From an uncultured Oligoflexia bacterium (GTDB lineage Bacteria > Bdellovibrionota > UBA1018 > CAZJVD01), in NCBI GenBank assembly GCA_964549505.1, contig CAZJVD010000005.1, positions 64,618 to 128,617 of the forward strand: a stretch of 64,000 nt of DNA, in the 5' to 3' direction. The position numbers and the translations under genes were made by a program. A model generated the notes under the pieces. The model did no database searches. It was not told the DNA's origin and saw only the letters and a list, made by a program, of their open reading frames with translations. Within the stretch, counting starts at the first letter, position 1; each line of letters starts with the position of its first letter. This document shows positions 1 through 64,000 of this stretch, piece after piece.

Positions 1-288
1 ATCCTCGCCGCCCTCTATGAGAAGCGAGGCAGCAATCCTGTTATCGAGTTTCTCTTAAGAACGAATAAGACACGTGGAACAGAACGCTTTTTCAACGCAA
101 TTCAACTTCTGCCCAATCCTACGGAAAACACGCCCGCAACGGAGAGCAAAGACGGCACAAAGTGGATTATCTTTTCAACGATTGGCTCTGTCAGCGCAGA
201 GCAAACCGACGCGTTTCGGTCGTTAGCTTCGTCAAAAGGCGCGTCGAGCGAGTCCCGCGATTCTCGCGATTTTAACGACGAACATTAA
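1..288 (+). CDS. 3' end of a plus-strand CDS entering the window from upstream (partial, product unknown)
   Basis: Frame 1 is open from base 1 to a TAA at 286-288 (..KWIIFSTIGSVSAEQTDAFRSLASSKGASSESRDSRDFNDEH*). No start lies within the window, so it is absent from the ORF track. Confidence 0.3.
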   Translation: MLAALYEKRGSNPVIEFLLRTNKTRGTERFFNAIQLLPNPTENTPATESKDGTKWIIFSTIGSVSAEQTDAFRSLASSKGASSESRDSRDFNDEH

Positions 289-1198
289 AATACGACGTCT
301 CGTTCTCATCGCGCTCGCGCGGGCCTTTTCGTCCACGATCGCCTGAACCTCGACCGTCACGTCCGCCGCCGCCGCCACCACGGCCATCGCGCCCACCTCG
401 TCCACCGCGCTCTCCACGACCTCCGCGACCACCACGTTCGTCGCGTCCATCACGTCCCGGGCGTGGGCCACGACCTGCGATCTGCAGATACTCAGCGAGA
501 AAAAAATGATCTCCCAGTTTCACGGCAGAACTCGGAGGTTTTTCGTTTTCAGCGAGCGCGAACACGGTCACCTTCCGAAGTTCACGGACGCGGCGCGGAT
601 CGATCACATCAAGCGCCAATAGCATCTGGTCGATCTTTTCGGCTTTCACGCGATGGGTCTCTTCCAGCTTCTTTGCAAAGTCGGGTTTGATCTCTTCTTC
701 GATCTGCTTTTTCTCTTCAGTGAGTTCGGCACGCGAACGAAACTTTAGTTTACGCACGGACGGTTCTGATTTCGTGCTCTTCGTGCTTACTGATGTGGCG
801 GGTTCCGTGGCCAGTTCCGTAGCCGATTCCGCCGCTGATGTTGCGGTCACTGCTGGCTCTTCGGCTTCGGCCGCATCGACGTCCACGGACGCCTGCACGC
901 CTGCGTCTACGTCTGCACTTTCGATCGGAGTCGGCTCGGCCGCCGGTTCATCGCTCACCACATCACTGGCTGCTTCGGCGATCACGTCGTTGGCCATGTC
1001 ACTGGCCACATCAATCGATGACTCTGCGGCTGCCGCTGCTTCGGCGGCGAGCTCCGCTGATGGTTCCCCAGACAGCTCCAAAGACGCCTTTGGCGCCCCA
1101 ACCGATTTACCCAAACGGCGGCGGGCTCGCACTAACTCCTCGCGAACCGTAAAAGCACTACGCAGCGTGATCCCATCGAACTCCGTCACTGTTTTCAT
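272..1198 (-). CDS. hypothetical protein with an acidic Ala/Glu/Ser/Asp-rich low-complexity centre and a C-terminal RGG/RG-repeat tail (possible nucleic-acid-binding protein)
   Basis: 308-aa ORF. The C-terminus reads GRGGRGERGGRGGRDGRGGGGGGRDGRGSGDRGRKGPRERDE, an RGG-box-like tail. I recognised no enzymatic motif. The start is uncertain. Confidence 0.4.
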   Translation of the reverse strand: MKTVTEFDGITLRSAFTVREELVRARRRLGKSVGAPKASLELSGEPSAELAAEAAAAAESSIDVASDMANDVIAEAASDVVSDEPAAEPTPIESADVDAGVQASVDVDAAEAEEPAVTATSAAESATELATEPATSVSTKSTKSEPSVRKLKFRSRAELTEEKKQIEEEIKPDFAKKLEETHRVKAEKIDQMLLALDVIDPRRVRELRKVTVFALAENEKPPSSAVKLGDHFFLAEYLQIAGRGPRPGRDGRDERGGRGGRGERGGRGGRDGRGGGGGGRDGRGSGDRGRKGPRERDENETSYFNVRR

Positions 1199-1251
1199 AG
1201 GCCGGGAGCTTACACCGCGGAGCGCCTTTAGGGTAGCGGCCCCTTTGCGTT

Positions 1252-2487
1252 TTGCATCGTTTTTATGGGTTTCCTTATATGTTGTCAGGAGCCCTTCCCT
1301 GCCCCCTAAATAAAGCTATGGGATTGTATTCCCGGTTCATCGACGCCCACCCTGACGTCCAGCATTTCGCGGCCCACAGCCATCACCCTTGGCCGGACGT
1401 CACCCGCGACGCTGTTCTTGAAGCTTGGGAACTCTCCAATCGGTACGCGGACGACAAGTGGAACGCCGTCTTGGGTCCGATCACCCAGGAGCTCCAGTCC
1501 CTCATCGGACCGTGGTTAGGTCTTGGCACTGGGGAACATCTTGTCTTCGGAAGTAGTACGTTTGAACTCGTTAGTCGTATTCTGTCGTGCCACCTCGGAA
1601 AACGCCCTTTTTCAATTCTGACAACCGACGGGGAGTTTCACAGCGCTCGACGTCTTTTTTTGAGATTTCAGGAAATGGGTCTTGCAACACTCAAACAGGT
1701 CCCCGTTTTTCCAATCGCCACCCTATCGGAACGCCTTCTCGCGGAGGCCGATCGCAGCCCCCCTGACATGGTCTTTGCGAGTCACGTGTTTTTCGAGACA
1801 GGTGTGATCTTTAAGGATGTAACCGTGTGCTTCAAGACCCTAGCCGAGCGAATGTCCGCAACGACCGCATTGGTGATCGACGGTTACCACGCTTTTGGCG
1901 CACTCCCTGTGGACCATCGTCCATTGGCCGATTCGGTTTTCTACATCGCCGGCGGGTACAAGTACGCTCAGGGTGGCGAAGGTGTTTGCTTCGCGCACAT
2001 CCCGCCACGCTTTTCACTCTTGCCGGCTTTGACGGGTTGGTTTGCGGAATTCGCTCCGTTTTCTCGTTCAGCGAACCGTTTCGCCGGAGCTACTTACGAT
2101 TTCACAGCGCAGTTTCGCCTACGCGCCAGTCTTCGCGCGTTTCACGATGCGGGCATCGACCCCCAAGGTGTTCGGGACCATGTCACGGCCCTCAAGCGTC
2201 GCCTCTATGAAAACCTGGAAAACCTGGACCGCACGCCGGCGACTGCTTTCTTAAAGGCCCTCCCGCCTGGACCGCGCTGCTTCGAATCGGTTGCGGCGCG
2301 CATCGAGGGAACCGGAAACTTCGCAGTCTTCGAAGGTCGCACCGCGGAGCTTTGGGTCGCACATCTCAAGAAAGCGGGGATACTCTGCGACTCACGTGGC
2401 GAGCGGTTACGCCTCGGCTTTGGTCTCTATCACGACACACAAGCCATCGATCGCCTTTGCCACACTCTGGCAGCGATCGCAGTCTAA
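1252..2487 (+). CDS. class V aminotransferase-fold PLP-dependent enzyme, kynureninase-like
   Basis: The motif GGYKYAQGGEGVCFAHIP matches the YKY(L/A)xxGxG PLP-lysine region of kynureninase and class-V enzymes. Length is about 390-410 aa. The start is either the TTG at 1252 or the ATG at 1318 (MGLYSRF). Confidence 0.55.
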   Translation: MHRFYGFPYMLSGALPCPLNKAMGLYSRFIDAHPDVQHFAAHSHHPWPDVTRDAVLEAWELSNRYADDKWNAVLGPITQELQSLIGPWLGLGTGEHLVFGSSTFELVSRILSCHLGKRPFSILTTDGEFHSARRLFLRFQEMGLATLKQVPVFPIATLSERLLAEADRSPPDMVFASHVFFETGVIFKDVTVCFKTLAERMSATTALVIDGYHAFGALPVDHRPLADSVFYIAGGYKYAQGGEGVCFAHIPPRFSLLPALTGWFAEFAPFSRSANRFAGATYDFTAQFRLRASLRAFHDAGIDPQGVRDHVTALKRRLYENLENLDRTPATAFLKALPPGPRCFESVAARIEGTGNFAVFEGRTAELWVAHLKKAGILCDSRGERLRLGFGLYHDTQAIDRLCHTLAAIAV

Positions 2488-2556
2488 GAACCTGTCCGCC
2501 AAGAACTTCCCTTTCCGAACATTCCAAGCTACACAGAAAAAAGAGGACCCCCCATC

Positions 2557-4506
2557 ATGAGTCAAGCCTTTTCCCCCCATATCCCGGCTAGTCGCTCGCT
2601 ACCGGAACTGACGCTACGATCGATCGTGCTCGGTTTTATTCTTTCAGCGGTTCTCGCAGCTGCGAACACCTACCTCGGCCTCTATGCAGGGATGACGGTG
2701 TCGGCGTCGATTCCGGCAGCTGTGACGTCCATGGTGATCTTCCGTCTCTTTCGAACAGCGAATATTTTAGAGAACAATGCCGTCATGACTGCGGCTTCAG
2801 CAGGCGAAGCCCTGGCAGCCGGAATGCTTTTCACGCTTCCAGCTCTCGTGTTGATGGGCCATTGGGAAAGCTTCCGATACTGGGACACGCTCATGATTGC
2901 TCTCTGCGGCGGATTCCTAGGCGTTCTCTTCACGGTACCGCTCCGACAAGCGCTCGTGATCAAACGAGGCCTTCCATTTCCAGAGGGTGTTGCCATCAGC
3001 GAGGTTTTGAAATCGGGTGAGGCCGGCGGACGCGACCTGCTCGTTCTTGCGTTCTCGTCATTGGTTGCGGCTCTCGTCAAGTATTGCAACAGCGCTGCTA
3101 ACCTTTGGTCGGCAGTACTTGAAAAGGCGACCGTCGTCGGTGGTCGAACGTTTTTATACTACGGAATGGACCTGTCCCCAGCACTCTTCGCGGTCGGTGC
3201 CATCGTTGGCCTTCCGGCCTCGTTCGTGATTTTTGCCGGTGGTGCGATCGGCTGGTGGATCGCGATTCCGATTTACATCTGGGTCACAGGAACCCCGACC
3301 GACATGCCTGCCATGGATCTCGGATACATGGTTTGGAGTACGAAGATTCGCTACATCGGTGTCGGCGCGATGGTGATCGGCGGTCTCTGGGCGCTGTACG
3401 AACTGCGCGACACTTTGAAAACAGCCGGAGAGCAGGCTTTACAAGTTATTCGTGGCGCTCGCACGCGCAAAAGCCAGCAGATGGCGTCACAACCACGGAC
3501 GGAACGAAACATTCCGTTATCCTGGGTACTCATTGGCATGGTTGTCATGTTGATCCCAATCTTCATCATCTATGTCCGCGAAATTCAGAGCCTACCGATC
3601 TCCATTGTCATGGCGATCGTGATGTTGATCGCAGGTTTCTTTTTCTCGGCGGTTTCTGGATATATGTCGGGCGTGGTGGGAGCGAGCAACAATCCTGTTT
3701 CGGGAATTACGATTGCAACGCTTCTGTTCGCAGCACTCCTGCTTTTGGTCCTTCTGGGTCGTGGATCGCCCGTCGGTCCAGCCGCAGCGATTCTGGTCGC
3801 AGCCGTTGTTTGTTGTGCGGCCTCCATGGGAGCCGACAATCTCCAAGATCTGAAATGCGGGCAACTTCTCGGGGCGACACCCTGGAAGCAACAGCTCGTT
3901 CTCGGTGTCGGTGTGATTGGCGGAGCTGTCGTGACGGGCCCCGTTCTCAATCTTTTGAACACGGCGTATGGATTCGGGGCGAAAGACGCCGCTCATCCGC
4001 AAGCACTTGCGGCACCTCAAGCAACTCTGATGCTCAATGTTTCGAAAGGTGTGTTCGGTGCTGGTCTTCCGTGGGGCATGGTCTTCATCGGAATTCTGGT
4101 CGGCGCTGGCGTCATCCTAATAGATCGCATGCTTGAGGCACGAAAAGCTAAGTTTCGAATGCCGGTTCTTGCGTTCGCAATCGGGATTTATCTTCCGTTC
4201 GAACTAGGAAGCTGCATCCTCATGGGTGGCATTCTTGCTTGGGCGCTCGGTCGACGTCTGAATAAGATGTCCAAGGCCGCTCAGGAACGCGGTCAACGCC
4301 TGAGTTTGCTCTTTGCTTCGGGTCTCATCACCGGTGAATCGCTGATGGGAATTTTCATCGCGATTCCGATCGTGCTGAGCGGTAAGGCCGATGTGTTTCA
4401 GATCTTGCCAGAATCGCTCGGCGCATGGCCGGGATTGATAGCGATGGGTCTGATCGCTTACTGGCTCTACAATCACGCACTGACGGCTGCACGTAAAGTG
4501 GCGTAG
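2557..4506 (+). CDS. OPT-family oligopeptide transporter
   Basis: 649 aa with many transmembrane segments. The N-terminus LRSIVLGFILSAVLAAANTYLGLYAGMTVSASIPAAVTSMVIF is typical of the OPT superfamily. RBS-like GAGGA lies upstream of the ATG at 2557. Confidence 0.85.
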   Translation: MSQAFSPHIPASRSLPELTLRSIVLGFILSAVLAAANTYLGLYAGMTVSASIPAAVTSMVIFRLFRTANILENNAVMTAASAGEALAAGMLFTLPALVLMGHWESFRYWDTLMIALCGGFLGVLFTVPLRQALVIKRGLPFPEGVAISEVLKSGEAGGRDLLVLAFSSLVAALVKYCNSAANLWSAVLEKATVVGGRTFLYYGMDLSPALFAVGAIVGLPASFVIFAGGAIGWWIAIPIYIWVTGTPTDMPAMDLGYMVWSTKIRYIGVGAMVIGGLWALYELRDTLKTAGEQALQVIRGARTRKSQQMASQPRTERNIPLSWVLIGMVVMLIPIFIIYVREIQSLPISIVMAIVMLIAGFFFSAVSGYMSGVVGASNNPVSGITIATLLFAALLLLVLLGRGSPVGPAAAILVAAVVCCAASMGADNLQDLKCGQLLGATPWKQQLVLGVGVIGGAVVTGPVLNLLNTAYGFGAKDAAHPQALAAPQATLMLNVSKGVFGAGLPWGMVFIGILVGAGVILIDRMLEARKAKFRMPVLAFAIGIYLPFELGSCILMGGILAWALGRRLNKMSKAAQERGQRLSLLFASGLITGESLMGIFIAIPIVLSGKADVFQILPESLGAWPGLIAMGLIAYWLYNHALTAARKVA

Positions 4507-4528
4507 CCGGAGCGCAGAAGGAAAGTTT

Positions 4529-4912
4529 ATGGCCGACCACGCGCCAGGTTTCTTAAAACTCGTTCACGCAGCGAAATCGCAGATTCAGGAGACGACCGTT
4601 GACGCGGTCAAAGAGCGTCAGGATCGGGGAGAATCGTTTTTGTTGATCGACTGCCGCGAAGATCGTGAGTGGCAGGCCGGTCACTTACCGGGAGCCACGC
4701 ATCTGGGAAAGGGCATCATCGAGCGAGACATTGAAAAACTCGTTCCTGATCGATCGAAAGAAATCGTTATCTATTGTGGCGGCGGATTTCGCTCAGCACT
4801 CGCTGCCGCGAGCCTCAAGGAGATGGGCTATCCGACGGTAATATCGATGGACGGTGGGTTTCGAAGCTGGAAAGAGAAGGGGTTTCCGGTTGTGAAACCT
4901 CAGTCGAAATAG
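4529..4912 (+). CDS. rhodanese-domain sulfurtransferase
   Basis: 127 aa. Motifs FLLIDCREDREWQAGHLPGATHLG and the active-site loop IVIYCGGGFRS. Confidence 0.85.
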   Translation: MADHAPGFLKLVHAAKSQIQETTVDAVKERQDRGESFLLIDCREDREWQAGHLPGATHLGKGIIERDIEKLVPDRSKEIVIYCGGGFRSALAAASLKEMGYPTVISMDGGFRSWKEKGFPVVKPQSK

Positions 4913-6227
4913 CGCGATTCTTCCCTTCGATCCATTTCGAAAAGTATTTCAGTCTCTCCCACCCAAACCGATTCAGTGCTCGCTCACGCCACGACTTTCG
5001 TGCATCCCGAGCTTCGCGCTCAGCATCGAGCGAACCGTCTTTCTTCTTATCGAGATACTCGGCGACGAGATCCGTCCATCGTTTGCCGTGAAAGTCGGCA
5101 TCCCCTCGCTCTTGTAAAACGACTGCACCACGCAGGGTCCAATCCTGAAACACATCCTGTTCAACGACGCCTCGAACAGCGGCTTCGGCGACCTTGTCGG
5201 CTTCAAAACTCTCAGCCCAACCTGCAAAGGGTTCGCCCATCCCTTCGGATCCCATGGGGGTCGTGACAACAGCCGTTTGAGCCGTCCAGGCATCGACAAT
5301 CTTCCCTTTTTGTCCCGCGCCAAATCGAAGCGGTGCGAGCAAGACACGGTACTGCGAAAGCGTCGTCACGGAATCGACCGCCCATCCCTTGCACGCGACA
5401 CCGGGAGTTTTTTCGGCCGCCTCAACCACTTTCCGGGAAAGATAAGCGCCATAGATATGCCACTCAGCACGCGGGAGTCGCTTCCGAATTGCTGGCCATA
5501 CCGTCTGCATTCCCCAAAGAACTGCATCTTCGTTCGGCGCATGTCGCATGTTTCCGATGAACACAAAGTCGCGTCGGTCATCGAACGCAACCGGGACTCG
5601 GAGTTCGCCTGACGCATGAATCGGTAAGAGCATCAGGCACTCTTTTGCGATACCGTTTTTCGTGACCAACCATTGCATCTCAGCGGGCGAAACGAGTAAC
5701 GAAAGATCGGAGCGTTCGATAGCAGCGCACTCCCGTGCTTCGACCTCACGGTCAAGAGCTGGCTCGAGCGCCGGTTCGTGTACCGGTTCGTGCACCGGTT
5801 CGTGTACCAGCTCGTGTAACGGACAAGCTTTCTCAACAGCCTGCTGCCGCGACAATCTCAAGAAACTCAAGTCCTGCGTATCGAGAATGCGTAATACTTG
5901 CGGGGCTCGCTCGCGCACGCGCCAGCTCCACATCTCTTCGCACACGAACGTATCAAAAAGCACGAGGTCGACCGTCTTGAGAAACGCATCCATCTCGCGG
6001 CTGCTTGTATTTGGATCAGCGACCATCAGCTGAACCAAGGGGTTCTCGTCGAGTTGTCGCTTTTTAAGTCGTGCGTTTGAGATCAACGTGATCGCAGCGT
6101 CACCCCAACGCGCACGTAACCACGCGATCACCTGCAAAACGCGGACGCTTGCTGCGGAACTGGAGGGTTCAGGAAAGACACGTACAAAATAGGCCACCTG
6201 AAGGGGCTTCACTAACTCTCTCGTCAC
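4815..6227 (-). CDS. glycosyltransferase family 4 (GT-B fold)
   Basis: The C-terminal half carries FIGNMRHAPNEDAV..IYGAY..GWAVDSVTTLSQYRVLLAPLRFGAGQKGKIVDAW..TTPMGSEGMG, typical of GT1/GT4 C-domains. It contains an in-frame (HEPV)n repeat. The 3' end overlaps the rhodanese gene by 98 bp. Confidence 0.6.
   Translation of the reverse strand: MTRELVKPLQVAYFVRVFPEPSSSAASVRVLQVIAWLRARWGDAAITLISNARLKKRQLDENPLVQLMVADPNTSSREMDAFLKTVDLVLFDTFVCEEMWSWRVRERAPQVLRILDTQDLSFLRLSRQQAVEKACPLHELVHEPVHEPVHEPALEPALDREVEARECAAIERSDLSLLVSPAEMQWLVTKNGIAKECLMLLPIHASGELRVPVAFDDRRDFVFIGNMRHAPNEDAVLWGMQTVWPAIRKRLPRAEWHIYGAYLSRKVVEAAEKTPGVACKGWAVDSVTTLSQYRVLLAPLRFGAGQKGKIVDAWTAQTAVVTTPMGSEGMGEPFAGWAESFEADKVAEAAVRGVVEQDVFQDWTLRGAVVLQERGDADFHGKRWTDLVAEYLDKKKDGSLDAEREARDARKSWRERALNRFGWERLKYFSKWIEGKNRAISTEVSQPETPSLSSFETHRPSILPSDSPSP
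5771..5818. repeat. 12-bp tandem repeat x4 (ccggttcgtgta-like) inside the GT4 gene, encoding HEPVHEPVHEPALEP
   Basis: Seen directly: ccggttcgtgtaccggttcgtgcaccggttcgtgtaccagctcgtgta. Confidence 0.8.
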
Positions 6228-6306
6228 AGGGGAGGTGTATCAGACTTCGACCGCGCGCGCCAAGACGCAGCGCCTATAGTATCTATTTATAGTTTAATAA
6301 TAGAAC

Positions 6307-6903
6307 TTAATTGGGAACAGCGACGTCCGCGTCGGTCGACAAGTCCGTCTCCACGCCGCCGCCGACCGAGGCCCCGAGGTTCAGGATTTCAAAGCCTGGC
6401 TGCCCCGTCGAAACCACCAGCTTGAGTAGAAACTCTGCTAACGGATTCTCGCTGGAGTGGTCAGCGTCGGTAAGCACGTGACTGATATAGATCAAACCAC
6501 TGCTATCGATGGCGCTTGTATCGATCGCAGCATCAATGAGTACAATCGACGCTTCATTTGAGTTCGATGCACAGGCGATCGATGCCACGAATTCACGAAG
6601 AATACCCTCTTCTGGTGTCGGCAACGAGACGCCGGTCCATCGAAGACTCTTTGAAATTTCAAGCGTGGAGGCGTCGCACTCGGTTGGCTCCTGTTGAAGC
6701 GCGACACTGAATTGAACGCGCATCACACCGATCGAAACGGGCACCGTAATGACGTCACCGCTCGTGACCCCGGCGATCACCGGAGCTAACGTGCCTCCCC
6801 CGATTTCAGACTCAGCATCTCCAAACATACCGGGCGCACAAGCGCTCAGCGACAGCGCTAAAAAAAGGAAAGCAGATTGAATGAAACTTGTTTTTCTAAC
6901 CAT
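6307..6903 (-). CDS. hypothetical lipoprotein
   Basis: Signal peptide plus lipobox MVRKTSFIQSAFLFLALSLSAC. Start taken at the ATG at 6903 (the track start at 6912 is a TTG). AT-rich intergenic DNA lies on both sides. Confidence 0.45.
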   Translation of the reverse strand: MVRKTSFIQSAFLFLALSLSACAPGMFGDAESEIGGGTLAPVIAGVTSGDVITVPVSIGVMRVQFSVALQQEPTECDASTLEISKSLRWTGVSLPTPEEGILREFVASIACASNSNEASIVLIDAAIDTSAIDSSGLIYISHVLTDADHSSENPLAEFLLKLVVSTGQPGFEILNLGASVGGGVETDLSTDADVAVPN

Positions 6904-7018
6904 CCCAAACAAACTAGCTCCAGCTAGCTCCCTGAACCGTAATTATAGCAAAAACATATCATAATAGTCAACTATATGTAACAGTATAACTATATGTTAT
7001 TGCTTACTTAATTAAGTT

Positions 7019-7804
7019 TTACAGGGGATCTTCTGCGCTATCAAGAGCTTGGTTCGGAGTGGCATAACCCCCCATCGGTTTATTGCCCGCCTGACGGAGA
7101 TTGATCAGAAGGCGAACTGGAATATCGACGCTCACGCCCTGACCCGAGAAGTGAGCCACGATGCTCATGAGGTACAATCCAGCCTTCGGTGTGCCCAGAA
7201 CCGAGAAGGTCGCAGGTAATACAAAACCGCTCGTCAAACCGCTCAGCTTGCGCGTCAGCCCTAGACGCAAACCGGCTTCAAACTGCAGTCCGGAAGAAAG
7301 CTTACGAAAAATGTCAGTGAAAGCGAGAGCATCCTCAGGCAGCTGAAGAAACACGCCGGACTGAAAGTTCTCAGGCCCAAGCACACTCGGTAGATCGCCG
7401 CCGGTCGATAAAAGATCTGAATAAACGCTCATTTCGAGCGAATCGGGCATGAGACGCCCTTCAAATTCTAGATTCTGAACCGCACTCACGTATTGTTCCG
7501 GAAGCGGAAGATCGACCGTGGCCGAACGAAGCGGCATCTGGGGTCCGCCCACGTGACCAGGAGCAGCTCCACCCCCAAAAGCGTTAAACGTTCCTCCCCC
7601 TCCGGCCTCGGGAAGACTGATCTCCAACGTTCCCTCAGAGACCACAGTCTCAACTCCAATTGAGCTCGATACGGCGTTCAGCGTCCTGTCGGCCGTTTCA
7701 GATTCGCCCATCATCATCGGCGCGCACGCAGGAGCCGCCATCGATAAGAAGGCTAAGATAGGTAATGACGCTAATGACGACGGACACAGTTTCCCAGTAA
7801 CCAT
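7019..7804 (-). CDS. hypothetical secreted/lipoprotein
   Basis: N-terminus LASLPILAFLSMAAPACAPMMMG, a signal peptide with a Cys. It shows weak local similarity to the upstream lipoprotein (both contain a TLEIS motif). Flanked by AT-rich DNA. Confidence 0.45.
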   Translation of the reverse strand: MVTGKLCPSSLASLPILAFLSMAAPACAPMMMGESETADRTLNAVSSSIGVETVVSEGTLEISLPEAGGGGTFNAFGGGAAPGHVGGPQMPLRSATVDLPLPEQYVSAVQNLEFEGRLMPDSLEMSVYSDLLSTGGDLPSVLGPENFQSGVFLQLPEDALAFTDIFRKLSSGLQFEAGLRLGLTRKLSGLTSGFVLPATFSVLGTPKAGLYLMSIVAHFSGQGVSVDIPVRLLINLRQAGNKPMGGYATPNQALDSAEDPL

Positions 7805-7925
7805 AGAGATTCTTCGCTCTCCATTATAATGGGCAAACGACTAAATCTCTCGCGTGTAATTTATTAAAATAACCTATAATTACAGTAGGTTACATGCGGT
7901 ATTTACAGATTTTTAACTATCTGCA

Positions 7926-8714
7926 TCAGACGGCGGAACTGGCATCCGATGAATCTGAACCAGCGCCCTCAACGCCCTCCTGGACCTGATTGAGAACGTC
8001 CGCAATATGGCCGTTGACCTGAACTCGGTTATAAACCCGTCGGATCACACCGTCGCCATCGATCACAAACGTCGTTCGTTCGATACCGATCGACTTACGA
8101 CCGTACATATTCTTCTCTTTAAGAACACCGTACTTTGTCGACACTTCGCCCGTCTCATCAGCCAAGAGCTTGAACTGAAGACCATACTTCTCAGCAAACT
8201 TCTGATGGCTTCTGACGTCGTCCCGACTGATGCCGAGAACCAAAACACCGCTTTGTTCAAACTGCTGTAACTCGCGCTGAAAGTCGCACGCTTGCTGCGT
8301 ACAACCAGGGGTCATGTCTTTCGGATAAAAATACAGCACGACCTTCTGACCACGAAGATCCGACAGTCGAATGATCTCACCGGTATGTGTCGGAAGCTCA
8401 AAATCAGGAGCTCGCATCCCCTCACTGAGAATCACACCGCGAGCAATCAACCCCGAAGGCGTGGCAGACTTCGCCTGCTTCGTTCCAGGCGCCGTCGCTC
8501 TCGGCGTCGTCGCTTTTGCCTTCGATGTCACTTTTGACGTCGCCTTCGCTGACTTTACCGATTTCGACGGCTTCGATGACTTTCCCGATTTTGCAGGTTT
8601 TGCCGATTTTGCCGACTTTGCATGAAGCGTTTTTCGTGCTGCTTTCTGTACTTTTTTCTTAGAATTTTTATTTTTAGTTTTGGTTTTAGTGGTTCGCGTT
8701 TTTTTCTTTGCCAT
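7926..8714 (-). CDS. bcp: peroxiredoxin Bcp (PrxQ type) with a ~115-aa lysine/alanine/serine-rich histone-H1-like N-terminal extension
   Basis: The C-terminal domain APDFELPTHTGEIIRLSDLRGQKVVLYFYPKDMTPGCTQQACDFQ is a classic Bcp. The N-terminus is MAKKKTRTTKTKTKNKNSKKKVQKAARKTLHAKSAKSAKPAKSGKSSKPSKSVKSAKATSKVTSKAKA. Start taken at the internal ATG at 8714, which has RBS-like spacing. The longer track ORF to 8873 would add an unconvincing N-terminus. Confidence 0.75.
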   Translation of the reverse strand: MAKKKTRTTKTKTKNKNSKKKVQKAARKTLHAKSAKSAKPAKSGKSSKPSKSVKSAKATSKVTSKAKATTPRATAPGTKQAKSATPSGLIARGVILSEGMRAPDFELPTHTGEIIRLSDLRGQKVVLYFYPKDMTPGCTQQACDFQRELQQFEQSGVLVLGISRDDVRSHQKFAEKYGLQFKLLADETGEVSTKYGVLKEKNMYGRKSIGIERTTFVIDGDGVIRRVYNRVQVNGHIADVLNQVQEGVEGAGSDSSDASSAV

Positions 8715-8773
8715 AGTCTGCCCAATATCATGAGGACCTTGGAGAAACGAGGTGTTTTCGATACATCTTTTGG

Positions 8774-10231
8774 ATGCGGAAAAACGGACGCGCGCGCTTA
8801 GTTTTTGCTGTGGGTCTTGTAAGCTTAGCTGCCTCACTCGCTGGTGCTGTGCAGCTATCAGCTCACAAGCCATTTTGGGGAGACGAGGCCCAAGAAATCC
8901 TCCAGACGTGCGAACAAGAGAGTGCGCACATGGCTACCGACGGAGCGATCGGACAATGCAGTCCGCTACCGATTTACTATATTCTTCAGCGCACTCAAGC
9001 GCGTATCGGTTCGATCGCGGGTGAAGGCATCGCCATATGGACCCGTCGAATCAGCCTCCTGGCCGCGGTCGGTTTAGTGGCCGTGATGGTTTGGATGCTT
9101 TACCCACAGGGAGGTCTGCCCGCTTTTCTAGGCGCTGCCAGCGTGATCGATAATCCTCTTTTTTTTCAGTTTGCTGCGGAGGCACGTCCTTACATGCTGT
9201 GGCTCTGGGCTTATGCGCTCGCGATGGGTCTCTTCTGGCGCGACTATCATGACCGCCGACCCAAAAGCCTCATGCGCCGTGGAGCGATTTCGCTCTTTCT
9301 TGCGGGACTTGTCAGTCCCGGATCAGGACAAGCCTTCGCCTTTTGGGCTGCGGAGGGTGTGCCCCGCTCAAAACGGACAGCGCTCTGGATCGGTTTGATT
9401 CTCGTCGCCAGTTTTGCGGTCTCGTTTTACTACGCCGGCTCGACGTGCATGCGAACCGGTGCATCGGAGGGAACATGGTCCACTTCGCCGCACAGAGATT
9501 TGATTCTTGGGTTTCTTAGAGTCGCGCTTCCCTCGGGCCCCTTCGCATGGACAATGACGGGAGTCCTGTGTGTCGGACTTTACTCACTTTTCCGCGACCC
9601 TAGCGCCTCAGGTCGAGCGATACGCAACATACTCGTGACTCAGGGTCTAGCTACAGCTGCCCTTGTGGGTCTGATTCTGTATTTTGACTATTTTCTCGTT
9701 CAACGAAACTTTGTTTTCATGATGATCTGGCGCGGAATTCTGGTCGGTCTGGGCACGTCCTATATTCTCTCCCGATTTCGAACGGTAGCTCTCGAGTGTG
9801 TAGCGACGGCGCTTCTTCTCGCGCTGCCTGTGGCAAGCTGGTTCCGGGTGCACCGCCATCGCAGTTTTGTCGCTGATTTTCCAGTTCCTCTCGACACGCG
9901 TTACCGCGAAGACAAGGCGCCGGATCTTTACTACTACACGTTCGAAAAGCATCGTCCCGGATTCTCGCCGACCTTTGAGGGGGCGCTCAACTTCGCGGCG
10001 CGCGTGGAGAAATCCATCGTCTCGGACACCGACGTTTCCGATACCGATCGCTCGGCGGCGACTCCGCGACCTCGCTGTTTTATCGATACGTACCATCCCA
10101 CCGACCCATGTCCGACGGATCCTCCGCCCATACGTGCGACGCCGCGTACGACCTCAAATGCAACGGAGACTGCAAGTGAGCCGATACGCCTTGCCATATG
10201 CGGACGAGATTTTCAGTTGAACAGACGATGA
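8774..10231 (+). CDS. polytopic membrane protein, possibly a GT-C fold (ArnT/PMT-like) glycosyltransferase
   Basis: 485 aa with about 10 predicted transmembrane segments. An early periplasmic-loop FWGDE motif resembles the DE motif of GT-C enzymes. The gene neighbours the GT9/GT2/flippase genes. The family assignment is inference. The C-terminal ~90 aa are low-complexity. Confidence 0.4.
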   Translation: MRKNGRARLVFAVGLVSLAASLAGAVQLSAHKPFWGDEAQEILQTCEQESAHMATDGAIGQCSPLPIYYILQRTQARIGSIAGEGIAIWTRRISLLAAVGLVAVMVWMLYPQGGLPAFLGAASVIDNPLFFQFAAEARPYMLWLWAYALAMGLFWRDYHDRRPKSLMRRGAISLFLAGLVSPGSGQAFAFWAAEGVPRSKRTALWIGLILVASFAVSFYYAGSTCMRTGASEGTWSTSPHRDLILGFLRVALPSGPFAWTMTGVLCVGLYSLFRDPSASGRAIRNILVTQGLATAALVGLILYFDYFLVQRNFVFMMIWRGILVGLGTSYILSRFRTVALECVATALLLALPVASWFRVHRHRSFVADFPVPLDTRYREDKAPDLYYYTFEKHRPGFSPTFEGALNFAARVEKSIVSDTDVSDTDRSAATPRPRCFIDTYHPTDPCPTDPPPIRATPRTTSNATETASEPIRLAICGRDFQLNRR

Positions 10232-10268
10232 AGAAGAGAAGTCGATTGTCCGGGTTCATCAACACACC

Positions 10269-11276
10269 TTAACGGGTGGCCTTTCCAATACGGCCGCGCC
10301 CAACACTCACTTCAATCGTGTGAGCCTTTTTTGGGGACGATGACTCTGACCCAGACCCTGACCCTGACGATGACGATTCGAAACGTTCGACTTCACCCTG
10401 TCCGACGGCAAGCTGATACTTGTAGGCCTCACGTTTTCCGGGCGCAATCAACACTTGTCCAGACTCCAGTTTCGCTCTTACGCTGAACGCAGCTTCGTTG
10501 ATTCGTAGCTCCCCACGTTCTCCTTCGACGATCACACTCGTGTCTCTGGGCACCGCCACGTTGCACTCGAGACCGGACCGGTCACTCCAGTCGAGCGTGA
10601 GCACACCCTGCTCGTTTCTCGCACGAAAACCATCCGAGTCGCCTCCACGAGCTTTGCAACTCCAGGAAAGTTTACCGTCCGCCGCGGTTCCGATCGCTAT
10701 CTGTCCCGACGCAAACAAGACAGCCACCGACGCGTCGCGAGTGACCTCCGACGAACCCGAGAAAGCGGCTTTCGAACGCCGGTCACCATGCTTGGTTGCA
10801 TGCTTTGGGGTCGTTCCGACAATCGTGATATCGCCGGCGCCACCTGAGATCTGCCCAGAGAACTGCACGGCACCACCCAGAAGAGAAATCTGGTCTTTCT
10901 CTCCATCGATTTTCAGCAACGGCGTGAACCGTGTGATCAAAAAAACAACAACCAGTACGGCCGCGAACACCATCCCGAGTATCCCAATCACGATCCACTT
11001 GACGAAGGGCCTTATCGGCGGCTTGATCGACGATTGGGTCGGGTTGAGTCCGCGTTCCAGCAGGTAGCGATTCGCAACCGTCTCGGGCGCTCCGAGTGCC
11101 GCGAGGACCAGCTCGAGCTTCCCTTCCGGATCGCGCTCCATTGCCGAGAGAACATGACTCTTGATCTCCGTCACAATCTCCACGCGATCGCTCACAGGAA
11201 ACGGCCGAAGTACGTGTTCCAGCGCCGTTAAGTAGCTTTCAAGTTTTGGATCCCGCCGTGCTTCATAGGTCGCCAT
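10269..11276 (-). CDS. membrane protein with an N-terminal DUF1700/HAAS-like domain and a C-terminal beta-rich DUF4097-like (putative adhesin) domain
   Basis: ESYLTALEHVLRPFPVSDRVEIVTEIKSHVLSAMERDPEGKLELVLAALGAPETVANRYL matches the DUF1700 N-terminal pattern. A single transmembrane segment and a repetitive beta-strand region follow. Start taken at MATYEA (11276). The track start is at 11303. Confidence 0.5.
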   Translation of the reverse strand: MATYEARRDPKLESYLTALEHVLRPFPVSDRVEIVTEIKSHVLSAMERDPEGKLELVLAALGAPETVANRYLLERGLNPTQSSIKPPIRPFVKWIVIGILGMVFAAVLVVVFLITRFTPLLKIDGEKDQISLLGGAVQFSGQISGGAGDITIVGTTPKHATKHGDRRSKAAFSGSSEVTRDASVAVLFASGQIAIGTAADGKLSWSCKARGGDSDGFRARNEQGVLTLDWSDRSGLECNVAVPRDTSVIVEGERGELRINEAAFSVRAKLESGQVLIAPGKREAYKYQLAVGQGEVERFESSSSGSGSGSESSSPKKAHTIEVSVGRGRIGKATR

Positions 11277-11363
11277 AACATTATACCTAGTATTACTAAG
11301 CATAACCCGTCCACCCTCACCCGACAGCCTGTGCTACATTTAGTGAAACAAAGGACCCATCTC

Positions 11364-12629
11364 ATGAACTCGAACCCGGCACCGCCTTTGACCCAACCGC
11401 GATCCCGTAAAGCCGCGCTCGGCTTTATCTTTGCGACCGTTGCCATTGATATGATCGGCATCGGCATGATCGTGCCGTCACTGCCTGGGATCATGCGACG
11501 TTTTTACTCCGATCCTTCTGACATCAGCCAAGCCTTCGGCGTTTTCATCACCGTCTATGCGTTCATGCAGTTTCTGGCCTCACCGCTTCTCGGCGCGCTG
11601 AGCGACCTCTGGGGACGCCGGCCGATTTTATTGATCTCGCTCGCATTCGCAGCAATGGATCATGTGTTGATGGCGTTCGCACCCACGCTCACGATCCTTT
11701 TTATCGGACGTGTGATCGCGGGTTTGACCGGAGCGAATATCACGGTCGCGATGTCATACATCGCCGACATCAGTGACGATAAGAAGCGCGCCGCTAACTT
11801 TGGCCTCGTTGGTGCCGCGTTCGGCCTGGGCTTCGTGATTGGCCCGGCACTCGGTGGGCTGGCTTCGGGACTGGGAGACCAAGCCCCTTTTCTCATCTCG
11901 GCGGGTCTCAATCTGGTGAACTTTGTTTTCGGTTTTCTTGTTCTCCCCGAATCCCTCCCCAAGGAAAAGCGCCGACCGTTCAGCAGCGCCAAACTCGATC
12001 CATTTTCGAGTATCATTCGGTCCTTTCGAAGCCCTTCACTTCGAATTTTCTTCGTCGCTCACTTTCTCTTTCAGCTCTCCGGCCAGACTCATCCCTCGAT
12101 CTGGACACTCTACAATCAGCACCGCCATGGTTGGTCAGTCAAAGAAGTCGGATTTTCTCTGGCAGCTGTCGGACTCTTGTCGGCTTTTGCTCAAGGTTTT
12201 CTGACGCGCTGGATGACTCCACGACTGGGCGAAGTAAGAACGCTCCATCTCTGTGGTATCGGCACCACACTGGCCATGCTCGGTTTCGCTCTCGCGACCC
12301 AGAGCTGGATGATGATTGCTCTCTTGCTGATCTCGGCTCCGTCGTGGGTGCTCGGTCCGGTATTACAGGCGCTCGCTAGCAAGACCGTAGGCCCGCAAGA
12401 TCAGGGTGAACTTCAAGGGGCCCTCGTCGGACTTTCAAGTCTGGCGATGGTGCTCAATCCCTTAATCGTGACTCAGCTCTTTGCTCATTACACAAAACCG
12501 ATGTTTCCAGAGTGGGCTTCAGGAGCTCCTTACTTCTTTGCGGCTCTTGTGGGATTGATCGGCTGGTTTGCCTTACGAAAAATCGCTCATCATCCGAGCG
12601 TTGCCGAAGTCCCGACTAGTACAGCCTGA
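11364..12629 (+). CDS. MFS transporter, TetA-like (DHA1) family
   Basis: GFIFATVAIDMIGIGMIVPSLPGIM...LGALSDLWGRRPILLISL...GRVIAGLTGANITVAMSYIADIS are the class-defining TetA/MFS_1 motifs. Start ATG at 11364 follows an AAAGGA RBS. Confidence 0.85.
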   Translation: MNSNPAPPLTQPRSRKAALGFIFATVAIDMIGIGMIVPSLPGIMRRFYSDPSDISQAFGVFITVYAFMQFLASPLLGALSDLWGRRPILLISLAFAAMDHVLMAFAPTLTILFIGRVIAGLTGANITVAMSYIADISDDKKRAANFGLVGAAFGLGFVIGPALGGLASGLGDQAPFLISAGLNLVNFVFGFLVLPESLPKEKRRPFSSAKLDPFSSIIRSFRSPSLRIFFVAHFLFQLSGQTHPSIWTLYNQHRHGWSVKEVGFSLAAVGLLSAFAQGFLTRWMTPRLGEVRTLHLCGIGTTLAMLGFALATQSWMMIALLLISAPSWVLGPVLQALASKTVGPQDQGELQGALVGLSSLAMVLNPLIVTQLFAHYTKPMFPEWASGAPYFFAALVGLIGWFALRKIAHHPSVAEVPTSTA

Positions 12630-13735
12630 CTTGCACGAAAAATGTCGGCAGAAACAATTTCGGAAACACACGGAAACTTAGGGTCATGAGCGCCGACTTT
12701 CAAATACGGACAGTTCCACGCACATCGAAAACAAGCGCGAGGTGACGCCACGACCTGAAGATTTGAAAATCCTTCGGGATAAGGAAAGAACCGCCCCCAA
12801 TGTCCACCGCCCACAACAGCAATCGTCGGAACCTGTAAGTGAGCAGCCAAATGTGCGACCACCGAGTCGAAAGCAAGCACGAGGCGAGCGCGTGAAATCA
12901 TACGTATCAGTTCCGAAAAGTTCGTCTGTCCCACGCGATCCGTAGCTGAAACACGAAGCTTCGTACGAATCGCATCGCCGCGCGCACGATCACTCTCACT
13001 CCCGCACAGAACGGCATACAGGTCGGTTTCTGACCCGATCTGATTGATGATGTCGGCGATCTGGTCGGCCGTCATCAGCTTACGCGTATCGCGTGATCCG
13101 CAGTGCACCAAGAGATACTGTCCAATCGACGCCGTCGTTGGTGGTACGCAGTTCTTCCAATCAAACTCTGACCAGACCAGACCGAGACGCAAAGCTAAGA
13201 TTTGATACGCCTGTGTCTCATGAATCCATGGCCCCACTTGGAGTTCGCGTTCGTACGTTTCACTCACACCCTTACCATCGACTCCCGATCGAACGGCCCA
13301 ACGTACGAATGTGCGCGCCGAACGCGCTAACCAATAAGAAAGGCGGTTCTCCGGGGTGCGCACCGGGACAACCACGATTCCAAACGAAAACCTCCACAGT
13401 TTAAAATAGAACGCCCAGCGCTTCCATGGTTTGAGCAAAAGATCACGTGAATCACAGCTGATCATCGTCCAGGGAAACCCCACCGTTCGAAGCAAATCCG
13501 CCGCCTCATCCGTACACACGAGAACACAGTTCTCTTTTCCGAATGTTGCTTCGAGAGACTGCAGAAGATCCATGGTCAAAACCATGTCACCAAGAGCGTC
13601 CGTCCGAATCACACAAACACTCTTGCTCTTTCGCGGCTGAAGACGCCAACTCATGAGCACCCGTAGAACCGGAACACAGAGGGTTTCGAGACATTCTTGA
13701 AAGACCGTGAACACACGGTAGAGAATCTGCTTCAC
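12590..13735 (-). CDS. glycosyltransferase family 9 (LPS heptosyltransferase-like)
   Basis: VCVIRTDALGDMVLTMDLLQSL, LLVHCGSRD and VLCGSESDRARGD are typical of GT9. Confidence 0.7.
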   Translation of the reverse strand: MKQILYRVFTVFQECLETLCVPVLRVLMSWRLQPRKSKSVCVIRTDALGDMVLTMDLLQSLEATFGKENCVLVCTDEAADLLRTVGFPWTMISCDSRDLLLKPWKRWAFYFKLWRFSFGIVVVPVRTPENRLSYWLARSARTFVRWAVRSGVDGKGVSETYERELQVGPWIHETQAYQILALRLGLVWSEFDWKNCVPPTTASIGQYLLVHCGSRDTRKLMTADQIADIINQIGSETDLYAVLCGSESDRARGDAIRTKLRVSATDRVGQTNFSELIRMISRARLVLAFDSVVAHLAAHLQVPTIAVVGGGHWGRFFPYPEGFSNLQVVASPRACFRCAWNCPYLKVGAHDPKFPCVSEIVSADIFRASQAVLVGTSATLG

Positions 13736-13737
13736 AG

Positions 13738-14649
13738 TTACCTAGGGCGCGCCGCGATCGATGGGATGTAAAGTGTCTTATGATCCATGCGCTGAGAAAA
13801 GTGCGCAAGATGGCGATTGATACCGTAGTAAACGGGTTTCAGGCCACGAAGAACCGGCAAACGCCCCAGAAACTTCATCATGTAAACACGAACCACCTCG
13901 AGCTGGGTCCGAACTCGTTGAACAAAGTAGTGACGACGGTCAATCTGCCCCTTAAGTGAAGAGCTGATCTGGACTAACTCCCCCATGGACCGACGCCACT
14001 CACGATTGGAGAGTCCATCCATCCCGCAAGCGATAAGTGTGTAGGGGAACGTTCGCGTCTTGATCGCATTCAAGTAACAACGCAAGTAATGTTCGTAATC
14101 AGCAGCAACCGTATATCGCATGTCAAATACTCCCGCTTTTCCAAATACCTCGCGCTTATAAACAACGCCCTGATGACAGAGTCGGTTCCGCCCCAAAATA
14201 TTCGCTTCGAGCATCGGTTTCGGCAGCATCGGATAGAGGTATCGACCATCGCGGTAGAGTCGCGCACCACAGAGTGCTAGTTCGACACTCTTGTCTTTCT
14301 CAAGCTCGCGACAGACGCGCTCGAGTAAAAGCGCATCGAGTAACACATCTCCAGAGTTCAGGAACCAAACCAATCGTCCACGCGCGACTTCGATCCCTCG
14401 ATTGAAGGCCGCATACACTCCCTTAGGCTGTTCAATCACACGTCGCAACGGCCACGACTGCTTGTCCAAACGATCAATGACCGGTTGTGTGACCTCGGGC
14501 GACGAATCGACAATAATGTGCTCCCACGAAACACAGGACAACCGGAGCGGATGCAGCGAAACGAATGTACGAAGCAAGTCACTCGGGTTGTTGTACGTCG
14601 CAGTAACAATCGAAAGCGTGATATCGCTCACAGATCGAAACCCTAACAC
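13738..14649 (-). CDS. glycosyltransferase family 2
   Basis: N-terminus LSIVTATYNNPSDLLRTFVSL...IVDSSPE, a GT-A fold with a DxD-type context. Confidence 0.8.
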   Translation of the reverse strand: MLGFRSVSDITLSIVTATYNNPSDLLRTFVSLHPLRLSCVSWEHIIVDSSPEVTQPVIDRLDKQSWPLRRVIEQPKGVYAAFNRGIEVARGRLVWFLNSGDVLLDALLLERVCRELEKDKSVELALCGARLYRDGRYLYPMLPKPMLEANILGRNRLCHQGVVYKREVFGKAGVFDMRYTVAADYEHYLRCYLNAIKTRTFPYTLIACGMDGLSNREWRRSMGELVQISSSLKGQIDRRHYFVQRVRTQLEVVRVYMMKFLGRLPVLRGLKPVYYGINRHLAHFSQRMDHKTLYIPSIAARPR

Positions 14650-14688
14650 GCGCCGCTGCGATCAAACAGCCCTAGGGTCGCCCAAGGG

Positions 14689-15924
14689 TCAATGAGACCG
14701 ATAGCCCCTGACGCGCGCGCTTACAACGCCGAGATAAACCAAAACTGGGACGAGATTGGTCCATTGGCCCCAAACCACGCCCTGAATTCCATAGCCGCGC
14801 TTCAGAAAAAAACTGGTCCAACCCAGGACCCATGCACTGCTCAGGAACGACGACACGAGATTGATTCGAATCTCACCGACACCATTCAAGAAAAACATCG
14901 GAACCGCTGTCAGCGAAAGCAGACCGTACGACAGCACGAGCCCTTGATGAAAGCCCGTGACATGATCCGCGAGATCCTTACCCACCCACAGCACGAGCAT
15001 GGGTTTCGAGAACACCCAAAAGAAACCGACCAGACCTACCGTGACGAACGCAAAGAAGATCCAGTTGGACTTAAACCGAGCAACGAGTTCCGCGGACCAG
15101 CGCTGCGCTTGCGAAGCAACAGCAAAGAGATGCGAGGTCGCCGAAACGATGAGGTTATGAATCGGAAGTGCCGCCTTCTGGGCGACTGCATAGAGCGCCA
15201 ATGCGTCTGGGCCAAGAAAAACCATGAGCAGCTGCTTGTCGAGCTGCCCGAGAGCTGCGCTGAGACCGTTTTGTACAAAACTCGCCGTTGCATACCCGAG
15301 AATCGTTTTGAAAGAACGACCGCGTTCGCGACCCGCGTTCCATCGGGTACGGCGACCGAGACGACTCCATGAAAGGGCAGCAGCCACGAGCGCGCTGACC
15401 GCACCAGCAAGCACCACGATCCAAAGCAGTCCATAAACCCAAGCGGCCACAGCGCTGAACACGGGCAACATCATCCGAGCGGCAGCATTGACGCGCGCAG
15501 CGCCGCCGAAATCTCCGCGCGCTTTCATGAGATTCTGTGCCGTCAGTTCCAAAATGCGTCCCAAAGACTGAATGAGAGCCAACAGAACCAGAAGAGTCGT
15601 ACCCGTTCCACTCGCAGCATAGACAGCACAAGCACTCCCGGTCAGAACAGTGACCATGGTGATTTGAAACCGGCGCACCGAACGTGTGATGTTATGTACT
15701 GACTCCACGTCTCGAGCAGCTTCGCGCATGAGTGCATCGGGCAGTCCAAAACTGAGAAGCAGACCGATCTCTGTAAGGCTCTGAAAGAAAGCCCAACGTC
15801 CGAACTCCGTGAGTCCTAGGGTTTTTAGAAGAATGGGTGTGAGAAGGAAGGAGAGAAGAAGCTGAAGCCAGTACTCGGTCGAACCAAGAATGGCCCAACG
15901 AAAACGAACCGAGCGGTCAGCCAT
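14689..15924 (-). CDS. polysaccharide biosynthesis / oligosaccharide flippase (Wzx-like, MOP superfamily)
   Basis: 411 aa with about 12 transmembrane segments. It heads the GT2/GT9 operon on the minus strand, and the N-terminal pattern is typical of Wzx/PST-family flippases. Confidence 0.65.
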   Translation of the reverse strand: MADRSVRFRWAILGSTEYWLQLLLSFLLTPILLKTLGLTEFGRWAFFQSLTEIGLLLSFGLPDALMREAARDVESVHNITRSVRRFQITMVTVLTGSACAVYAASGTGTTLLVLLALIQSLGRILELTAQNLMKARGDFGGAARVNAAARMMLPVFSAVAAWVYGLLWIVVLAGAVSALVAAALSWSRLGRRTRWNAGRERGRSFKTILGYATASFVQNGLSAALGQLDKQLLMVFLGPDALALYAVAQKAALPIHNLIVSATSHLFAVASQAQRWSAELVARFKSNWIFFAFVTVGLVGFFWVFSKPMLVLWVGKDLADHVTGFHQGLVLSYGLLSLTAVPMFFLNGVGEIRINLVSSFLSSAWVLGWTSFFLKRGYGIQGVVWGQWTNLVPVLVYLGVVSARVRGYRSH

Positions 15925-16018
15925 GTCGCAAGGGCTAACACGAGTCGTTCGCGCGTCTCAAGTTCTTTATGGCACTTTACGCGTTGCGTGTCGCGACAAG
16001 ACCGTGCAACCTCAACTC

Positions 16019-17104
16019 ATGACACTCGGAACCATCGTGTTTGCTGTCGCTGTGGCTCACACGTTCTTCACGGGTTTTCTCAAGCAGCGTTTACCGCGCT
16101 CGCTCGCTATTCTGGGCGAAGTCGAGTGGGTGTTTGCGATTTGGGCGATATTCTTTCTTGTACTGCAGCTGACGTTTCACGGTTTCGCAGAGACGACCGC
16201 TTATGTACGAACACTTTCGTTTCACGAGCCGCTGCTGGTGTTTGTCCTCATGTCGGTTGCGGGCACTCGTGGCGTTGTCGGAGTCACGTCATGGGCCTTG
16301 GAAACGATCGCGCAGGTCGTACCGTTGGCTTCACCATCACGACTTTTTCTCACGGTCCTCGTTCTGGGTCCTCTCGCGGGCAGCCTCATTACCGAACCGG
16401 CAGCAATGACAGTCACAGCACTCATTTTGAAGCGACGGTTTTTCGACAAAAAGCCATGGCCGCCGACTCTTCTGTACGCCACCATCGCAGTCCTTTTTGT
16501 GAACGTTTCGGTGGGCGGCGTTCTCACTCATTTTGCCGCACCCGCCGTCGTCCTCGTCGCGCGTTCGTGGGGCTGGGATACGGCGTACATGTGGCACCAT
16601 TTTGGCTGGAAAGCTCTGATCGTGGTTGTCTTGAACGCAGGTACTCTGACGTTCCTTGTACGGCATCAGCTGCGCGGTCTCCGAGTCATGCGTCAACCGC
16701 TGCGCTGGAAAACGTTCCCACCGAGTCTCGGCTGGAGGCATCCCATTGGTGTCTTTGCGTTTCTCAGCGGACTCGTGGTGCTGGCAGGCCAGCAAGGCTG
16801 GTGGATACAGCCCCTGATCGGCCAGCTTGAACCCACCTCGCTCTTCTGGCTCACGACTGGCCTGACAGCGATCACTGACAATGCTGGACTCACACTGCTG
16901 GGTTCACAGATACCCGATCTTTCGACTCTCATGAAACACGCGCTCGTCGCAGGAGCCGTCGCTGGTGGTGGCCTGACCGTCATTGCAAATGCTCCCAACC
17001 CCGCCGGACTCTCGATTCTCGAAATCGCGGGCTTTCGGCACGAACGACTGTTCCTAGCGGCTCTGGTTCCCACGCTTATTGCCGCAGCCGTCCTCTTGAT
17101 TTGA
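16019..17104 (+). CDS. polytopic membrane protein of unknown function (possible ion transporter)
   Basis: About 360 aa with 10 or more hydrophobic segments. Start taken at MTLGTIV (16019). The track ORF begins at 15890 and overlaps the flippase start. Confidence 0.45.
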   Translation: MTLGTIVFAVAVAHTFFTGFLKQRLPRSLAILGEVEWVFAIWAIFFLVLQLTFHGFAETTAYVRTLSFHEPLLVFVLMSVAGTRGVVGVTSWALETIAQVVPLASPSRLFLTVLVLGPLAGSLITEPAAMTVTALILKRRFFDKKPWPPTLLYATIAVLFVNVSVGGVLTHFAAPAVVLVARSWGWDTAYMWHHFGWKALIVVVLNAGTLTFLVRHQLRGLRVMRQPLRWKTFPPSLGWRHPIGVFAFLSGLVVLAGQQGWWIQPLIGQLEPTSLFWLTTGLTAITDNAGLTLLGSQIPDLSTLMKHALVAGAVAGGGLTVIANAPNPAGLSILEIAGFRHERLFLAALVPTLIAAAVLLI

Positions 17105-17140
17105 CAACACCAAAAGGCAAAAGGACACTAGTAGAGGGCG

Positions 17141-18070
17141 ATGCAAAAGAAAATTTTTGAACTTAAACCTTCGGGCTACCACTGGGTCGACCTCTCACAG
17201 CCGACCGAGGATGACGTAGAGAATCTCGCCGAGCACTACGGCCTGCATCCGACGTCCGTTGAAGACTGTCTTGAACCGAAGCACTTGCCCAAGTTCGAGC
17301 ACGTCAGCGGTCTTAATTTTTTGATTCTGCGAGCCTACGACGAACGCTGTTCGTCTGACGCGGACACGGTTCAAGAACTCACACGCAAGATGGCCGTCTT
17401 TGCAGGAAAGAATTTTGTTCTCACGGTTCATCGCTCGGACCAGCCGTTCATTGCTGATCTTCGCCAAAAATGGGGACAGCTGCTTTCAACGAGTGAACCA
17501 AAACCCACCCAGTTATTGGCCGAGATTCTTGAGAGTGCGGTCATGACCTATGAAGCACCCCTCGAGACGACGTTGATTGCGCTTGAGGATCTGGAGTCAC
17601 GCATTTTTCGAGGCGATGACTCTCGTCAGATCATTCAGGATGGATTTTATTTCAAGCGCCGCCTTTCCATCTTTCGCCGTATCTTACGGCTCACGCTCGA
17701 TGTCGTACGTAAGCTTCACTCCGAAAGCGAAACGCAGTCCCCTCTTTTGCAGGACGTTCGTGAGCATGCCGAACGCCTCCTTTTTTCGGCAGAAGAGCTC
17801 CATGACAATGTTCAAAGTCTTTTGCGACTTCACCTATCGCTCGAAAGTCAGCGCACGAACGAAGCGTCCCTCCAGACCAATTCGGTCGTGCGATTGCTCA
17901 CGGTGGTTTCCGTGTTTTTCATGCCTATCAGTTTTATAACGTCGCTTTATGGAATGAACTTCGACCTCTCCGAGTTTCACTGGAAACATGGCTATGCGTT
18001 TGTTTGGGGAGCCATGGGCTTATCGACCGTCGGCACTTATATCTGGATGAAAAAACGAGGATGGCTCTAG
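17141..18070 (+). CDS. corA: CorA-family Mg2+/Co2+ transporter
   Basis: A C-terminal transmembrane pair carries FFMPISFITSLYGMNF (GMN motif). The length of 309 aa is typical. Confidence 0.85.
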   Translation: MQKKIFELKPSGYHWVDLSQPTEDDVENLAEHYGLHPTSVEDCLEPKHLPKFEHVSGLNFLILRAYDERCSSDADTVQELTRKMAVFAGKNFVLTVHRSDQPFIADLRQKWGQLLSTSEPKPTQLLAEILESAVMTYEAPLETTLIALEDLESRIFRGDDSRQIIQDGFYFKRRLSIFRRILRLTLDVVRKLHSESETQSPLLQDVREHAERLLFSAEELHDNVQSLLRLHLSLESQRTNEASLQTNSVVRLLTVVSVFFMPISFITSLYGMNFDLSEFHWKHGYAFVWGAMGLSTVGTYIWMKKRGWL

Positions 18071-19185
18071 TCGTTCTCGTCGGGCGTCGACGAAAAGCAT
18101 TTCAAGCAGCACGTGCACTCGGTCTCGATGTTATTCGCATCTCTTCTCGTCTGAGCTTTGAGCAAGCCTGCGCGAAAATCGAAACAGCCCGTCGCGGTCG
18201 AAAACTCAAAGCCGTACTTGCAACGACGGAAAGCGCCCAATGGACAGCCGCACGCCTACGAACACGCTTTCGCGTGCGCGGTCTAACCGACAAGACAGTC
18301 CTCCCTTTTCATGACAAGCGAGCGATGAAACGAAAAGCGCGTCAGCTTGGGATTCCAACAGCAGCGTTTCAGATTTTCGATCGACGGTCTCCGCGCCACT
18401 CTCGCAAGAGGATCGCGACCCGACTCGCCCGTCGCTGGGGGTTTCCGATGGTTGTGAAATCCCCGCGCCTGTCGGGTAGCCGCGAGCAGATCATCGCGCA
18501 CGATCTACGCACCCTCCATCGAGCGCTGGATCGCAACCGTCACCCCGATCGTATCGTCGAGGCATGGCTCCACGGTACCGAGATGAGCTGCGAACTGGTT
18601 CTTCAACGTGGTCGTGTGATCTTTGAAAATCTCACAGCCTATATCGCCCATCACGCCATCAATCTGATGCCGGCACCACTTCCCAAGCCGGTCGCAGTTC
18701 TGACGAAAGCTTTCGCACGGAATGTCGCACGTGGTTTTGGCGTTCGAGACGGCATCATTCATCTCGAACTTTTCTGGACCGCACGCGGCCCTTTTCTTGG
18801 CGAACTCACGCAGCGACCACCGGGCGGATATCTGATGGACCTGATTCGATACTGTTATCGAGTCGACGCCTGGAAGCTGTGGATCTGTTCGGAACTGGGT
18901 ATCCCGATGCCACGAAAGCTACCGAAGGCTCGTGGCTCGGCGCTCGCGTGGATCATCCATCCGGGCGCAGGTCGCATCCGTAGCGTGACTGGCGTCTCAC
19001 AAATACGAAAACACCCAGCGCTCCGGAGCTGGAAATCACAACCCACCAGAAACTTCACAATAGGCCTCCGCAAAGGCTCTGGCGAAGAGTGGGGACACGC
19101 TCTGTTTTCTGCGCACGATCGACGCGCGCTTGTGACCGATGTACTCAAACTTCGCGCGGGACTAAAGTTTACCCTTTCCCCTTAG
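18061..19185 (+). CDS. ATP-grasp domain protein (substrate unknown)
   Basis: ATP-grasp-like layout ([25 protein letters not shown]...[17 protein letters not shown]...). Its start overlaps the corA stop by 10 bp, and it converges on rimK. Confidence 0.5.
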
Positions 19186-20092
19186 TGCGAACGGAACCCG
19201 TCTCAGCGTGACGCTCAATGTACTCGATCACCTGTGAGGCAATATCCGTTTTGGTCGCGCGTTCGATGCCTTGAAGTCCGGGCGATGAATTGACCTCGAG
19301 AACCATCGGTCCGCTCCGCGATCTCAACAGATCGACGCCTGCGAAGTTGAGCCCAAGTGCTTTGGCGGCTTTCACCGCCGTCGCACGCTCATCGGCCGTG
19401 ATCTCGACCGCCACCGCTGTTCCACCGCGATGAAGATTGGATCGAAACTCCCCTGTCTTTGCTTGGCGTTTCATCGAAGCGACGACCTTGTCGCCGATGA
19501 CAATGCAGCGAATATCGCTACCCTTTGCTTCCTTGATAAACTTCTGAACGAGAAAGTGGGCCTCGAGGCCACGAAACGCATCGATCACACTCTCTGCAGC
19601 CTGACCGGTCTCCGCAAGGACCACGCCTTTGCCCTGTGTTCCCTCGAGAAGCTTGATCACCAGCGGCGCTCCACCCACCATTTTGATAAGATCTTGAGTG
19701 TTTTTCGCCGAATGTGCGAAACCGGTGATCGGCATTCCGATTCCTTTGCGCGAGAGCAGCTGAAGAGCGCGAAGCTTGTCCCGCGAACGCGAGATCGCCA
19801 CACTCTCGTTGATCGTGAACACTTCGTTCATCTCAAACTGTCTTAGAACAGCTGTTCCATAGAACGTGATCGACGCTCCGATGCGCGGAATGATCGCGTC
19901 GATATCGTCGAGAATCATGTCTTTAAAATGCACGAGCGGCTTCCGAGCCGCGATATTCATAAAACACTTCAAGGGATCGACAACGAGCACCTTATGCCCG
20001 CGCTCTTCCGCAGCTTCGACCAGACGTCGGGTCGAAAAAATCTGAATACTACGCGAAAGAATCCCGATCCTCATCCGGCGATGCTTTACCAT
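19169..20092 (-). CDS. rimK: RimK-family alpha-L-glutamate ligase (ribosomal protein S6 modification protein)
   Basis: [35 protein letters not shown] plus an ATP-grasp core. Start taken at MVKHRRM (20092), which follows AAGGAAA. Confidence 0.85.
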
Positions 20093-20525
20093 GCTGATTT
20101 CCTTTTTTATGGCTGAGTAAATACGACCGACCTGTGTCGATAAACAGTTTTCGTCGAATGGCCTGGCGTCCAATCAACATTCGAAATCCCATGAGATCCC
20201 GATTCACAAGCGTGACCTCACACTCGGTTTTGAAACGACCGATTTGAATCTCGACTCTCACCACAGGACGTTCCGTCAGATGCCCGGTCGAACTACGCAC
20301 TTTGCGTCGCTCGATCAATCGTGTTTCCACTTCACACGATCCCTCGGAGCCCCCTTGTAAAGGGTGCACATCGAAACGTACCCATGTTTGACGACGTTTT
20401 TTAAAGAACCGAATATTTTCTGCGTGCAGCGCTGACGTCCGCGCGCCCGAATCCACTTTCGCTTTCACTGCGACGATTCCCCACCCCGGTATACTGACCC
20501 ACTCGCGCCACCCAATCGTCGTCAC
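20049..20525 (-). CDS. RimK-associated putative ATP-dependent zinc protease (retropepsin-like, PF05618 family)
   Basis: [35 protein letters not shown] is the hallmark of this family. It sits immediately upstream of rimK. Confidence 0.7.
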
Positions 20526-21802
20526 GAGGCTGCGTTTCCTTGCGCTTCAGCTGGCAACTGGGTCACCCGAACACGTGTGACGCGATTACCAGAGACATCG
20601 AGAACGCGGAGTTCATAGGGACCGACCGTCACGCGATCTCCGTCACGCGGAACCTTGCCGAGACTGTTGAACAAAACGCCACCCATCGAATCACCACGTT
20701 CAGCTTTGAGTGTCCACCCGGTCTCACGATTGAAATCATGCACGAGCAAGCGACCAAGAACATCATACTCAACGTCCGACACCTTTTGAATCGACATCAA
20801 CTCGTCCTTGTCGAATTCATCTCGAATCTCGCCCACGATTTCTTCTAAAATATCCTCTTGCGTGAGCAAACCTTCCGTCACACCGTACTCATCCTTGACC
20901 ATCGCCATATGAATGAACGCGGCTTGCATTTCGCGCAAGAGTTTCAGAATCGGAATTCGGTCGGGCACACGAAGCACCGGTTTAATAATCTCTTGAATCC
21001 CCATTTCGCGATCGGGGCTGTGGTAAACGAGTTTGACGAGATCTTTGAGGTGCACAAGGCCCAAAATCTGATCGAGATTGTCTTTGTAGATTGGAACACG
21101 CGTGTAGCGTTCCTCAAGCATCTGATCGAGCAGCGCACGCGCCGAGATCTGCACCGGTTGCGCGTAAATCTCAGCTCGCGGGATCAAAATATCTTTTGCA
21201 GTCAGTTTGGACGCCTTCGCAGCCGAACCGATGATCGGAATCGGCGATGAATCCATCTTCCGTGCGCGCACTTGTCCTGCAAGTCTGAGTAGCGATTCGG
21301 TCGAACGCACGTCCTGATCTTTGACTTCGCCTGCGAGCCGATTGACGAACGGGTCAATGAATCGATCGAAGAGAAAGTGAATCCAAAACGAAAGTCGATG
21401 GATCACGTACAACGGCAGCGACACAAGGTACGCTACTCTTCTGGGATTGCGGGCACCGACAGCCTTCGGAACGACTTCGGAAACGACAATAATTAGAACC
21501 GTGACGACAGCTGTCCCGACTCCTAACCCGATCCCATCACCTAAGATCGCCATCCCGAGCGAGGCGGCCAGAGCAGCAGCCAAGGTGTTCACAATATTGC
21601 TTCCAACAAGAATCGTGACCAAGAGCTTCGATGAGGACTTGAGCAACTCACGTGCGGCGACCGCTGACGGACCAAATTTACCTTTAATATCCTGGTCGAT
21701 TTCCTCGGGAGTAAGACGCAGAAGCGCGGTTTCGGCGGCCGAAAAAAAGGCAGACAGAATCAAACAACCTAAAAGCAGGAGAAGCGTCTCCACATGCAGC
21801 AT
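20522..21802 (-). CDS. CNNM/CorC/HlyC-family transporter (DUF21-CBS pair-CorC_HlyC)
   Basis: The N-terminal DUF21 segment is LLLLGCLILSAFFSAAETALLRL. CBS-like repeats and a C-terminal transporter-associated domain follow. Confidence 0.85.
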   Translation of the reverse strand: MLHVETLLLLLGCLILSAFFSAAETALLRLTPEEIDQDIKGKFGPSAVAARELLKSSSKLLVTILVGSNIVNTLAAALAASLGMAILGDGIGLGVGTAVVTVLIIVVSEVVPKAVGARNPRRVAYLVSLPLYVIHRLSFWIHFLFDRFIDPFVNRLAGEVKDQDVRSTESLLRLAGQVRARKMDSSPIPIIGSAAKASKLTAKDILIPRAEIYAQPVQISARALLDQMLEERYTRVPIYKDNLDQILGLVHLKDLVKLVYHSPDREMGIQEIIKPVLRVPDRIPILKLLREMQAAFIHMAMVKDEYGVTEGLLTQEDILEEIVGEIRDEFDKDELMSIQKVSDVEYDVLGRLLVHDFNRETGWTLKAERGDSMGGVLFNSLGKVPRDGDRVTVGPYELRVLDVSGNRVTRVRVTQLPAEAQGNAAS

Positions 21803-21943
21803 TCTTATAATCTACAACCTAAGAGCGCTCACGCGATGCACAATCTTCTGTCAGAGTTTTGACATCTCCCTTTTTTCCCTCTAAAACTAGTTCATCAAGG
21901 AAGAGAGCCCATGGATGTAGAAGAAGGGCTCATTGGGGGGAAG

Positions 21944-23914
21944 ATGATTCGTTACTGTTTCCGATTGCGGAATTTACGTTCCATTGCGGTTGTGTTCCTA
22001 TCGTTAGGTATTCTTGCGGCGTGTGATCCTGTTCCAGGACGAACGCTCAATTCGGACGAGAAAGAGGCCGACATGCGCGCCATCTTTACGTGGTTCGAAG
22101 AGTACTACACACCACTCGCGTACAAACAACAGCGCTTTAACTTCGACTACGAGACTCTCAAGACCGAAGCACTCGCGAAAGCGCGTGCCACCGAAGACAA
22201 CGAAGCGTTCTATCGTGTGGTTCACGAGTTCGTTGCGAACTTTCAAGACGCTCACACGTCTGCTGCGCTAACTAATGCGAAGTTACCGGGTCGTGTGGAG
22301 ATTGCGTTCTTGGGGTTCTCGGGACGGCGCGCTGGTCACGCATTGCTCGTCAACGACATCATGCCGTTGATGAATCCGGAACAGTCGTCCTACCCGATTG
22401 AAGTCGGGGATCTCATCACAGCGATCGACGGTGTGGCACTTCCTCGTTTCGTTCTCGAGAATCTAACAAAGTCACGCAATCTAGGGAATCCTGAGTCCAA
22501 TATCACGGCACTCATGAATCGGACGTTCAACCGATCCACGTTGCATGGAAACATGCCGACTTCGGACACGGTGACGCTGACACTCGAAAGAGAGGGCGTG
22601 ACAAAAACCGTACGCATGCCGTGGATCCGCAGAGATCTTTTTGAACTCAGCAAGGACTTAGCCGTCGATGCGGCTGCAAAAGAAGCGGCTGGTAAGAAAA
22701 AGAAGAAAAAAGAAAAGACATCGAATGCCTTGTCGATTCGCACTCCTCAAGGACCGGTGACCCTCACGCTCGAAGGCTTACAGGGCCGACCATTCCAACT
22801 CGATCAGATCAAACAGCAACTCGAAAGCACGTCCGGAGAGCCACGTTTCTCGCGCTTTTATAAGTCCTTTCAGATCGCTAACGAGTTCACCGGCTGGAAG
22901 GTGCTTAAAGCCGGCGCACAACAGCCCACAGAATGGGAAACGTTCGAAAAGGAGCGTGTCGTACCAGAATTTGCGATTCGATCACCGAAGTCGGAGATCT
23001 TTCCGGCTTATGTAATCAACAACCCGGGACGTCCCGTCGGCGTCGTGCGTATCAGCACGTTTTCGACAGGCGAAACCACCGAGAAGTGTATCGCGGAGAT
23101 ACAAGAGACGTTGCGTTTCTTTCAGCACCACGGCGTCGGCGACATCGTGATCGACATGATTGACAACGGCGGTGGATCACTCGATCTCGTTCTGAAACTC
23201 GCTCAAGCGTTCTCACGTGAGCGCCTTGAGTTTCCCGGTGTGCAATTCGGTCTGAACGAAAACTGGATGAGCGATATGCATTCGGCTGCGGTCTCGAGCC
23301 CCAGTCATCTTGACCGAGAACACTTCCGCAGAGTGTACGCGGACCTCCTCGCACAGCGAAATGCTGGAGCTCGGGTCTCGAAAACTTACGACATCGTCGA
23401 TATGCTGATGCCGTTTGAAGTGGAAGGGAATGCGTCGGTAACCCGGAGGTTCAACATCGCCCTCTTGCAAGACGAGATGTGCGCCTCGGCCGCCGATATT
23501 TTCTCGTACATGCTCAAACGCAATACCGAGATCGGCAAGATGAACGCCACACTCATTGGACAACAAACCATGGGGGCCGGCGGAAACGTCGTCAAACACT
23601 GGCAGACACCCAATGCTCATATCGATCTGCACCAAACCGAGTCGCTTTTCGTGAAGGCAGACGGCACTTATCTCGAAAACAATGGGATTGAAGCCGATAT
23701 CACCACGCCCGTGAGTCTTCATGCGCAAACTCAGTATCGTTCGCTGTACACCATGGCGCTCGAGACGCTCTTGCAACAGAAGACTGCAAAGCGCTTTCGC
23801 CAGATCGATCCTGATGCGGTCAAGCGGGGCGATCCTTTGACGGAACCGAAAACAGCTCTGTCCAAGAAGTGTGACAGGCTTTTATCGGCCCCTCGACGCC
23901 CCAAAGCCGCGTAA
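21944..23914 (+). CDS. S41-family (C-terminal processing / tail-specific protease-like) peptidase, lipoprotein
   Basis: GVVRISTFSTGETTEKCIAEIQETLRFFQHHGVGDIVIDMIDNGGGS is the S41 catalytic core. The signal peptide plus lipobox is LSLGILAAC. Start taken at MIRYCF. Confidence 0.7.
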   Translation: MIRYCFRLRNLRSIAVVFLSLGILAACDPVPGRTLNSDEKEADMRAIFTWFEEYYTPLAYKQQRFNFDYETLKTEALAKARATEDNEAFYRVVHEFVANFQDAHTSAALTNAKLPGRVEIAFLGFSGRRAGHALLVNDIMPLMNPEQSSYPIEVGDLITAIDGVALPRFVLENLTKSRNLGNPESNITALMNRTFNRSTLHGNMPTSDTVTLTLEREGVTKTVRMPWIRRDLFELSKDLAVDAAAKEAAGKKKKKKEKTSNALSIRTPQGPVTLTLEGLQGRPFQLDQIKQQLESTSGEPRFSRFYKSFQIANEFTGWKVLKAGAQQPTEWETFEKERVVPEFAIRSPKSEIFPAYVINNPGRPVGVVRISTFSTGETTEKCIAEIQETLRFFQHHGVGDIVIDMIDNGGGSLDLVLKLAQAFSRERLEFPGVQFGLNENWMSDMHSAAVSSPSHLDREHFRRVYADLLAQRNAGARVSKTYDIVDMLMPFEVEGNASVTRRFNIALLQDEMCASAADIFSYMLKRNTEIGKMNATLIGQQTMGAGGNVVKHWQTPNAHIDLHQTESLFVKADGTYLENNGIEADITTPVSLHAQTQYRSLYTMALETLLQQKTAKRFRQIDPDAVKRGDPLTEPKTALSKKCDRLLSAPRRPKAA

Positions 23915-23991
23915 AAGCTTCGTTGCAAAGCTTTTAGGAAAATGCCAAAACTGGGGTCAAATAAAACATTTGACCCCAGGAGGTTCTTTTC
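23913..23991 (+). terminator. two tandem stem-loops between the S41 peptidase gene and ahpC; the second sequesters the ahpC Shine-Dalgarno
   Basis: aaaagctt-cgttgca-aagctttt (23913-23935) is an 8-bp stem. ctggggtcaaa-taaaaca-tttgaccccag (23951-23979) is a perfect 11-bp stem followed by gaggttcttttc and the ATG. The SD (AGGAGG, 23977-23982) overlaps the 3' arm. Confidence 0.4.
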
Positions 23992-24576
23992 ATGAGCGTA
24001 CTCACCGGACGACAAGCCCCAGGCTTCAAGGCAGATGCGGTCTTTGGATCGGAATTCAAGACGGTTCAGCTCTCCGACTACCAGGGCAAAAAGTACGTCG
24101 TACTCTTTTTCTACCCCTTGGATTTTACGTTCGTGTGTCCAACCGAACTTCACGCATTCCAAGAAAAGCTCGCGCAATTCAAAGAGCGCGGCTGCGAAGT
24201 TCTAGGTTGCTCCGTCGACAGCAAGTTTTCCCACGCCGCTTGGTTGAACACGCCCAAGAATAAGGGCGGCATCCAAGGCGTCACGTATGGATTGATTTCG
24301 GACCTCGGCGGTCGTATTGCTCGCGACTTTGACGTTCTCGCCGATGGTGGTGTCGCGTACCGAGGACTTTTCTTGATCGACCGCGATGGTATTGTTCGTC
24401 ACCAAGTCGTGAACGATCTCCCGCTTGGTCGCAACGTCGACGAAGCGCTTCGCATGGTGGATGCTCTTCAACATTTTGAGAAGAACGGCGAAGTCTGCCC
24501 GGCTAACTGGTCCAAAGGTAAGGACGCCATGAAAGCGACTGGCGAGGGTGTTTCGAACTATCTTTCGAAGCACTGA
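23992..24576 (+). CDS. ahpC: typical 2-Cys peroxiredoxin (AhpC/Prx1 family)
   Basis: FTFVCPTEL (peroxidatic Cys) and a C-terminal EVCPANW (resolving Cys). Length 194 aa. Confidence 0.9.
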
Positions 24577-24651
24577 GCGTAACCAGTCACGGGCGGTGCG
24601 GAAGCATCGCTAAGACATGAGGCCGAGCCCGGTAGTACGGCTGAGCAAGCG

Positions 24652-24707
24652 GGATCATGGGGATTATGGGGATTACGGGAATCACGGGAATCACGAGGAT
24701 CTCAGCC
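24652..24707. repeat. 9-bp tandem repeat x5-6 (ggggattat/gggaatcac) in non-coding DNA
   Basis: Seen directly: atggggattatggggattacgggaatcacgggaatcacgaggatc. Confidence 0.7.
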
Positions 24708-24732
24708 AGGCATTAGGTTTGACGCAGGTTCG

Positions 24733-24865
24733 CTTGTTCCGGAACAAGCGCATTGCGTTATCATTGTTACACTGCGACGCCGTTGCTGGTCACCCACTGC
24801 GTTTGTGGCGGCGGAAGCAGTGGCTCTTATGGTGACTTCACTAGCGGTACTTGTGCCGGCACAAG
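24733..24865. repeat. REP-like palindromic repeat locus A: CTTGTTCCGGAACAAG (24733-24748) and CTTGTGCCGGCACAAG (24850-24865)
   Basis: Perfect 16-bp palindromes of the same family as the locus at 53881-53962. Shared flanking motifs include atcattgtta, ggtcacc and tcactgcg. Confidence 0.7.
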
Positions 24866-24915
24866 CGAACCTGCGTTATTTTAGCCAACACAGTTTATTG
24901 GTCGCAACCTGACGC

Positions 24916-25464
24916 TCAGCAACGTCCTTGTACAACCGCGGCTTTCAAGCTGTCGACGTGCGATAGCCAGCGGGCGATGACGTCTTCAGCGAAACCCGTT
25001 TCACGCAAAGTCTCGACAAGAATGACGCGACGGCGGTCAAAGTGTCCCGGTTTGATCTTGAAGGGCGCGTGCACACGCTGCATTTCGCGATGCACGTCCG
25101 AACTGTGCGCATCCGATCTGCGCACGTCCGGTCTGCCCACATCCGGTCTGCGCGCAACTCCGGCATCCGCTCTATCCGCGACCGGCTGAGCCGCTGGACC
25201 CGACGACGGCGGGACCTGCCCCTGGTCGGACAATGCATCCGCGGACGCCTTCACAATGGATGCATTCACGATGGATACATTCTCAATGGACGCATTCACA
25301 CTCGCCGCATTCAAAGTGGACGCATTCAAGAACGTGATCGTCATTTCGGTCTCGCGCTCAACGAGTCGCGCGAGGTCGGACTTCGCGAAGTAAAAACCGA
25401 TCATCGTGTCGGCTCGGACTTTCTCATAGAACTTCGTCAGCGCGGCATGAACGCGATCACGCAT
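24916..25464 (-). CDS. truncated (2/2) haemoglobin interrupted by an in-frame ~90-aa low-complexity insertion encoded by two 15-bp minisatellites
   Basis: The N-terminal TKFYEKVRADTMIGFYFAKSDLARL and the C-terminal MQRVHAPFKIKPGHFDRRRVILVETLRETGFAEDVIARWLSHVDSLKAAV match trHb conservation (B/E-helix FY, F-helix His, FD). The middle region NASTLNAASVNASIENVSIVNASIVKAS...RRPDVGRPDVRRSDAH is repeat-encoded. Start taken at the ATG at 25464. Confidence 0.55.
   Translation of the reverse strand: MRDRVHAALTKFYEKVRADTMIGFYFAKSDLARLVERETEMTITFLNASTLNAASVNASIENVSIVNASIVKASADALSDQGQVPPSSGPAAQPVADRADAGVARRPDVGRPDVRRSDAHSSDVHREMQRVHAPFKIKPGHFDRRRVILVETLRETGFAEDVIARWLSHVDSLKAAVVQGRC
25105..25172. repeat. 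15-bp minisatellite x4 inside the trHb gene (gcgcatccgatctgc / gcacgtccggtctgc / ccacatccggtctgc...)
   Basis: Seen directly. It encodes the RRPDVG/RPDVR/RSDAH repeats. Confidence 0.7.
25252..25330. repeat. 15-bp minisatellite x5 inside the trHb gene (caatggatgcattca-like)
   Basis: Seen directly. It encodes NASIV-type pentapeptide repeats that contain N-x-S sequons. Confidence 0.7.
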
Positions 25465-25493
25465 ACGGACCGCCCCCTCCCCCGCAAACGCGG

Positions 25494-26153
25494 TCACGCA
25501 TAGGGATTGGTCCCTGCCGCATGATCGGTAACATCCACAACGTCTGTGATCTCTGGAAACTTGCGTGTGAGTGCGACGCGAATTCCGTCGCGCAAGGTCT
25601 GCGCCGCCATTCCGCATCCCTGACAACCACCCGCCATCTCAACGTACGCTCGCGGTAGTTCGACTTTCGTCAGTTTTGCTCGCCCGCCGTGCGACGCAAG
25701 GGACGGATTGATCTCGGTATCGATCAAACGCTCGATCGCCGAAAACAATTCGCTTCCCTTCGCAGACGCTCCGTCCGTGTTACCCGGTCCACCGGCCGAC
25801 ACGACCGCCTGGCCAAAGTCCGACGGCCACACCATACCTTCTGCAAACGTGGCCCGAATTGCGTCACCGACCTGTCGTCCAATCTGCGGCCAGGGTTGCT
25901 CCATGGACTCAGCGGTACGCGACACGATCAAACGGTGCGACTCTATAAAAACAGACTCGACCGCACTCACCCCAAAGATTCTTCGTAACAACGGCGTGTC
26001 ACTTCGATCCCATCGTACGGACTCGTTGCGATGAACTGCAAGCTTACCCGGGAAAACAACCCGGTCGATATTGAACTCGCAAACCCGCGGATCTGGCAAA
26101 GGTTTACCGAAAATTTTTACTGGAGATTCAGGCGTGGGTGTCGCGATCGCCAT
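25494..26153 (-). CDS. Nfu-type Fe-S cluster carrier (Nfu_N scaffold domain plus NifU-like C-terminal CxxC domain)
   Basis: A C-terminal GGCQGCGMA motif sits in a NifU-like domain. A ~90-aa Nfu_N-like domain lies N-terminal to it. Located in the Fe-S operon. Confidence 0.7.
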   Translation of the reverse strand: MAIATPTPESPVKIFGKPLPDPRVCEFNIDRVVFPGKLAVHRNESVRWDRSDTPLLRRIFGVSAVESVFIESHRLIVSRTAESMEQPWPQIGRQVGDAIRATFAEGMVWPSDFGQAVVSAGGPGNTDGASAKGSELFSAIERLIDTEINPSLASHGGRAKLTKVELPRAYVEMAGGCQGCGMAAQTLRDGIRVALTRKFPEITDVVDVTDHAAGTNPYA

Positions 26154-26162
26154 TCATCCGCC

Positions 26163-27338
26163 TCAAACCGTGAACTCCGCCGTCGATTCTTTGCGATCGA
26201 CAAGACATTTGGTGCACTCACAATGTTTACGGAGTTTGTCGTACGGATAGATACCCGTACGATGACCATCCGAAAATTCGAAACCAAAAGCGTAGCGTCC
26301 GATCGGTTGATATCCTTTGATTGCGGTATTCGTCGGAATTTTTGTCGGATCGAGGGTTCGCTTGCCGGTGTTCTCATCGATGCAGCTCGCGCAACCGCAC
26401 TGCACCCGAAGACGGTAACCGTGATGTTCCGACTTGTGTCCATCCGGCCACGTGATCGAAAACTTTCCCGTAGGATCGAGCGCCGCTTGCAAGGGTTGAT
26501 CGGCGTCCAAAGCTCCTGAGTAAGCATCCAAAGTTTTCAAAAGTTCGCGCGCAATGGCAACGAAAGCTTGCCCCGAAACCGTCTTCTCACCGCCAGAACG
26601 TTCCAGCGCCGGTTCCCCTCGATCGCTGTCGTCGACAAGCGTCGGGTCCAGCGGCACACGCCCCAGAAACGGAATATGTTGTGCGGATGCGAGCTTTTCC
26701 GTACCCGTTTTCTTAAAAATATCCGTTTCCTTGCCACAATGACCGCAAACAAACCCGCTCATATTCTCGACCAAGCCCAGAATCGGAACACGGACCTGTT
26801 GAAACATACGAATGCCCTTTTGAGCGATCTCAAGCGCCAGCTTTTGAGGCGTTGAAACAATCACGGCACCCGTAAGCTTCGCACTCTGCGCGAGCGTCAG
26901 CTGTACGTCCCCCGTTCCCGGAGGCAGATCCAGAATCAAAACATCGAGTTCTCCCCAGAGTACGCCATCCAAAAACTGGTGAATCACTTTCATCGCCATC
27001 GGTGCACGCCACACGACCGGACCATCGCGTGGAATCAACGCTCCCATCGAGACCATTTTTATTCCGAAATGTTCGACGGGTGTAATCTCACCTTTTTCGT
27101 TCTGACGAGGTCCTTCGCCCCAACCCAGCAACGATGTCTGACTCGGGCCATAGATGTCGGCGTCGAGCATTCCTACTTTGAGCCCTTCGCGCTTGAGCGC
27201 AATCGCGAGATTGGCAGCAACCGTCGACTTACCTACGCCGCCCTTACCGCTTCCGACGGCTATCAAATGCTTGACCCACGCTGTGCCTGGAGGCGGTGTC
27301 ACGGTCGTCGCATCGTCTTTGTTTTTCCAGAATGCCAT
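26163..27338 (-). CDS. apbC: Mrp/ApbC/NBP35 P-loop ATPase (Fe-S cluster carrier) with a C-terminal DUF971-like Cys-rich domain
   Basis: Deviant Walker A GKGGVGKSTVAANLAIAL and N-terminal FWKNKDD-type features. The C-terminus is CGCASCIDE...CECTKC. Confidence 0.85.
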   Translation of the reverse strand: MAFWKNKDDATTVTPPPGTAWVKHLIAVGSGKGGVGKSTVAANLAIALKREGLKVGMLDADIYGPSQTSLLGWGEGPRQNEKGEITPVEHFGIKMVSMGALIPRDGPVVWRAPMAMKVIHQFLDGVLWGELDVLILDLPPGTGDVQLTLAQSAKLTGAVIVSTPQKLALEIAQKGIRMFQQVRVPILGLVENMSGFVCGHCGKETDIFKKTGTEKLASAQHIPFLGRVPLDPTLVDDSDRGEPALERSGGEKTVSGQAFVAIARELLKTLDAYSGALDADQPLQAALDPTGKFSITWPDGHKSEHHGYRLRVQCGCASCIDENTGKRTLDPTKIPTNTAIKGYQPIGRYAFGFEFSDGHRTGIYPYDKLRKHCECTKCLVDRKESTAEFTV

Positions 27339-27522
27339 CTCTATTCTCCTGTTACCTTTACGTCGCTCAAGTATATCGCTCTGTACATCGTCCTACCTAT
27401 TCATCGGCCTACTCATTGGCTCACTCATCGGCCCACAGCCCGGCCGGAAAATCGGCTTGTGACTTGGCCCACGGCCGGACCCGGAAAGCAGCCCACGACT
27501 CGGCCTGCAATCGTAACGACGC

Positions 27523-27933
27523 TTACGTCGAAAAACTCGAACCACAACCGCATGTACGTTTCGCATTTGGATTTGAAAACTCAAAACCACGTCCATCCAA
27601 ACCGTCCGAAAAATCTAAGACCGTACCTTTTAAAAACAGCAGCGACTTCTTATCAACTACAACCTGCACGCCGTCCTTTTCAAATACCTGGTCATCGGCA
27701 TGGGGGGCAGCGAGGACACCGACCTCCGCTGTCTCTCCCGAAGCTGTCATCTGAGAGCCGTGGTGAGAACCCAGATGAGTACTGACACTCTCAAATCCGA
27801 GCTTGTAACTCATCCCGGAACAACCACCACCAATCACACGCACGCGCAAAATAGCGTTCTCTGGACTGGGCTCTTTTGTTTTTAAAATCTTGATCTGCGC
27901 GACTGCGCGATCCGTTAGTTCAAACGTCGTCAT
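27523..27933 (-). CDS. A-type Fe-S carrier (IscA/SufA/ErpA, HesB family)
   Basis: [14 protein letters not shown] and C-terminal CGCGSSF. Overlaps the sufB stop by 4 bp. Confidence 0.85.
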
Positions 27934-29378
27934 CCGACACTCCCTTCCAACTTGAGATCGAGCAGACGGGTTGCCTCGATCGCAAATTCCATTGGTAACG
28001 TCTTAAAAACCTCTTCGCAGTAACCGTTGATAATGAGTTTCCGCGCTTCGTCCTCATCAAGACCGCGGCTCATGAGATAAAACAGCTGTTCTTCCGAAAC
28101 ACGCGAGGCCGTCGCTTCGTGTTCGATCACGGCCGTCGAGTTACGAACATCGATCAAAGGAAAGGTGTTGGCTACACAGGTTGGACCAATCAGAAGCGAG
28201 TCGCATTGCGTGAAGTTTCGCGCTCCGGTTGCGCGCGGACTCACTTGAACAGCACCGCGATAGGTTTGCACACCGTGCCCCGACGAAATCCCTTTCGAAA
28301 TGATCCGACTCCGCGTGTTCTTTCCGAGATGAATCATCTTCGTACCCGTATCCGCTTGCATCCTATGATTGGTGATCGCGACGCTGTAAAACTCGCCAAC
28401 CGAACCATCACCTTCGAGAACACAGCTCGGGTACTTCCATGTGATCGCAGAGCCCGTTTCGACTTGCGTCCACGAAATCTTCGAGCGTTCTCCTAAGCAA
28501 CGACCGCGCTTGGTGACAAAATTATAGATTCCGCCCTTACCTTTTTCGTCGCCCGAGTACCAGTTTTGAACCGTGGTGTACTTGATGGTCGCATCGTCGA
28601 GCGCAACCAGTTCAACGACAGCCGCATGCAATTGGTTTTCATCACGCATTGGCGCCGTGCAACCCTCGAGGTAACTCACCACAGAGCGTTCATCAGCAAT
28701 GATCAATGTCCGCTCAAACTGTCCTGTTTCGGAAGCATTGATGCGAAAATATGTCGAAAGGTCCATCGGACAAGCGACGCCTTTCGGAATGTAAACAAAC
28801 GATCCGTCGCTGAAGACAGCAGAGTTCAATGCCGCAAAATAATTGTCACCAATCGGCACCACGGACCCCAGATATTTACGAACGAGCTCCGGACATTCTT
28901 GCATCGCTTCGGATATGGAACAGAAAATCACACCCTTTTTTCGAAGCTCTTCTCGATGGGTGGTGACCACCGAAACACTGTCGAAAACAGCGTCAATAGC
29001 TACGCCTGCTAGGCGTTTCTGTTCGTGAAGTGGGATTCCAAGCTTGGCGTACGTTTCCAAAAGTTTTGGATCGACTTCATCCAAACTCTTGGCTTTCTCT
29101 TTCACACGAGGCGCCGAAAAATAGGTGATCGCCTGATAGTCAATCGGCGGATAGTGAACACGTGCCCAGGAAGGCTCGGTCATGGCCTGAAACTTCTTGA
29201 ACGCTTTCAGCCGAAACTCGAGCATCCAATCGGGTTCTGATTTTTTTGCTGAGATCGCCCGCACCGTGGCTTCCGTCAAACCAGCAGGAATCCGATCTTC
29301 TTCGATATCAGTGACAAAACCATATCTTGAATAATCGCGCGCGATATCGGGTTTCGCGGGCACCGTTTCGGTTCTCAT
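27930..29378 (-). CDS. sufB: Fe-S cluster assembly protein SufB
   Basis: 482 aa. Conserved SufB C-terminal block [57 protein letters not shown]. Confidence 0.9.
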
Positions 29379-29860
29379 ATGCGAACCTCGTCGCCAGCAC
29401 TCACACTCTCACGCGTCACCTGACCCGAGTGACCCGAGCCTTCGAGCGCGTGCTTGAGCGTCGTCCAACCCAGAAGCGCACACTTGATCCGCACCGGAAA
29501 GCGGCGAACGCCCTGAAGGGACTCGACATCGGTTCCGGAAAACGAAACCGGATTCTCTCCTTGCATCAGCGCACGAAAGTCTTCGACGGTCTTTCGAGCT
29601 TCATCGACCGTCCGACCCTGAACTTCTTCAGTCATCATACTTGAGCTCGCCATGCAGATCGAACAACCCTCGCCCTGAAACCGACACGCTGTGATGCGCT
29701 TCTGTTCCGTATCGAGCTGCAGACACACACGTACGCGGTCTCCGCAGAGAGGATTGAAACCTTCTTCGACGCGGTCAGGCTTAGGCAGACTGCCGAAGTT
29801 CCGCGGATCACGGTGGTGGTCCAAAATCAGCTCTTTATAAAGCAAATCAAGGTCTTCCAT
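29375..29860 (-). CDS. SufU/IscU-family Fe-S scaffold or sulfur-transfer protein (NifU-like N-terminal domain)
   Basis: N-terminus [21 protein letters not shown], a [26 protein letters not shown] Cys triad, and [10 protein letters not shown]. Start taken at 29860, which leaves an operator-like palindrome upstream. The track start is at 29902. Confidence 0.7.
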
Positions 29861-29895
29861 CAGCTTTGCGCCCGATTCTACAGGGCCTGAGTATT

Positions 29896-29922
29896 TAATC
29901 AATACTTTTTAGTATTAATTTG
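29896..29922. promoter_or_regulatory. AT-rich imperfect inverted repeat (AATCAATACTtttttAGTATTAATT) in the divergent suf/lipoprotein promoter region
   Basis: Seen directly. 9 of 10 bases match between the arms with a 5-bp spacer, 36-60 bp upstream of the sufU-like ATG. A candidate operator for an unidentified repressor. Confidence 0.35.
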
Positions 29923-29988
29923 ATTTTGCCCCCCAAAGACCCGCCTTATCGTAAACTTAAGCAGTATTGAACCTGAAAGGATCCCCGA

Positions 29989-30348
29989 ATGAGCCGAATA
30001 AGAAAGACATCCTACTGTGTGCTGGGTTTGGTCATGACGACACTGATGATTGGATGCGCCAGCTCGCAGAAGTCCGATGCCGAACTCGCCAAGAGCGATG
30101 GGATTGATGTGCCCATGGCACCGAAAACACCCGTCATCAGCGATGCGACCTCGGTCACATGCTCCAAAGGCAATGACGTTCGAACCGTCTCGAACCTCAA
30201 ACGCGCCAGCGGCGGGTGCGAGGTCGAGTACGTCAAGTTTGGTGAAAAAAACATCGTCGCGAGTGCCGCGAGTGATCTCGGTCATTGCATGAAGATCATG
30301 GAACGGATCGAAGGAAAGCTCAAAGCTTCGGGCTATAGCTGTCAATAG
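29989..30348 (+). CDS. small hypothetical lipoprotein
   Basis: Signal plus lipobox CVLGLVMTTLMIGCASSQ. 119 aa. The 3' end overlaps the hemH 3' end by 29 bp. Confidence 0.4.
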   Translation: MSRIRKTSYCVLGLVMTTLMIGCASSQKSDAELAKSDGIDVPMAPKTPVISDATSVTCSKGNDVRTVSNLKRASGGCEVEYVKFGEKNIVASAASDLGHCMKIMERIEGKLKASGYSCQ

Positions 30349-31414
30349 AACGCGCCTTAAAGTCTTTTAAGCGCGGCTCCTTTGCGCACGACTCGTTTAA
30401 CCACGACGCAAATCCAGCGACCCATTCCGGCGAAGCGTTCACGCACGACACGAGTGTGCACGTCGTTCCCCCGGCTTCTTCGAATTGCTCACGCACGCGG
30501 ATTCCAACCTCTTCGAGTGTTTCGAGACAGTCGGACACAAACGATGGGCATGCAACCACGAGATGGCGCACGCCGTTTTTCGCCAAAGCTGGAACGACTT
30601 CGTCGGTATAGGGGCGGATCCACGGCTTGCGACCGAGACGTGACTGAAACGAAAAACTCCATTTTTCCCTGGGAATCCGTAGATTTTCAGCAAGCCCCTT
30701 AGCCGTGGCGAGACACTGCGCTCGGTAACAGTGCTCGAGACGCGCCCCGGGTTGCTCACAGCAATCCGCACTCTCGAAACAGCTTTCGCAGCCTGAAATT
30801 TTTTGAATCTGGTGCACCGGAAGACCATGAAAGCTGAAAAGAACATGGTCCCATGTCTGAACGGATAACTTTTTTCTAATCTCGGACGCCTGCGCTTCGA
30901 TAAAAGCACGCGCATCGAAAAACGGTGAGGCACGACGAATCGTGATCTCCGTCGCTTGTTTTCGAGCCAGCTTCTCAACGTACTGAAACGTCGACTCACT
31001 CGAAGCAAGCGCATACTGCGGGTAGAGCGGAACCACACGCACGGTTTTCACGCCAGCCGCTACGAGCTCACGAAACGCAGCGGCGAGCGACGGAGTTCCG
31101 TAACGCATACCGAACGCCACCGGACCCAAGCCATGAACGCCCGCCTGGGCACGGAGCTTTTCAATAAACTCACTCGAATGGAATCGAAGAGGGGAACCCT
31201 TCTCGGACCAGATCTTTTGATAAGCCTTCGCAGAAGCGTGCTTCCGACGAGGTGTGATCACCACGTTCACGAGTAGCCACCTAAAAACAGCAGGGATATC
31301 AATGACATGTGGGTCCATCAGGAACTCCCGGAGATACCGACCTACTGCCTCGGGCGTCGGAGCGTCAGGAGTGCCTAGATTAGCTAGAAGCCAGCCCTCA
31401 CCTTTGTCGATCAC
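30320..31414 (-). CDS. hemH: ferrochelatase
   Basis: N-terminus GWLLANLGTPDAPTPEAVGRYLREFLMDPHVIDIP. 364 aa, co-linear with ferrochelatase family conservation. Confidence 0.85.
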   Translation of the reverse strand: MIDKGEGWLLANLGTPDAPTPEAVGRYLREFLMDPHVIDIPAVFRWLLVNVVITPRRKHASAKAYQKIWSEKGSPLRFHSSEFIEKLRAQAGVHGLGPVAFGMRYGTPSLAAAFRELVAAGVKTVRVVPLYPQYALASSESTFQYVEKLARKQATEITIRRASPFFDARAFIEAQASEIRKKLSVQTWDHVLFSFHGLPVHQIQKISGCESCFESADCCEQPGARLEHCYRAQCLATAKGLAENLRIPREKWSFSFQSRLGRKPWIRPYTDEVVPALAKNGVRHLVVACPSFVSDCLETLEEVGIRVREQFEEAGGTTCTLVSCVNASPEWVAGFASWLNESCAKEPRLKDFKARSIDSYSPKL

Positions 31415-32062
31415 TCAATCCTCTTTCAACTCGGTCACGACGCGGTTGGAAATCTCATCTCGATCGTCACTACGCCTTGGAAAATAACGAGCGAGCTTCT
31501 CACCGGTGTTGAGTACAGCCGTTTCAATGGCCTTTGGAAGATCCTTGTTAAGACCCTTTCCCAAAAGACGAATCTCATCGTTCCAATACTCAGTACCTAC
31601 CTTTTCGTGAATTCCACGGTCCGCCAGAATCTCCACTCTTCGTTCCAGTAAGGACACGTACAAGAGAACAGCCGCGCGATCGCGGGTTTCGAAAAGACCG
31701 AGGGTCGCAAACTGTTCGAGACAGGCTCGGTGTACAACCTCACGTGCCCAATGATCCCACACCAACCAACGCCTGAACGCCGGAATGACAGGAAGAACAG
31801 ATCCAATGGCAGCGCCCACGGTCTGAAAAATCAAGAGGCCACGAACACCCGCGTCCCAAAACAGGTTCTGTCCCGCCAGTAAAAAAATTCCTGAACCCAA
31901 AATAAAGCCAAGGAAAGCTGAAAACCAGTACGAGAACATGTAGTGGCTGCTGGCACCCACGACTTGCACCACGATCTCACCGCTCGTACGCAGCTCCGCC
32001 TTTTGAACGGCTGCTTCAATAATCGCAAGCTCTGCTTCCGAAAACACACGCTTCTTTACCAT
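31415..32062 (-). CDS. TPM-domain (formerly DUF477) membrane protein
   Basis: Start taken at MVKKRVFSEAELAIIEAAVQKAELRTSGEIVVQVV, a TPM-like N-terminus. The ATGGTAA overlap with the upstream TPM gene indicates translational coupling. Confidence 0.65.
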   Translation of the reverse strand: MVKKRVFSEAELAIIEAAVQKAELRTSGEIVVQVVGASSHYMFSYWFSAFLGFILGSGIFLLAGQNLFWDAGVRGLLIFQTVGAAIGSVLPVIPAFRRWLVWDHWAREVVHRACLEQFATLGLFETRDRAAVLLYVSLLERRVEILADRGIHEKVGTEYWNDEIRLLGKGLNKDLPKAIETAVLNTGEKLARYFPRRSDDRDEISNRVVTELKED

Positions 32063-32838
32063 CGCGACGACGCCCCTCCTCCACCAAAACCTCCGCCAAA
32101 ACCTCCACCCCCGAACCCGCCGCCTCCGAATCCACCGCCCCATCCCCCACCACCCGGACCTCGTCGGCCCCAACCGAAACCTGTTCTGGGCTGAAGACGC
32201 GAACCAGTGAAAATGCGAAGGACGAGAAAGAAGATCAACAAGAAGAAGAACCATCCCATTCCAGAAAATCGCACCGTCTTACGAGGCGACGTCCGAGCAC
32301 CACCCTCAGTCGGTACCCCAAGTTTCTCGGCCATCGCCTCCAGACCAGCGACGACAGCCTGACCGCGGTACCCGTTACGCAAGAGCGGTACGATGTGATC
32401 GGACAGAATACGCTTTGCTTCCACGTCGGTAATGAATTCTTCAAGCCCGTAGCCGACCTCGAGTCGGAGCGCGCGGTCGGAGGGAACCACGACCAACACA
32501 AAACCACGATCGGACTTCTTGTCGCCCAGCTTCCAGGCGTCAGCGACCTTGATCGCGAACTCTTCGACGGACATGCCACGCGTGTCGGCCGCGATCAGCA
32601 CGACACCTTGTGCGTTCGCACGTTCACGCAGCTCGGTTAAAGTCGACACAATGGCGGAACGATCGCCACCCGAAAGCCACGCGATCTCCTCCACCACAGG
32701 GCCGGTCATAGGACCTATGACACTTGGAACCGGCGGCTGATCGGCGAGTGCAAGCGCACTCAGAAACACCCACGCGCCGCACAGGCCCCATATTCTGCAC
32801 CACATTCTATTGATGAACCTAGCGCCCCTTTGTACCAA
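32056..32838 (-). CDS. TPM-domain protein (YgcG-like) with a C-terminal transmembrane segment and a Gly-rich (GGGFGGG)n tail
   Basis: A signal peptide, then SVIGPMTGPVVEEIAWLS..VVLIAADTRGMSVEEFAIKVADAWKLGDKKSDRGFVLVVV (TPM core). The tail is GWGRRGPGGGGWGGGFGGGGFGGGGFGGG. Confidence 0.75.
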   Translation of the reverse strand: MVQRGARFINRMWCRIWGLCGAWVFLSALALADQPPVPSVIGPMTGPVVEEIAWLSGGDRSAIVSTLTELRERANAQGVVLIAADTRGMSVEEFAIKVADAWKLGDKKSDRGFVLVVVPSDRALRLEVGYGLEEFITDVEAKRILSDHIVPLLRNGYRGQAVVAGLEAMAEKLGVPTEGGARTSPRKTVRFSGMGWFFFLLIFFLVLRIFTGSRLQPRTGFGWGRRGPGGGGWGGGFGGGGFGGGGFGGGFGGGGASSRW

Positions 32839-33438
32839 CTAAAACGCCACTTTCGGTGCCTGAGCAGCTCCCTGCTCCGCTGAAAAAGACTCGCGTACAT
32901 TCAAATGTAGAAGATATTTTGCTGTGAGATTCGTCGGAAAGTGACGAACCAGTTCGTTGTACTCCTTGATGGACTCAGCAAAGCGAACGCGCGCCACATT
33001 GATACGATTCTCAGTTCCTTCTAATTGTGCCTGGAGATCCCGAAAGTTCTCGTTAGCTTTGAGATCGGGATACTTCTCGACCACAACCAAAAGACGGCCG
33101 AGAGCTGAGCTCACGCTCGACTGAGCATCCGTATACTTCTTGATCGCCGCCGGATCTCCGACTTGCTCGGCTCGAAGGCCACCACCGCTGGTCGCCTGAA
33201 GCGCTTTGGTGCGCGCTTCCATCACCGCCGTAAGCGTATCTTTTTCATGCTTGGCGTAACCTTTTACGGTTTCCACAAGATTGGGGATCAAATCAAAACG
33301 GCGTTGGTAAGCAGCTTCGACGGTGGACCACGACTGTTTGACGGCTTCGTCGGCTGATTGCAAACGATTGTACCCACAACCACTTAAGATAACGAGTGCA
33401 GCAAACACACTCAGAGACAGCAGTTTCTTTGTTTTCAT
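32839..33438 (-). CDS. lemA: LemA-family protein
   Basis: MKTKKLLSLSVFAALVILSGCGYNRLQSADEAVKQSWSTVEAAYQRRFDLIPNLVETVKGYAKHEKDT is the LemA signature. The LemA then TPM-family gene order is classic. Confidence 0.85.
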   Translation of the reverse strand: MKTKKLLSLSVFAALVILSGCGYNRLQSADEAVKQSWSTVEAAYQRRFDLIPNLVETVKGYAKHEKDTLTAVMEARTKALQATSGGGLRAEQVGDPAAIKKYTDAQSSVSSALGRLLVVVEKYPDLKANENFRDLQAQLEGTENRINVARVRFAESIKEYNELVRHFPTNLTAKYLLHLNVRESFSAEQGAAQAPKVAF

Positions 33439-33474
33439 GCCGCACTTTTATCACAAAATGCGTGTACGAAGAGC

Positions 33475-36400
33475 TTAATCTTCGGGGTTTGCGCGCAGAC
33501 TCTCGGCGAGTTCGTCGTACAGAGCGCGCTGCCACGAAAGCAGGGCTTCAGGCTTCACGGCTTTTGCTTCTTGCGAAGCCACGCTGCGGTACCCATGGCG
33601 CCAAGCTGCACGCGCTAAAAACAGATGAACCGCATCGGCATACTTTGGATTTTTTTCCGCGACCTTCAGCAGTGGAGCCGCGGTCCAAGGATCACCCAGA
33701 GCCAGTCGCATAAACCCTATCAGGAAACTTCGGTCTTCGAGGGACTCATTTGAGTACGCTACGTACTCCGCTGCTGCCCATCCGCCTTTTTGAATGAACT
33801 GATAGACCTTATTAAGTCCCGAGGTCTTTTTCCCTTCGCGTTCGGCTTTTTCGAAGGCCGCTTCGAGCGCGAAGAGATCGTCCGCTTGATCTGGAACGTC
33901 TGGAAAGCACGGCATCTGATCGCACAGCGGTGGCTTCGCCTTTTCCAGAGGTGGCATGTAAACGAGTTGCTCGCGTTCGCGATCACAAACATTCTTTTCT
34001 TGATTGTAGATCGACTTCATCTCGACAATCTTTGAGTCGATCTTCTTTACAAAGTCCGGCCACTGTTTACTTTCAATGACGGGGCTCTTCATGAAAACAA
34101 GTCGGTCCACTGCATCTTTCTGAATCTTTGCAGCGGCGCAAAGGGCTGTGATTGTCACCTGAGGAACACCGGTATTGAGAAACTTTTTGAGCTCGTCCTT
34201 GCTGGCACCCAGATCTTTGAGTGTTTCAGCGACACGATCGAGTCGCGATCGAAGCTGTTGTGCTGCCGGACCACTGTCGGATGCTGGTTTACGATCGTTC
34301 GCCCATTTTGCTGACGGGAGCTTACTCACATCGAGGCCACTCTCCATCACGCGCATCCAAAGAGGCTGGAGAACACCCACGCCTCGAAGCGTTTCGGCGT
34401 TGGCCTGCAGATAAACCTTGATCTCGTCGTACACGGGATGCTTATCCCGAAGTGTTTGGAGATAAACATCGCGCATCAGAATCCACACCGGCGCTTCAGC
34501 TTTCTTTGGATCCAGGAGCGGCTTCAAAGACGCCCATGCCGATTGATAGATCTTGTTCCAATAGTACATCCGCGCGATGGTAAGACGGTTCTTTGACTCA
34601 AAGAGAAAGGGAGCTTTCCGTTCAAGGAGAATCGCGATCTGCTCTTTCGTCTTCTTGGGTTCGTAGTAGCTTCCGTACAACAGCATGGCTTCCCAACGAA
34701 TAAGATCGTGCTTGGGATGATCGGGATACACAGCAAGTCCCTGCACTAAGGCATCCGCGCGATGGACCATCTGTCCGAGGCTCTCCCATGCTTTTGCTTC
34801 TTGCATGAAAATTTGAAACACGAGTTCCGATGAATTCTTATCGAGACCCGGGCGCGCAACGCCAGAGGCCTTGAACCGTTCGAGCTCCTTGAAAAATTCT
34901 TCTGATTCGGCTGGCAACTTATACGTGACCAAAAGGTTGTGCCAACTCTTCACCGTCACATCAGATGCAGTGCTAGAGCCCGTAGCTCGTGCGTACCATG
35001 CCCTTGCCTCGACCGAGTTCTTTGCCTTCTCTTCTTTGAAAGCAGCCTGGAAGGCCGCTTCCTGACGAATGCTTTTAACTTGTTTCAGGAACTCTGCGCT
35101 CTTTGCATCGCCCTTCTTAGAGACGATTTCGGCGACAGCGTCGGAGGATAGGAATGCTTCTCTCCACTGCTCGTCTTTATACAAGCGCTTGTTATGCGAA
35201 AAAAACTGTTCTTCGTGGTGCTTGTCCACTCCATCGCGATCGAAGAGCATCACGAGAACGTTACGCGCACGCTCAAACTGCGAAGCGTAAAACAGCGACT
35301 CAAGAACCAGAAACTCAGCAAGGGTCTTATCTTTCGACTTTGGAAACTGCTGAATATACCACTCGGCACCTTCAGCGACTTTCACGTAATCGTCCGCGCC
35401 GACTCCCTTTTGGTTCGCCAACTTCTGCGATACTTCCTTGAGAAGCCGAAGAACACTCAACGCAGCATCGTCACGGTTTTCGTAGCCTTGAATCTCAGCC
35501 GCGCGACGATACCAGGCCAACGCATCGACGGTTTGCTTGAGTTGTTCCTTGCGTTGCGCCCCGTAGTACCAGAGATGACCCTCTTTAGAGTTAGGATAGT
35601 GACTGAGAAACGAAGCGTACAGTTCGTCCGTGGCTTTCCAGATATCGCGATCGTCGGTCTTCTTCGCTTCTTTGTGAATCGTCAGAAGAAGTGCCACGAT
35701 CTTGCTTTCGAGATCGTCGCCCTCTTTGCTGTCCTTCGGAAGTTTCGGCAGATACTCTTTGAGAGCAAGTGGCATCAGCTCTCGTTTGCCAGCGGCCAAT
35801 AGTGTGTAGAGCAACTCGTTCATCCAGAGGTACGAACGCGTGTCGCTCGGAGTTTTGAGCAAGATACTCCACACGGATATCGAGTCTTCAAATCGTCCGA
35901 TTTTTTTGTAGACCAACGCGAGACGTTCACGAGCCCGAATTTTGTCATCCGCTGTCCACCCAAAAATTTCGAGTTCTTGAAGCGCATCTTTGAAGCTGGC
36001 CTGCTCTGCCAACATCATGAGCATGTCCTGTCGCGCCTCGCGCGCTAAACTACCCGGAAGATCCGCTTGGTCACGATGACGTTGATAGTGAAGCACAAGA
36101 CGCTCGAGGTGACGAAGAGCAGCCCACTTCTTTTCCTGGTTGTAGAGAACCCACGATGCCTTGTAGACGCCATACGCCGACTTTTCGGGGTTGCCCAGTT
36201 GGGCAAGCAATCGATAGTTCACGATGGCTTTCTCAAAGTTTGCATCGTCAAAGTAGTAGTCCGCTAAGATCTGAAAAACGTCGGCGCGGTACACCCCATT
36301 GGGATAGAGCTCGCTGAACCTGTTTAAGAACGGAATCGCCTCGCGCGTTTTCGTCTGTTCCCACAAGCAAGCAATATAGAGGAAGGCAGCGTCTTCCGGT

Positions 36401-37638
36401 AAGGACGCTCTTCCTTTTTCAACCATGGCATTAATGATGGGTCTAAGAAGATTCTCGGCGATTCGAAGCGCTTCCTGAGACTGCGTCTTGTACTTGGTCG
36501 GGTCTTCGACACGATAGACGCTGGCCAGATGCCAGTGAAGTTCCGCGCCCAGGTGCACGACCGCTCCGTCGCGCGCTGAATCGGGTATCCTTTTGTAGAG
36601 ATCCACAAGCTTCGAAAGGGCCCCGAGACGTGTCTTAAAATCCCCAGTTGCCGCTTGCTTGTCGACATAGTGGTCAAATCCAGTTTCAACTAAGAACTTT
36701 TCTCGCAGCACTTCAAGAGCGTTTGGAACAAGTGCGTGTTCAGCCCGCGCGAAAGCTCGTTCTTTATCGCCGCTCCGCGAGAGCGTGAAAGCTTCGATGA
36801 GCGCGAGCTCACCTCGCTCACCGTCACGCATACGCTTTTCAACATCGTGAGCGGCATCCAACGCGCGTGTCAACTCCTCCGTACGTGTGTGCGTTCCCAA
36901 GGCGAGTAAAGACCAAAGACGTCCGAGCGATGCAGCAGGTGCGAAGGCCGAGTTTTCAGGAATCGCTTCAAAGTAGACGAGCGCTTCATCGAATCGCTTC
37001 TTTTGGTAGTAGGCGCGACCCAGTAAAATGTACGCTAACTCACGCCACAGTTCGTACGGGCCAACTGTCCCGACATACAACTGAGCGGGAGCGCCCGAAC
37101 CACCCGAAACATAAAGAGGATCAAAGCGTGACTCGGACAGGAGAAGCTCAAGGTTCTCAATGACGACGTCGGCTTTTCCTTCGAACTCGTGATCAAGCGC
37201 TTCAAGGGTCACACGCACGGGGTAGTCCGGGCTCTGCTTGCCAATCGGCCAGGACTTTAGCGCCTTCTTGAGAGTGTCGGTTGTATCGAGCCAAGTCGCC
37301 AGATCCGACATCTGAAGGGGGCGGACGATCTCTGCTACTTTTTCTGGTGCGTTTTCTGTCACTCTTTTCGCCACCGTGTTCGAAGGCGCCGCTGACGAGA
37401 CCACCGACGGATAGACCTCGGGTTTGTTAGCTGGCTTTGTGACGGGTTTTGCGCCCTTTGAAATCTTTTTCTGAACGGTCTTTTTCTGAGAATTTTGCTT
37501 TGGCGCCGGCTTTACAGGTCGTTTCGCTGCCGATTTTGCTTTTGCCTTGCTGACGGGCTTCGCCGCATGCACGCTCGAAAGCGATAGACTCACGGCAACG
37601 GCCATAGCTGCTACGACGCCGGCGAGACACCTCATCAC
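33475..37638 (-). CDS. giant (1387 aa) secreted TPR-repeat protein with a Lys/Ala/Pro-rich N-terminal region
   Basis: Signal peptide AMAVAVSLSLSSVHA, then KPVSKAKAKSAAKRPVKPAPK. It shows TPR-like periodicity throughout (LG/AY/YY helical hairpins). Its start overlaps the stop of the GYF-PilZ gene by 4 bp. Confidence 0.6.
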   Translation of the reverse strand: MMRCLAGVVAAMAVAVSLSLSSVHAAKPVSKAKAKSAAKRPVKPAPKQNSQKKTVQKKISKGAKPVTKPANKPEVYPSVVSSAAPSNTVAKRVTENAPEKVAEIVRPLQMSDLATWLDTTDTLKKALKSWPIGKQSPDYPVRVTLEALDHEFEGKADVVIENLELLLSESRFDPLYVSGGSGAPAQLYVGTVGPYELWRELAYILLGRAYYQKKRFDEALVYFEAIPENSAFAPAASLGRLWSLLALGTHTRTEELTRALDAAHDVEKRMRDGERGELALIEAFTLSRSGDKERAFARAEHALVPNALEVLREKFLVETGFDHYVDKQAATGDFKTRLGALSKLVDLYKRIPDSARDGAVVHLGAELHWHLASVYRVEDPTKYKTQSQEALRIAENLLRPIINAMVEKGRASLPEDAAFLYIACLWEQTKTREAIPFLNRFSELYPNGVYRADVFQILADYYFDDANFEKAIVNYRLLAQLGNPEKSAYGVYKASWVLYNQEKKWAALRHLERLVLHYQRHRDQADLPGSLAREARQDMLMMLAEQASFKDALQELEIFGWTADDKIRARERLALVYKKIGRFEDSISVWSILLKTPSDTRSYLWMNELLYTLLAAGKRELMPLALKEYLPKLPKDSKEGDDLESKIVALLLTIHKEAKKTDDRDIWKATDELYASFLSHYPNSKEGHLWYYGAQRKEQLKQTVDALAWYRRAAEIQGYENRDDAALSVLRLLKEVSQKLANQKGVGADDYVKVAEGAEWYIQQFPKSKDKTLAEFLVLESLFYASQFERARNVLVMLFDRDGVDKHHEEQFFSHNKRLYKDEQWREAFLSSDAVAEIVSKKGDAKSAEFLKQVKSIRQEAAFQAAFKEEKAKNSVEARAWYARATGSSTASDVTVKSWHNLLVTYKLPAESEEFFKELERFKASGVARPGLDKNSSELVFQIFMQEAKAWESLGQMVHRADALVQGLAVYPDHPKHDLIRWEAMLLYGSYYEPKKTKEQIAILLERKAPFLFESKNRLTIARMYYWNKIYQSAWASLKPLLDPKKAEAPVWILMRDVYLQTLRDKHPVYDEIKVYLQANAETLRGVGVLQPLWMRVMESGLDVSKLPSAKWANDRKPASDSGPAAQQLRSRLDRVAETLKDLGASKDELKKFLNTGVPQVTITALCAAAKIQKDAVDRLVFMKSPVIESKQWPDFVKKIDSKIVEMKSIYNQEKNVCDREREQLVYMPPLEKAKPPLCDQMPCFPDVPDQADDLFALEAAFEKAEREGKKTSGLNKVYQFIQKGGWAAAEYVAYSNESLEDRSFLIGFMRLALGDPWTAAPLLKVAEKNPKYADAVHLFLARAAWRHGYRSVASQEAKAVKPEALLSWQRALYDELAESLRANPED

Positions 37639-38519
37639 GCCACCTCCCTTGTCGCTCGCGGTGCGTGCGCAAGTTCGTGCATGACAAACTCGGCAATCTG
37701 CCTGCGTAGCTTCGGACTCATACGGAGAAAGAATAAGCCAACACCCTTCTTGCCATCGTGATTGAGCACACGAATCACAACTGTCGAAACCGAGAATGTT
37801 CCGATGCCAGGGACACCCCGAAGCGTGACAACAAGCTCCTCTCCTTTTTCAAAAGGATCCTTCTCGTCCAAAAGAACGAAGACACCCTTTTCGGAGATAT
37901 CCGCACACCGCGCTGTGATCACACGTTTATGGTCGTGCAGAATAATCGGAACTTCGAGTGGAACACGCGGGTAACGGCGATAGTTGTTTTCTGTCGTGTA
38001 CTCACCGGGCTGGCGTGGTTCAGGACGTGGCTCAGGACGCGATTCGATGCGCTGGTGTGGTCGAACGGCGGGTTCAGGCCGAACAGGTTGGCGGCGTTGA
38101 ACTGTTTGGGGCACCTTTTGGGCCACCGTTTGCGGCGCTGGTTGTGGAGTCGGTCGAACAACGGGTTTTGAAACAGGTTTTGCCGCTGCTTTTGCCACAG
38201 GCGGCGGGGCAGTAACGGGCGCCGGAGACGACGCAGGCTTCGCGGGTTTAAAGCTCGGAGCGGGCGGAACAGGAACACTCAAAGTCGGTGGTCGCTTCTC
38301 CAGATTCTCGGTGAAGTCGACAACCTCAAAAATTCGTTTCCAGCTCTTCTCACCCGTCTGGGCCCAGAGAGAACAGTAGATAAACTCGTCAAAACGCAGC
38401 GTTCCCGCGCTCAACCGGCTTTGAATATCCTCGGTCCTATAAGGACCAACAGGATCTCCGGATTCCGAATCTGGCAGATACCAGCGTTTCTTTGGAGGTT
38501 TTTTTGATGTTGAGTCCAT
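37635..38519 (-). CDS. GYF_2 (DUF4339)-domain plus PilZ-domain protein with a Pro-rich linker; putative c-di-GMP receptor
   Basis: N-terminus WYLPDSESGDPVGPYRTEDIQSRLSAGTLRFDEFIYCSLWAQTGEKSWKRI (GYF_2 pattern). C-terminus RRYPRV (RxxxR) and DISEKGVFV (DxSxxG) PilZ motifs. Confidence 0.7.
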   Translation of the reverse strand: MDSTSKKPPKKRWYLPDSESGDPVGPYRTEDIQSRLSAGTLRFDEFIYCSLWAQTGEKSWKRIFEVVDFTENLEKRPPTLSVPVPPAPSFKPAKPASSPAPVTAPPPVAKAAAKPVSKPVVRPTPQPAPQTVAQKVPQTVQRRQPVRPEPAVRPHQRIESRPEPRPEPRQPGEYTTENNYRRYPRVPLEVPIILHDHKRVITARCADISEKGVFVLLDEKDPFEKGEELVVTLRGVPGIGTFSVSTVVIRVLNHDGKKGVGLFFLRMSPKLRRQIAEFVMHELAHAPRATREVA

Positions 38520-38701
38520 TGCTCTAGAGCCTGCTCCTATTCGTAGACTTTTCGGCGCCTTGACCAGTTTTTTTAACCCCTAAGTAGGGCGTGTCCTGGT
38601 GTCAAAAATCGGCATTTCCGTTCAAGGAGTGCCCTTAAAACGCCGAAACGTTACCCAGGAGAAGCATAGCGAAAAGCATAACGAGACGTAGAACGACTCA
38701 T

Positions 38702-40303
38702 ATGAGGGACTTCCGAGGACTCTTCTTCATTATTGGTATCGCTTCATTACCCGCGCTGGGTGGCGCCGGGTTCCGCCTTGCGTCCGCCGCCGACGCGAGC
38801 TTCGGTTTTTACTTCGACACGAAAACACAGCGCTACTTTGCGAGCAACGTGTCGCGCTTCCTCTCCCGCTCTGGAAAGAACCCAAACATGGGGTTGCTTG
38901 AAGTGAGTGTCAACGGCAGCGCCTTTGAGACATTTGACGGTACGATCGACTTTGGTGAAGAAGGAAACTATGAAGTTCGTTTCCGAACCCCCGACACAAA
39001 GCTGAGCTGGACGCCTGTCCAAGAGTTCAGCGTTTGGGTGGACCTCACCCCTCCGGAAAGTGCACCGACCTGGCAGGGCGCAGTTTTTGAACGGGACGGA
39101 AAGACGTTCGTCACAAGTAAGTCGGCTCTGACCGTTCAGGCTCAAGACAATCTGTCCGGAGTGAAAAATATCTTTTGGAAGAAAAAAGAAGGACCGGCTG
39201 TTTTCCCTGCCAAACTACAGTTTCAAAAAGAAGGGCCCGTTGAGATCGAAGTTGCTGCCCGTGATTTTGTCGGCAATACAGAAGCCTTCTACCCTGTGCG
39301 CTTCGTCGTCGACAACACGGCTCCCGAAACATCTGCAGTGATTGAGGGCAAATCTCAAGACACGCAAGCGGGGCGCTTTATGGCGCGCGGAAGTCGTATC
39401 ACGCTCAAGGCTCGAGATGACGCTTCGGGCGCTGCACGCACCGAGTATCAGATCGGCAATGGACCCGTGACAGAATTTACGGCACCACTCCTGATCACCG
39501 AAAATAAAATGGAGCTCAAGTTTCGCTCGGTCGACAATGTCCAGAACGAGGAAGCTTGGAAAACGCTCTCCGTTCTTCAGGATAGCACTCCGCCGACGCT
39601 TGCTCTCAAACGTCAGGGACAGTTTATCGCTTTTGCAGGACGCACCTACGCAAAACCAGGATTCAAGTTAGCGCCCAGCGCTTCAGATCAAGGTAGCGGC
39701 CTTGAGCGGATCACTTACGCCTTAAACAAAGCTGGATTTCGAACACTCGAGAGCTCGGCTCTGGAGTTTCGTGACCCCGGTATCTTCGAAATTCGAATCG
39801 TTGCGCGTGACCGCATTGGCAACGAGGCAGAGAGCAGTCCAACGACCGTCGTGATCGACAACCAAGCTCCCGTCACAGAGCTCATCACGCAGCAAGCGTC
39901 CACAGACAAAGAAGGTGTTCTCCACACTCAGATTCCAAACCGAATTGAATTCGAGGCAAAAGACACAGGTATCGGCCTTGAACGCATCGAGTACAGTTAC
40001 GACGGTTCCGAATACAGCACATTTTCAAAACCCATCGACCTCAGTCTCTGGGAAACGTCCACACGTACAATGTTTTTTAGATCCGTTGACCGCCTCGGAA
40101 ACACCGAAGCTGCAAAAAAAGTGACGGTTTCCGTGGTCAACACCAAGCCGACCGTGGACCTCTTTGTCGAACAAGCATCCTTGCCGGAAGTTCCACTCTC
40201 GCGCCTGGAAGGCGGAGTGCCGAAAGTGCGTGAGCCGGCGTCCTCAAATCCTCGCGTCAAAGCGAAGTCCGCACCGGTAAAACGCAAAGGAGGTCGCCGA
40301 TGA
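38702..40303 (+). CDS. secreted protein with four tandem ~95-aa Ig-like (Big-type) domains and a basic C-terminal tail
   Basis: Signal peptide LFFIIGIASLPALGGAGF. Repeats are delimited by D(L/N/S)T(P/A)P(E/T), each containing a D-x-SG-x-x-x-I-x-Y motif (DNLSGVKNIFW, DDASGAARTEYQ, DQGSGLERITYA, DTGIGLERIEYS). Confidence 0.55.
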   Translation: MRDFRGLFFIIGIASLPALGGAGFRLASAADASFGFYFDTKTQRYFASNVSRFLSRSGKNPNMGLLEVSVNGSAFETFDGTIDFGEEGNYEVRFRTPDTKLSWTPVQEFSVWVDLTPPESAPTWQGAVFERDGKTFVTSKSALTVQAQDNLSGVKNIFWKKKEGPAVFPAKLQFQKEGPVEIEVAARDFVGNTEAFYPVRFVVDNTAPETSAVIEGKSQDTQAGRFMARGSRITLKARDDASGAARTEYQIGNGPVTEFTAPLLITENKMELKFRSVDNVQNEEAWKTLSVLQDSTPPTLALKRQGQFIAFAGRTYAKPGFKLAPSASDQGSGLERITYALNKAGFRTLESSALEFRDPGIFEIRIVARDRIGNEAESSPTTVVIDNQAPVTELITQQASTDKEGVLHTQIPNRIEFEAKDTGIGLERIEYSYDGSEYSTFSKPIDLSLWETSTRTMFFRSVDRLGNTEAAKKVTVSVVNTKPTVDLFVEQASLPEVPLSRLEGGVPKVREPASSNPRVKAKSAPVKRKGGRR

Positions 40304-40614
40304 GACAGATCCTCCTATCATTCATAATCGGTGTCTTCGCCCTCAGTGTACCACTCGCCGTACAAGCTGCTCCTAAAGCACGCGCGAAGGCCACCGCGTC
40401 TTCCGCCGACAAGAAGAAAAAGGTCATCTACCGCAAGTACACACAGCTCGATTTCACCGGCGAATCCGTACAGGGACAAGCGAAAGCCCCCGAGATTTTC
40501 TACGTCTTTCAACGCCGACGCGCTGGCGGTATCGAAGCTGCTCGCGCTCCCTCGTCGCTCAGCCACCAAAAGACCACGACCTTTAACGAATTGAAAGGAG
40601 CGCTCGTACCATGA
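40300..40614 (+). CDS. small secreted Lys-rich hypothetical protein
   Basis: Signal peptide FIIGVFALSVPLAVQA. ATGA overlaps on both sides indicate translational coupling. Confidence 0.4.
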   Translation: MRQILLSFIIGVFALSVPLAVQAAPKARAKATASSADKKKKVIYRKYTQLDFTGESVQGQAKAPEIFYVFQRRRAGGIEAARAPSSLSHQKTTTFNELKGALVP

Positions 40615-42362
40615 GTGGGCTAGCTCTTTTCTTACGAGATCCGGTCTATAAGTCGGAACGTTTCGTCAGCAGCATTGGAACGCGCTCGGTGGTCGGCAAT
40701 AGCAAAGACGTTCAAATCTTCGTCGACGACATCCGCTGCAGCCCCGTCCACGCACTGCTCGAAGCTCAAGCCGATGGAAACCGTGTGACGGTCATCGATC
40801 TAGGGAGCCGGTTTGGTACCTACACCCAAAAAGGTGCTCGTGTTCAAGAACACACGATCGCCGTTGGCGAGTCGATTGTTATTGGCAGCCAAACGCTCGT
40901 TCTTCGCCCGACACCCAAAGATGATCCGTCTCAAGTCGCCATGAGCGATCGCTCGAAAGCAAAACCTGTCGCCACGGCCAAATCGGGAGACATCGGCCTC
41001 ATCACCGATCGAACCCTTCTTCAAGCCACGCTCTTTTGGGGAGAACAACCGCTCGAGGTACGAACGTTCGAGTCCGGATCTGATCTCACCGTCGGTCCTC
41101 AGAAGCACGCAACCTTCTGTGTGAGCCTCATGGACTCGCGCTTTCACGGCGCACCGTTTGCGATTGCGCACTATGCTCAGAACGAACTTCTCCTGAACGT
41201 TCCGCCTGAAATGTCGGGACTCATCTGGGTCGGCCAGGATCCCATAGCGCTGGATACTTTACGCAATAAGGCTCCTCCAACACGTGACAATCCAGAACTC
41301 AAAGTCCGACTGCGTCTCGGAGATCGTGCGGAACTGCATCTCGGCGAACTGACGCTCAGTTTCGTGTTCGTCAATCCGTCTGAGAAAATCCCGACTCCGG
41401 TCTTTCGAGTGACGGACCAGATCCTTCTGCGCGTTTTTATATTCATGATGGCATTTTACGGGCTTGTTTTTGTCGCTCTCAACGCCATCACACCGGAGGA
41501 AGAGCCAACCACACTCAAAGATGTTCCGAAACATCTCAAACGCGTGGTCATGGATGCCGGTATTGCGCAGGCCATGAAAAAACAACGTGCCGCAATCGGT
41601 GAGCTCGCGATGAATAACGAAGGCGGACGCGCGCGCGGAGAAGAAGGACGCGCTAAGGCGGAAAACAATCCTCGTGAAGCCGAAGCTCAACAGAACAAGG
41701 CGATGCAGCAAAAAGCGTTGCCCAAAAAAGCTGGCGATACGAAAGTTGCACAACAGCAAGAACAAGAGGCTGATCTCGATCTGGATGCGGCATTCAACAG
41801 CACGACGAAGAAGGCCCTTTCGGGCAGCGTCTCCGTGGTCGGAAAGCGCAGCGACGGTAACACCGCAACGGCACTTGCCGACGGCGGTTTTGCGCGCGGC
41901 CGCGTAGGCGAAGGAAGCGGTGGCGGCGGACAGAGTGTGGGTATAGGAGCGCTCAGCGGGCTCAGTACCGGCGGCGGCATGGGATCAGGAGACTACGGTC
42001 TCAGTCCTTCGAAAGGTCGCGAAATCAAAATTCCTGAAGGCGAAGAACTCGTGATTCTCGGTGGATTGGACCCCGATGTCATCGCGAGCATTATAAAACG
42101 TTACCTGCCGCAGATTCGTCACTGTTATGAAACTCAGCTCAGTCAGAACTCGCATCTTAAAGGCAAGGTCGGCGTGTCGTTTGTGATCGGACCGAACGGT
42201 AACGTTCAGAACGCAACGATCTATGAAAGCTCTCTGAACGAGCGCAACACAGAGGCGTGCATCATCAGTAAAGTTAAAGGCTGGAATTTTCCTAAACCAC
42301 GAGGTGGGGGAACCGTCGGCGTACGGTATCCGTTCCTCCTCATGTCCACACAGGACAAGTAA
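40611..42362 (+). CDS. FHA-domain / single-transmembrane / TonB C-terminal-domain protein (TonB- or TolA-like energy transducer with a cytoplasmic FHA head)
   Basis: The N-terminal FHA block is RSVVGNSKDVQIFVDDIRCSPVHALLEAQADGNRVTVIDLGSRFGTYTQKG. The transmembrane segment is ILLRVFIFMMAFYGLVFVALNAI. A Lys/Gln/Glu-rich linker follows. The C-terminal KGKVGVSFVIGPNGNVQNATIYESSLNERNTEACIISKVKGWNFPKP matches the TonB_C fold. Confidence 0.7.
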   Translation: MSGLALFLRDPVYKSERFVSSIGTRSVVGNSKDVQIFVDDIRCSPVHALLEAQADGNRVTVIDLGSRFGTYTQKGARVQEHTIAVGESIVIGSQTLVLRPTPKDDPSQVAMSDRSKAKPVATAKSGDIGLITDRTLLQATLFWGEQPLEVRTFESGSDLTVGPQKHATFCVSLMDSRFHGAPFAIAHYAQNELLLNVPPEMSGLIWVGQDPIALDTLRNKAPPTRDNPELKVRLRLGDRAELHLGELTLSFVFVNPSEKIPTPVFRVTDQILLRVFIFMMAFYGLVFVALNAITPEEEPTTLKDVPKHLKRVVMDAGIAQAMKKQRAAIGELAMNNEGGRARGEEGRAKAENNPREAEAQQNKAMQQKALPKKAGDTKVAQQQEQEADLDLDAAFNSTTKKALSGSVSVVGKRSDGNTATALADGGFARGRVGEGSGGGGQSVGIGALSGLSTGGGMGSGDYGLSPSKGREIKIPEGEELVILGGLDPDVIASIIKRYLPQIRHCYETQLSQNSHLKGKVGVSFVIGPNGNVQNATIYESSLNERNTEACIISKVKGWNFPKPRGGGTVGVRYPFLLMSTQDK

Positions 42363-42380
42363 TTTTGAGAGGGGCAGACT

Positions 42381-43448
42381 ATGGATAAACTGATTACATA
42401 CTTCCAAGAAGGCGGGCTGATCATGTGGCCGGTCCTTATTCTGTTGATCATCGGCTGGACGGTGATCGCGGAACGGATCTACATGGTTCTGTTTGTTTAC
42501 AACGCCGATGGGGCCATGCTGATGCAGAAGCTTCAGCGGCTGATCCTCGATAACAATCTTAACGAAGCGATCAAGCTCTGTAACAGCAACAAGAAAGCTG
42601 CCGTTTATCAAGTGCTCAAGGCAGCACTCGTCAACGCGGACCGACCTTTCGAAGAACTTCAAGGGCATGTTGAAGTCGCGACTCTAGGCGTTGTTCCCAA
42701 GCTTCAACATCGGATGACCTACTTGTTCTCGATTGCGAACACCGCAACCCTCATCGGTCTTTTAGGAACGGTTGTCGGTCTGATCGAAACGTTCGGTGCC
42801 GTCGCCGTGGTCGAAGGATCACAGAAACAGGAGATGATCTCAGGCGGTATCGCAACCGCTCTGAACGCAACGGCGTTTGGTCTCTTTGTCGCGATTCCGT
42901 GTATGCTCGCGTACGGATTTCTATACAACCGCATCAACGGTGTTATCGATGATGTTGAGCACTATTCAGCCCGACTTTTGATGCTGTTGCGCACCGGCCG
43001 CGAGTACTTCGAAAACTATACTGTCGATAAGACTGTTTCGACGGAACAGCGCCCAAAAATGGCGAAGAAGAAGTCCCCTATTCCGCCTTCTCTAGGCGGT
43101 GGAGCCGCGGCTCGAGCACCAGCCCCAGCTCGCCCCAAGGCTCAGGCCCGTCCAGTCGCACAGCCCGTTCGGGGCGGCACCAATCCGTCGATCGCTCGCG
43201 GTTACACACACTCTGGGATCCATGCAGCGCCTCATCTCGCTCAGCCTCCGGTTTCACCACCTGTTGTCGAGGAAACGGCCGACGAGCAGCTGGAGGAAAC
43301 AGGTACGTACGTTGAACGCGACGATGTCGGATACCACACCGTAGGTGCCAGCGCGGATGACGCGGTCGAGGCACAGGAGCAGGAACAAGTCGACGAAGCT
43401 TACGAAGATGGCGGCGAAGACAGCGGAGACGACGAGAATGCAGCGTAA
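42381..43448 (+). CDS. MotA/TolQ/ExbB-family proton channel with a ~140-aa Pro/Ala-rich then strongly acidic C-terminal tail
   Basis: LIMWPVLILLIIGW..LFSIANTATLIGLLGTVVGLIETF..GIATALNATAFGLFVAIPCMLAYGFLYNRI are the TolQ/ExbB motifs. The tail ends ..EEQLEETGTYVERDD..EAQEQEQVDEAYEDGGEDSGDDENAA. Confidence 0.85.
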   Translation: MDKLITYFQEGGLIMWPVLILLIIGWTVIAERIYMVLFVYNADGAMLMQKLQRLILDNNLNEAIKLCNSNKKAAVYQVLKAALVNADRPFEELQGHVEVATLGVVPKLQHRMTYLFSIANTATLIGLLGTVVGLIETFGAVAVVEGSQKQEMISGGIATALNATAFGLFVAIPCMLAYGFLYNRINGVIDDVEHYSARLLMLLRTGREYFENYTVDKTVSTEQRPKMAKKKSPIPPSLGGGAAARAPAPARPKAQARPVAQPVRGGTNPSIARGYTHSGIHAAPHLAQPPVSPPVVEETADEQLEETGTYVERDDVGYHTVGASADDAVEAQEQEQVDEAYEDGGEDSGDDENAA

Positions 43449-44061
43449 ACGCAAAGAAATGATGCAGAGTGAGCTGACCATCATCTCCTTGATGGACGTG
43501 CTCACGACCCTGCTCTTCTTCTTGCTCGCAACTTCGTCTTTTTCGCAATTTGCGATCCTGACAGCGTCATCGATGTCTCAGAGTGCGTCTCCTCCCAAGG
43601 AAGACAAGCCGAAGTTCAGTCTTCAGATCGCGATGAGCTCGCCGAATGATGTTGCGATCTTTCTGGGTCCCGCGGCGAAACTTCCGATTCGTGACAAGGC
43701 CCGGCTCTATCAGTACCTGTCTCAGAATTTTAAGGGCAATGAGAACATCGGGTGGGTTCGTCAGATTCGCGGCCCTCAAGCACGTGAGGTTCTCGCCCGC
43801 GTACAGGAGACACTGAAGGTGATCAAACTTGGCTTTCCTCACGAAAACCAAGCGGTCGTGGTTTTTGCCGATCCCGTGCCCTATCAGGAAACCATTGAGG
43901 CGATCTCCGCCGTACGATCGTTGCCGGATACCGATCCTGGCTTTCGAATGGATAAGCTCACAGGGGGTTCCGAGCTCACACGCGTCCTTTTTCCTGAGAT
44001 CGTTGTGTCTGAAATGGAAGGCGATCTCCGCGTCGCCGGTCGACCCATGGGTAAGTCGTGA
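43438..44061 (+). CDS. ExbD/TolR-family protein (paralogue 1, extended C-terminus)
   Basis: MQRKRKEMMQSELTIISLMDVLTTLLFFLL is the ExbD N-terminal transmembrane signature. Its start overlaps the tolQ-like stop by 11 bp. Confidence 0.7.
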   Translation: MQRKRKEMMQSELTIISLMDVLTTLLFFLLATSSFSQFAILTASSMSQSASPPKEDKPKFSLQIAMSSPNDVAIFLGPAAKLPIRDKARLYQYLSQNFKGNENIGWVRQIRGPQAREVLARVQETLKVIKLGFPHENQAVVVFADPVPYQETIEAISAVRSLPDTDPGFRMDKLTGGSELTRVLFPEIVVSEMEGDLRVAGRPMGKS

Positions 44062-44615
44062 TGAGAAAGAAAAGCCTGATCAAGAGCACGCGCGGCCATC
44101 GTCATCATCCTGAGATGAGCATGAATATTACGGCCCTGATGGACATTCTCACGGTTTTGCTCTTCTTCTTGATCAAGAGCTACAACGTGTCGGCCTCGTC
44201 GTTGACACCGCCAAAGGACATCACGCTTCCAAAATCGCGTACCGAAGACAAAGCCGAGCAGTCGATCGTATTAGCCATCACAAAGACTGCTGTACTCCTG
44301 AATAATGACCCGATCGCCCAGCTGCAACAAGGCAACTTCGCTCGCCGTGACATTGCCGGAGACAACCGAACCGTTCTACCGATCAAAAAAATTCTCGATC
44401 AAGAGCAGAAAAAGCGCCTTGCGATCTACAAAGACGAAGGCAATCTCAGCTTCCTGCCACCGGGTAAGATCCTGATCCAGGCCGACTATAAGCTACCCTT
44501 TAACGTCCTGAAGTATCTCTTGCACACGGCTGCGATCAGCGGTTACTCCGACTATCAATTCGTTATCCAAAACGTGTCGCCAGGACCTGCTCCCGCCTCT
44601 GTTCCCAAAAAGTAA
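44061..44615 (+). CDS. ExbD/TolR-family protein (paralogue 2)
   Basis: MSMNITALMDILTVLLFFLI..SIVLAITKTAVLLNNDPI..NVLKYLLHTAAISGY. A 1-bp TGATG overlap with the previous gene. Confidence 0.7.
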   Translation: MRKKSLIKSTRGHRHHPEMSMNITALMDILTVLLFFLIKSYNVSASSLTPPKDITLPKSRTEDKAEQSIVLAITKTAVLLNNDPIAQLQQGNFARRDIAGDNRTVLPIKKILDQEQKKRLAIYKDEGNLSFLPPGKILIQADYKLPFNVLKYLLHTAAISGYSDYQFVIQNVSPGPAPASVPKK

Positions 44616-44670
44616 CACCTTCAAAACGCCTCGCGACTGGCGCCCCGATCACGCCCATTCACACGTCACC

Positions 44671-44707
44671 CGCGAAACTTTTCGCAGCTCCTTGTTTTTT
44701 TTGTTTG
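44671..44707 (+). terminator. weak rho-independent terminator candidate after the exbD paralogue
   Basis: Short stem gcgaa-actt-ttcgc followed by ctccttgtttttttgtttg. The stem is only 5 bp. Confidence 0.25.
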
Positions 44708-44717
44708 TACAAATTTT

Positions 44718-45560
44718 TTGAATGTGTTTCTTATCGCTTATGTGGGTAGGGAGTTTAAATTTGGAGCCAGAGAGTTGAACGCGCTCCGGGCCACGTTGTT
44801 TGGCCTGTTGTTCGCACTCGGTCAGACGTTGTTCGTTGTAAGCGGTTGGTGCGATCCCACTGAGAACGGCCTGCGTGCTTTGTCTGGTGGACCACCGCCG
44901 GGACGCGATCCGATTGTCCCGCAGGACCTCATCGCTGAGATCCGGCACTCACTACCTGAAAGCAAACTAAAGCTCGAACTCGAACGCATCGAGGAAACGC
45001 TCGATACGTTGCCAGCTAGCTTTGCGGAAGGCGAAGGACCAGCGCTTGAGAAACACCTCGGACGTCGGTTTGCCGAGACGCTTTTGAGGGCCCGCGTCCT
45101 TGATGCGATGGACATCGGTACGGCGGCAGCTGCAGAAGAGCAGCGTGAGAATGCTCGCGAGATCCTTCGAACGGCCCTTGCGGTAGCGATCCGTACCCAG
45201 TACGGACTGGACCGCCTCGCCGATAGCTTTAACTCCAAGCGACTTTTGGCCTACATGTTGGTCGAAGTGTTTACCGTTTCCGTCGCCATTATAGGCTCGA
45301 ACTACTACAAAGAAGTGGGAACCCTTCAGTCGCTGGTGCTCGCCCAGGCCATCGCTCTTGCGGCGATCTTGCCGGTACGCTGGTTCTTTCGAACCGTTAA
45401 GGTCTCACGGATGGATGCCCTGATGGATCACTTCTGGAAAGGTGTGAACGAACGAGGTCTTGAGATTCCCGATCGAAAGACATTTCTGAGAGAAACCCTC
45501 GGCATCCCGGAAGGCACTACTAATTGCCAGATTCTTTTAGGTCTCCGAAAACCCAGCTGA
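44718..45560 (+). CDS. hypothetical secreted protein (periplasmic, unknown function)
   Basis: The track start at 44718 is a TTG. A signal-peptide-like LNALRATLFGLLFALGQTLFVVSGWC begins about 44775 after a GGAGCCAGAGAG stretch. I recognised no domain. Confidence 0.4.
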   Translation: MNVFLIAYVGREFKFGARELNALRATLFGLLFALGQTLFVVSGWCDPTENGLRALSGGPPPGRDPIVPQDLIAEIRHSLPESKLKLELERIEETLDTLPASFAEGEGPALEKHLGRRFAETLLRARVLDAMDIGTAAAAEEQRENAREILRTALAVAIRTQYGLDRLADSFNSKRLLAYMLVEVFTVSVAIIGSNYYKEVGTLQSLVLAQAIALAAILPVRWFFRTVKVSRMDALMDHFWKGVNERGLEIPDRKTFLRETLGIPEGTTNCQILLGLRKPS

Positions 45561-45645
45561 ACGGGTGTCAAATAGACAGGTCCCGGAAACCCTGGCGAAA
45601 ACTGGCGCTTAGGTTCGATTTTTTACATGATATTGATTTAATAAA

Positions 45646-46917
45646 TTGTGGTATATACGGCGCGGTATGATTGCGTTGTTACTGTCTCTCCTTTTCACTC
45701 CACCAAGCCACGCCATCACACCTGTACGCATTTTCTATCTCCCGCTCTGGAGCCTGGTTCACGAAGACGTCCTCATTGATCGAGGGACTCGCCAGACCGA
45801 GGGCGCCGGCTGCACACGTTATCAATCCACGCTTCCAGGTCGCGCCGATCTTGGAAAGGGAGTGCTCCATCTCTGCCCCTGGTCGATCGATTATGTCATG
45901 GCCCTCGTGATCGCGGACTTCCTCTCACTCGACACGCGCTACTTCGGACACCCCGTGTTTCTACAAAGGGACGATCAGGTCCTTCGTGGCTTTTGGACCC
46001 CTATCCTCCCGCTGCTACGTGAGTCGCCTGAGGGGTCGCTGAGCGACCGTGCTCAGGCTGTTCAGAGCCTCACTCTTCGCACCAAGATCGAGATGATAGG
46101 ACAGATGCTTCTCTTGGGAGTCACGGGTCTCGATTCCTTCTGGGAGAACGAAGCTCCCCTTCAGGACCTCTTCGTCAAACCGCGTACCGCAGGACCCGAA
46201 CTTGTTTCTTTTACGATGACCCGACCTCGGTTCAACCGTATTCGCAGTGGAACAACGGACCCGGTAGAAGCTGGCAAACAATGGGCAAAAGATGCGGCCA
46301 GGGCGCTCAGCACCATTCAGTCGCTACTGCGCGATTCCAAGTTTCGTGAATCGCCAGAGTTCTTCGCACTGCGAAGACTCTTCAAGCGTCTCAGGCAGCT
46401 GCCTCAGCTCTTCGATGCCGACTCACCGATTCGGGACCTCGTTGACCGATGGAGCCAAGCTGCGGCGACTGAGCCGGGGGTAGTCTCCAGCTTCGAACTG
46501 AACGACACGGGGCAAGCCAGCTCCAGACGAGAAGCGACCTTTCCGTCATCAGATGAGGTCGTCACCGCCCAGTCGATCCAGGCAGAATACCGGGACTACG
46601 TAACGAAGTTTGCAAAAGCTGCTGAAACCGGCTTTGCACACGCATTCGACCTGGAAATATTTCCAGAAAGAGATTTTTTACAAGGTCTCACTTCGGAGAT
46701 TTCACAAAAGGCTCTTTGGACACTCAACAACCATGTCATGACATTTAGCACTGATCATCGTGGCGGCTCTGCCGAACTGCAACGACTTTGGCTCTCGATA
46801 CCCGATCGGCATTCGCATGCCATCAACCCCGAAGCCTGGACGACATTGCGCGCTCAAGCCAAGTGCGACGCCCGTCTCAAACCTCATCAAACGGGGCAGA
46901 AAACCCCAGAAGCATGA
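45646..46917 (+). CDS. hypothetical secreted protein
   Basis: Signal peptide MIALLLSLLFTPPSHA. 423 aa. No recognised domain. Confidence 0.45.
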   Translation: MWYIRRGMIALLLSLLFTPPSHAITPVRIFYLPLWSLVHEDVLIDRGTRQTEGAGCTRYQSTLPGRADLGKGVLHLCPWSIDYVMALVIADFLSLDTRYFGHPVFLQRDDQVLRGFWTPILPLLRESPEGSLSDRAQAVQSLTLRTKIEMIGQMLLLGVTGLDSFWENEAPLQDLFVKPRTAGPELVSFTMTRPRFNRIRSGTTDPVEAGKQWAKDAARALSTIQSLLRDSKFRESPEFFALRRLFKRLRQLPQLFDADSPIRDLVDRWSQAAATEPGVVSSFELNDTGQASSRREATFPSSDEVVTAQSIQAEYRDYVTKFAKAAETGFAHAFDLEIFPERDFLQGLTSEISQKALWTLNNHVMTFSTDHRGGSAELQRLWLSIPDRHSHAINPEAWTTLRAQAKCDARLKPHQTGQKTPEA

Positions 46918-47954
46918 ACGTCTCCCGGAGTGTCCTGGGCAGTTTCTTTCTCTCGGCTCTAGCCGGTTGTTTCACGTACTCAGAACCTGCTCGCCACCCG
47001 CAGATCGACGCTTATCTCATCAGAGAGTACGGGACCTCGGACTTACAAAAAACCCATTCACAGTACGCTGTATTTGAGACCGATGGCCCTAATGAGTTTC
47101 TAGAACTGGCGATCACACTCGCCGAGTTTCCTCGGGAACGCTTCCGCGTCGAACGGCCCGAAACGGGTAATGTGAAGATAGCGGTCAAACTTCTCGGCCA
47201 CTCGGATGCTGCGATCGATCAGTTTCGAGAAAGGCATGTCGCGAGCTCGGGACACCTGTTCGACATCACACCCGACATCTACTGCTACAAAGTGAACGAC
47301 GACGCCTCCAAGATCGCTGGCGTCTGCATCTATGAAGTGGTGGTCCTCATCCCAGAGACCTCAAACACGGCCGTCTCGATCAACGGTGAACGCGTGATGC
47401 GTCCCGCTGAAGTGTGGACTCGATCCGACCTCAAAGCTCGTCTCGCAAACCTTCTACCATCCGAAACGACCGAGCAGATCTTCGCGATCTATGTCGAATC
47501 GCAACGCGCAAAGCGCTTTCTCACGATGAACGATGTTCTCGAGACGATCGCTTGGATCGCAGCGGCTCCTTCACGATCGATGGACTCGACACCGTGGCGA
47601 ACCGTTATCGATCGTCTGACGGGTCATGTGACGGATCCTGAGAACAGTTTCCGTGCTGTCGTGCGGAAGTTAACAGACGATCCCGCGATGATCTTCCCCG
47701 TCGTTCCGTTCGTAGAGGCGTTCTCGGAACGTGGTTATCCTGTGCCATGGAGGGATGTGACCGACCTTATCAACACAATCGACCTGACACAGGCGTCGCT
47801 TCCGCTCATTGGAACCGCTCTCGGAACGTATCCGGACGACGGTCCGATCATCTCAGCAAACGATTTGGAAGCTCTTATGGCCGTGGAACGCAGGCGCCCT
47901 CAAGGACAAATGGAAACGATCCAACGCCTACTCGGGCATCGAGTCCTACGGTAG
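46914..47954 (+). CDS. hypothetical lipoprotein
   Basis: Start taken at MNVSRSVLGSFFLSALAGCF (lipobox LAGC). This ATG overlaps the upstream stop (ATGA). The track ORF from 46788 would overlap the previous gene by 130 bp. Confidence 0.5.
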   Translation: MNVSRSVLGSFFLSALAGCFTYSEPARHPQIDAYLIREYGTSDLQKTHSQYAVFETDGPNEFLELAITLAEFPRERFRVERPETGNVKIAVKLLGHSDAAIDQFRERHVASSGHLFDITPDIYCYKVNDDASKIAGVCIYEVVVLIPETSNTAVSINGERVMRPAEVWTRSDLKARLANLLPSETTEQIFAIYVESQRAKRFLTMNDVLETIAWIAAAPSRSMDSTPWRTVIDRLTGHVTDPENSFRAVVRKLTDDPAMIFPVVPFVEAFSERGYPVPWRDVTDLINTIDLTQASLPLIGTALGTYPDDGPIISANDLEALMAVERRRPQGQMETIQRLLGHRVLR

Positions 47955-47963
47955 AACAAATCC

Positions 47964-48761
47964 TCAGCCACCTAGATATGCTTTTTTAATCTCTTCAGAG
48001 TTCAGAAGCTCTTTAGCCTTACCCTTGAGTTTGATCGTGCCTGTTTCAAGAGCGAGCGCTTCGTGGGCGATTTCGAGTGCCATCAACGCATTCTGTTCGA
48101 CGAGTAGGATCGTGGTTCCTGCTTGGTTGACCTTCACAATCGTTTCAAAAATCCGGTCCATCACCTGCGGCGCGAGCCCCAGCGACGGTTCATCCAAGAG
48201 CAGAAGCTTTGGGCGACTCATGAGCGCACGTCCGATTGCCAACATCTGTTGTTCACCGCCTGAAAGCGTCCCTGCGTTCTGATCGATGCGCTCTTTGAGG
48301 CGTGGAAACAGCTCGAACACCTTTTCGACATCCGACGTAATGTCCGCGCGATCGCGCCGGAGATAACTTCCGAGGTCCAGGTTTTCGCGAACGCTCATAT
48401 TTGTGAAAATTCCGCGGCCTTCCGGAGCATGACCGACACCTCGGCGCACAATCTCGTCCGGACGAAGCCCGAGAAGTGTTTGTCCTTCAAAGACAACATT
48501 TCCACGTGATGGCGCGAGCAACCCTGAAATCGCCCGCAAGGTCGTGGTCTTGCCAGCCCCGTTGGCTCCAATCAGCGCGAGGATTTCACCCCGTTTGACA
48601 GAAAACGAAATCCGCTTGAGCGCTCGAACCTGTCCGTACTGAACCTCGATGTCTCTAAGCTCCAGCATGGGCTCGTCGTTACCGCTGCCATTACTAGCAC
48701 CGCTGGAACCGCTAGAACTACCGGGAGAGTCCTTAGAGCTTTCTCGCACACTCGCACTCAT
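47964..48761 (-). CDS. livF: branched-chain amino acid ABC transporter ATP-binding protein (LivF-like)
   Basis: Walker A GANGAGKTT, signature LSGGEQQMLAIGRAL, and Walker B LLLLDEPS. Confidence 0.85.
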   Translation of the reverse strand: MSASVRESSKDSPGSSSGSSGASNGSGNDEPMLELRDIEVQYGQVRALKRISFSVKRGEILALIGANGAGKTTTLRAISGLLAPSRGNVVFEGQTLLGLRPDEIVRRGVGHAPEGRGIFTNMSVRENLDLGSYLRRDRADITSDVEKVFELFPRLKERIDQNAGTLSGGEQQMLAIGRALMSRPKLLLLDEPSLGLAPQVMDRIFETIVKVNQAGTTILLVEQNALMALEIAHEALALETGTIKLKGKAKELLNSEEIKKAYLGG

Positions 48762-48766
48762 GATCG

Positions 48767-49600
48767 TTAGGAGGTTTTCTTTTCTTTAGCGCGACCGAGG
48801 TACGCCTCGAGCACTTTCGGATTGTTTCTTACCTCTTCGACGCCGCCTTCGGCAATCTTTTCTCCGTGATCGAGAACAACAATGTGTTCGCTGATGCCCA
48901 TCACGAGCTTCATGTCGTGTTCAATCAAAAGCACCGTGATTCCGAATTCATCACGAATACGCTTAATGATCGCCATTAAATCGTGCGTTTCTTGATTGTT
49001 GAGACCCGCGGCTGGCTCATCAAGAAGTAAAAGCTCTGCGCCTGTCGCCATCGCTCGAGCCAGTTCGAGAGCACGCTGTTGCCCGTACGGAAGACAGCGG
49101 GCCACCTCGTCCGCTTTACTCTCCATCCCGAAAATAGCGAGCAACTCCATGGCCTCAGAGGTTGTACGACGCTGTCGCGCCTCAAACCCAGAAGAACGCA
49201 GCGCCGAAGCAATCAACCCCGATGGATCATGCAGATCGGCCGCGACACGAAGATTGTCGAGAACACTGAGATCCTTAAAGAGTCGAATGTTCTGAAATGT
49301 CCGTGCGATCCCGCGCGCGGTGATCTCATGAGGACGTAACCCCCGGATAGACGCACCCTTGAACAGGATATCGCCGGCGGTCGGGAGGTACACGCCCGTC
49401 AGCATATTGAAAACGGTCGTCTTACCTGCTCCATTGGGACCGATAAGCGCAGTGATTTTTCTTCGCTCGAGCGCAAACGAAACATCCGCTACCGCTTTGA
49501 GTCCCCCAAACTGAATCGTGAGACCCTTGAGCTCAAGAACATTTTTCGCCGTAATACTCTGATTTATTTTAAGACCCAACCGAACTCTTTCGCTTTCCAT
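48767..49600 (-). CDS. livG: branched-chain amino acid ABC transporter ATP-binding protein (LivG-like)
   Basis: GPNGAGKTT, LPYGQQRALELARAM, LLLLDEPAAGLN. Confidence 0.85.
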   Translation of the reverse strand: MESERVRLGLKINQSITAKNVLELKGLTIQFGGLKAVADVSFALERRKITALIGPNGAGKTTVFNMLTGVYLPTAGDILFKGASIRGLRPHEITARGIARTFQNIRLFKDLSVLDNLRVAADLHDPSGLIASALRSSGFEARQRRTTSEAMELLAIFGMESKADEVARCLPYGQQRALELARAMATGAELLLLDEPAAGLNNQETHDLMAIIKRIRDEFGITVLLIEHDMKLVMGISEHIVVLDHGEKIAEGGVEEVRNNPKVLEAYLGRAKEKKTS

Positions 49601-49692
49601 GATTTCCCCCCGAGGAAATGAAAAGATCCTTTACCCAAATATGTCCATGTAAGCCTACGCGTACCCACGCGCACACTCATTGCCTTACTGTC

Positions 49693-50757
49693 TTAAACGA
49701 TCTTTAACCTTCCTGTTCGCGTCCCATCGGACACTGCTGCCGCTTTTCGAAATTTGCTACGAAGCGCCTTAAACCATCCCAGATCGTAAATCTCACGACT
49801 GCCCAAGAATCCATTCGGACGCGTGAGCATCAGCACAATCAACGACAGACTATAGATGATCATACGGAGGTCCACTTGCGTGAGTTCTTGAAGCGGACGC
49901 AAAGCTTCACGTAAAACTGTGAGAAAAATCGCAGCCATCACACTACCGGTCAACGAACCCATTCCACCCAAGACGACCATGATAATGATTTCGAAACTGC
50001 GATTGAAATCAAACGTCTGTGGGTTCAAATAAGTTAAATAGTGGCCAAACAAGCCTCCGGCAACGCCAGCGAAGAACGCGCCGATCACAAAGGCTCGCAC
50101 TTTTGCTTTCGTCGTGTTCACACCCATGGCTTCTGCGGCTACTTCATCTTCGCGTACCGCAAGAAAGGCTCGACCATGGCGCGAATGCATCAGGCGCCAG
50201 ATCAAGAACACACAGAGCACAGCCGCGCTGAACACCCAACCAAAGCTCGTCCACTTCGGAATCCCGGGCATTCCGCGTGCGCCGCCGACGAACTGAATAT
50301 TAAGAATCAGGACACGGATGATCTCGCCAAATCCCAGCGTGACGATCGCAAGATAGTCACCCTTGAGCCGCAACGACGGCAATCCGACGACATAGCCCGC
50401 GATTGAAGCTGCAAGACCTCCAACACCCAAAACGACTCCGAACAAGAGCGGCTGCGCGATCATCGACGGGAGTCCGAGCAATGTGCCGTCCGGAAATACC
50501 GTCGTCGATAAAACACATGAAACATAGGCTCCGACCGCCATGAAACCGGCGTGCCCCATCGAAAACTGGCCTGTGATGCCGTTCACAAGATTGAGTGAAA
50601 CGGCCAACGTGATATTGATCCCGGCATAGACGAAGATCGAAAACCAGTAGGGATCGATCACGGACTCGAGCATGGGTCCCACTACAAAAGCGAGTCCAAC
50701 ACCTAAAATGAGCGTCCCCAGCTGGTGAGCCGCTTTTTGAAAAAACGTTGGCACCAC
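49693..50757 (-). CDS. livM: branched-chain amino acid ABC transporter permease (LivM-like)
   Basis: 354-aa polytopic permease in the LivHMGF gene order. Confidence 0.8.
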   Translation of the reverse strand: MVPTFFQKAAHQLGTLILGVGLAFVVGPMLESVIDPYWFSIFVYAGINITLAVSLNLVNGITGQFSMGHAGFMAVGAYVSCVLSTTVFPDGTLLGLPSMIAQPLLFGVVLGVGGLAASIAGYVVGLPSLRLKGDYLAIVTLGFGEIIRVLILNIQFVGGARGMPGIPKWTSFGWVFSAAVLCVFLIWRLMHSRHGRAFLAVREDEVAAEAMGVNTTKAKVRAFVIGAFFAGVAGGLFGHYLTYLNPQTFDFNRSFEIIIMVVLGGMGSLTGSVMAAIFLTVLREALRPLQELTQVDLRMIIYSLSLIVLMLTRPNGFLGSREIYDLGWFKALRSKFRKAAAVSDGTRTGRLKIV

Positions 50758-50766
50758 GATGTCCCC

Positions 50767-51681
50767 CTACACTTTCTCGGGTCGAAACTGCCCCAGAATC
50801 CCCGCTGGTCGAAAAAGTAAAATCCCGATCAAGATCGCAAACGCAAGAGCATCTCGATACGTGGATGCCCAATATCCAACCACAAGACTCTCGGCGATCC
50901 CTAAAATCAATGCGCCCATCACGGCACCTGTGACGTTTCCGATGCCACCCACCACGGCCGCAACAAAGGCTTTCAAACCAAACATTACACCCATCAGCGG
51001 ATCGATTTTGGGATAGGTCAGTGCCACGAGGACGCCTGCCGCCCCCGCCAACGCCGAGCCCAACACGAACACAAAGCTGATTGTCCGATCCACGTTGATG
51101 CCCATCAAAGCCGCATTGGCGTGACTATGCGATACCGCGCGCATCGCTCGCCCCGGTCGCGTGTGAAAAATAATCGTTCGTAGAGTCACCATCAACGCCA
51201 AGCTCACGGTCAGCACGATGAGTTGCAGAACATTGATCTGCACTTCCGAACCGCCCAACGCAAACCGAATAGGTTCGTCAGCGGCAAACAGAGGTGGAAA
51301 AAACTTTGGATCGGGACCAAACACGAGTTGCCCGCCGAACTGCAAAAACAAACTCACACCCACTGCGGTGATCAACACATTGATACGCGGCGATTTACGG
51401 AGCGGGCGATAGGCCAAACGTTCAATCGTGAAACCCAGAATGCCCGAAAACGCCATGGCGCCGCACATTCCGATGAGCAACGATCCAATCCCCGGATGAT
51501 CACTGAGGCCCAGATAGCGTGAAAGGTAGAACCCGGCAAACGCACCCATCATGTAGACTTCGCTGTGAGCGAAGTTGATGAGCTGAAGAATACCGAAGAC
51601 CATCGTGTAGCCCAACGCAATCAGAGCATAGATGGCGCCTTGACCGATTCCGTTAATGAGATGCTGTATAAATTCTGCCAT
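50767..51681 (-). CDS. livH: branched-chain amino acid ABC transporter permease (LivH-like)
   Basis: N-terminus MAEFIQHLINGIGQGAIYALIALGYTMVFGIL, typical of LivH. Confidence 0.8.
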   Translation of the reverse strand: MAEFIQHLINGIGQGAIYALIALGYTMVFGILQLINFAHSEVYMMGAFAGFYLSRYLGLSDHPGIGSLLIGMCGAMAFSGILGFTIERLAYRPLRKSPRINVLITAVGVSLFLQFGGQLVFGPDPKFFPPLFAADEPIRFALGGSEVQINVLQLIVLTVSLALMVTLRTIIFHTRPGRAMRAVSHSHANAALMGINVDRTISFVFVLGSALAGAAGVLVALTYPKIDPLMGVMFGLKAFVAAVVGGIGNVTGAVMGALILGIAESLVVGYWASTYRDALAFAILIGILLFRPAGILGQFRPEKV

Positions 51682-52885
51682 GGATCGCTTCCGCTTGCGT
51701 ATTCTGCGTGGTCTTCGTCCCTGGGTTCACTTTTTCCTTAAAGATAAACTTTCCGTCACGTACTTCCAAAACGACCGCAGCTTTCTCAGCATCGCGGTTC
51801 GCATTGATCGTAATCCTGCCCGTGGCCGCAGCAAAGTCTTTTGTCGCCGCAAGTGCATCGCGAATCTCCGACGGTTGCAGGTTTGCCGTACGCTTCATGG
51901 CATCCGCAAGAACGAGCATCGCATCGTAACCCATCGCCGCTAAACCGTCCGGCACAACATTGAACGCCGCCTGGTAATCACGAATGAACTTCTGCGTTTC
52001 CGGCGAGCTGTCATCGACCGCGTAGTGGTTCGAGAAGAACGTATTATTGAGTGCTTTTCCGCCGATCTCAGTCAAGCGGACAGAATCCCATCCGTCGCCA
52101 CCCAGAAGTGGAACCTTGATTCCGAGTTCACGCGCCTGACGTGCGATCAAACCCACTTCGGTATAATATCCAGGAACAAAAATGCCGTCAGGGTTCGCTG
52201 TTTTTAAAGACGTCAGCTGACTCTTAAAATCCACGTCTCCATTGGAGTAACTCTGATCACCCACGATGGCAGCGCCCTGTTTTTTTGCGTACTCAGCAAA
52301 AAAGTCTGACAGCCCAATGGAGTAATCATTTTTTACGTCACGTAAAATCGCCAGCCGCTTAAGCTTCAACGACTGCGTCGCAAATGTTGCCATAACCTGG
52401 CCCTGGAAGGGGTCAATGAAGCAAACGCGAAAAATATAATCGCCGACCTGCGTGACCTTGGGATTCGTCGACGACGGCGTCATCATCGGAATTTTGTTAG
52501 CCTGTGCAATCGGTGCCATCGCGAGCGACCGTGAACTGGCCACCTCACCGAGCAGAGCAATAACCCTGTCTTGCGTTATCAGACGCGTGACTGCGGTTGC
52601 TGCCTCTTCGGGCTTACCTTGGTCATCAAGAACGACCATTCGAATCTTCTTACCGTGAATTCCTCCAGCAGCATTGATCTGCTGTGTAGCGAGCTCAATC
52701 CCATCGCGCGTGCTCGTTCCAAAGGTTGCCTCGGTTCCGGTCAAACTTCCGACCTGCCCAATCACGATTTCGGTTGCTGAAGTTGCGTTGTTCTTCTTGC
52801 TGCATCCATTCAGAACCAATACTGCAGTGCCCAAAGCAGCTAGCAGAATCCATTGGAAACGCTTGTTTCTAAGAACTTTTTTCAT
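51653..52885 (-). CDS. ABC transporter substrate-binding lipoprotein, type I PBP (LivK/LivJ family)
   Basis: Start taken at MKKVLRNKRFQWILLAALGTAVLVLNGCSKK (lipobox). Periplasmic-binding-protein type I fold motifs (GxxSS, YxxG). Confidence 0.8.
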   Translation of the reverse strand: MKKVLRNKRFQWILLAALGTAVLVLNGCSKKNNATSATEIVIGQVGSLTGTEATFGTSTRDGIELATQQINAAGGIHGKKIRMVVLDDQGKPEEAATAVTRLITQDRVIALLGEVASSRSLAMAPIAQANKIPMMTPSSTNPKVTQVGDYIFRVCFIDPFQGQVMATFATQSLKLKRLAILRDVKNDYSIGLSDFFAEYAKKQGAAIVGDQSYSNGDVDFKSQLTSLKTANPDGIFVPGYYTEVGLIARQARELGIKVPLLGGDGWDSVRLTEIGGKALNNTFFSNHYAVDDSSPETQKFIRDYQAAFNVVPDGLAAMGYDAMLVLADAMKRTANLQPSEIRDALAATKDFAAATGRITINANRDAEKAAVVLEVRDGKFIFKEKVNPGTKTTQNTQAEAIHGRIYTASH

Positions 52886-52950
52886 GGAGTGATCCTTTCC
52901 CACGTACCGATCTAAAGTCATAGATCATTTATTAGATTGTTGTCCAGGAT

Positions 52951-53718
52951 GTGTTCGGTGCTATGCTCGACACTCGAACAATGACCGACCTAATCGATTT
53001 CCTCTTCCAGTGGTTACAGATTGCAATCGACTTTGTGCTCCATTTGGACACCCATTTGGCCGCTCTTTCTGCCGCGCTCGGACCTTGGTTTTATGTCGCA
53101 CTTTTTGCGGTGATTTTCGCTGAAACAGGTCTTGTGGTGACACCTTTTTTGCCCGGCGATTCACTCTTGTTTGCTGTTGGAGCACTGACCGTCGTTCCGG
53201 GATCCGGACTGGCGATGGAGATCTTGTTTCCGCTCTTGCTCGTCGCTGTTTTTCTTGGTGATAACGTCAACTATCATTTTGGGAAGTGGCTTGGGCCTCG
53301 TGTTTTTTCTCTGTCGGCATCGCATGAATCTCAAACGGGCGCCCATCCACGCACAACGACAGCCGCTTTTGCATCGCGGGTGTTCAATCGGGACCACCTG
53401 ACGCGAGCGCAAGCGTTCTACGAACGCTACGGCGCGCGCGCTATCGTCATCGCGCGTTTCGCGCCGATCTTGAGGACATTCGCGCCGTTCGTCGCTGGTA
53501 TTGGTCACATGAAATACCGTCGCTTTTTGTCGTACAGTTTCGGTGGAAGCGTGGCGTGGATATCGATTTTTCTCTATGGTGGTCGTTGGTTCGGTAATCT
53601 TCCGGCCGTTCAGAAGAACTTTCACTTCGTGATTTTCGGCGTGATTGGTCTGTCACTCCTGCCTGTCGCTATTGAGTTCTGGAAGGCACGACGCTCGTCG
53701 CGGGCGATGGCGCTTTAG
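52951..53718 (+). CDS. dedA: DedA-family (SNARE-associated / TVP38) membrane protein
   Basis: FAETGLVVTPFLPGDSLLFAVGAL and GRF(A/V)P..R is the DedA signature. GTG start. Confidence 0.85.
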   Translation: MFGAMLDTRTMTDLIDFLFQWLQIAIDFVLHLDTHLAALSAALGPWFYVALFAVIFAETGLVVTPFLPGDSLLFAVGALTVVPGSGLAMEILFPLLLVAVFLGDNVNYHFGKWLGPRVFSLSASHESQTGAHPRTTTAAFASRVFNRDHLTRAQAFYERYGARAIVIARFAPILRTFAPFVAGIGHMKYRRFLSYSFGGSVAWISIFLYGGRWFGNLPAVQKNFHFVIFGVIGLSLLPVAIEFWKARRSSRAMAL

Positions 53719-53768
53719 ACACGCAAAACATTCGGAGATGCGCCCTCCGTCCATTCTCGAGTTCACTG

Positions 53769-53962
53769 CTATTAGAGATCATTGTTATTCAAGGTCGTTG
53801 TTATTAGGTGACCAACCACACGCTCCACCCCATTGGGTCGCGGACATGTGCCATGGCGTTATGTCACTGCGGAGCCGTAGCACTTGTGCCGGCACAAGTG
53901 CTCACTGCTACTTACTTGTCCCGGTTCAAGTGCTCACTGCTACTTACTTGTCCCGGCACAAG
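53769..53962. repeat. REP-like palindromic repeat locus B: CACTTGTGCCGGCACAAGTG (53881-53900), CTTGTCCCGGTTCAAG (53915-53930) and CTTGTCCCGGCACAAG (53947-53962), with a directly repeated ~33-bp unit and upstream atcattgtta / ggtgacc motifs
   Basis: Seen directly. Same family as locus A at 24733-24865. Confidence 0.7.
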
Positions 53963-54128
53963 TAACCAGTTCAAAATCCAGACGGAGCAGTTTGAAATAC
54001 GGCCAAGCTACTCCGCCGGCGGAGGTACGCAGCCACGGATCAAGCCCGCAGAGACGTGACGCGAAGGTATGTTGCGTGGTGGTATCGCATGTTTGTAACG
54101 CATCCTCGCTACCAAAAGTAGCCGGACA

Positions 54129-54995
54129 CTATTTGGCTTCTTGAGCCTTCGGCGTCGCGGCGACGTCGGCGTCAAATGCACTGCGCAGCACGTCCAGAAC
54201 GGGCGCCGAAAGAGTCAGCGGTTTCCGAAGGTCGTTCCCGAACCGTCCACCGAGACCGCCCCACTGCCCTTCGCCAATCTCCACCAACTGGCCCGATGTC
54301 ATACCGGTAAACGTCTTTCCGAATTCGAGCTTTCCTTCGTAAACGACGACTTCAGCTTCCCCGAGCAGCGGTTCAAATTTCGCGATGAACTGTGTTCCAC
54401 GGACGCCCATCACAGCGGCGCGCGTACGGATGCGAACCCATGCTTTTCCGGGACTGTCTTTCTTTACGGACCATAGGCACGCGCCCGACGTCAGTTCGTA
54501 AACGCCTTTTTCTGGGTCAGGTCTCGCTAAGAAGATTTTCGTTTTTTCTGCAAGCTTGACGCTTGTGTCTTTACCCAAGAAAACGAGCGTAACTTTCGAC
54601 TTTGGTCCCGTCTCGATCCAGCCTTCGGACGAAACGATCGAACTCGCCGTAAGAGCCTTGTCTTGAAAACGAACCTGTCCAACGACGCCTTCGATGCGGG
54701 CAAACGGGTCCGCCGCCAGAACGGTCGCCCCCGTGACGAAAGCAGCACCTGAAAGCAGGAGAACTCTTGGGGTCCACAGGCGCCCTACCCACGACGTGCG
54801 CGTCCGCCGCCGTATCAGAGCCGGCTCGCCCAGCTTACCCTGCACACCGTGCTCGCCTGGATCACTACGTCGATCGTACCCACCACATCCACCACGCCCA
54901 CTACATCCACCACGCCCACTACATCCACCACGCCCACCACGCCCACCACGTCCACTACATCCAGCGCATCCACTACATCTATTGACCTGAAACAT
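54129..54995 (-). CDS. FecR-domain protein with an N-terminal Cys/Gly/Arg repeat (CSGRGG)n and a single transmembrane segment
   Basis: The periplasmic part carries VRIRTRAAVMGVRGTQF (the FecR VRGT motif). The N-terminus CSGCAGCSGRGGRGGRGGCSGRGGCSGRGGCGG is encoded by 18-bp tandem repeats. No sigma factor gene is adjacent. Confidence 0.55.
   Translation of the reverse strand: MFQVNRCSGCAGCSGRGGRGGRGGCSGRGGCSGRGGCGGYDRRSDPGEHGVQGKLGEPALIRRRTRTSWVGRLWTPRVLLLSGAAFVTGATVLAADPFARIEGVVGQVRFQDKALTASSIVSSEGWIETGPKSKVTLVFLGKDTSVKLAEKTKIFLARPDPEKGVYELTSGACLWSVKKDSPGKAWVRIRTRAAVMGVRGTQFIAKFEPLLGEAEVVVYEGKLEFGKTFTGMTSGQLVEIGEGQWGGLGGRFGNDLRKPLTLSAPVLDVLRSAFDADVAATPKAQEAK
54871..54975. repeat. tandem ~18-bp repeats (ccactacatccaccacgc-like, about 5 copies) inside the 5' end of the FecR-domain gene
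   Basis: Seen directly. Confidence 0.7.
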
Positions 54996-55100
54996 TCTGC
55001 AATTATAAGCCCTTCCGCCAATGATTCAGTGCGTCTTTTGCGTGCTATACTAGAGTCAACTTCCTGCCAGTTCGACCCGATAAGTAACTAGAAAAGTCAG

Positions 55101-56165
55101 GTGTTTTCCCGGGACTTTTTTGACATCCGGCTTTTGAGAGGAAAATTGGTGGCGAATCTCGGACAAGCGCGCAGCCTACGTGCGCGAACAATTCCGTTTC
55201 TAGCGAACATCGTGAGCGGCGTAGCCATGCTCTCGTGGGGTTGCGTCTCGCCCGAAGATCTTCGCAAGAGCACACTCAACGAAGCGCCGACTCATTTGAT
55301 TCCGCTCGGTTCGGGCGAGAAGGCCGTCTCGATTATCTTCCTTGCGTCGAGCAGTGGAAGTTTTGACGTTCCGACAGCTTCCACCGTCAATACTCCGGGA
55401 TCAGGACTACAGATTCAGCGCATATTCCGTCCTAACGGAACCGAACTCGCATCCTATGCCGACACCGACTGGCCGAGCTGGGTTCCTTCTGTCGAAATCG
55501 GGATCTCCGGCCCAAACAACACCGCGGCTCCTCATCAAGACTGTGCTCGTTTTTCTTTACCGGCCGTGGACGGACTCGCAAAGTGTGACTTCAACGGCGA
55601 CTCCGTCAAAGACGAAGACTGTGGCGGCCCTTCACGCTACCTCCGCGTGAGTGAACTCGACTGTGCCTCCGGATCAACGCTCGTCGGAAACGGCGGCGGA
55701 TCGGACGGCGTCTATATTCGCGTAAGATTTGATCGGAATAACCTCAAGCCAACCGAAAACATCTTGGCGGTTCTCGAATACGCAGCCAGCGGTCTGAACA
55801 GCGCGCTCGCATCACCGCTCGGTTGTTTCGCCGGAGGTGCGTTCACACCGACGGGTACGGACTGTTCGGACCACAGTTACCAGGTCTTTTTGAAACGTTC
55901 GGCTTCGGACGTCGTCGCAAACTACGTGACGGTCGTCCCTCCCGTCACAGGTTTTGTAGACACCGCTAAAAAACGGGGTGGTTCAAAACCGCTCACGCGC
56001 GAGTTTCTGCTTCCGCTCGCATCAGACTCACAGCTTCAGTACCTGCAGATCTCGCGCATCAATGGATTGCCGCTCTCAGCGACAGATTTCACCACACGTT
56101 GCGGATCGAACTCACCCTTCTGTGTGGGAATGGTTTTTTACAGACTTTTGTTGATCAGGATTTAA
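55101..56165 (+). CDS. hypothetical secreted Cys-containing protein
   Basis: An alternative GTG start at 55149 follows GAGAGGAAAA and gives the signal peptide VANLGQARSLRARTIPFLANIVSGVAMLSWGC. No recognised domain. Confidence 0.4.
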   Translation: MFSRDFFDIRLLRGKLVANLGQARSLRARTIPFLANIVSGVAMLSWGCVSPEDLRKSTLNEAPTHLIPLGSGEKAVSIIFLASSSGSFDVPTASTVNTPGSGLQIQRIFRPNGTELASYADTDWPSWVPSVEIGISGPNNTAAPHQDCARFSLPAVDGLAKCDFNGDSVKDEDCGGPSRYLRVSELDCASGSTLVGNGGGSDGVYIRVRFDRNNLKPTENILAVLEYAASGLNSALASPLGCFAGGAFTPTGTDCSDHSYQVFLKRSASDVVANYVTVVPPVTGFVDTAKKRGGSKPLTREFLLPLASDSQLQYLQISRINGLPLSATDFTTRCGSNSPFCVGMVFYRLLLIRI

Positions 56166-56178
56166 TCAGGCTTTTACG

Positions 56179-59100
56179 ATGAACTGGAACGGACGAACAA
56201 AATCACAGCAGTTTCGAACGATCGACGACGCGAAGCCGGCGCGGGCGCATGCGCGTGCGGCGCCGAACCGAATAAATGCGGCGAACGCCGTCCACGCAGC
56301 CGTTCTGGCGCTCGCCTTTGCTCTGACACTCTCTCTGATTCTAGCGGGCTGTGCGGCCGACTATACAGACATCAACAAACTCAAAGCCAAGGCTCTCGGT
56401 AAGCTTTCGGCTCAAGCGCAACTCGAAGACGGTGTTCAAAACACAAAGATTCGTCTCCATCACACGGATTTTTATACGATCACTGGCCCCAACGCTTACA
56501 ACTGCGCAGGGGACATCAAACGCTTTTACGATTCGCTCGAAGGAAACGCGCTGGCTCCGACACAGTTAGCTGCCGATCTTGTGGACTCGTCGAGCACCAT
56601 CAAACCTTCGTTCTTGAAAAACGTCTCGACCGATATCACCGACTCCAACTCAGGCGTCGTGGGAAACTTAGCTTACAGCTGCTCGTACGGAGATGGCCTG
56701 GGCGTCACACCCGCTTCAAATTGCGCCAGCTTTGACTTCGGAGCCATTGGTGGAATTCCAACATCACTCGGCGGAACACTTCTTATCCAAGGCGGAATCC
56801 GAGATCTCAACTACGCCAATACCGAAGACGGCACGAACGGGCAGATCTCCACTGTGGCTTGTGGTCCGTTGATTCCACAATCGCAGATCACGGGCGCTGA
56901 CGAAGAAACCGGTGTCAATGCGTGTCCGACCGACTTCTACGCACTCGGCGTCGAGGTGCTGCCTCCGACTGCAGCCGGAACAAGCCTGGCACCAGGAGTC
57001 TCAGCACCCAACTCAAATCCTATCTCATCTTGGTTAAAGATGGACAGCAGCTCGACCACGCCTCAAGGCGGAACGGGCGGAGCCATGGTCTACAGCCAGC
57101 AGACAGCTCAAGCGATGCTTTTTGGTGGTTCCGCGCCGATCACAAGTTCTTCGTTCACAGATCCTCAATACGACACACGTGACACCTGGGTCTTCGATAT
57201 GAAAACCCAAACGTGGATCAAGATCGCGACGCAATCGACAAGCGCCGCGAATGTCACCACAATGAAAGACTGCGGAAAGAGCACGACCGCCAACTGCGGA
57301 AGTACGACGGCTTTGCTCGACGTTTCAAAAGATGTCGGCGGCCGTGCGGTGTTCGGCTATGTAGCGTCTCCGAACGTTTCATTACAGTCGATGACATCCG
57401 ACGGAACGGTTCTCGCAGCGCACATCGACCGCACACAGCGGATACTCGTCGCCGGAGGACTGCGCGGAATCGACGTGAGCAACTCGGCGATCTATCACGA
57501 CGATATTCACAAGTTCAATCCAACGTATGGACCAGAATTTGTCGACGTCGAAGATCAAGCAGCAGCAGCCGCTTCAGACCTCGTCACCCAATGGATGGAC
57601 AGTTACCACACACAACTCATGAACGGTCGAAACACGTTCAACCCAACCACTGTCTGCACGAACGCCGAAAACAAGCGCGTTTTGGCTCACAAAGCGATCG
57701 GAACTGCACCCGTCGGCTCTACCGACTGCTCGTACACGAACGGAAATGTTTTCAACTTTGGTTCGGCGTTCACTCGTACCTTCGCGAGCGCTCTCGCACC
57801 GGGATCCATGCTCGTGCTCGGTGGATTCAGTTCGGCGTCGACCACAGGAGCTGCTGGTGCAGCCAACGGTGGTAACATGCAGTGGTTCGAGCGCCTCTAC
57901 ACGACCGACCCACTCGACATCACACCTTCCAATACCAGCAACTTTTCTGTGATTCCCACATTCAACTTTGATGACAACTCCGGCGGCGCCTCGTCGCTCG
58001 TGCAAGGCCAAGAACTCTCACCAGGACTTTGGAAACAACTCGGCGAAGGTGGCGGTAACACGATTCCGGACTGGGGAGGTAACTCGATCGTCCCAGGCTT
58101 CGATTTGACCACGAACGAGTACGCGATCTTCGGCGGAACCAACTGCAAAAAGTACCTCGTCCCGACAAGCGGCGGTATTTGTCCGGGCACGGGTTCGACG
58201 ACCGTTACGTTCAACAGCGTCGACCTATACTGGGATCTCGGAACATCCGTACCCGACAGCGCGGGAGCCGGTCTCGGGAACGGTCTAGCGACGATCACGG
58301 CGACCGCGATCGCAGCGGCTCCACCTCCTCCGCAAAAAGCCGGCATCGCTACCGCACGTGGGCTCGATGGAGGAAACAACGCCATTCTTCTAGCTTGGGG
58401 TGGCACCAACGACGTCAATCTCAGCAACGTAACGGATCCGGCTATTTACTACTTGTATAACAACGCCGGAACACCAACTTGGGCGCAGGTCACACCCAAC
58501 GCGCCTCGACCCACACCCGTCGTGAACGGCACGATGGTCTTCAGTCATGTGACGAAAAAGTTTTATCTCTTCGGCGGGCTACGCACGTCTCCAACGATCG
58601 CGAACTCATCTGAAACCTGGGAACTTTCCGTTTCGGGTACCTGTACATCCTCGGGAACATGCACCTTCACATGGAAACAACTCGACGGTACTGCAGGTCT
58701 CACGTGCTATCCGTCGTGCCCAGCTTCCCGACGCAGCCACGGTATGGTCGAAGTCAACTATAATGACCAGAACTCAGGCCAGAGCGAATACACAAGCTGC
58801 GATCAGAACGACGGATGCAGTTTCGGAATCTTCATGGAAGGTGGAACACAAGACGGTATTAGCGTTCTATCCGATCGCTGGATGCTCGATCCGACGGCCA
58901 ACGGAGGACGCGGCCACTGGCAGAAAATGGAAGATCTTCCTCCGCGACGACTGCATGCCATGACGACGCTCAGTTACTTTGTCCCGTCGCTGAACCGCTC
59001 AGTTCACCGAACGCTGATTTTTGGCGGAGAAACCGGCTTGCATAGCCCAGGACAAACAAGCGCCACGGGACAGGTCTTCGTAGCACCGACGTTGGGCGAC

Positions 59101-60828
59101 ACACATATGTTTGACCATGAGACACAAACGTGGACGCGCGTTCAGCTGCTGGGCATGGGCGTGCATGATGATGGCATCGACTATGACTTTTCAGGCGACA
59201 CGCGATCACATCGCGAGGTTCGCCAAACCTATCTTGTCAACGACACGGACACGAATCGCACCACACTTCGACAACTCAGTCCGCCGCCGCTCGCAGGTCA
59301 CACGATGGTCACACGAACGTTTGGATCGGCTTCGTCTTCATCGACCAGTGCTGTCGAGCCGCTCGCTATTCCCGAAGTGTGGCTCGTCGGTGGCCGCAAA
59401 AAAGACGGTTCTTACGCAAAGCTGAACGAAGTCTGGAAGTTCTGCTCGGGAAGTACGGGAGAAGACTACGGCGAAGTGTTCACACTCGATTCGACTTCAG
59501 GAACCTATGTCGTCAGCAGTCAGGACTACACCACCAGCAAAGGTGTCTGTGACGCTTACGGCACGACTTCCAACCCGACATCGACGAGCCCAAGTCGCAC
59601 TGCCGAAGGTCGTTGGTTACGCAAAGTTCCTCTCAACAGTTCACTCGCCGCTATTCAAACGGACTTCTCCTTAGTTGCTGCGGACGCTGTTGATCCATCG
59701 GCGACGTACTCGTATCTCGGAGCAGCGACGTACAATCCGGTCGAGGACCGCATGATCTTGGTCGGCGGACTTTCTCCTGGAGCCGTAAACGAACTCATCA
59801 CCTCGTCAACAGCTCGAACGATCACGGGATACTCCGGCGGCAAGTTCAATGTCCTTGAGTACACGCCTCCGTCTCAGTCAATTATTCCGCAAGGCACGGG
59901 TGGCAGCGGAGGCACACCTGACAATGTCGGTCTCGACGATGGTGATCGATCGCTGCTGCACGGAATTTGGACCCAAGCACAACCCTGTTTCTCCACGTCG
60001 CAACCGACGGCTCGCTACGGTCATGCACTCGCCTACGATACGCTCAATCAACAGCTCATCTTAGTAGGTGGTTACGACGTCAACGACAGCGACCTCACCT
60101 ACACCCATATCTACAACACGACGTCGGGCGGAAGTGTCGACACGGCTGATGTCTGGGCTGCGAAGCGATACCGAACTGCTTCCGTCAGCGGGACAGACGC
60201 GACAACGAGTTACTGCTACGGCTGGCATCCGATCACGACGTACGGCAACCTCGTAGATACGGACGATCTCGTCATGCCGGACCACGGCTTGAGCCATATG
60301 GCTTACGCCTTTGTCCCGAGCACGGGTTACAACACAGGTTATTACTCTGTGTTCGATGAAGCGTGCGTAAATGCAGGACCGATTGCGTCTAATGACCCGA
60401 GTGTCTCCAAGCTTCTTGCCGGTGGCGTCGATATCGACCTCGATCGCGATAAACTGGGTCCGAACGAAAACATCTTGCTGCAGCTGACCCTCATGCCCCT
60501 TGGAGATCAGAACCGATCTCCCGATTCGACCATGTTTGATGAAGCCGAAGAGAGCGCCTTCCGTATCCATTTGATGTCGACAGGAAAAGACGAGGAAATT
60601 TTGAAACAAGTTTATCAGCCTCGTTACCTCACTTACACGGACGACCAAGCGTACCCAAAACTTATCGATACTCTTTCTGTTGTCTCCGTACCCACTGGAA
60701 AAATTCGCCAAGAACAGGTGCTAATTCCACTGAGCGCCTTCCCGGAAGTCGATCGCATTCGTATCGAACGGTACTCGGGATCGGCGATTTTGCTCGAAAC
60801 GACGCTACATAAGATGGGGTACCGATGA
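56179..60828 (+). CDS. giant (1549 aa) Kelch-repeat beta-propeller lipoprotein
   Basis: Lipobox LSLILAGC. Multiple Kelch-like blades (GG dyad...W-x-hD...T-x-T-W pattern, e.g. MVYSQQTAQAMLFGGS...TWVFDMKTQTWIKI; TLIFGGETG...THMFDHETQTWTRV). Confidence 0.6.
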   Translation: MNWNGRTKSQQFRTIDDAKPARAHARAAPNRINAANAVHAAVLALAFALTLSLILAGCAADYTDINKLKAKALGKLSAQAQLEDGVQNTKIRLHHTDFYTITGPNAYNCAGDIKRFYDSLEGNALAPTQLAADLVDSSSTIKPSFLKNVSTDITDSNSGVVGNLAYSCSYGDGLGVTPASNCASFDFGAIGGIPTSLGGTLLIQGGIRDLNYANTEDGTNGQISTVACGPLIPQSQITGADEETGVNACPTDFYALGVEVLPPTAAGTSLAPGVSAPNSNPISSWLKMDSSSTTPQGGTGGAMVYSQQTAQAMLFGGSAPITSSSFTDPQYDTRDTWVFDMKTQTWIKIATQSTSAANVTTMKDCGKSTTANCGSTTALLDVSKDVGGRAVFGYVASPNVSLQSMTSDGTVLAAHIDRTQRILVAGGLRGIDVSNSAIYHDDIHKFNPTYGPEFVDVEDQAAAAASDLVTQWMDSYHTQLMNGRNTFNPTTVCTNAENKRVLAHKAIGTAPVGSTDCSYTNGNVFNFGSAFTRTFASALAPGSMLVLGGFSSASTTGAAGAANGGNMQWFERLYTTDPLDITPSNTSNFSVIPTFNFDDNSGGASSLVQGQELSPGLWKQLGEGGGNTIPDWGGNSIVPGFDLTTNEYAIFGGTNCKKYLVPTSGGICPGTGSTTVTFNSVDLYWDLGTSVPDSAGAGLGNGLATITATAIAAAPPPPQKAGIATARGLDGGNNAILLAWGGTNDVNLSNVTDPAIYYLYNNAGTPTWAQVTPNAPRPTPVVNGTMVFSHVTKKFYLFGGLRTSPTIANSSETWELSVSGTCTSSGTCTFTWKQLDGTAGLTCYPSCPASRRSHGMVEVNYNDQNSGQSEYTSCDQNDGCSFGIFMEGGTQDGISVLSDRWMLDPTANGGRGHWQKMEDLPPRRLHAMTTLSYFVPSLNRSVHRTLIFGGETGLHSPGQTSATGQVFVAPTLGDTHMFDHETQTWTRVQLLGMGVHDDGIDYDFSGDTRSHREVRQTYLVNDTDTNRTTLRQLSPPPLAGHTMVTRTFGSASSSSTSAVEPLAIPEVWLVGGRKKDGSYAKLNEVWKFCSGSTGEDYGEVFTLDSTSGTYVVSSQDYTTSKGVCDAYGTTSNPTSTSPSRTAEGRWLRKVPLNSSLAAIQTDFSLVAADAVDPSATYSYLGAATYNPVEDRMILVGGLSPGAVNELITSSTARTITGYSGGKFNVLEYTPPSQSIIPQGTGGSGGTPDNVGLDDGDRSLLHGIWTQAQPCFSTSQPTARYGHALAYDTLNQQLILVGGYDVNDSDLTYTHIYNTTSGGSVDTADVWAAKRYRTASVSGTDATTSYCYGWHPITTYGNLVDTDDLVMPDHGLSHMAYAFVPSTGYNTGYYSVFDEACVNAGPIASNDPSVSKLLAGGVDIDLDRDKLGPNENILLQLTLMPLGDQNRSPDSTMFDEAEESAFRIHLMSTGKDEEILKQVYQPRYLTYTDDQAYPKLIDTLSVVSVPTGKIRQEQVLIPLSAFPEVDRIRIERYSGSAILLETTLHKMGYR

Positions 60829-60974
60829 TGCCACTAAAAGCGTTCAGCTCACGTATAGCCCCTGGCCAGTGTCTAAGCCTTAGACGGGCGAAAAAAGGCA
60901 TTACGCCTTCGGGACAGGTTTTATCTGCTTTGGTCGCGGCAAGAACTTTGCTTTGTAGCATCTGGAGGGGAAGA

Positions 60975-62873
60975 GTGAACAAAGCGTTAATCGCAATCGC
61001 CCTTGGTGCTGCGCTCTCAGCGTGCACGAATAATGCGCTCAATGCTGCGCTCAAAAAAGGCAAATCAGGCCTTCCTGCGATCAGCCTTGGCAATCTCATG
61101 ACGATCACCAATGTCGTGATCTCCAATAATTCGAGTTCAGATTTCGAGGTACTCGGTGCCGGCGACGATCCATTCGGACTGTGTATATCGGCAGGTGCGA
61201 CCACTCTCTTTGGTCCAAGCGCCTGTAAGTGCGTTTACAACTATACCAATCCAACTAACAGCGCCGTTCAAGTTCAAGAGGAAGTCGACACGACCTATGT
61301 CGAATCGAAACTCGTCCGATGCAGCACAGCGACGATCTCAGCCGCTGGCGCCACATCGGTCGATGTCTCGGTGAAACTCACGGCCGCAAACGCGGGGTCT
61401 AATTCTATCACCGTTGATTTCAGTGGTGCGACCAACGCGCTCGATCTATCGGATGCCACAAGCTTTACGCAAGTCGGTCGCTATCAGTGTCGAGATGTCA
61501 TCTACATTCCAAGTATGTTCTGCGGCAGCGGCGAGACGGATTGTATGTACGATCCGATTCAATCGGAAAGCACACGCTTCTCGTATCCTTTGAACTTTTA
61601 TGCCTCCAACTTAGGAGGCGCACTCGTCTCGTTTGCCCGAAAAGCATCGGCTGCCACAGGAACAGGGGTTGGGTTTTTTTCGAAGTGGGAATGCTCGATG
61701 GACGTCAAGAATCCAAAGGCATTTGAGAACAAGTGGATTTACTCTGTCGGACCGGACAGCGCCGGAAGCAAAGTGGTCTATCCACCGACGGCGGGCGCGT
61801 TCGATCGTGCGACATTTTATCTCGCTCGTAAACGAGCGGGCGTCTTCAATGTACCGATCAACGCCTTTGTCGCTCCTGGAACGCTGACCTCGAGTCCGGG
61901 CGTGGGCGGCATACAGGCTCCCGAAACGTTTGAGCCGATTGGTTATGGTGCACGCCCCGTAACAACGGCCGCCGGCGAAATCTGCCCAGAAACATCGACC
62001 ACGATTCCGTCTGGATTTGCTTGGGTTAAGGTTTGGGCGTTTGCGGGTGACCTCGTCCCGCGACGTTATGTTCAGACCACTCAAGACGTTGTGAGCTTCG
62101 GTCACGTCGGATGCAATCCCGACGACTACTCCGACGGCGAGTTTGTCTTTCCGGATTGTTCGGAGTCAGGACCCGTTTACCGAGCACCGCGCCTTGGTCA
62201 GATCACAAACTCGACGACAGGACTTGCGGCACGGATTTTCTTGGAAGCTGGAGCGTGTGTTGAGTTTGCACGAACACAGATAGCTGGTGGTCAGGTCGGA
62301 GCGCCCGTCGGTGCATCGGCAGTGGCGGCCGACTGGTTGACGGACATCGGGACCCAACCGTCTGCTGCGGGACGATCGCTCGCAACAGCGTCGTTTCCAA
62401 CCGACTATCCTAATGGAACGGACTGGTTTGCGAAGCCCTCCTCCGACAATCTCGGAACACCTTGGAATCTCGTCAGCCAAGCAGATGACAATGGCAGCAT
62501 CAGTAACGCCAACATCACTGCTGACAATATCTGGAGTCGCTACGACCAAGGCGCCGCATGGAGCAATACGATGGTGGATACGACAGATCTCGATAATGGG
62601 CAGTCTCGCGTAGATTATCTTTTCGTTGTTTCACCGAAGACCGTCATGTTCGATACGATGAACAATAGACTTCCTGGACATGAACCCTATTTTCCATACA
62701 CCTACAAACGCACCGAGGAATGCGACAGCCCCGATCCGGCCTCGGATCCGACTTGCGTCCTCAACGCTCAAAAGATCACGACGTACGACCTTTGGTCTGC
62801 CGAAATAACCTCAAACCCAGACGCGCCTTCGCAACAATTGGTCTATCCTGTTTGCGCACTTCAACCGATCTAA
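60975..62873 (+). CDS. Cys-rich hypothetical lipoprotein (paralogue A)
   Basis: GTG start after GGAGGGGAAGA gives VNKALIAIALGAALSAC (lipobox). An alternative ATG at 60825 is ATGA-coupled to the Kelch gene but gives a 66-aa pre-Cys leader. Confidence 0.5.
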   Translation: MNKALIAIALGAALSACTNNALNAALKKGKSGLPAISLGNLMTITNVVISNNSSSDFEVLGAGDDPFGLCISAGATTLFGPSACKCVYNYTNPTNSAVQVQEEVDTTYVESKLVRCSTATISAAGATSVDVSVKLTAANAGSNSITVDFSGATNALDLSDATSFTQVGRYQCRDVIYIPSMFCGSGETDCMYDPIQSESTRFSYPLNFYASNLGGALVSFARKASAATGTGVGFFSKWECSMDVKNPKAFENKWIYSVGPDSAGSKVVYPPTAGAFDRATFYLARKRAGVFNVPINAFVAPGTLTSSPGVGGIQAPETFEPIGYGARPVTTAAGEICPETSTTIPSGFAWVKVWAFAGDLVPRRYVQTTQDVVSFGHVGCNPDDYSDGEFVFPDCSESGPVYRAPRLGQITNSTTGLAARIFLEAGACVEFARTQIAGGQVGAPVGASAVAADWLTDIGTQPSAAGRSLATASFPTDYPNGTDWFAKPSSDNLGTPWNLVSQADDNGSISNANITADNIWSRYDQGAAWSNTMVDTTDLDNGQSRVDYLFVVSPKTVMFDTMNNRLPGHEPYFPYTYKRTEECDSPDPASDPTCVLNAQKITTYDLWSAEITSNPDAPSQQLVYPVCALQPI

Positions 62874-62890
62874 GAAAGGGAGACTAGGCT

Positions 62891-64000
62891 TTGAATCGCC
62901 ACACTCAAAAACGCAAATCGATCGTCACGATTCTGACAGCTGGCTTTGCGGTCATCTTTTTCTCGTCCTGTGCGAACTTTGGCGATGTGTCCAAGCTTTT
63001 GAAAAAAGCAAAAGACTCGCTCGCTCAGTTGAGTGGTATTCCGACATCAATGACGATTGCGAACGTTACGGTGGATTCATCCCAGTCGTCCTCAACTCCT
63101 GTCACGACGGTCTACATTAGCCAAACGGACTCACTCCATCCATTGACGGACTTCTGCTCAATACAAAGTTCGGGTACGATCAACAAAAATTGTGATTGCC
63201 TCTTTCGCTGGACAGAGAGCAATCAGAGCACCGGCAGTAACGTCACAATCAATCGTGAAGTCCGCTCCGCACTCGTCAGCGTTCAACCTTATCTCACGAC
63301 TTGTAACGCCCCAGAGGCATACGCCAATGAAATTCCAAACGGTACGCAGATCCGCATTTCCGTTATCCCACGCTCGGGTAACAATAGCGGTGGATTTGCA
63401 ACCGACGAATATCGGTTCACAAAGGGCACGACTGTTGCCGGTGACTTTTTCGATTCCGAAGGCCGCGCGTTCAACGATATCCTTCGCTACAGCTGCTATG
63501 AAAAGACAGCCAAAGGCCTCGGTGTTCGCAACAAGATCTTGAAAGCAACGAGTTCGTCAGGCGAGGAGAAACCCTTTCCACTTGCGAGCGGGTTCTGTCC
63601 CGATGGCGTGACGGCGGTCGAAGGTTGCGAAGCGTCCGCACCTGCTCAATACACAGCTCAGAGTTATTACTACGACTTGTCGGTTCCGTCGCAGATCGCT
63701 GGGATCATCAAGTCAGAAAATCAGAAGTATGTGTGCCCGAAAGTTCGCGAGCCGATCGATGGCAACGGTTCTATCGGAACGGAAGCGCGATTTTATCCGC
63801 TCGATAAAAGTTACTCATTGGCGCAGGCTTACAGTTCTGACTTCTCAGTTCCTGTTCAAGGGCCAACGGTTTTGGGCGTAACGAACGACCCACAGACAGC
63901 GACCACGTCGTGCAGTGTGCCCGGCGACACGGCACCTTCGCAGACTCAGCCTCCCAATCCGACAAGCATCGCCTACAAGTGTCAGGGTTTCGCCATGGTT
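62891..64000 (+). CDS. Cys-rich hypothetical lipoprotein (paralogue B), 5' portion; runs off the window end
   Basis: TTG start after AAAGGGAG. The signal plus lipobox is IVTILTAGFAVIFFSSC. The frame is open to base 64000. Its N-terminal region aligns with paralogue A (LKKGKSGLPAISLGNLMTITNVVIS versus LKKAKDSLAQLSGIPTSMTIANVTVD; CKCVYNYT versus CDCLFRWT). It is missing from the ORF track because it has no stop in the window. Confidence 0.45.
   Translation, partial: MNRHTQKRKSIVTILTAGFAVIFFSSCANFGDVSKLLKKAKDSLAQLSGIPTSMTIANVTVDSSQSSSTPVTTVYISQTDSLHPLTDFCSIQSSGTINKNCDCLFRWTESNQSTGSNVTINREVRSALVSVQPYLTTCNAPEAYANEIPNGTQIRISVIPRSGNNSGGFATDEYRFTKGTTVAGDFFDSEGRAFNDILRYSCYEKTAKGLGVRNKILKATSSSGEEKPFPLASGFCPDGVTAVEGCEASAPAQYTAQSYYYDLSVPSQIAGIIKSENQKYVCPKVREPIDGNGSIGTEARFYPLDKSYSLAQAYSSDFSVPVQGPTVLGVTNDPQTATTSCSVPGDTAPSQTQPPNPTSIAYKCQGFAMV

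Follow-up and report, generated by a model that had tools for sequence, protein, structure and literature searches.

The locus consists of a single uninterrupted gene on the minus strand of the window (the whole 64-kb stretch of DNA that was analysed), which encodes a 262-residue protein with a lysine-rich N-terminal tail, a peroxidase domain and a short acidic C-terminal extension. The minus-strand open reading frame spans positions 7926 to 8873, and the ATG at 8714 yields the 262-residue product. The features are the following.

7926 to 8714, minus strand: complete coding sequence of a lysine-tailed Bcp/PrxQ peroxiredoxin, 262 codons plus the stop codon at 7926-7928 (open reading frame list, public gene calls)
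8711 to 8723, minus strand: start-codon context GGGCAGACTATGG; a second gene start, at 42372-42384 on the plus strand, has the same context
8433 to 8714, minus strand: N-terminal polycationic tail, residues 1-94, predicted to be disordered (composition, AlphaFold2, codon usage)
8666 to 8690, minus strand: period-6 repeat encoding TKTKTKNKN (Tandem Repeats Finder)
8578 to 8622, minus strand: imperfect tandem repeat with periods of 9 and 18 nt, underlying the tail's (K-S-A/K-P-A/K-S-G) units (Tandem Repeats Finder)
8371 to 8625, plus strand: antisense open reading frame of 84 residues, judged to be a composition artefact (no Pfam match, all homology on the minus strand)
8415 to 8417, minus strand: internal ATG at Met100 (MRAPDF), a competing start downstream of 8714 and the one that PGAP picked in a Zixibacteria orthologue
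7977 to 8432, minus strand: Bcp/PrxQ peroxidase domain with a thioredoxin fold, residues 95-246 (Pfam, NCBIfam, PDB matches, AlphaFold2)
8301 to 8303, minus strand: peroxidatic Cys138 in PKDMTPGCT (invariant column in a 150-sequence alignment)
8286 to 8288, minus strand: putative resolving Cys143 (CTQQAC, five residues past the peroxidatic cysteine; from the sequence)
8076 to 8078, minus strand: conserved active-site Arg213 (invariant column in the 150-sequence alignment)
7929 to 7976, minus strand: short acidic, serine-rich C-terminal tail (GVEGAGSDSSDASSAV), predicted to be disordered (composition, AlphaFold2)

The coordinates and the peptide strings quoted in an earlier note on this DNA agree with the open reading frame list. 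The protein starts with MAKKKTRTTKTKTKNKNSKKK and contains the peptide AKSAKSAKPAKSGKSSKPSKSVKSAKATSKVTSKAKA; from the 8714 start it reads MAKKKTRTTKTKTKNKNSKKKVQKAARKTLHAKSAKSAKPAKSGKSSKPSKSVKSAKATSKVTSKAKATTPRATAPGTKQAKSATPSGLIARGV, followed by ILSEGMRAPDFELP. Independent gene callers, applied to two public assemblies of the contig, produced the identical 262-residue model, and exactly this protein is present in the sequence database (as P0001). The reading frame passes from the lysine-rich part into the peroxiredoxin domain without a stop codon, which rules out the possibility, raised in the same note, that the lysine-rich part is a separate upstream gene. A divergent gene encoding a 485-residue membrane protein lies 59 bp upstream of the 8714 start in the public gene calls, and a sigma-70 promoter scan detected no sites. 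A longer, 315-residue form starting at the ATG at 8873 was rejected: it overlaps the divergent gene and has no counterpart among the homologues, many of which begin with MAKKK or MPKK. The 13-mer GGGCAGACTATGG around the 8714 start codon occurs exactly twice in the 64-kb window, compared to 0.01 copies expected by chance, and its second copy lies where a gene of the MotA/ExbB family starts. The antisense open reading frame is best read as an artefact of composition, as had been proposed: it is the reverse complement of K/S/A codon repeats, finds no match in Pfam and has a codon score of −10.8 bits compared to −5.2 bits for the sense frame.

The earlier description of the enzyme part as a canonical Bcp/PrxQ thiol peroxidase is borne out, and the sequence carries all the testable defining features of an atypical 2-Cys member of this class. 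The Pfam AhpC-TSA domain covers residues 100-226 (E-value 2e-43; 147.7 bits against a cut-off of 26), and NF006960, the NCBIfam equivalog model for Bcp ('thioredoxin-dependent thiol peroxidase'), aligns with residues 96-246 over positions 4-154 of its 156 and scores 148.6 bits where 140 are required. By sequence match, the closest solved structures are of the Bcp class (PDB 5enu, 5e-40; Xanthomonas Bcp 3gkk/5iiz, about 1e-32), and AlphaFold2 predicts residues 95-250 with a pLDDT of about 98 and a beta/alpha pattern consistent with a thioredoxin fold. The PxxxT/SxxC motif is present as PKDMTPGC, with Cys138 at its end, and the translation contains the alpha-type arrangement of an atypical 2-Cys enzyme, C138-TQQA-C143. 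Cys143 is presumably the resolving cysteine, given the same CxxxxC arrangement in E. coli and Xanthomonas Bcp. The last 16 residues of the protein make up the GVEGAGSDSSDASSAV tail; a C-terminal extension of at least 8 residues was found in just 7 of the 65 tailed representatives among the best 150 cluster representatives described below.

The N-terminal tail has an extreme composition. Residues 1-94 include 26 lysines and 4 arginines and no aspartate or glutamate, for a net charge of +30; lysine accounts for 27.7%, alanine for 17%, serine and threonine for 13.8% each, and aromatic residues are absent. The pI is 12 for the tail and 5.4 for the remaining residues. AlphaFold2 assigns the tail a pLDDT of 47-57 and no secondary structure, and the repeat periods in its DNA (6, 9 and 18) are all multiples of three. 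The K/A/S/T-rich extension reported previously thus stands with respect to composition and is shorter than the approximately 115 residues given for it, because NF006960 begins at residue 96 and AhpC-TSA at residue 100, leaving about 94. The likeness to histone H1 tails extends to composition and predicted disorder and stops short of homology: Pfam returned no match to the tail even at E <= 10, the HC2 family (PF07382) included, and the globular winged-helix domain of linker histone H1 (PF00538) is absent from the protein, the tail being predicted to be structureless. Because of the lack of a Pfam match, we treat the resemblance to H1, Hc2 and AlgP as compositional; by its make-up, the tail falls within the H1-like or AlgP-type class, which is rich in K/A/P/S/T, poor in acidic residues, repetitive and disordered. 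By inspection, neither a signal peptide nor a Tat motif nor a lipobox is present at the N-terminus, MAKKKTRTTKTKTK, and the tail, with 9% hydrophobic residues, has no hydrophobic core or amphipathic segment. With none of these export signals and no stretch of hydrophobic residues, the protein is most likely cytoplasmic.

Tails of this kind are common among homologues, which answers the question, posed with the original observation, of whether orthologues carry the extension. The set built around P0015, a named 'Bdellovibrionales bacterium' protein, comprises 121 sequences (the window protein, P0015 and the 119 database relatives closest to P0015). Of these, 111 have K/R-rich, acid-poor tails of 21-111 residues, most of the other ten have shorter basic tails, and the alignment consensus starts with MAKKK. 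When phmmer was run exhaustively against 1.84 billion cluster representatives at 50% identity, 65 of the best 150 had tails of 33-206 residues (median 97), a count to be read as a lower bound on diversity and not as a frequency because the query's own tail inflates the rank of tailed matches. Pooled, the tails of this best-150 set consist of 27% K, 23% A, 9.5% T, 8% P, 8% S and 2.5% D+E, with aromatics at about zero. The tail is shared by hundreds of uncultured relatives and, as far as sequences can tell, it is the presence and composition of the tail that are conserved among homologues and not its sequence.

The tailed forms come from several sources. In Bdellovibrionales metagenome-assembled genomes (MAGs), tailed Bcps include P0015, and P0436 and P0449 pass the tail filter; Zixibacteria also encode them; and two MAGs labelled 'uncultured proteobacterium' encode a 436-residue protein with a TASKK-repeat tail of about 290 residues (L031) and a protein of at least 320 residues with KKAAP repeats (L027). 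In the contig scan, most loci with a tblastn match that apparently extended into the tail turned out to be false leads once their open reading frames were read, and only L004, L027 and L031 are truly tailed. One homologous tail (P0360) passes the threshold of the Pfam HC2 family with 75.5 bits against 40, and two others (P0497 and P0244) match it weakly, below threshold. Tail-less Bcps occur in other Bdellovibrionales and Pseudobdellovibrionaceae genomes. In a neighbour-joining tree of distant representatives, based on the domain only, tail presence is weakly clustered, with 35 parsimony changes compared to a mean of 48.5 and a minimum of 41 under permutation. This pattern suggests repeated gain and loss of the tail, in a tree for which the domain is short and start calling is uneven. 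The genomic context of the tailed homologues varies (an unknown membrane protein; mdh-sucCD-ndk...resB-ccsA; pdxST), and among the tailed loci compared, no functional clue emerged from a conserved gene neighbourhood. The SufB protein encoded in the window shares 81-82% identity with proteins whose names assign them to a Bdellovibrionales or Bdellovibrionota bacterium, which places the window in the genome of an uncultured member of the Bdellovibrionota.

The tail also appears to be a property of this enzyme. The window encodes a typical 2-Cys peroxiredoxin of the AhpC/Prx1 type (23992-24576, 194 residues) that lies 15 kb away and has no tail. The same filter for K-rich, acid-poor sequence retrieves only two other open reading frame segments in the 64-kb window; with so few, the tail is no genome-wide habit. 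In 520 kb of scanned loci, nearly all long K-rich tracts are found in bcp genes. On these sequence counts, the tail is specific to Bcp.

The best domain identity of the window protein to database relatives is 55-58%, and the scan of genome contigs found no near or same-species relative of the gene, the best match being a tail-less one at 60% identity in Alicyclobacillus. Because the window gene lacks a close relative, the codon-level test was made on other tailed homologues: a pair from ENA metagenomes (L082/L083) and four Zixibacteria loci (L004, L084-L086). When the tails of either set were aligned as nucleotides only, all gap lengths were divisible by three (12, 15, 6 and 9 nt), and differences were about twice as frequent at the third position of codons (13/9/24, 15/18/34 and 11/11/26, to give three examples). 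Codon-aware alignment of the tails gives 14-21 synonymous changes per pair. The tails of these relatives thus show the coding type of evolution, under purifying selection that, judged from the substitutions, is relaxed but real. In the L082/L083 pair, the tailed gene begins 16 nt past the preceding gene, in a tightly packed operon. The window tail itself uses the codons preferred in the genome (TCG for 8 of 14 serines, ACG for 8 of 13 threonines), and its sense frame has the best codon likelihood of the six, narrowly, at 5.6 bits above the antisense frame, a margin too small to settle the matter by itself.

Taken together, these lines of evidence are best explained, with a probability that we put at about 0.55, by an atypical 2-Cys enzyme of the Bcp/PrxQ class that is cytoplasmic, has a predicted thioredoxin-dependent peroxidase activity and carries a translated, disordered tail of about 94 residues, the charge of which would tether the enzyme non-specifically to a polyanion in the cell, chromosomal (nucleoid) DNA being the most probable one. 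Peroxide reduction would thereby be concentrated at the nucleoid. Precedents for DNA-binding tails are provided by the lysine repeats of TopA (PMC5714199) and the PAKKA repeats of Ku (PMC3553676). Tethering to the nucleoid is plausible on our analysis and could be of particular importance in Bdellovibrionota, where a compact nucleoid partly excludes freely diffusing proteins: in attack-phase Bdellovibrio bacteriovorus, the nucleoid is so dense that free GFP and mCherry are partly excluded (PMC8445325). A tail with affinity for DNA would let the 17-kDa enzyme partition into such a dense nucleoid. The dense-nucleoid rationale is lineage-specific, yet Zixibacteria carry the fusion too. In the nucleoid-enrichment proteomics that accompanies a paper on Bdellovibrio histones, the peroxiredoxin rows retrieved are nucleoid-depleted; from their accessions, we take them to belong to the Leptospira table, so that they carry no information on the window protein.

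The bolder form of this proposal, which we consider doubtful, is that the protein is a dedicated, nucleoid-resident peroxidase whose tail acts as a bacterial 'nucleoid localisation signal' for entry into the dense chromatin of Bdellovibrionota, with independent fusions elsewhere and an acidic C-terminal tail that could modulate the DNA affinity of the N-terminal one in the manner of HMGB1. If this reading is true, PGAP may systematically hide the tailed class by trimming.

Somewhat less credible, and unlikely in our estimation, is a functional tail whose partner is not DNA: RNA and ribosomes or polyphosphate granules would then be bound, placing the peroxidase on translating ribosomes or in polyphosphate condensates. 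The tail belongs to the same composition class as those of AlgP, which associates with polyphosphate granules (PMC9239181), and PhaF, the disordered region of which binds RNA (PMC12818456), and a disordered polycation of +30 presumably has no intrinsic preference for one polyanion. The sequence as such does not discriminate between DNA, RNA, polyphosphate and lipid. However, DNA is the best-documented partner for tails of this type (TopA, Ku, HupB, DdbA, Hc2), and no genes of polyphosphate or RNA metabolism are in conserved linkage at the loci compared.

It is improbable that the tail is translated but functionless, that is, a slippage-driven, low-complexity expansion on a robust enzyme that would at most aid solubility or, through its MAKKK start, expression. 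Such an origin would fit the very fast turnover of sequence and length, from 21 to about 290 residues, the tandem repeats at the DNA level and the patchy distribution among distant Bcp clusters. It does not readily account for the retention of both presence and composition in 111 of the 121 sequences of the P0015 set, the strong exclusion of acidic and aromatic residues, or the third-position bias in the tails of relatives, which points to purifying selection at the protein level. Moreover, the tail is found repeatedly on Bcp and not on the neighbouring AhpC-type enzyme of the window.

Still less probable is a target among anionic surfaces beyond the nucleoid, either the inner leaflet of the membrane, where the tail would bring a lipid-hydroperoxide reductase to its substrate, or polyanions of the envelope or the extracellular space, reached after non-classical export. 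E. coli Bcp prefers fatty-acid hydroperoxides, and the lysine-rich tails of mycobacterial HBHA work on the cell surface although that protein has no signal peptide. Against both variants, the N-terminus has none of the export or lipidation signals listed above and no amphipathic or hydrophobic segment, recycling by thioredoxin requires the cytoplasm, and the dominant polyanions there are presumably nucleic acids. For lack of a signal peptide or hydrophobic segment in a tail with so few hydrophobic residues, the tether to envelope polymers entertained in the earlier note is unlikely.

All of these readings presuppose that the tail is translated. The alternative would be an artefact of start-codon choice, with translation beginning at Met100 (ATG at 8417) or at a nearby TTG or GTG, and with the A-rich 290 nt upstream being a 5' leader or a divergent promoter region that is open in frame by chance. 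PGAP indeed gives the Zixibacteria orthologue 148 residues from MRAPDF, the ATG at 8417 is preceded by a GAGG, a start there would widen the space between the divergent genes from 59 bp to an ample length of about 355 bp, and the low-complexity sequence is likewise free of stop codons in a second frame and on the opposite strand. However, the GAGG is merely 2 nt from the ATG, a poor spacing; the context of the 8714 start is common to another gene start; an Rfam scan of 8300-8950 found no RNA family; the tail extends over 94 codons without any D or E; the tails of relatives carry only indels of 3n length and an excess of third-position differences; and an in-frame, K-rich tail starting with MAKKK or MPKK is kept in 111 of the 121 sequences of the P0015 set. 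A downstream start, named at the outset as the observation that would overturn the fusion, is thus argued against by the comparative evidence from tailed homologues, and we regard it as very improbable and the tail as most probably translated.

Enzyme and tail type are each known; their combination in this protein is new and widespread. Full-text literature searches, in which absence is no proof, found no description of a Bcp that has a lysine-rich tail or associates with the nucleoid. The usual view of peroxiredoxins is that of scavengers diffusing freely in the cytosol; if this one is built to sit on a polyanion, bacteria would position peroxide detoxification spatially. In that case, the tailed Bcp would complement Dps, the sole well-known DNA-bound antioxidant, and an enzyme would join the short list of bacterial proteins with H1-like tails, supporting the view of such tails as portable localisation modules. 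There is also a problem of annotation: PGAP trims the tail of the Zixibacteria orthologue (MCI0330759.1, 148 residues compared to 222 from other callers) and, because at least one orthologue has been deposited without its tail, the architecture is likely to be under-represented in reference databases.

Compared to known systems, the enzyme part shares with the Bcp/PrxQ proteins of E. coli, Xanthomonas campestris (3gkk/5iiz) and Burkholderia (5enu) the whole catalytic domain, the PxxxTxxC and CxxxxC motifs and Arg213, whereas a canonical Bcp has 150-160 residues and no extension, and the window protein adds a 94-residue polycationic N-terminal tail and a 16-residue acidic C-terminal one. Bacterial H1-like tails bind DNA, RNA or polyphosphate non-specifically and localise the host protein. 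Like the tails of chlamydial Hc2 (PF07382), AlgP and PhaF of Pseudomonas, HupB/MDP1 of mycobacteria and the C-terminal tails of TopA and Ku in actinobacteria, the one described here is rich in K/A/P/S/T, free of acidic residues, repetitive, disordered and fast-evolving in length; unlike them, it has no match to PF07382, is built of K-S-A/K-T units and not of KPAA or PAKKA, and is N-terminal on a redox enzyme instead of belonging to a nucleic-acid or granule protein. Yeast Dot5/nTPx is a nuclear peroxiredoxin of the PrxQ/BCP class that is placed in the DNA-containing compartment by eukaryotic nuclear targeting; we know of no lysine-rich, H1-like tail in it, and the likeness between the two proteins is one of class, both being BCP-type peroxiredoxins, and, if the window protein sits on the nucleoid, of placement with the DNA.

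The same architecture is seen in Streptomyces DdbA, a nucleoid-associated protein in which an N-terminal, basic H1-like domain is fused to an unrelated functional domain (PMC3643593), although in DdbA this partner is a transcription factor-like, DksA-like module and not a peroxidase, and the lineage differs. Another parallel is Dps, an antioxidant protein that binds DNA via a flexible, lysine-rich N-terminal tail (PMC12642551, PMC11077075) and protects it from peroxide-driven damage. Dps, however, is a dodecamer of the ferritin fold with a short tail (about 3 lysines) that removes Fe2+ and H2O2 by ferroxidation, whereas the window protein is a thiol peroxidase of the thioredoxin fold with a very long tail.

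In the reference annotation, the Zixibacteria orthologue of the window Bcp (MCI0330759.1; locus L004, positions 2920-3588 of MAG contig JAKEHY010000024.1) starts at the MRAPDF methionine, the equivalent of Met100 in the window protein, and is accordingly 148 aa long, whereas other gene callers predict a 222-aa product that includes the lysine-rich tail. Because codon-level evidence favours the long form over the NCBI start, the lysine-tailed architecture of Bcp may be systematically hidden by reference annotation.

The features of the window that are considered below are as follows.

23992-24576, + strand: typical 2-Cys AhpC/Prx1-type peroxiredoxin, 194 aa, FVCPTE...VCPANW
8774-10231, + strand: divergent neighbour of bcp, lying 59 bp from its start; product of 485 aa predicted to be a multi-pass membrane protein
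33475-37638, - strand: 1387-aa ORF, K-rich part at 37423-37572
7929-7976, - strand: short acidic, Ser-rich C-tail of Bcp, GVEGAGSDSSDASSAV, predicted to be disordered

The AhpC/Prx1-type peroxiredoxin lacks a basic tail; as a control from the same genome, it shows the tail to be a specific feature of Bcp. Extreme forms of the tail occur in MAGs labelled 'uncultured proteobacterium'. The 436-aa Bcp of one such locus (L031, 2140-3450) carries a tail of about 290 aa, in which TASKK/TAAKK repeats are followed by a Pro/Ala/Gln-rich linker; in another (L027, 2-961), the gene is cut by the contig end and encodes at least 320 aa, the Bcp domain being preceded by KKAAP repeats as well as an acidic linker.

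A second lysine-rich region of the window belongs to the 1387-aa ORF, which has no Pfam match. The ORF opens with a signal-peptide-like segment, MRCLAGVVAAMAVAVSLSLSSVHA, after which comes a low-complexity stretch rich in K, A and P, AKPVSKAKAKSAAKRPVKPAPKQNSQKKTVQKKISKGAKPVTKPANKP; the product is apparently exported. A short lysine run, AAAKEAAGKKKKKKEKT (22670-22744, +), also lies within an otherwise ordinary S41-family peptidase (21911-23914). Directly upstream of the tailed bcp in two metagenomic loci (L082, 3512-3985; L083, 3511-3984), an unannotated 157-aa protein is encoded that has a short basic C-terminal stretch, …GIVKKKKPARKA.

The window holds exactly two copies of the 13-mer GGGCAGACTATGG (0.01 expected by chance), and both end with a start codon, that of bcp (8711-8723, -) and that of a MotA/ExbB-family gene (42372-42384, +). 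It may represent a small regulatory motif or a sequence context for translation initiation that the two genes share. The promoters of bcp and of the divergent membrane protein gene, the product of which has no Pfam match, must either overlap or each lie within the coding region of the other gene.

A C-terminal extension of any kind is present in only 7 of the 65 tailed cluster representatives; one tailed homologue (P0282) has a long poly-Asp/Glu C-tail. The pairing of a basic N-tail with an acidic C-tail in Bcp recalls auto-inhibition of the HMGB1 type.

Follow-up and report, generated by a model that had tools for sequence, protein, structure and literature searches.

What becomes of a compact haem protein when two tandem-repeat arrays separate its halves within a single reading frame, and what brings such a gene to the end of a set of genes for Fe–S cluster biogenesis? 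These questions are raised by a truncated-haemoglobin (trHb) gene in the window, the whole 64-kb stretch of DNA that was analysed. The reading favoured here, drawn from sequence comparison, is that the gene is intact and probably functional: it would encode a divergent group 1-type trHb in which a low-complexity excursion of ~70 residues, specific to the lineage, takes the place of the pre-F loop.

The Globin Gene and Its Repeat Insert

The gene and its parts all lie on the minus strand.

24916–25497, minus strand: trHbN-like truncated-haemoglobin gene, 193 aa from GTG 25497 (ORF list, two gene callers)
25327–25497, minus strand: N-terminal globin half (aa 1–57), a short A helix and then the B, C and E helices (alignments A2/A3; profile alignment with Mtb HbN and Tetrahymena trHbN)
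25237–25326, minus strand: array A, six in-frame 15-bp units NASTL NAASV NASIE NVSIV NASIV KASAD (aa 58–87; TRF, repeat search, unit table)
25153–25236, minus strand: Pro/Ala/Ser/Gly/Asp-rich nonrepetitive linker (aa 88–115), predicted to be disordered (sequence; pLDDT 45–54)
25093–25152, minus strand: array B, four in-frame 15-bp units RRPDV GRPDV RRSDA HSSDV (aa 116–135), continuing into the F helix (TRF, repeat search, unit table)
24916–25092, minus strand: C-terminal globin half (aa 136–193 and the stop; invariant columns of A2/A3; Pfam match of 136–188 to profile 67–119)

The first-pass annotation had described a trHb gene split by repeats, and this description is confirmed, with both globin halves in one ORF and two in-frame period-15 arrays between them. 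The minus-strand ORF is present as it was described, and the part to be amended is its upstream end at 25464. That position is an alternative ATG start that would give a 182-aa globin, and the gene callers are split between 182 aa (P0001) and 193 aa (P0003). The GTG at 25497 is the likely start because the N-terminal FAGEGAV aligns with the [LI]GGE.. segment of the family. ORFs on the opposite strand that cross the repeats (25042–25503 on the plus strand and others) were dismissed as genes, since both the homology and the conserved residues fall on the minus strand. Other frames are also open in this GC-rich region, so the open globin frame is weak evidence of selection. Rfam gave no match anywhere in the 64-kb window, and NCBIfam has no model for the query globin or for six homologues. 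A promoter and terminator scan is uninformative because its counts were no different from those of shuffles.

The repeats themselves are unlike chance. TRF reports one array at 25092–25153 (period 15, 4.1 copies, 78% matches, score 68, rising to 82 at period 30) and another at 25243–25328 (period 15, 5.7 copies, 77% matches, score 95), and a separate repeat search places the copies in register at a spacing of 15 nt. None of 500 codon shuffles of the globin gene reached a TRF score of 68 (maximum ~41), and 30 triplet shuffles of the whole window yielded only one array with a score of 60 or more. The two arrays were first placed at 25105–25172 and 25252–25330; they are real, at positions that differ from these by ~10–20 nt. 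The insert had been put at ~90 residues and comes to ~70 when measured by the spacing of its flanking motifs. The arrays supply only ~50 of the insert residues, while ~28 (ADALSDQGQVPPSSGPAAQPVADRADAG...) are nonrepetitive and of low complexity.

Searched by itself, the insert has no Pfam match at E ≤ 1. A pentapeptide-repeat beta-helix (A[D/N]LXX) was considered for the NASIV units and rejected, given no Pfam match and an AF2 prediction of helix rather than beta-helix; such repeats call for at least eight consecutive units, and array A has only six, with a variable centre residue. The array B unit resembles the native pre-F segment G-R-P-L-x-x-V-H, which reads GRPLAEVH or GRPLPDVH in homologues. 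Short tandem arrays lie in frame within ORFs at five or more other places in the 64-kb window, and four of those ORFs carry a Pfam domain.

An artefact of short-read assembly, as the source of the repeats or of a wrong length for them, is scarcely credible. The contig does come from a metagenome, and the two assemblies that contain the locus were probably built from the same reads. Against this, the arrays are shorter than a typical read and, being short (60–90 bp) and made of degenerate units, are unambiguous to assemble. Logan, an independent assembler, gives 100% identity over the 1.1-kb region from run SRR8863434, and the reading frame is coherent, as are the two globin halves.

Globin Identity and Predicted Fold

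Identification of the protein as a truncated haemoglobin holds up in sequence and structure searches alike. The family profile finds group 1 trHbs in the PDB at E ~1e-14. In a phmmer search of the PDB, the query matches Synechocystis GlbN in two collinear stretches (query 16–47 to chain 13–44 and 132–177 to 65–107), and the same two-stretch pattern is seen in nearly all of the 150 matches listed from a search of 1.84 billion representatives. The native protein scores 17.9–18.0 bits against PF01152 (Bac_globin), for which the gathering threshold is 21, and only the C-terminal half is aligned. When the insert is excised in silico, the score becomes 23.4 bits over a single stretch, 14–119, matched to profile positions 10–119 of 121. 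Among the members of alignment A2, 16 of 17 (query included) match PF01152 at E ≤ 0.01.

The AF2 model has the 2-on-2 alpha-helical fold of trHbN. Its core is predicted with a pLDDT of 88–98 (89–98 for residues 11–60 and 88–97 for the C-terminal half) and the insert with 45–70; in the model array A prolongs the E helix by 30 residues (pLDDT 61–70), and array B is added on the N-terminal side of the F helix. These insert values are low, and tolerance of the insert by the fold is not something that the model can prove. The top 32 Foldseek matches of the model in the PDB are all truncated haemoglobins, mostly annotated as group 1 (probability 0.96–1.00; target-normalised TM 0.50–0.72), with E-values of only ~1e-2 that are weak because of the insert.

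Placement of the insert in the pre-F loop also stands, with the last residues of the E helix (..TFL) on one side and R-E-M-Q-R-V-His(F8) on the other. The N-terminal half carries F23-Y24 (B9/B10), D30-x-M-I-G-F-x-F37, L45 (E7) and E49 (E11); the C-terminal half carries the F8 His143, G151-H-F-D-R155-R156, W177 and a C-terminal Cys193. His143 aligns with His F8, and F23-Y24 with the F-Y pair (B9-B10), of Mtb HbN and Tetrahymena trHbN. The query has kept each of the haem-pocket residues B10 Tyr, E7 Leu, E11 Glu and F8 His. Other hallmarks of trHbN differ: in place of the Gly-Gly hinges, the AB motif reads A-G-E-G and the EF motif (LGG..Y.G) has given way to the repeat insert, and E11, where trHbN has the Gln of its distal hydrogen-bond network, is Glu.

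The closest well-known counterpart is Mtb HbN (GlbN, group 1; PDB 1IDR, 1S56), which shares with the query the 2-on-2 fold, a full-length collinear profile match (E ~3e-14), F8 His, B10 Tyr, E7 Leu and the M-x3-H-x4-I-x4-F spacing around the F helix. The query differs in having Glu instead of Gln at E11, no pre-A extension, and a ~70-residue repeat insert in place of the GGPEPYTG pre-F loop; GHFDRR, Trp177 and the C-terminal Cys are specific to its family. The Mtb HbN gene stands alone, whereas the query gene is in an Fe–S operon. Among solved structures, the best sequence matches are the group 1 trHbs of Tetrahymena pyriformis and Paramecium (3AQ5/3AQ9, 1DLW) and Synechocystis GlbN (1MWB, 2HZ2), with the top score going to the Tetrahymena Q50E mutant. 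Structural-alignment identity to these proteins is ~15%, and none has an E–F insertion or the Arg-Arg or C-terminal Cys motifs.

The subfamily to which the query belongs appears to be uncharacterised. Its motifs are DxMIGFxF, a near-invariant E11 Glu (50 of 55 family members), F8 His, GHFxRR, Trp and a C-terminal Cys, and the query carries every one of them (D30, M32-I33-G34-F35, F37, E49, H143, G151–F153, R155-R156, W177 and C193). TyrB10 is not conserved across the wider subfamily. Close relatives of the query are scarce: a word-indexed search of 5.8 billion proteins returned only the globin itself and one 34% match, an exhaustive search of 1.84 billion representatives gave no relative above 50% identity, and a scan of JGI metagenomes found no relative.

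Intact Gene or Relic

In the family representatives that have both flanking motifs (n = 114), the spacing from DxMIGF to GHFxRR is 49–53 residues; it is 121 only in the query. Because the E–F spacing is so extremely constrained, an insert of 70 residues could well damage the positioning of the F helix. This opens the way to viewing the gene as decaying, a course that the first-pass annotation had raised: the insert would have inactivated the globin by mispositioning the F helix, no haem would be bound, and the ORF would be a relic that has yet to collect a stop or frameshift. Loss of the EF hinge motif, a full-length Pfam score under the cut-off, an extra 6-residue RMRDRV insertion at the A–B corner, and the openness of other frames in the GC-rich region would all fit. 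Decay is nonetheless unlikely. The query keeps 9 of 9 invariant and 4 of 4 near-invariant family positions (alignments A2/A3), including F8 His, the Arg pair, Trp and the C-terminal Cys, in a frame that is still open, and retention of all the family-invariant residues argues against a relic. The flanks still have 40–48% identity to their nearest homologues, and the overlap of the globin start with the stop of the preceding nfu gene is preserved. The repeat units have diverged by 13–27% with no frameshift or stop, which points to long persistence in frame.

The same divergence bears on how the arrays behave. Bacterial coding minisatellites and contingency loci hold tandem repeats that stay in frame and change in number through slipped-strand mispairing, and the known slippage-driven loci have near-perfect units. 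The query arrays resemble them in lying inside an ORF, in their pentapeptide units and in a period that is a multiple of three, such that any change in copy number keeps the frame. A copy number that is hypervariable between strains had been proposed for the gene. As a contingency locus it would gain and lose 15-bp copies often, and the protein would be tuned or switched from strain to strain; the several other coding tandem arrays in the window could be taken to favour this. It is a highly improbable account of these arrays. Near-identical tandem units are lacking, as adjacent units are only 73–87% alike (11–13 of 15 nt; 8–13 of 15 in the unit table for array A) and the longest exact run at an offset of 15 is 10 nt, which makes the arrays a poor substrate for slippage and argues against active hypervariability. 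The units are also few (four to six), and their host is no surface protein but a compact haem protein of the cytoplasm with a single domain. The structure is identical in both assemblies, which probably share their reads.

For an intact gene, the insert would have arisen from two native 15-bp segments, one at each edge of the loop, that slipped replication or unequal exchange duplicated in tandem and in frame. These would be the end of the E helix (..L-N-A-S..) and the pre-F segment G-R-P-x-D-V-H, with a Pro/Ala/Ser linker between them. The units would then have diverged to their present 73–87% identity, a level that suggests old, degenerate minisatellites that are now fairly stable, and not a contingency locus that is still active. 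Both ends of the insert are predicted to lie in the E–F corner, at the surface of the 2-on-2 fold, so it could loop out without disturbing the haem pocket.

A Globin at the End of a Probable Fe–S Operon

The genes upstream of the globin, also on the minus strand, are for Fe–S cluster biogenesis.

25494–25497, minus strand: GTGA overlap of the globin GTG start with the nfu TGA stop (read from the sequence)
25494–26153, minus strand: nfu (Nfu_N + NifU; Pfam PF08712 + PF01106), an Fe–S carrier directly upstream of the globin
26163–27338, minus strand: mrp/apbC-type P-loop Fe–S carrier fused to GBBH-like_N (DUF971) (Pfam PF10609 + PF06155; NCBIfam MrpORP/ApbC)
27523–29902, minus strand: sufU (NifU_N), sufB and iscA/sufA, upstream, with pairwise 4-nt overlaps (ORFs, Pfam, gene calls)

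The gap between mrp and nfu is 9 nt and that between iscA and mrp is 184 nt. The globin is the last gene of this cluster, as the first-pass annotation had it, and its 4-nt overlap with nfu recurs in the gene calls for locus L001 (4345–5004 and 5001–5582). The GTGA overlap suggests translational coupling of the globin to nfu, and the gene layout is consistent with a globin carried on the same mRNA as Mrp and Nfu.

The closest sampled relatives do not share this arrangement. The nearest Nfu relative is only ~40% identical, and on the contigs of Nfu relatives the mrp(DUF971)–nfu pair is kept in three of the four checked and the globin in none of the four. SufB is 80–82% identical to proteins of Bdellovibrionales/Bdellovibrionota MAGs, and the loci of these SufB relatives in Bdellovibrionota read Rrf2–sufCDSU(T)B–A, without mrp, nfu or a globin. 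In the closest sampled globin relatives (L058, L064), no globin lies beside Fe–S genes.

An Fe–S setting had been called unusual for a globin, which is fair of globins generally and does not hold for this subfamily, where the linkage is recurrent: 36 of 80 genomic homologues are at the end of a conserved Rrf2–sufC–sufBD–sufS–sufU–sufT–sufT operon, and the other 44 are not. In an NJ tree the SUF-linked homologues group as a single clade apart from the query, so the Fe–S linkage may rest on only two evolutionary events. They come from Binatia, "Deltaproteobacteria" and Thermodesulfobacteriota MAGs (e.g., 6001–6405 in L014) and, like the query, have all the subfamily motifs and are last or near-last in an Fe–S assembly operon. 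They differ from the query in their length of 110–140 aa without an insert, in carrying Ile, Val or Met at B10 instead of Tyr, and in their partners, which are sufCBDSU–sufT–sufT followed by MTHFR in place of mrp–nfu.

What the globin does in this setting can be framed in general terms. It would most likely be a haem-based accessory to the Fe–S cluster carriers, buffering or sensing redox state or gas (O2/NO). Protection of Fe–S assembly from NO or O2, as first put forward for this locus, is a reasonable guess. Most of the SUF-linked relatives are without TyrB10 and all have the E11 Glu, so classical NO-dioxygenase chemistry is not assured. A full-text literature search turned up no description of a globin within an Fe–S assembly operon, and for trHb together with suf or Fe–S assembly it found only Mycobacterium stress-response papers that name the two separately.

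The insert might have a part in this role. It could be an adaptive addition, a protruding helical or disordered arm that docks or tethers the globin to a partner such as Nfu, Mrp or a client, gained when the gene joined the mrp–nfu operon. Both the insertion and the linkage to nfu are confined to this lineage, and the AF2 model extends the E helix through the 30 residues of array A and the F helix N-terminally through array B. The composition of the insert is of low complexity, its pLDDT is low, it has no Pfam match, and similar repeats are scattered through unrelated genes of the same genome; an adaptive arm is very unlikely on this evidence. If the globin is intact, its insert is most likely tolerated and close to neutral, an expansion like others that are common in this Bdellovibrionota-like genome.

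A broader proposal, conceivable and on the doubtful side, is that the subfamily is a dedicated and unrecognised accessory of Fe–S biogenesis, acting as a haem-based O2/NO/redox gate or as a partner in iron or electron hand-off. It would have been recruited independently at least twice, behind sufT in the SUF operon of Binatia and "delta" lineages and behind mrp–nfu here, where the repeat arm at the E–F corner would be an added interaction element.

Implications for the Family

The pre-F loop in truncated haemoglobins positions the proximal histidine. If the query still binds haem, it would be a natural experiment on the tolerance of this loop, with a 70-residue excursion and the conserved residues kept. 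A haem protein that is coexpressed with Fe–S scaffolds and carriers would bear on how O2- and NO-sensitive cluster assembly is protected or regulated. The family context, in which almost half of the genomic members sampled close a conserved SUF operon at its 3' end, is a more general point than the insertion; both are read from sequence.

A truncated haemoglobin split by two repeat arrays

The minus-strand ORF at the 3' end of the mrp–nfu pair is intact, and its product contains the two halves of a trHbN-type domain. The pre-F loop is replaced by two in-frame 15-bp arrays, both degenerate and statistically significant, and the linker between them.

24916–25638, minus: stop-to-stop frame of the globin ORF
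25237–25326, minus: array A in codon register (aa 58–87), NASTL NAASV NASIE NVSIV NASIV KASAD; called by TRF at 25243–25328 (period 15, 5.7 copies, 77% matches, score 95)
25093–25152, minus: array B in codon register (aa 116–135), RRPDV GRPDV RRSDA HSSDV; called by TRF at 25092–25153 (period 15, 4.1 copies, 78% matches, score 68)

Two gene callers choose different starts, one ATG at 25464 (182 aa, protein P0001) and the other GTG at 25497 (193 aa, protein P0003); residues are numbered here on the 193-aa form. Read from the sequence, the GTG overlaps the TGA of nfu by 4 nt at 25494–25497 (…TAT GCG TGA / GTG ACC GCG…), and the 11 extra residues, MTAFAGEGAVR, line up with the [LI]-G-G-E segment that homologues have ahead of the B helix. 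GGAGG lies 11 nt upstream of the ATG, so that start is also possible.

The match of the native protein to the Pfam Bac_globin family is weak (18 bits, cut-off 21) and confined to the C-terminal half. Excising the insert in silico gives a single PF01152 match of 23.4 bits, residues 14–119 against profile positions 10–119 of 121, and the insert alone has no Pfam match at E ≤ 1. Against the PDB, phmmer aligns Synechocystis GlbN in two collinear stretches (query 16–47 to chain 13–44, query 132–177 to chain 65–107). Searching 1.84 billion representatives exhaustively with HMMER returns 170 matches at E ≤ 1e-3, nearly all of 110–170 aa and aligned in exactly two stretches. Three long proteins, P0004 (670 aa), P0012 (640 aa) and P0128 (1882 aa), match in 5–9 separate stretches, which would fit multi-domain proteins or tandem truncated haemoglobins. 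In a 17-sequence alignment, 16 members, the query among them, match PF01152 at E ≤ 0.01, and the alignment profile matches group-1 truncated haemoglobins over their full length at E ~1e-14 (Tetrahymena 3AQ9, Mtb HbN 1IDR and 5AB8). Globin profiles do match the flanks, and so the first-pass reading of the gene as a truncated haemoglobin stands.

In an AlphaFold2 model made from the alignment, pLDDT is 88–98 at residues 11–60 and 150–190. The model shows residues 61–90 extending the E helix (pLDDT 61–70), residues 90–129 as coil (45–54), and residues 130–143 as a helix ending at the proximal His (71–79). Truncated haemoglobins, most of them of group 1, make up all of the top 32 Foldseek matches in the PDB (probability 0.96–1.00, target-normalised TM 0.50–0.72); their E-values are only ~1e-2 because of the insert.

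Position and origin of the insert

Profile alignment to Mtb HbN places ETEMTITFL where the E helix ends and REMQRVHAPFKIKPGHF against the stretch past the loop, so that the insert takes the place of the pre-F loop, the site given by the first-pass annotation. In the 17-sequence alignment, homologues have a 9-residue loop here, whereas the query has ~79 residues. On the 150 best representatives, the distance from DxMIGF to GHFxRR is 49–53 residues in all 114 with both motifs once and 121 in the query alone, so the insertion amounts to ~70 residues. As far as databases go it appears unique: it is absent from all 80 genomic loci listed (match lengths ~300–360 nt).

A second lineage-specific insertion, six residues (R-M-R-D-R-V) at the A–B corner, lies at window 25450–25467, and its DNA resembles three 6-bp units (CGTATG CGTGAT CGCGTT). 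All 16 aligned homologues are gapped there, at six columns in most and four in three.

In DNA, array A reads AATGCGTCCACTTTG / AATGCGGCGAGTGTG / AATGCGTCCATTGAG / AATGTATCCATCGTG / AATGCATCCATTGTG / AAGGCGTCCGCGGAT and array B CGCAGACCGGATGTG / GGCAGACCGGACGTG / CGCAGATCGGATGCG / CACAGTTCGGACGTG. A separate repeat search also finds the copies of both in register at 15-nt spacing, and the units have no copies elsewhere in the window. The 28-residue linker is non-repetitive and rich in Pro, Ala, Ser, Gly and Asp. The arrays are real rather than chance: in 500 codon shuffles of the gene no TRF score reaches 68 (maximum ~41, against 68 and 95 observed), and 30 triplet shuffles of the whole window yield one array scoring ≥60 in total. 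Array B resembles the native sequence of homologues at the same spot (G-R-P-L-A-E-V-H, G-R-P-L-P-D-V-H), and array A begins where the family has its L-G-S/L-D-S segment. Each array probably expanded by tandem duplication of the native loop edge.

The suggestion that copy number is hypervariable, as at a contingency locus, is highly improbable. Degenerate tandem arrays are poor slippage substrates, and adjacent units here share 11–13 of 15 nt, with a longest exact run of 10 nt at offset 15. That the units diverged without any frameshift implies that the arrays are old. Searches of protein libraries of 5.8 billion and 1.84 billion sequences and of JGI metagenomes returned no relative above 50% identity. 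An assembly artefact is scarcely credible, given a Logan assembly of run SRR8863434 that is 100% identical over 1.1 kb of the locus; this probably shares its sample with the NCBI/ENA contig and so checks the assembler, not the population.

Decay of the gene, also raised at first, is unlikely. Loss of the EF hinge motif and the otherwise rigid spacing cast real doubt on haem-pocket geometry. However, all nine invariant and four near-invariant alignment columns are kept (D30, M32, I33, G34, F37, H143, G151, F153, R155, R156, L160, L164 and W177), as is the C-terminal Cys, which argues against a pseudogene.

In-frame TRF arrays of periods 9–24 (9, 12, 18 and 24) also occur in at least five other ORFs of the window, four of them with a Pfam domain.

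375–457: RGG-like, in an ORF with no Pfam match
5762–5822: HEPV, in a glycosyltransferase
8578–8621: AKS, in an AhpC/TSA protein with an N-terminal extension
32078–32109: GGGF, in a TPM-domain protein
54879–54979: CSG/RGG, in a FecR-domain protein

This suggests a genome prone to coding low-complexity expansions. In the four Pfam-bearing ORFs the arrays lie in termini or linkers, whereas those of the globin lie inside a compact domain. An adaptive role for the insert as a docking arm is very unlikely. The globin is probably expressed with Mrp and Nfu and would still adopt the 2-on-2 fold, its insert looping out at the E–F corner as a tolerated, near-neutral expansion.

The Fe–S gene neighborhood

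The minus-strand order is ferrochelatase, a small ORF, sufU/NifU_N, sufB, iscA/sufA, mrp/apbC, nfu and globin.

30320–31414, minus: ferrochelatase (last step of haem synthesis), just upstream of sufU-sufB-iscA-mrp-nfu-globin
29899–30345, minus, or 29989–30348, plus (strand uncertain): small ORF between ferrochelatase and sufU, no Pfam match

The sufU, sufB and iscA genes are joined by 4-nt overlaps. After a 184-nt gap comes mrp/apbC, fused to GBBH-like_N/DUF971, and then a 9-nt gap, nfu and the overlapping globin. This spacing strongly suggests co-transcription of mrp, nfu and globin; a promoter and terminator scan of the locus was uninformative.

SufB is 80–82% identical to proteins of Bdellovibrionales/Bdellovibrionota MAGs, which makes that phylum the probable source of the window. 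The operon of these relatives runs Rrf2-sufC-sufD-sufS-sufU(-sufT)-sufB-sufA, without mrp, nfu or globin. At window 27523–29902, sufU-sufB-sufA stand without adjacent sufC, sufD, sufS or Rrf2, while the loci of the closest SufB relatives, L088 and L089, have the full operon. In L090, another SufB relative's locus, sufB-sufA is followed by a convergent AhpC gene, as in the window, but without mrp-nfu-globin. Three of the four contigs with the nearest Nfu (~36–40% identity) keep the mrp(DUF971)-nfu pair, with no globin there.

L084 2804–4588, L086 199–1946, L087 228–1992: Mrp/ApbC P-loop ATPase with C-terminal GBBH-like_N (DUF971), then directly an Nfu_N+NifU protein

The pair is thus a conserved two-gene module, kept in distant relatives, and the globin a lineage-specific addition to it.

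Past the globin end lies a convergent 2-Cys peroxiredoxin gene on the plus strand. Between the two, at 24722–24876, an element of 155 nt is bounded by 27-nt terminal inverted repeats that are 93% complementary, each arm ending in the 16-nt palindrome CTTGTNCCGGNACAAG. The region, which folds as RNA with z = -3.6, is possibly a bidirectional terminator or an element of the REP/MITE type. Three more copies of CTTGTNCCGGNACAAG form a 32-nt tandem array at 53882–53963 (TRF score 143), giving five in the window against 0 expected from shuffles. Directly downstream of the peroxiredoxin gene, an intergenic 9-bp repeat, GGGATTATG / GGGAATCAC, runs for ~5 copies at 24650–24695, covered only by an unsupported 72-aa ORF.

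A globin subfamily linked to suf operons

Scanning 185,579 species genomes with a degenerate pattern confirmed 110 loci. Most of the 80 listed lie in MAGs labelled Myxococcota, Polyangiales, Binatia, 'Deltaproteobacteria', Thermodesulfobacteriota and Oligoflexia. In 36 of these 80, the globin follows Rrf2-sufC-sufB/D-sufS-sufU-sufT(DUF59)-sufT on the same strand within ~100 nt, usually with MTHFR and lysyl-tRNA synthetase next.

L012, L014 683–7369, L018, L021, L024, L026 and ~30 more loci: SUF-globin-MTHFR block

Most carriers are Binatia and 'Deltaproteobacteria' MAGs; one locus each is labelled Chloroflexota, Limnocylindrales, Udaeobacter and Eisenbacteria. Linkage of the subfamily to suf is thus recurrent. 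In a neighbor-joining tree (139 columns, weak for having no support values), the SUF-linked globins group in a single clade. Outside that clade, the query adjoins L058 (Lujinxingiaceae) and L064 (Oligoflexia), both with unrelated neighbor genes. The evidence so far has Fe–S linkage originating, or persisting, within two distinct operon architectures.

Among 55 family members, the F8 His is present in 53, Glu at E11 in 50 and a Cys near the C terminus in 50, and the Arg-Arg after G-H-F is near-invariant. TyrB10 is a hallmark of truncated haemoglobins; in the SUF clade B10 is Ile, Val or Met, and few family members besides the query have Tyr there. No NCBIfam model matches the query or six homologues, and a full-text literature search found no paper on a globin in a suf or Fe–S assembly operon. 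Mtb HbN carries out NO dioxygenation, whereas in this subfamily the E11 Glu, RR pair and terminal Cys point to a different chemistry. Very tentatively, the subfamily could be a haem-based O2/NO/redox buffer or sensor for Fe–S carriers.

The first-pass observation of a repeat-split globin gene closing an Fe–S operon is confirmed and its interpretation supported only in part: the loop placement held, and decay and hypervariability look improbable. Judged from sequence, the protein is a truncated haemoglobin whose repeat-built loop insertion is unique, and it belongs to an uncharacterised subfamily associated with Fe–S operons. As a feature of a single genome, the insertion is a curiosity; wider interest attaches to the SUF/NFU linkage at family level.

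Follow-up and report, generated by a model that had tools for sequence, protein, structure and literature searches.

The closest described systems are the Agl-Glt machinery of M. xanthus and its counterpart in Bdellovibrio, where clusters of GltD/F/G and AglRQS genes have been published as the 'expanded core complex' (PMC3169522). In B. bacteriovorus HD100, Bd1474-Bd1483 encode GltC, GltB, GltG, GltF, GltD, AglS, AglQ, AglR, the PilZ protein Bd1482 and the MIDAS lipoprotein Bd1483 (PMC3169522 supplement). Disruption of aglR (Bd1481) impaired predation in biofilms, and aglQ (bd1480) is surface-induced (PMC2277423; PMC9140294). The PilZ gene Bd1482, which heads a gliding operon, was noted in 2012 (PMC3271064). 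Luciano et al. reported that the core genes alone are insufficient for gliding and that the core complex also occurs in non-gliders (PMC3169522). In the cytoplasmic layer, the GYF domain of GltJ binds a proline-rich segment of AglZ (PMC11135422). Most attack-phase genes of B. bacteriovorus are under FliA control (PMC3627812).

The locus studied here lies in a 64-kb stretch of DNA, referred to as the window. With a probability of roughly 0.6, it represents a compact version, specific to Bdellovibrionota, of the force-transducing Agl-Glt machine that spans the envelope. This reading is based on homology to GltG, GltF and GltD, an AglRQS-type subunit set, a structure model with the GltG layout and a conserved gene order. 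It is further based on the proton-relay aspartate kept in both TolR paralogues of all orthologues and on FliA-type promoter matches that are local to the control region and enriched in orthologues. The likeness to AglRQS and GltG/GltJ put forward in the original prediction was borne out, the GltJ part by a match of the GYF domain. Judged by sequence, the module appears to be a variant of the expanded core complex minus GltC/E and GltA/B/K/CglB and plus an OmpL47-type and a GYF-PilZ protein. Its carriers are described as predatory-type Bdellovibrionota, and all those found were uncultured metagenome-assembled genomes (MAGs).

Table 1. Features of the locus (window positions; strand; supporting evidence or sequence character)
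Feature	Position	Strand	Evidence
GltD-like periplasmic TPR/helical-repeat protein, 1387 aa	33475-37638	-	gene position and family HMM
GYF-PilZ protein, cytoplasmic, 294 aa	37635-38519	-	Pfam PilZ 7.5e-16
Divergent control region, two back-to-back FliA (sigma-28)-type promoter matches	38520-38701	.	motif scan
FliA-type match TTAAA-N16-CCGAAA, facing PilZ/GltD-like genes	38550-38576	-	motif scan
FliA-type match TCAAG-N16-CCGAAA, facing plus-strand operon	38622-38648	+	motif scan
Secreted protein with tandem OmpL47-type beta domains, 533 aa	38702-40303	+	NF047446
GltF(CglF)-like small secreted protein, 104 aa	40300-40614	+	NF033764 and family HMM
GltG-like TonB-type transducer, 583 aa	40611-42362	+	FHA 3.8e-09, NF033760 1.8e-65
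AglR/TolQ/ExbB-family proton-channel subunit, 355 aa	42381-43448	+	MotA_ExbB 4.6e-26
TolR/ExbD-family subunit 1 (TolR1), AglQ/AglS-like	43438-44061	+	ExbD 3e-06
TolR/ExbD-family subunit 2 (TolR2), AglQ/AglS-like, last conserved module gene	44058-44615	+	ExbD 3e-11
U1	44718-45560	+	two C-terminal hydrophobic segments, canonical lipobox absent
U2	45646-46917	+	signal or lipoprotein sequence
U3, lipoprotein, LAGC lipobox	about 46914-47954	+	ORF

An ORF check of 33475-47954 recovered all eleven predicted ORFs at their coordinates. Eight of them, spanning 33475-44615, form a module with sharp boundaries and conserved order in Bdellovibrionota MAGs: the GltD-like giant and the GYF-PilZ protein on the minus strand and, on the plus strand, the OmpL47-type, GltF-like, GltG-like, TolQ/AglR-like and two TolR-like proteins. 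The order was kept in 12 of the 14 informative loci seeded with the GltG-like protein and in all five seeded with the PilZ protein. Synteny of eight genes across many genomes, at amino-acid identities of 25-66%, is far beyond chance. The predicted co-conservation of the PilZ/TPR genes with the GltG/TolQR genes was found in a neighbourhood comparison of about 25 related loci, and the two protein families were of similar size, with 43 representatives at E<=1e-30 for GYF-PilZ and 47 hits for the GltG-like protein. Start and stop codons overlap by 4 bases at 37635-37638 (TPR/PilZ), 40300-40303 (OmpL47-like/GltF-like), 40611-40614 (GltF-like/GltG-like) and 44058-44061 (TolR1/TolR2). The postulated pair of divergent, translationally coupled operons held for the intergenic region and these four junctions, but not for the three downstream genes. 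Genes for GltC, GltE, GltA/B/H/K, CglB, GltI, GltJ, AglZ and MglA were absent from the module and from the other ~50 kb of the window, which counts against a gliding machine.

The GltG-like protein consists of an FHA domain (residues 1-100), a second all-beta domain (136-254), a membrane helix (270-292), a long, disordered, Gly-rich periplasmic linker and a TonB-like C-terminal domain (488-577). Its AlphaFold2 (AF2) model has the published layout of M. xanthus GltG, with the second beta domain abutting the membrane helix (PMC11761067), and a fold search with the model returned FHA matches. NF033768 was matched above cutoff (1.8e-29). The NCBIfam AgmX/PglI C-terminal domain reached 101.7 bits vs a cutoff of 40. 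Of the predicted FHA-TonB_C architecture, the FHA domain and the relationship to GltG stood, while Pfam TonB_C stayed under its gathering score (23.7 bits, 6.6e-05). The domain assignments given with it, ZnR plus GYF for GltJ (PMC11135422) and FHA for GltG (PMC11761067), agree with the literature. Orthologues were 36-53% identical, and every named source was a Bdellovibrionota MAG. Two observations count against the Agl-Glt reading: the canonical phosphothreonine-binding Arg/Ser/Asn residues are missing from the FHA domain, and the equivalog models built for GltG and CglF of M. xanthus scored far under the NCBI cutoffs.

One TolQ-family and two TolR-family subunits follow, exactly as predicted. 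The membrane aspartate was invariant in all orthologues (LMDVLT in TolR1, LMDILT in TolR2). TolR1 likely starts at ATG 43438, overlapping the TolQ stop; this start is favoured over the longest ORF, from 43345, because alignments with orthologues set in only at about residue 30 of that longer frame. In the TolQ-like subunit the helix after TM3 and an 'STQQxPK' motif are conserved. The acidic tail assigned to this subunit is real (cytoplasmic, Pro-rich and acidic, ~120 aa), but it is peculiar to this genome and does not characterise the system as a whole: the orthologues have 229-265 aa vs 355 here.

The predicted 1387-aa secreted TPR protein is likewise a genuine ORF. After the signal peptide its N-terminus is disordered and rich in Lys, Pro and Ala, and all TPR models stayed under the Pfam gathering scores. 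Residues ~425-690 matched a 3.4-3.7 kb ORF in Myxococcota loci that occupies the gltD position 5' of gltE-gltF-gltG, and the family HMM reached a best E of 4.5e-27. In orthologous loci the gene adjoins the PilZ gene. The GltF-like protein matched the CglF model NF033764 under its cutoff (4.4e-05), and its family HMM found a small ORF directly 5' of gltG in Myxococcota and Bdellovibrionales loci. The third secreted protein, originally described as an Ig-repeat protein, is indeed repetitive, but is better described by four or more OmpL47-type beta domains: NF047446 matched four stretches above cutoff (2.4e-53), compared with 3.7e-07 for Pfam Big_3_3. It carries a signal peptide, and its C-terminal tail is basic. 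The gene was found in every orthologous locus reaching that position and was not found in Myxococcota GltG loci; its product is a lineage-specific member of the module.

The cytoplasmic GYF-PilZ protein comprises a GYF-like domain (~11-72), a Pro/Ala-rich disordered linker peculiar to this genome (~75-180) and a PilZ domain (181-285), and its AF2 model contains two folded domains (pLDDT ~85-90). Both PilZ motifs are intact (RxxxR as RRYPR, DxSxxG as DISEKG), as they are in 11 of 13 orthologues. The PilZ half of the predicted fusion is solid. The GYF half scored weakly in the window protein (Pfam GYF_2, E=0.034) and was recognised through its orthologues, GYF_2 being matched in 10 of 13, and through a profile match to the GltJ GYF structure 7z3c (E=0.0077). 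PilZ domains of the stator-binding proteins MotI (5vx6) and YcgR (5y6f/5y6g) were among the best fold matches, and the Alg44 PilZ domain was matched as well. Where the PilZ motifs have decayed, an HD-GYP gene lies inside the module (L016/L017; P0057 in L084/L085); in L014 the same gene lies directly 5' of the OmpL47-type gene, at a contig end. The intact motifs, the resemblance of the GYF profile to GltJ and the HD-GYP genes of the decayed lineages together suggest a link of the system to c-di-GMP. The novelty originally implied for such a link was overstated, since the PilZ gene Bd1482 has been known in a gliding operon since 2012 (PMC3271064).

The FliA consensus used in the motif scan was taken from PMC3627812. 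Two of the eight FliA-type matches in the whole window fall within the 182 nt of the control region, each on the strand of its own operon, and the only window match to TAAA-N15-GCCGAWAA is at 38549-38575 (-). Across 17 orthologous control regions the motif occurred in 9 on the plus and 6 on the minus strand, against an expected 0.46 per strand in total. Each of the two window matches has two mismatches to the consensus, which counts against them, and Rfam gave no match in 38520-38701. FliA (sigma-28)-type promoters probably drive both operons.

What was observed is sequence homology, the layout of domains, intact motifs, conserved gene order and an enrichment of promoter motifs; from these we infer a working scheme, including all of its interactions, c-di-GMP binding, promoter use and the motility output. 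The stator of one TolQ/AglR-like and two TolR-like subunits would convert proton flow into movement, possibly with the AglR5:Q:S stoichiometry of the M. xanthus model. The GltG-like protein may dock on it through its membrane helix and membrane-adjacent beta domain, while its linker and TonB-like C-terminal domain would make contact with the GltD-like TPR pillar as well as with the small GltF-like protein. The OmpL47-type protein is a candidate outward partner, an adhesin or a connector replacing GltC/GltAB/CglB, as suggested by its co-conservation and by the surface exposure of Leptospira OmpL47. The soluble GYF-PilZ protein would sense c-di-GMP through its intact PilZ site and be tethered by its GltJ-like GYF domain to a proline-containing partner. 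Acting on the stator or on GltG, it could serve as a second-messenger clutch or assembly adaptor, by analogy with YcgR/MotI on the homologous MotA stator. Transcription of both operons from FliA-type promoters would place them in the attack-phase/motility regulon of Bdellovibrio-like predators. The output would most likely be surface-associated (gliding-type) or surface-protein movement in the free-living phase.

A Glt-type core complex might instead have a non-motility job, moving or remodelling an envelope polymer, a coat or the OmpL47-type protein itself. Parallels exist in the Nfs system of M. xanthus, which uses AglRQS for spore-coat assembly, and in core complexes of non-gliding Gammaproteobacteria; the findings of Luciano et al. 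point the same way. The window contains none of the outer-membrane and connector Glt genes, and the sole extra secreted protein that is conserved could serve as cargo and not as an adhesin. However, the sigma-28-type promoters and the motor-brake-like PilZ protein suit motility or the attack phase, and the missing Glt genes could sit elsewhere in the genome, as do the aglRQS genes and the G2 cluster in M. xanthus. We consider this alternative rather unlikely, though it deserves weight.

It is improbable that the whole 11-gene stretch, including U1-U3, constitutes one machine. U1-U3 look like real genes, with an in-frame coding signal, native GC3, composition and codon usage. They adjoin the module on the same strand, with a 4-nt overlap between U2 and U3, both of which carry signal or lipoprotein sequences. 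As predicted, the trio lacks recognisable domains, no Pfam or NCBIfam family being matched. Their proposed coupling and role as periplasmic machine parts did not hold up: a T-rich gap of 102 nt separates TolR2 from U1 and a gap of 85 nt separates U1 from U2, homologues were found in none of ~25 related loci, and the genes 3' of TolR2 differ in every lineage. U1-U3 lie outside the conserved module as lineage-specific neighbours, and their absence from related loci contradicts the idea that the system generally comprises all 11 genes.

It is very improbable that the locus encodes a divergent Tol-Pal-like system serving cell division or the integrity of the envelope, in which TolQ and TolR would be joined by a TolA-like protein and a TPR protein resembling YbgF. 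The best named NCBIfam matches of the stator subunits were TolQ (1e-22) and TolR, TolQ was the closest solved stator in a PDB search (1.1e-11), and the TPR giant contains a YbgF-like stretch (1.8e-07). Yet all scores were far under the equivalog cutoffs (TolQ, 81 vs 221 bits), TolB and Pal genes are absent and there are two TolR paralogues. The protein in the TolA position is GltG-like with an FHA domain and is accompanied by GltF-like and GltD-like partners, and neither the PilZ protein nor the sigma-28 motifs fit. The Tol-Pal identity was rejected on the low equivalog scores, the lack of TolB/Pal and the Glt-type partners. Even though some TonB systems have ExbD gene pairs, the ExbB and ExbD Pfam families match and TonB_C gave a sub-threshold hit, a standard TonB-ExbB-ExbD1-ExbD2 set that energises nutrient uptake through TonB-dependent receptors merits hardly any credence and was rejected. 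The receptor neighbour that would have refuted the original prediction was missing: no TonB-dependent receptor or siderophore genes were found in the 64-kb window or in the relatives' conserved module. The ExbB equivalogs reached 46-47 bits vs cutoffs of 135 and 206, and the 'TonB' protein combines two beta domains on the cytoplasmic side with an AgmX/PglI-family C-terminus.

With Tol-Pal and TonB-ExbBD the locus shares the stator superfamily and a TonB/TolA-like transducer in which an extended linker connects a membrane helix to a small C-terminal domain. Unlike these systems, it failed the TolQ, TolR and ExbB equivalog cutoffs, lacks TolB, Pal and a TonB-dependent receptor, and has extra cytoplasmic FHA-type domains and Glt-type partners. 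The repeated OmpL47-type beta domain (NF047446) is shared with OmpL47, reported as surface-exposed in L. interrogans (PMC2698987), but phylum and context differ and the equivalog score was under cutoff (190.6 vs 250 bits). The flagellar-stator PilZ brakes and clutches (E. coli YcgR, B. subtilis MotI/DgrA, Campylobacter FlgX) are also small cytoplasmic PilZ proteins encoded with or acting on a proton-driven stator of the MotA/TolQ/ExbB family; FlgX is reported to stabilise the stator (PMC11725899). Their partner domain is YcgR_N or a second PilZ instead of GYF, and their stator is flagellar instead of Agl/Tol-type.

The expanded core complex of HD100 belongs to the same phylum, and its homologues of GltD, GltF, GltG and AglRQS likewise occupy one locus, together with a PilZ gene proposed as the c-di-GMP input to gliding (PMC3169522; PMC3271064; PMC2277423; PMC11003981). 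The HD100 clusters each contain GltB- and GltC-type genes, and one a MIDAS adhesin, where the module has the OmpL47-type gene; gene order and the divergent two-operon layout also differ. No close relative of the GltG-like protein was found among the named B. bacteriovorus sequences searched. Compared with M. xanthus Agl-Glt, the module scored well under the equivalog cutoffs, the locus lacks GltE, GltC and the other Glt, CglB and AglZ genes listed above, and an OmpL47-type repeat protein is added. The GYF domain is carried by a soluble PilZ protein instead of a membrane TonB-like protein with ZnR. Both systems nevertheless combine a single TolQ-family subunit with two of the TolR family, and they share a GltG homologue of identical five-part layout, a small GltF-like gene directly 5' of gltG, a very large GltD-like TPR protein of the periplasm and a GltJ-related GYF domain in the cytoplasmic layer. 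Six Agl/Glt homologues that are divided between the G1 and M1 clusters in M. xanthus are encoded here in one locus.

All eleven open reading frames (ORFs) that the original prediction had assigned to a c-di-GMP-linked, Ton/Agl-like envelope machine were present where predicted, and eight of them form a conserved module. The genes of a GltD-like and a GYF-PilZ protein on the minus strand diverge from six plus-strand genes, which encode an OmpL47-type protein, a GltF-like protein, a GltG-like transducer, a TolQ-like subunit and two TolR-like subunits (TolR1 and TolR2). Four-base overlaps occur at three junctions of the plus strand. TolR1 probably starts at the ATG at 43438, across the TolQ stop codon, because the orthologues align with the longest ORF from about its residue 30 onwards.

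Coordinates of the module, of features within it and of neighbouring genes. Positions refer to the window unless preceded by the handle of a related locus in another genome (L014 and others).
Feature	Position	Strand	Remarks
GYF-PilZ gene	37635-38519	-	294 aa; 4-nt overlap with the start of the GltD-like gene
GltD-like gene	33475-37638	-	1387 aa
Control region	38520-38701		182-nt gap between the two operons
OmpL47-type, GltF-like, GltG-like, TolQ-like, TolR1 and TolR2 genes, in order		+	533, 104, 583, 355, ~207 and 185 aa
FHA domain of the GltG-like protein	40611-40910	+	
Pro/Ala-rich linker of the GYF-PilZ protein	37980-38295	-	~100 aa, low complexity
Pro-rich, acidic tail of the TolQ-like protein	42990-43448	+	~120 aa, low complexity
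FliA consensus matches	38550-38576	-	2 mismatches
	38622-38648	+	2 mismatches
U1, U2 and U3	44718-47954	+	downstream of TolR2
LemA, two TPM-domain and ferrochelatase genes	31415-33438	-	directly downstream of the GltD-like gene
FecR-domain/Kelch neighbourhood	54129-54995	-	
	55101-56165	+	
	56179-60828	+	
	60825-62873	+	
HD_5 gene	L017:6720-8198	+	HD-GYP type, HHERPDGSGFP
HD_5 gene	L014:66-962	+	same gene, upstream of the OmpL47-type gene at the contig boundary
HD_5 gene	L084:1743-3242	-	HD-GYP type
HD_5 gene	L085:1164-2663	-	HD-GYP type
HEPN/nucleotidyltransferase-like pair and AAA ATPase gene	L020:2223-4324		upstream of the OmpL47-type gene
Receiver gene	L081:12441-12806		
	L082:7976-8341		
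	L083:9882-10247		

A search with the GltG-like protein in one genome per GTDB species yielded 20 orthologous loci (L001-L020), labelled Bdellovibrionia, Bacteriovoracia or Oligoflexia, and 60 more distant GltG/GltJ loci, for the most part from Myxococcota. In comparisons by tblastn and family HMMs, the order OmpL47-type, GltF-like, GltG-like, TolQ, TolR, TolR was kept in all orthologous loci that were long enough, and the divergent PilZ/GltD-like pair was adjacent in 12 of 14 informative loci. Both exceptions (L020 and L014) stop at a contig boundary. The genes found in L020 at the usual PilZ/GltD-like position, a HEPN/nucleotidyltransferase-like pair and an AAA ATPase gene, probably represent an insertion of mobile or defence genes, and the contig stops before the PilZ/GltD-like pair. 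The reverse test, seeded from GYF-PilZ proteins, found the pair in five of five loci, together with the full divergent operon where the protein P0053 served as seed. The contigs of the second seed, P0057, carry the HD-GYP gene followed by a truncated downstream gene, and a second contig (L009) holds the remainder of the module in that MAG. The gene-neighbourhood check proposed with the original prediction hence showed the PilZ/GltD-like and the GltG/TolQR genes to be co-conserved, seen from GltG as well as from GYF-PilZ seeds. By the same methods, no TolQ/TolR, PilZ or OmpL47-type gene was detected closer than 10 kb to the GltG homologues of the more distant loci. The flanking genes of the orthologous loci differed in each lineage, which places the ends of the module at the TolR2 stop and the GltD-like stop. 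A stand-alone response-regulator receiver gene directly follows the GltD-like gene on the same strand in one metagenomic lineage (L081-L083).

The delimitation to eleven genes was not upheld for the three genes downstream of TolR2 (U1-U3). They had no homologue in any related locus surveyed and no Pfam or NCBIfam family, and a 102-nt T-rich gap separates them from TolR2. Their in-frame coding statistics are normal; they are neighbours of the module, not members. No clear terminator was seen after TolR2; the counts of a generic sigma-70/terminator scan were at the level of shuffled sequence. The scanned ORFs in the remainder of the window encode functions unrelated to the module, among them two transporters (OPT and MFS), RimK, CNNM, an S41 peptidase, ferrochelatase, LemA/TPM proteins, an ABC transporter of the Liv type and a Kelch giant. 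The LemA gene matched the MamQ model (2.7e-25); it precedes two TPM-domain genes and the ferrochelatase gene, an arrangement which is not kept beside the module in other genomes. Further away, a FecR-domain protein with a repetitive, Gly/Arg/Cys-rich N-terminus adjoins a 1549-aa Kelch-repeat protein. Two ORFs beside these genes (354 and 682 aa) are without a Pfam family, and the neighbourhood has the appearance of a so far uncharacterised cluster with surface or signalling functions.

The predicted motor comprises one subunit of the TolQ/ExbB/MotA family (Pfam MotA_ExbB, 4.6e-26) and two of the TolR/ExbD family (ExbD, 3e-06 and 3e-11). The transmembrane Asp of the latter (LMDVLT in TolR1, LMDILT in TolR2) was invariant in 19 orthologues of each, consistent with a motor of the AglRQS type. 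An ordinary TonB-ExbB-ExbD uptake system was rejected: the ExbB equivalog reached 46 bits versus a cutoff of 206, Pfam TonB_C in the GltG-like protein stayed just below the gathering score (23.7 versus 24.6 bits), and the modules of the relatives contain no receptor gene. Nor did the scanned ORFs of the window (most but not all) include a TonB-dependent receptor, beside which a TonB set had been named as grounds for abandoning the original prediction. Tol-Pal was likewise rejected, with the equivalog cutoffs missed by TolQ (81 versus 221 bits) and TolR (24 versus 162 and 23 versus 127 bits) and no TolB or Pal gene among the scanned ORFs of the window.

Because the scores of the window proteins lay below the cutoffs, the TonB_C, TPR and GYF_2 assignments needed outside support. 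For the GltG-like protein this came from the GltG model NF033760, matched at 1.8e-65 over residues 136-579 (221.7 bits versus a whole-protein equivalog cutoff of 650), and from NF033768, which identified the C-terminus as an AgmX/PglI C-terminal domain (101.7 bits versus a cutoff of 40). An AlphaFold2 (AF2) model with 25 orthologues as input predicted an FHA domain (residues 1-100), a disordered link, a second all-beta domain (136-254) directly followed by a membrane helix (270-292), a further helix (307-336), about 145 disordered Gly-rich residues and a TonB-like C-terminal domain (488-577). The same layout of FHA domain, beta domain, membrane helix, linker and TonB-like C-terminal domain was described for Myxococcus xanthus GltG (PMC11761067). 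Full-length relatives shared 36-53% identity, and all those with a source name were MAGs of Bdellovibrionota. Position and the all-beta fold of the model suggest that the central domain may be FHA-like; an FHA assignment gained no sequence-level support from profile-profile and PDB profile searches (hhalign probability 2.4%). The N-terminal FHA domain was recognised by Pfam (3.8e-09) and by strong fold matches. The canonical Arg/Ser/Asn residues for phosphothreonine binding are missing from it and from its orthologues: Lys, Asn or Thr usually takes the place of the Arg that follows the conserved Gly, the Ser of SxxH is variable and Phe or Tyr replaces the Asn of NG. With these residues lost, the domain is more likely a phospho-independent protein-protein module than a phospho-reader. 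For M. xanthus, binding of GltG to GltI by the FHA domain has been proposed (PMC11761067).

The GltD-like protein, a giant secreted protein with a signal peptide visible in its sequence, matched with residues ~425-690 a 3.4-3.7-kb ORF that in many Myxococcota loci occupies the gltD position, ahead of gltE-gltF-gltG (tblastn and family HMM, E 1e-16 to 4.5e-27), indicating homology to the TPR protein MXAN_4870. It matched no NCBIfam Glt model, and every TPR model fell just under the Pfam gathering score. The secreted GltF-like protein showed a weak match to the CglF/GltF model NF033764 (4.4e-05, 23.4 bits versus a 90-bit cutoff); its size and its position immediately upstream of the GltG-like gene fit GltF, and in about 35 other loci, of Myxococcota and Bdellovibrionales, its family HMM recovered the gltF-position ORF that directly precedes gltG. 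The first plus-strand gene had been read as coding for an Ig-repeat protein. It does encode a repeat protein, in which the repeats are better described as tandem OmpL47-type beta domains (NF047446, 2.4e-53, 178.4 bits versus a cutoff of 40, in four stretches); the cutoff of the full-length OmpL47 equivalog was not reached (190.6 versus 250 bits). Leptospira OmpL47 is reported to be surface-exposed (PMC2698987).

The PilZ assignment of the original prediction was borne out for the GYF-PilZ protein (Pfam 7.5e-16; PF07238, 58.8 bits versus a cutoff of 22.5). The motifs RxxxR (RRYPR) and (D/N)xSxxG, here DxSxxG (DISEKG), were aligned and conserved in 11 of 13 orthologues. The AF2 model showed a beta-barrel (pLDDT ~88) whose best fold matches were c-di-GMP-bound PilZ structures, first Bacillus subtilis MotI and YcgR among the others. 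Binding of c-di-GMP is predicted from these motifs and the modelled barrel. MotI and YcgR act on the flagellar stator MotA, a homologue of TolQ/AglR.

Pfam GYF_2 scored 14.4 bits in the window protein (E=0.034, cutoff 25.8 bits) and was matched at the family level by 10 of the 13 orthologues, with a best E-value of 2.6e-07. The family profile also matched the NMR structure of the GltJ/AgmX GYF domain (7z3c) at E=0.0077 over 64 residues. The GYF_2 fold consists of a four-stranded sheet and two helices; the AF2 model of the N-terminal domain (beta-beta-alpha-beta-alpha(-beta)-alpha, pLDDT ~85) had the expected order of strands and helices. By profile and model, this domain is probably a diverged GYF. 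Word-indexed searches with the PilZ protein and with its alignment returned three and eight proteins, probably as the Pro-rich linker swamped the word filter, while an exhaustive HMM search yielded 43 representatives of a tight full-length GYF-PilZ family, a number similar to the 47 GltG-like orthologues. The exhaustive search also turned up a broader group of proteins with GYF_2-PilZ or GYF_2-GYF_2-PilZ layouts, and the architecture is therefore present beyond the module. No relevant publication on GYF combined with PilZ came up in a literature search.

GYF domains bind proline-rich segments. The Pro/Ala-rich linker of the GYF-PilZ protein and the Pro-rich, acidic tail of the TolQ-like protein occur in this genome and are missing from the orthologues; the tail was rejected as a general GYF ligand since the orthologues lack it. 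Both expansions could be lineage-specific ligands or mere drift. The cytoplasmic tail of the TolQ-like protein also bears an STQQxPK motif which is conserved in orthologues, and it is a speculative candidate for the GYF ligand, joined in this genome only by the proline-rich/acidic tail. In M. xanthus, the GYF domain of GltJ binds a proline-rich segment of AglZ and helps the assembly of focal adhesions (PMC11135422). The TolQ-like protein of the window ends in -NAA. C-terminal -AA (NAA, DAA, EAA, KAA, TAA) was present in many orthologues, both of the TolQ-like protein (L004-L008, L018, L019) and of GYF-PilZ (L001, L004, L006, L008, L015), and resembles the Ala-Ala tails recognised by proteases.

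Two orthologue groups, L016/L017 and P0057 (L084/L085), have decayed PilZ motifs: RxxxR/DxSxxG is lost or Pfam PilZ is no longer matched. Both carry a gene for an HD_5 protein of the HD-GYP type (HHERPDGSGFP) between the PilZ and the OmpL47-type genes, which suggests that the c-di-GMP component of the module was swapped in these lineages. Such an exchange, with an HD-GYP gene in place of an intact PilZ site, would be a natural experiment that independently points to c-di-GMP signalling.

The FliA consensus of the Bdellovibrio attack phase is TTAAG-N16-CCGATA (PMC3627812). With up to two mismatches it matched eight times in the 64-kb window, no more than by chance. Two of the matches lie back to back in the control region, where 0.02 were expected, each on the strand of the operon that it faces. 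The single window match of TAAA-N15-GCCGAWAA coincides with the minus-strand site. In 17 orthologous control regions, nine plus-strand and six minus-strand FliA matches were counted versus 0.46 expected per strand in total, an enrichment of about 13- to 20-fold. Several of these regions scored 12-14 of 16 against the E. coli-type sigma-28 consensus; for this consensus alone, the score of the plus strand in the window was non-significant. The promoter motifs suggest that the module may belong to the sigma-28 regulon, which governs most attack-phase genes in B. bacteriovorus (PMC3627812). No c-di-GMP or cGAMP riboswitch or other RNA family of Rfam was detected in the window or its control region.

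The homology of the GltG-, GltF- and GltD-like proteins, the PilZ motifs and the GYF profile support the Agl/Glt-like, c-di-GMP-linked interpretation, and the original prediction was largely right. By homology to the structural model of the M. xanthus machine, the stator of the TolQ-like and two TolR-like subunits would be powered by proton flow and would act on the GltG-like transducer through contacts with the membrane helix and the beta domain beside it. The partners of the transducer's linker and C-terminal domain would be the GltD-like pillar and the GltF-like protein. The OmpL47-type protein may be the outward-facing partner because it is secreted, has tandem beta domains and has a surface-exposed namesake in Leptospira; it is the sole conserved candidate in the module. 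GYF-PilZ would place motor engagement or assembly under c-di-GMP control. A more specific reading, to which we give a probability of about one in four, is that GYF-PilZ acts as a dedicated second-messenger clutch or adaptor of an Agl-type motor, in which c-di-GMP on the PilZ domain controls tethering by the GYF domain. The GltJ-like GYF would then tether the TolQ/AglR-GltG stator complex to a proline-containing partner. Candidates would be the conserved STQQxPK tail that the AglR-like subunit carries and, in this genome, the proline-rich expansion of that tail. Direct nucleotide gating would stand in place of the myxobacterial MglA/AglZ/GltJ polarity platform, and the OmpL47-type adhesin in place of GltABCK/CglB. 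If this proposal is true, the module would be a minimal, self-contained engine for gliding or for moving surface proteins in predatory Bdellovibrionota.

Identifying the motor of Bdellovibrio, its adhesins and its force-transmission path was recently called 'a major open challenge' (PMC13104615, a 2026 review). How Bdellovibrio-like predators glide, and by which route c-di-GMP or cGAMP signalling reaches their gliding motor, are acknowledged open problems. Compactness, wide conservation in a predatory phylum that has been little studied, and relevance to the gliding of Bdellovibrio and the second-messenger control of that gliding make the module moderately interesting. Its eight co-regulated genes combine a predicted inner-membrane motor (AglR/Q/S-like, GltG), a periplasmic pillar (GltD/F) and a putative built-in c-di-GMP receptor, whose GYF domain resembles the one by which the machine of myxobacteria is linked to its platform in the cytoplasm. 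Should it prove functional, the module would be far smaller and more tractable than the 17-protein apparatus of M. xanthus and could serve to study the coupling of a Tol-like stator to a periplasmic shaft and the gating of this coupling by a second messenger. The practical value is limited, as all carriers found are uncultured MAGs and the general ideas have been published before (see below). The lack of outer-membrane components in the locus is a further limit on the finding.

Luciano et al. (PMC3169522) defined a seven-gene Glt 'core complex' consisting of aglRQS together with gltD, gltE, gltG and gltC. Of the complete gliding apparatus, the outer-membrane module GltA/B/H/K with the adhesin CglB and the cytoplasmic platform GltI/GltJ/AglZ/MglA were absent from the 64-kb window and from the conserved module of the relatives. 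No orthologous locus has a second TPR gene in its module, and most but not all window ORFs were scanned without a match to the TPR proteins GltE and GltC or to any other Glt family outside the module; GltE and GltC could be encoded elsewhere in the genome. Neither the expanded core clusters of Bdellovibrio nor the presence of a PilZ gene in a gliding operon is new to the literature. B. bacteriovorus HD100 has four 'expanded core' clusters, each with GltC-/GltB-type genes, GltG, usually GltF, GltD and AglSQR (PMC3169522). One of these operons is headed by the PilZ gene Bd1482, proposed to encode the c-di-GMP receptor for gliding (Hobley et al., PMC3271064) and adjoined by aglR (Bd1481) and the MIDAS lipoprotein gene Bd1483 (PMC11003981, PMC2277423). 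The module is of this published kind, and we infer all of its functional steps. It departs from that kind in being devoid of GltB, GltC, GltE and any MIDAS adhesin. The GltJ-like GYF domain on its PilZ protein may be a further difference. It also differs in its gene order, with a divergent layout of two operons, and in an obligatory OmpL47-type gene.
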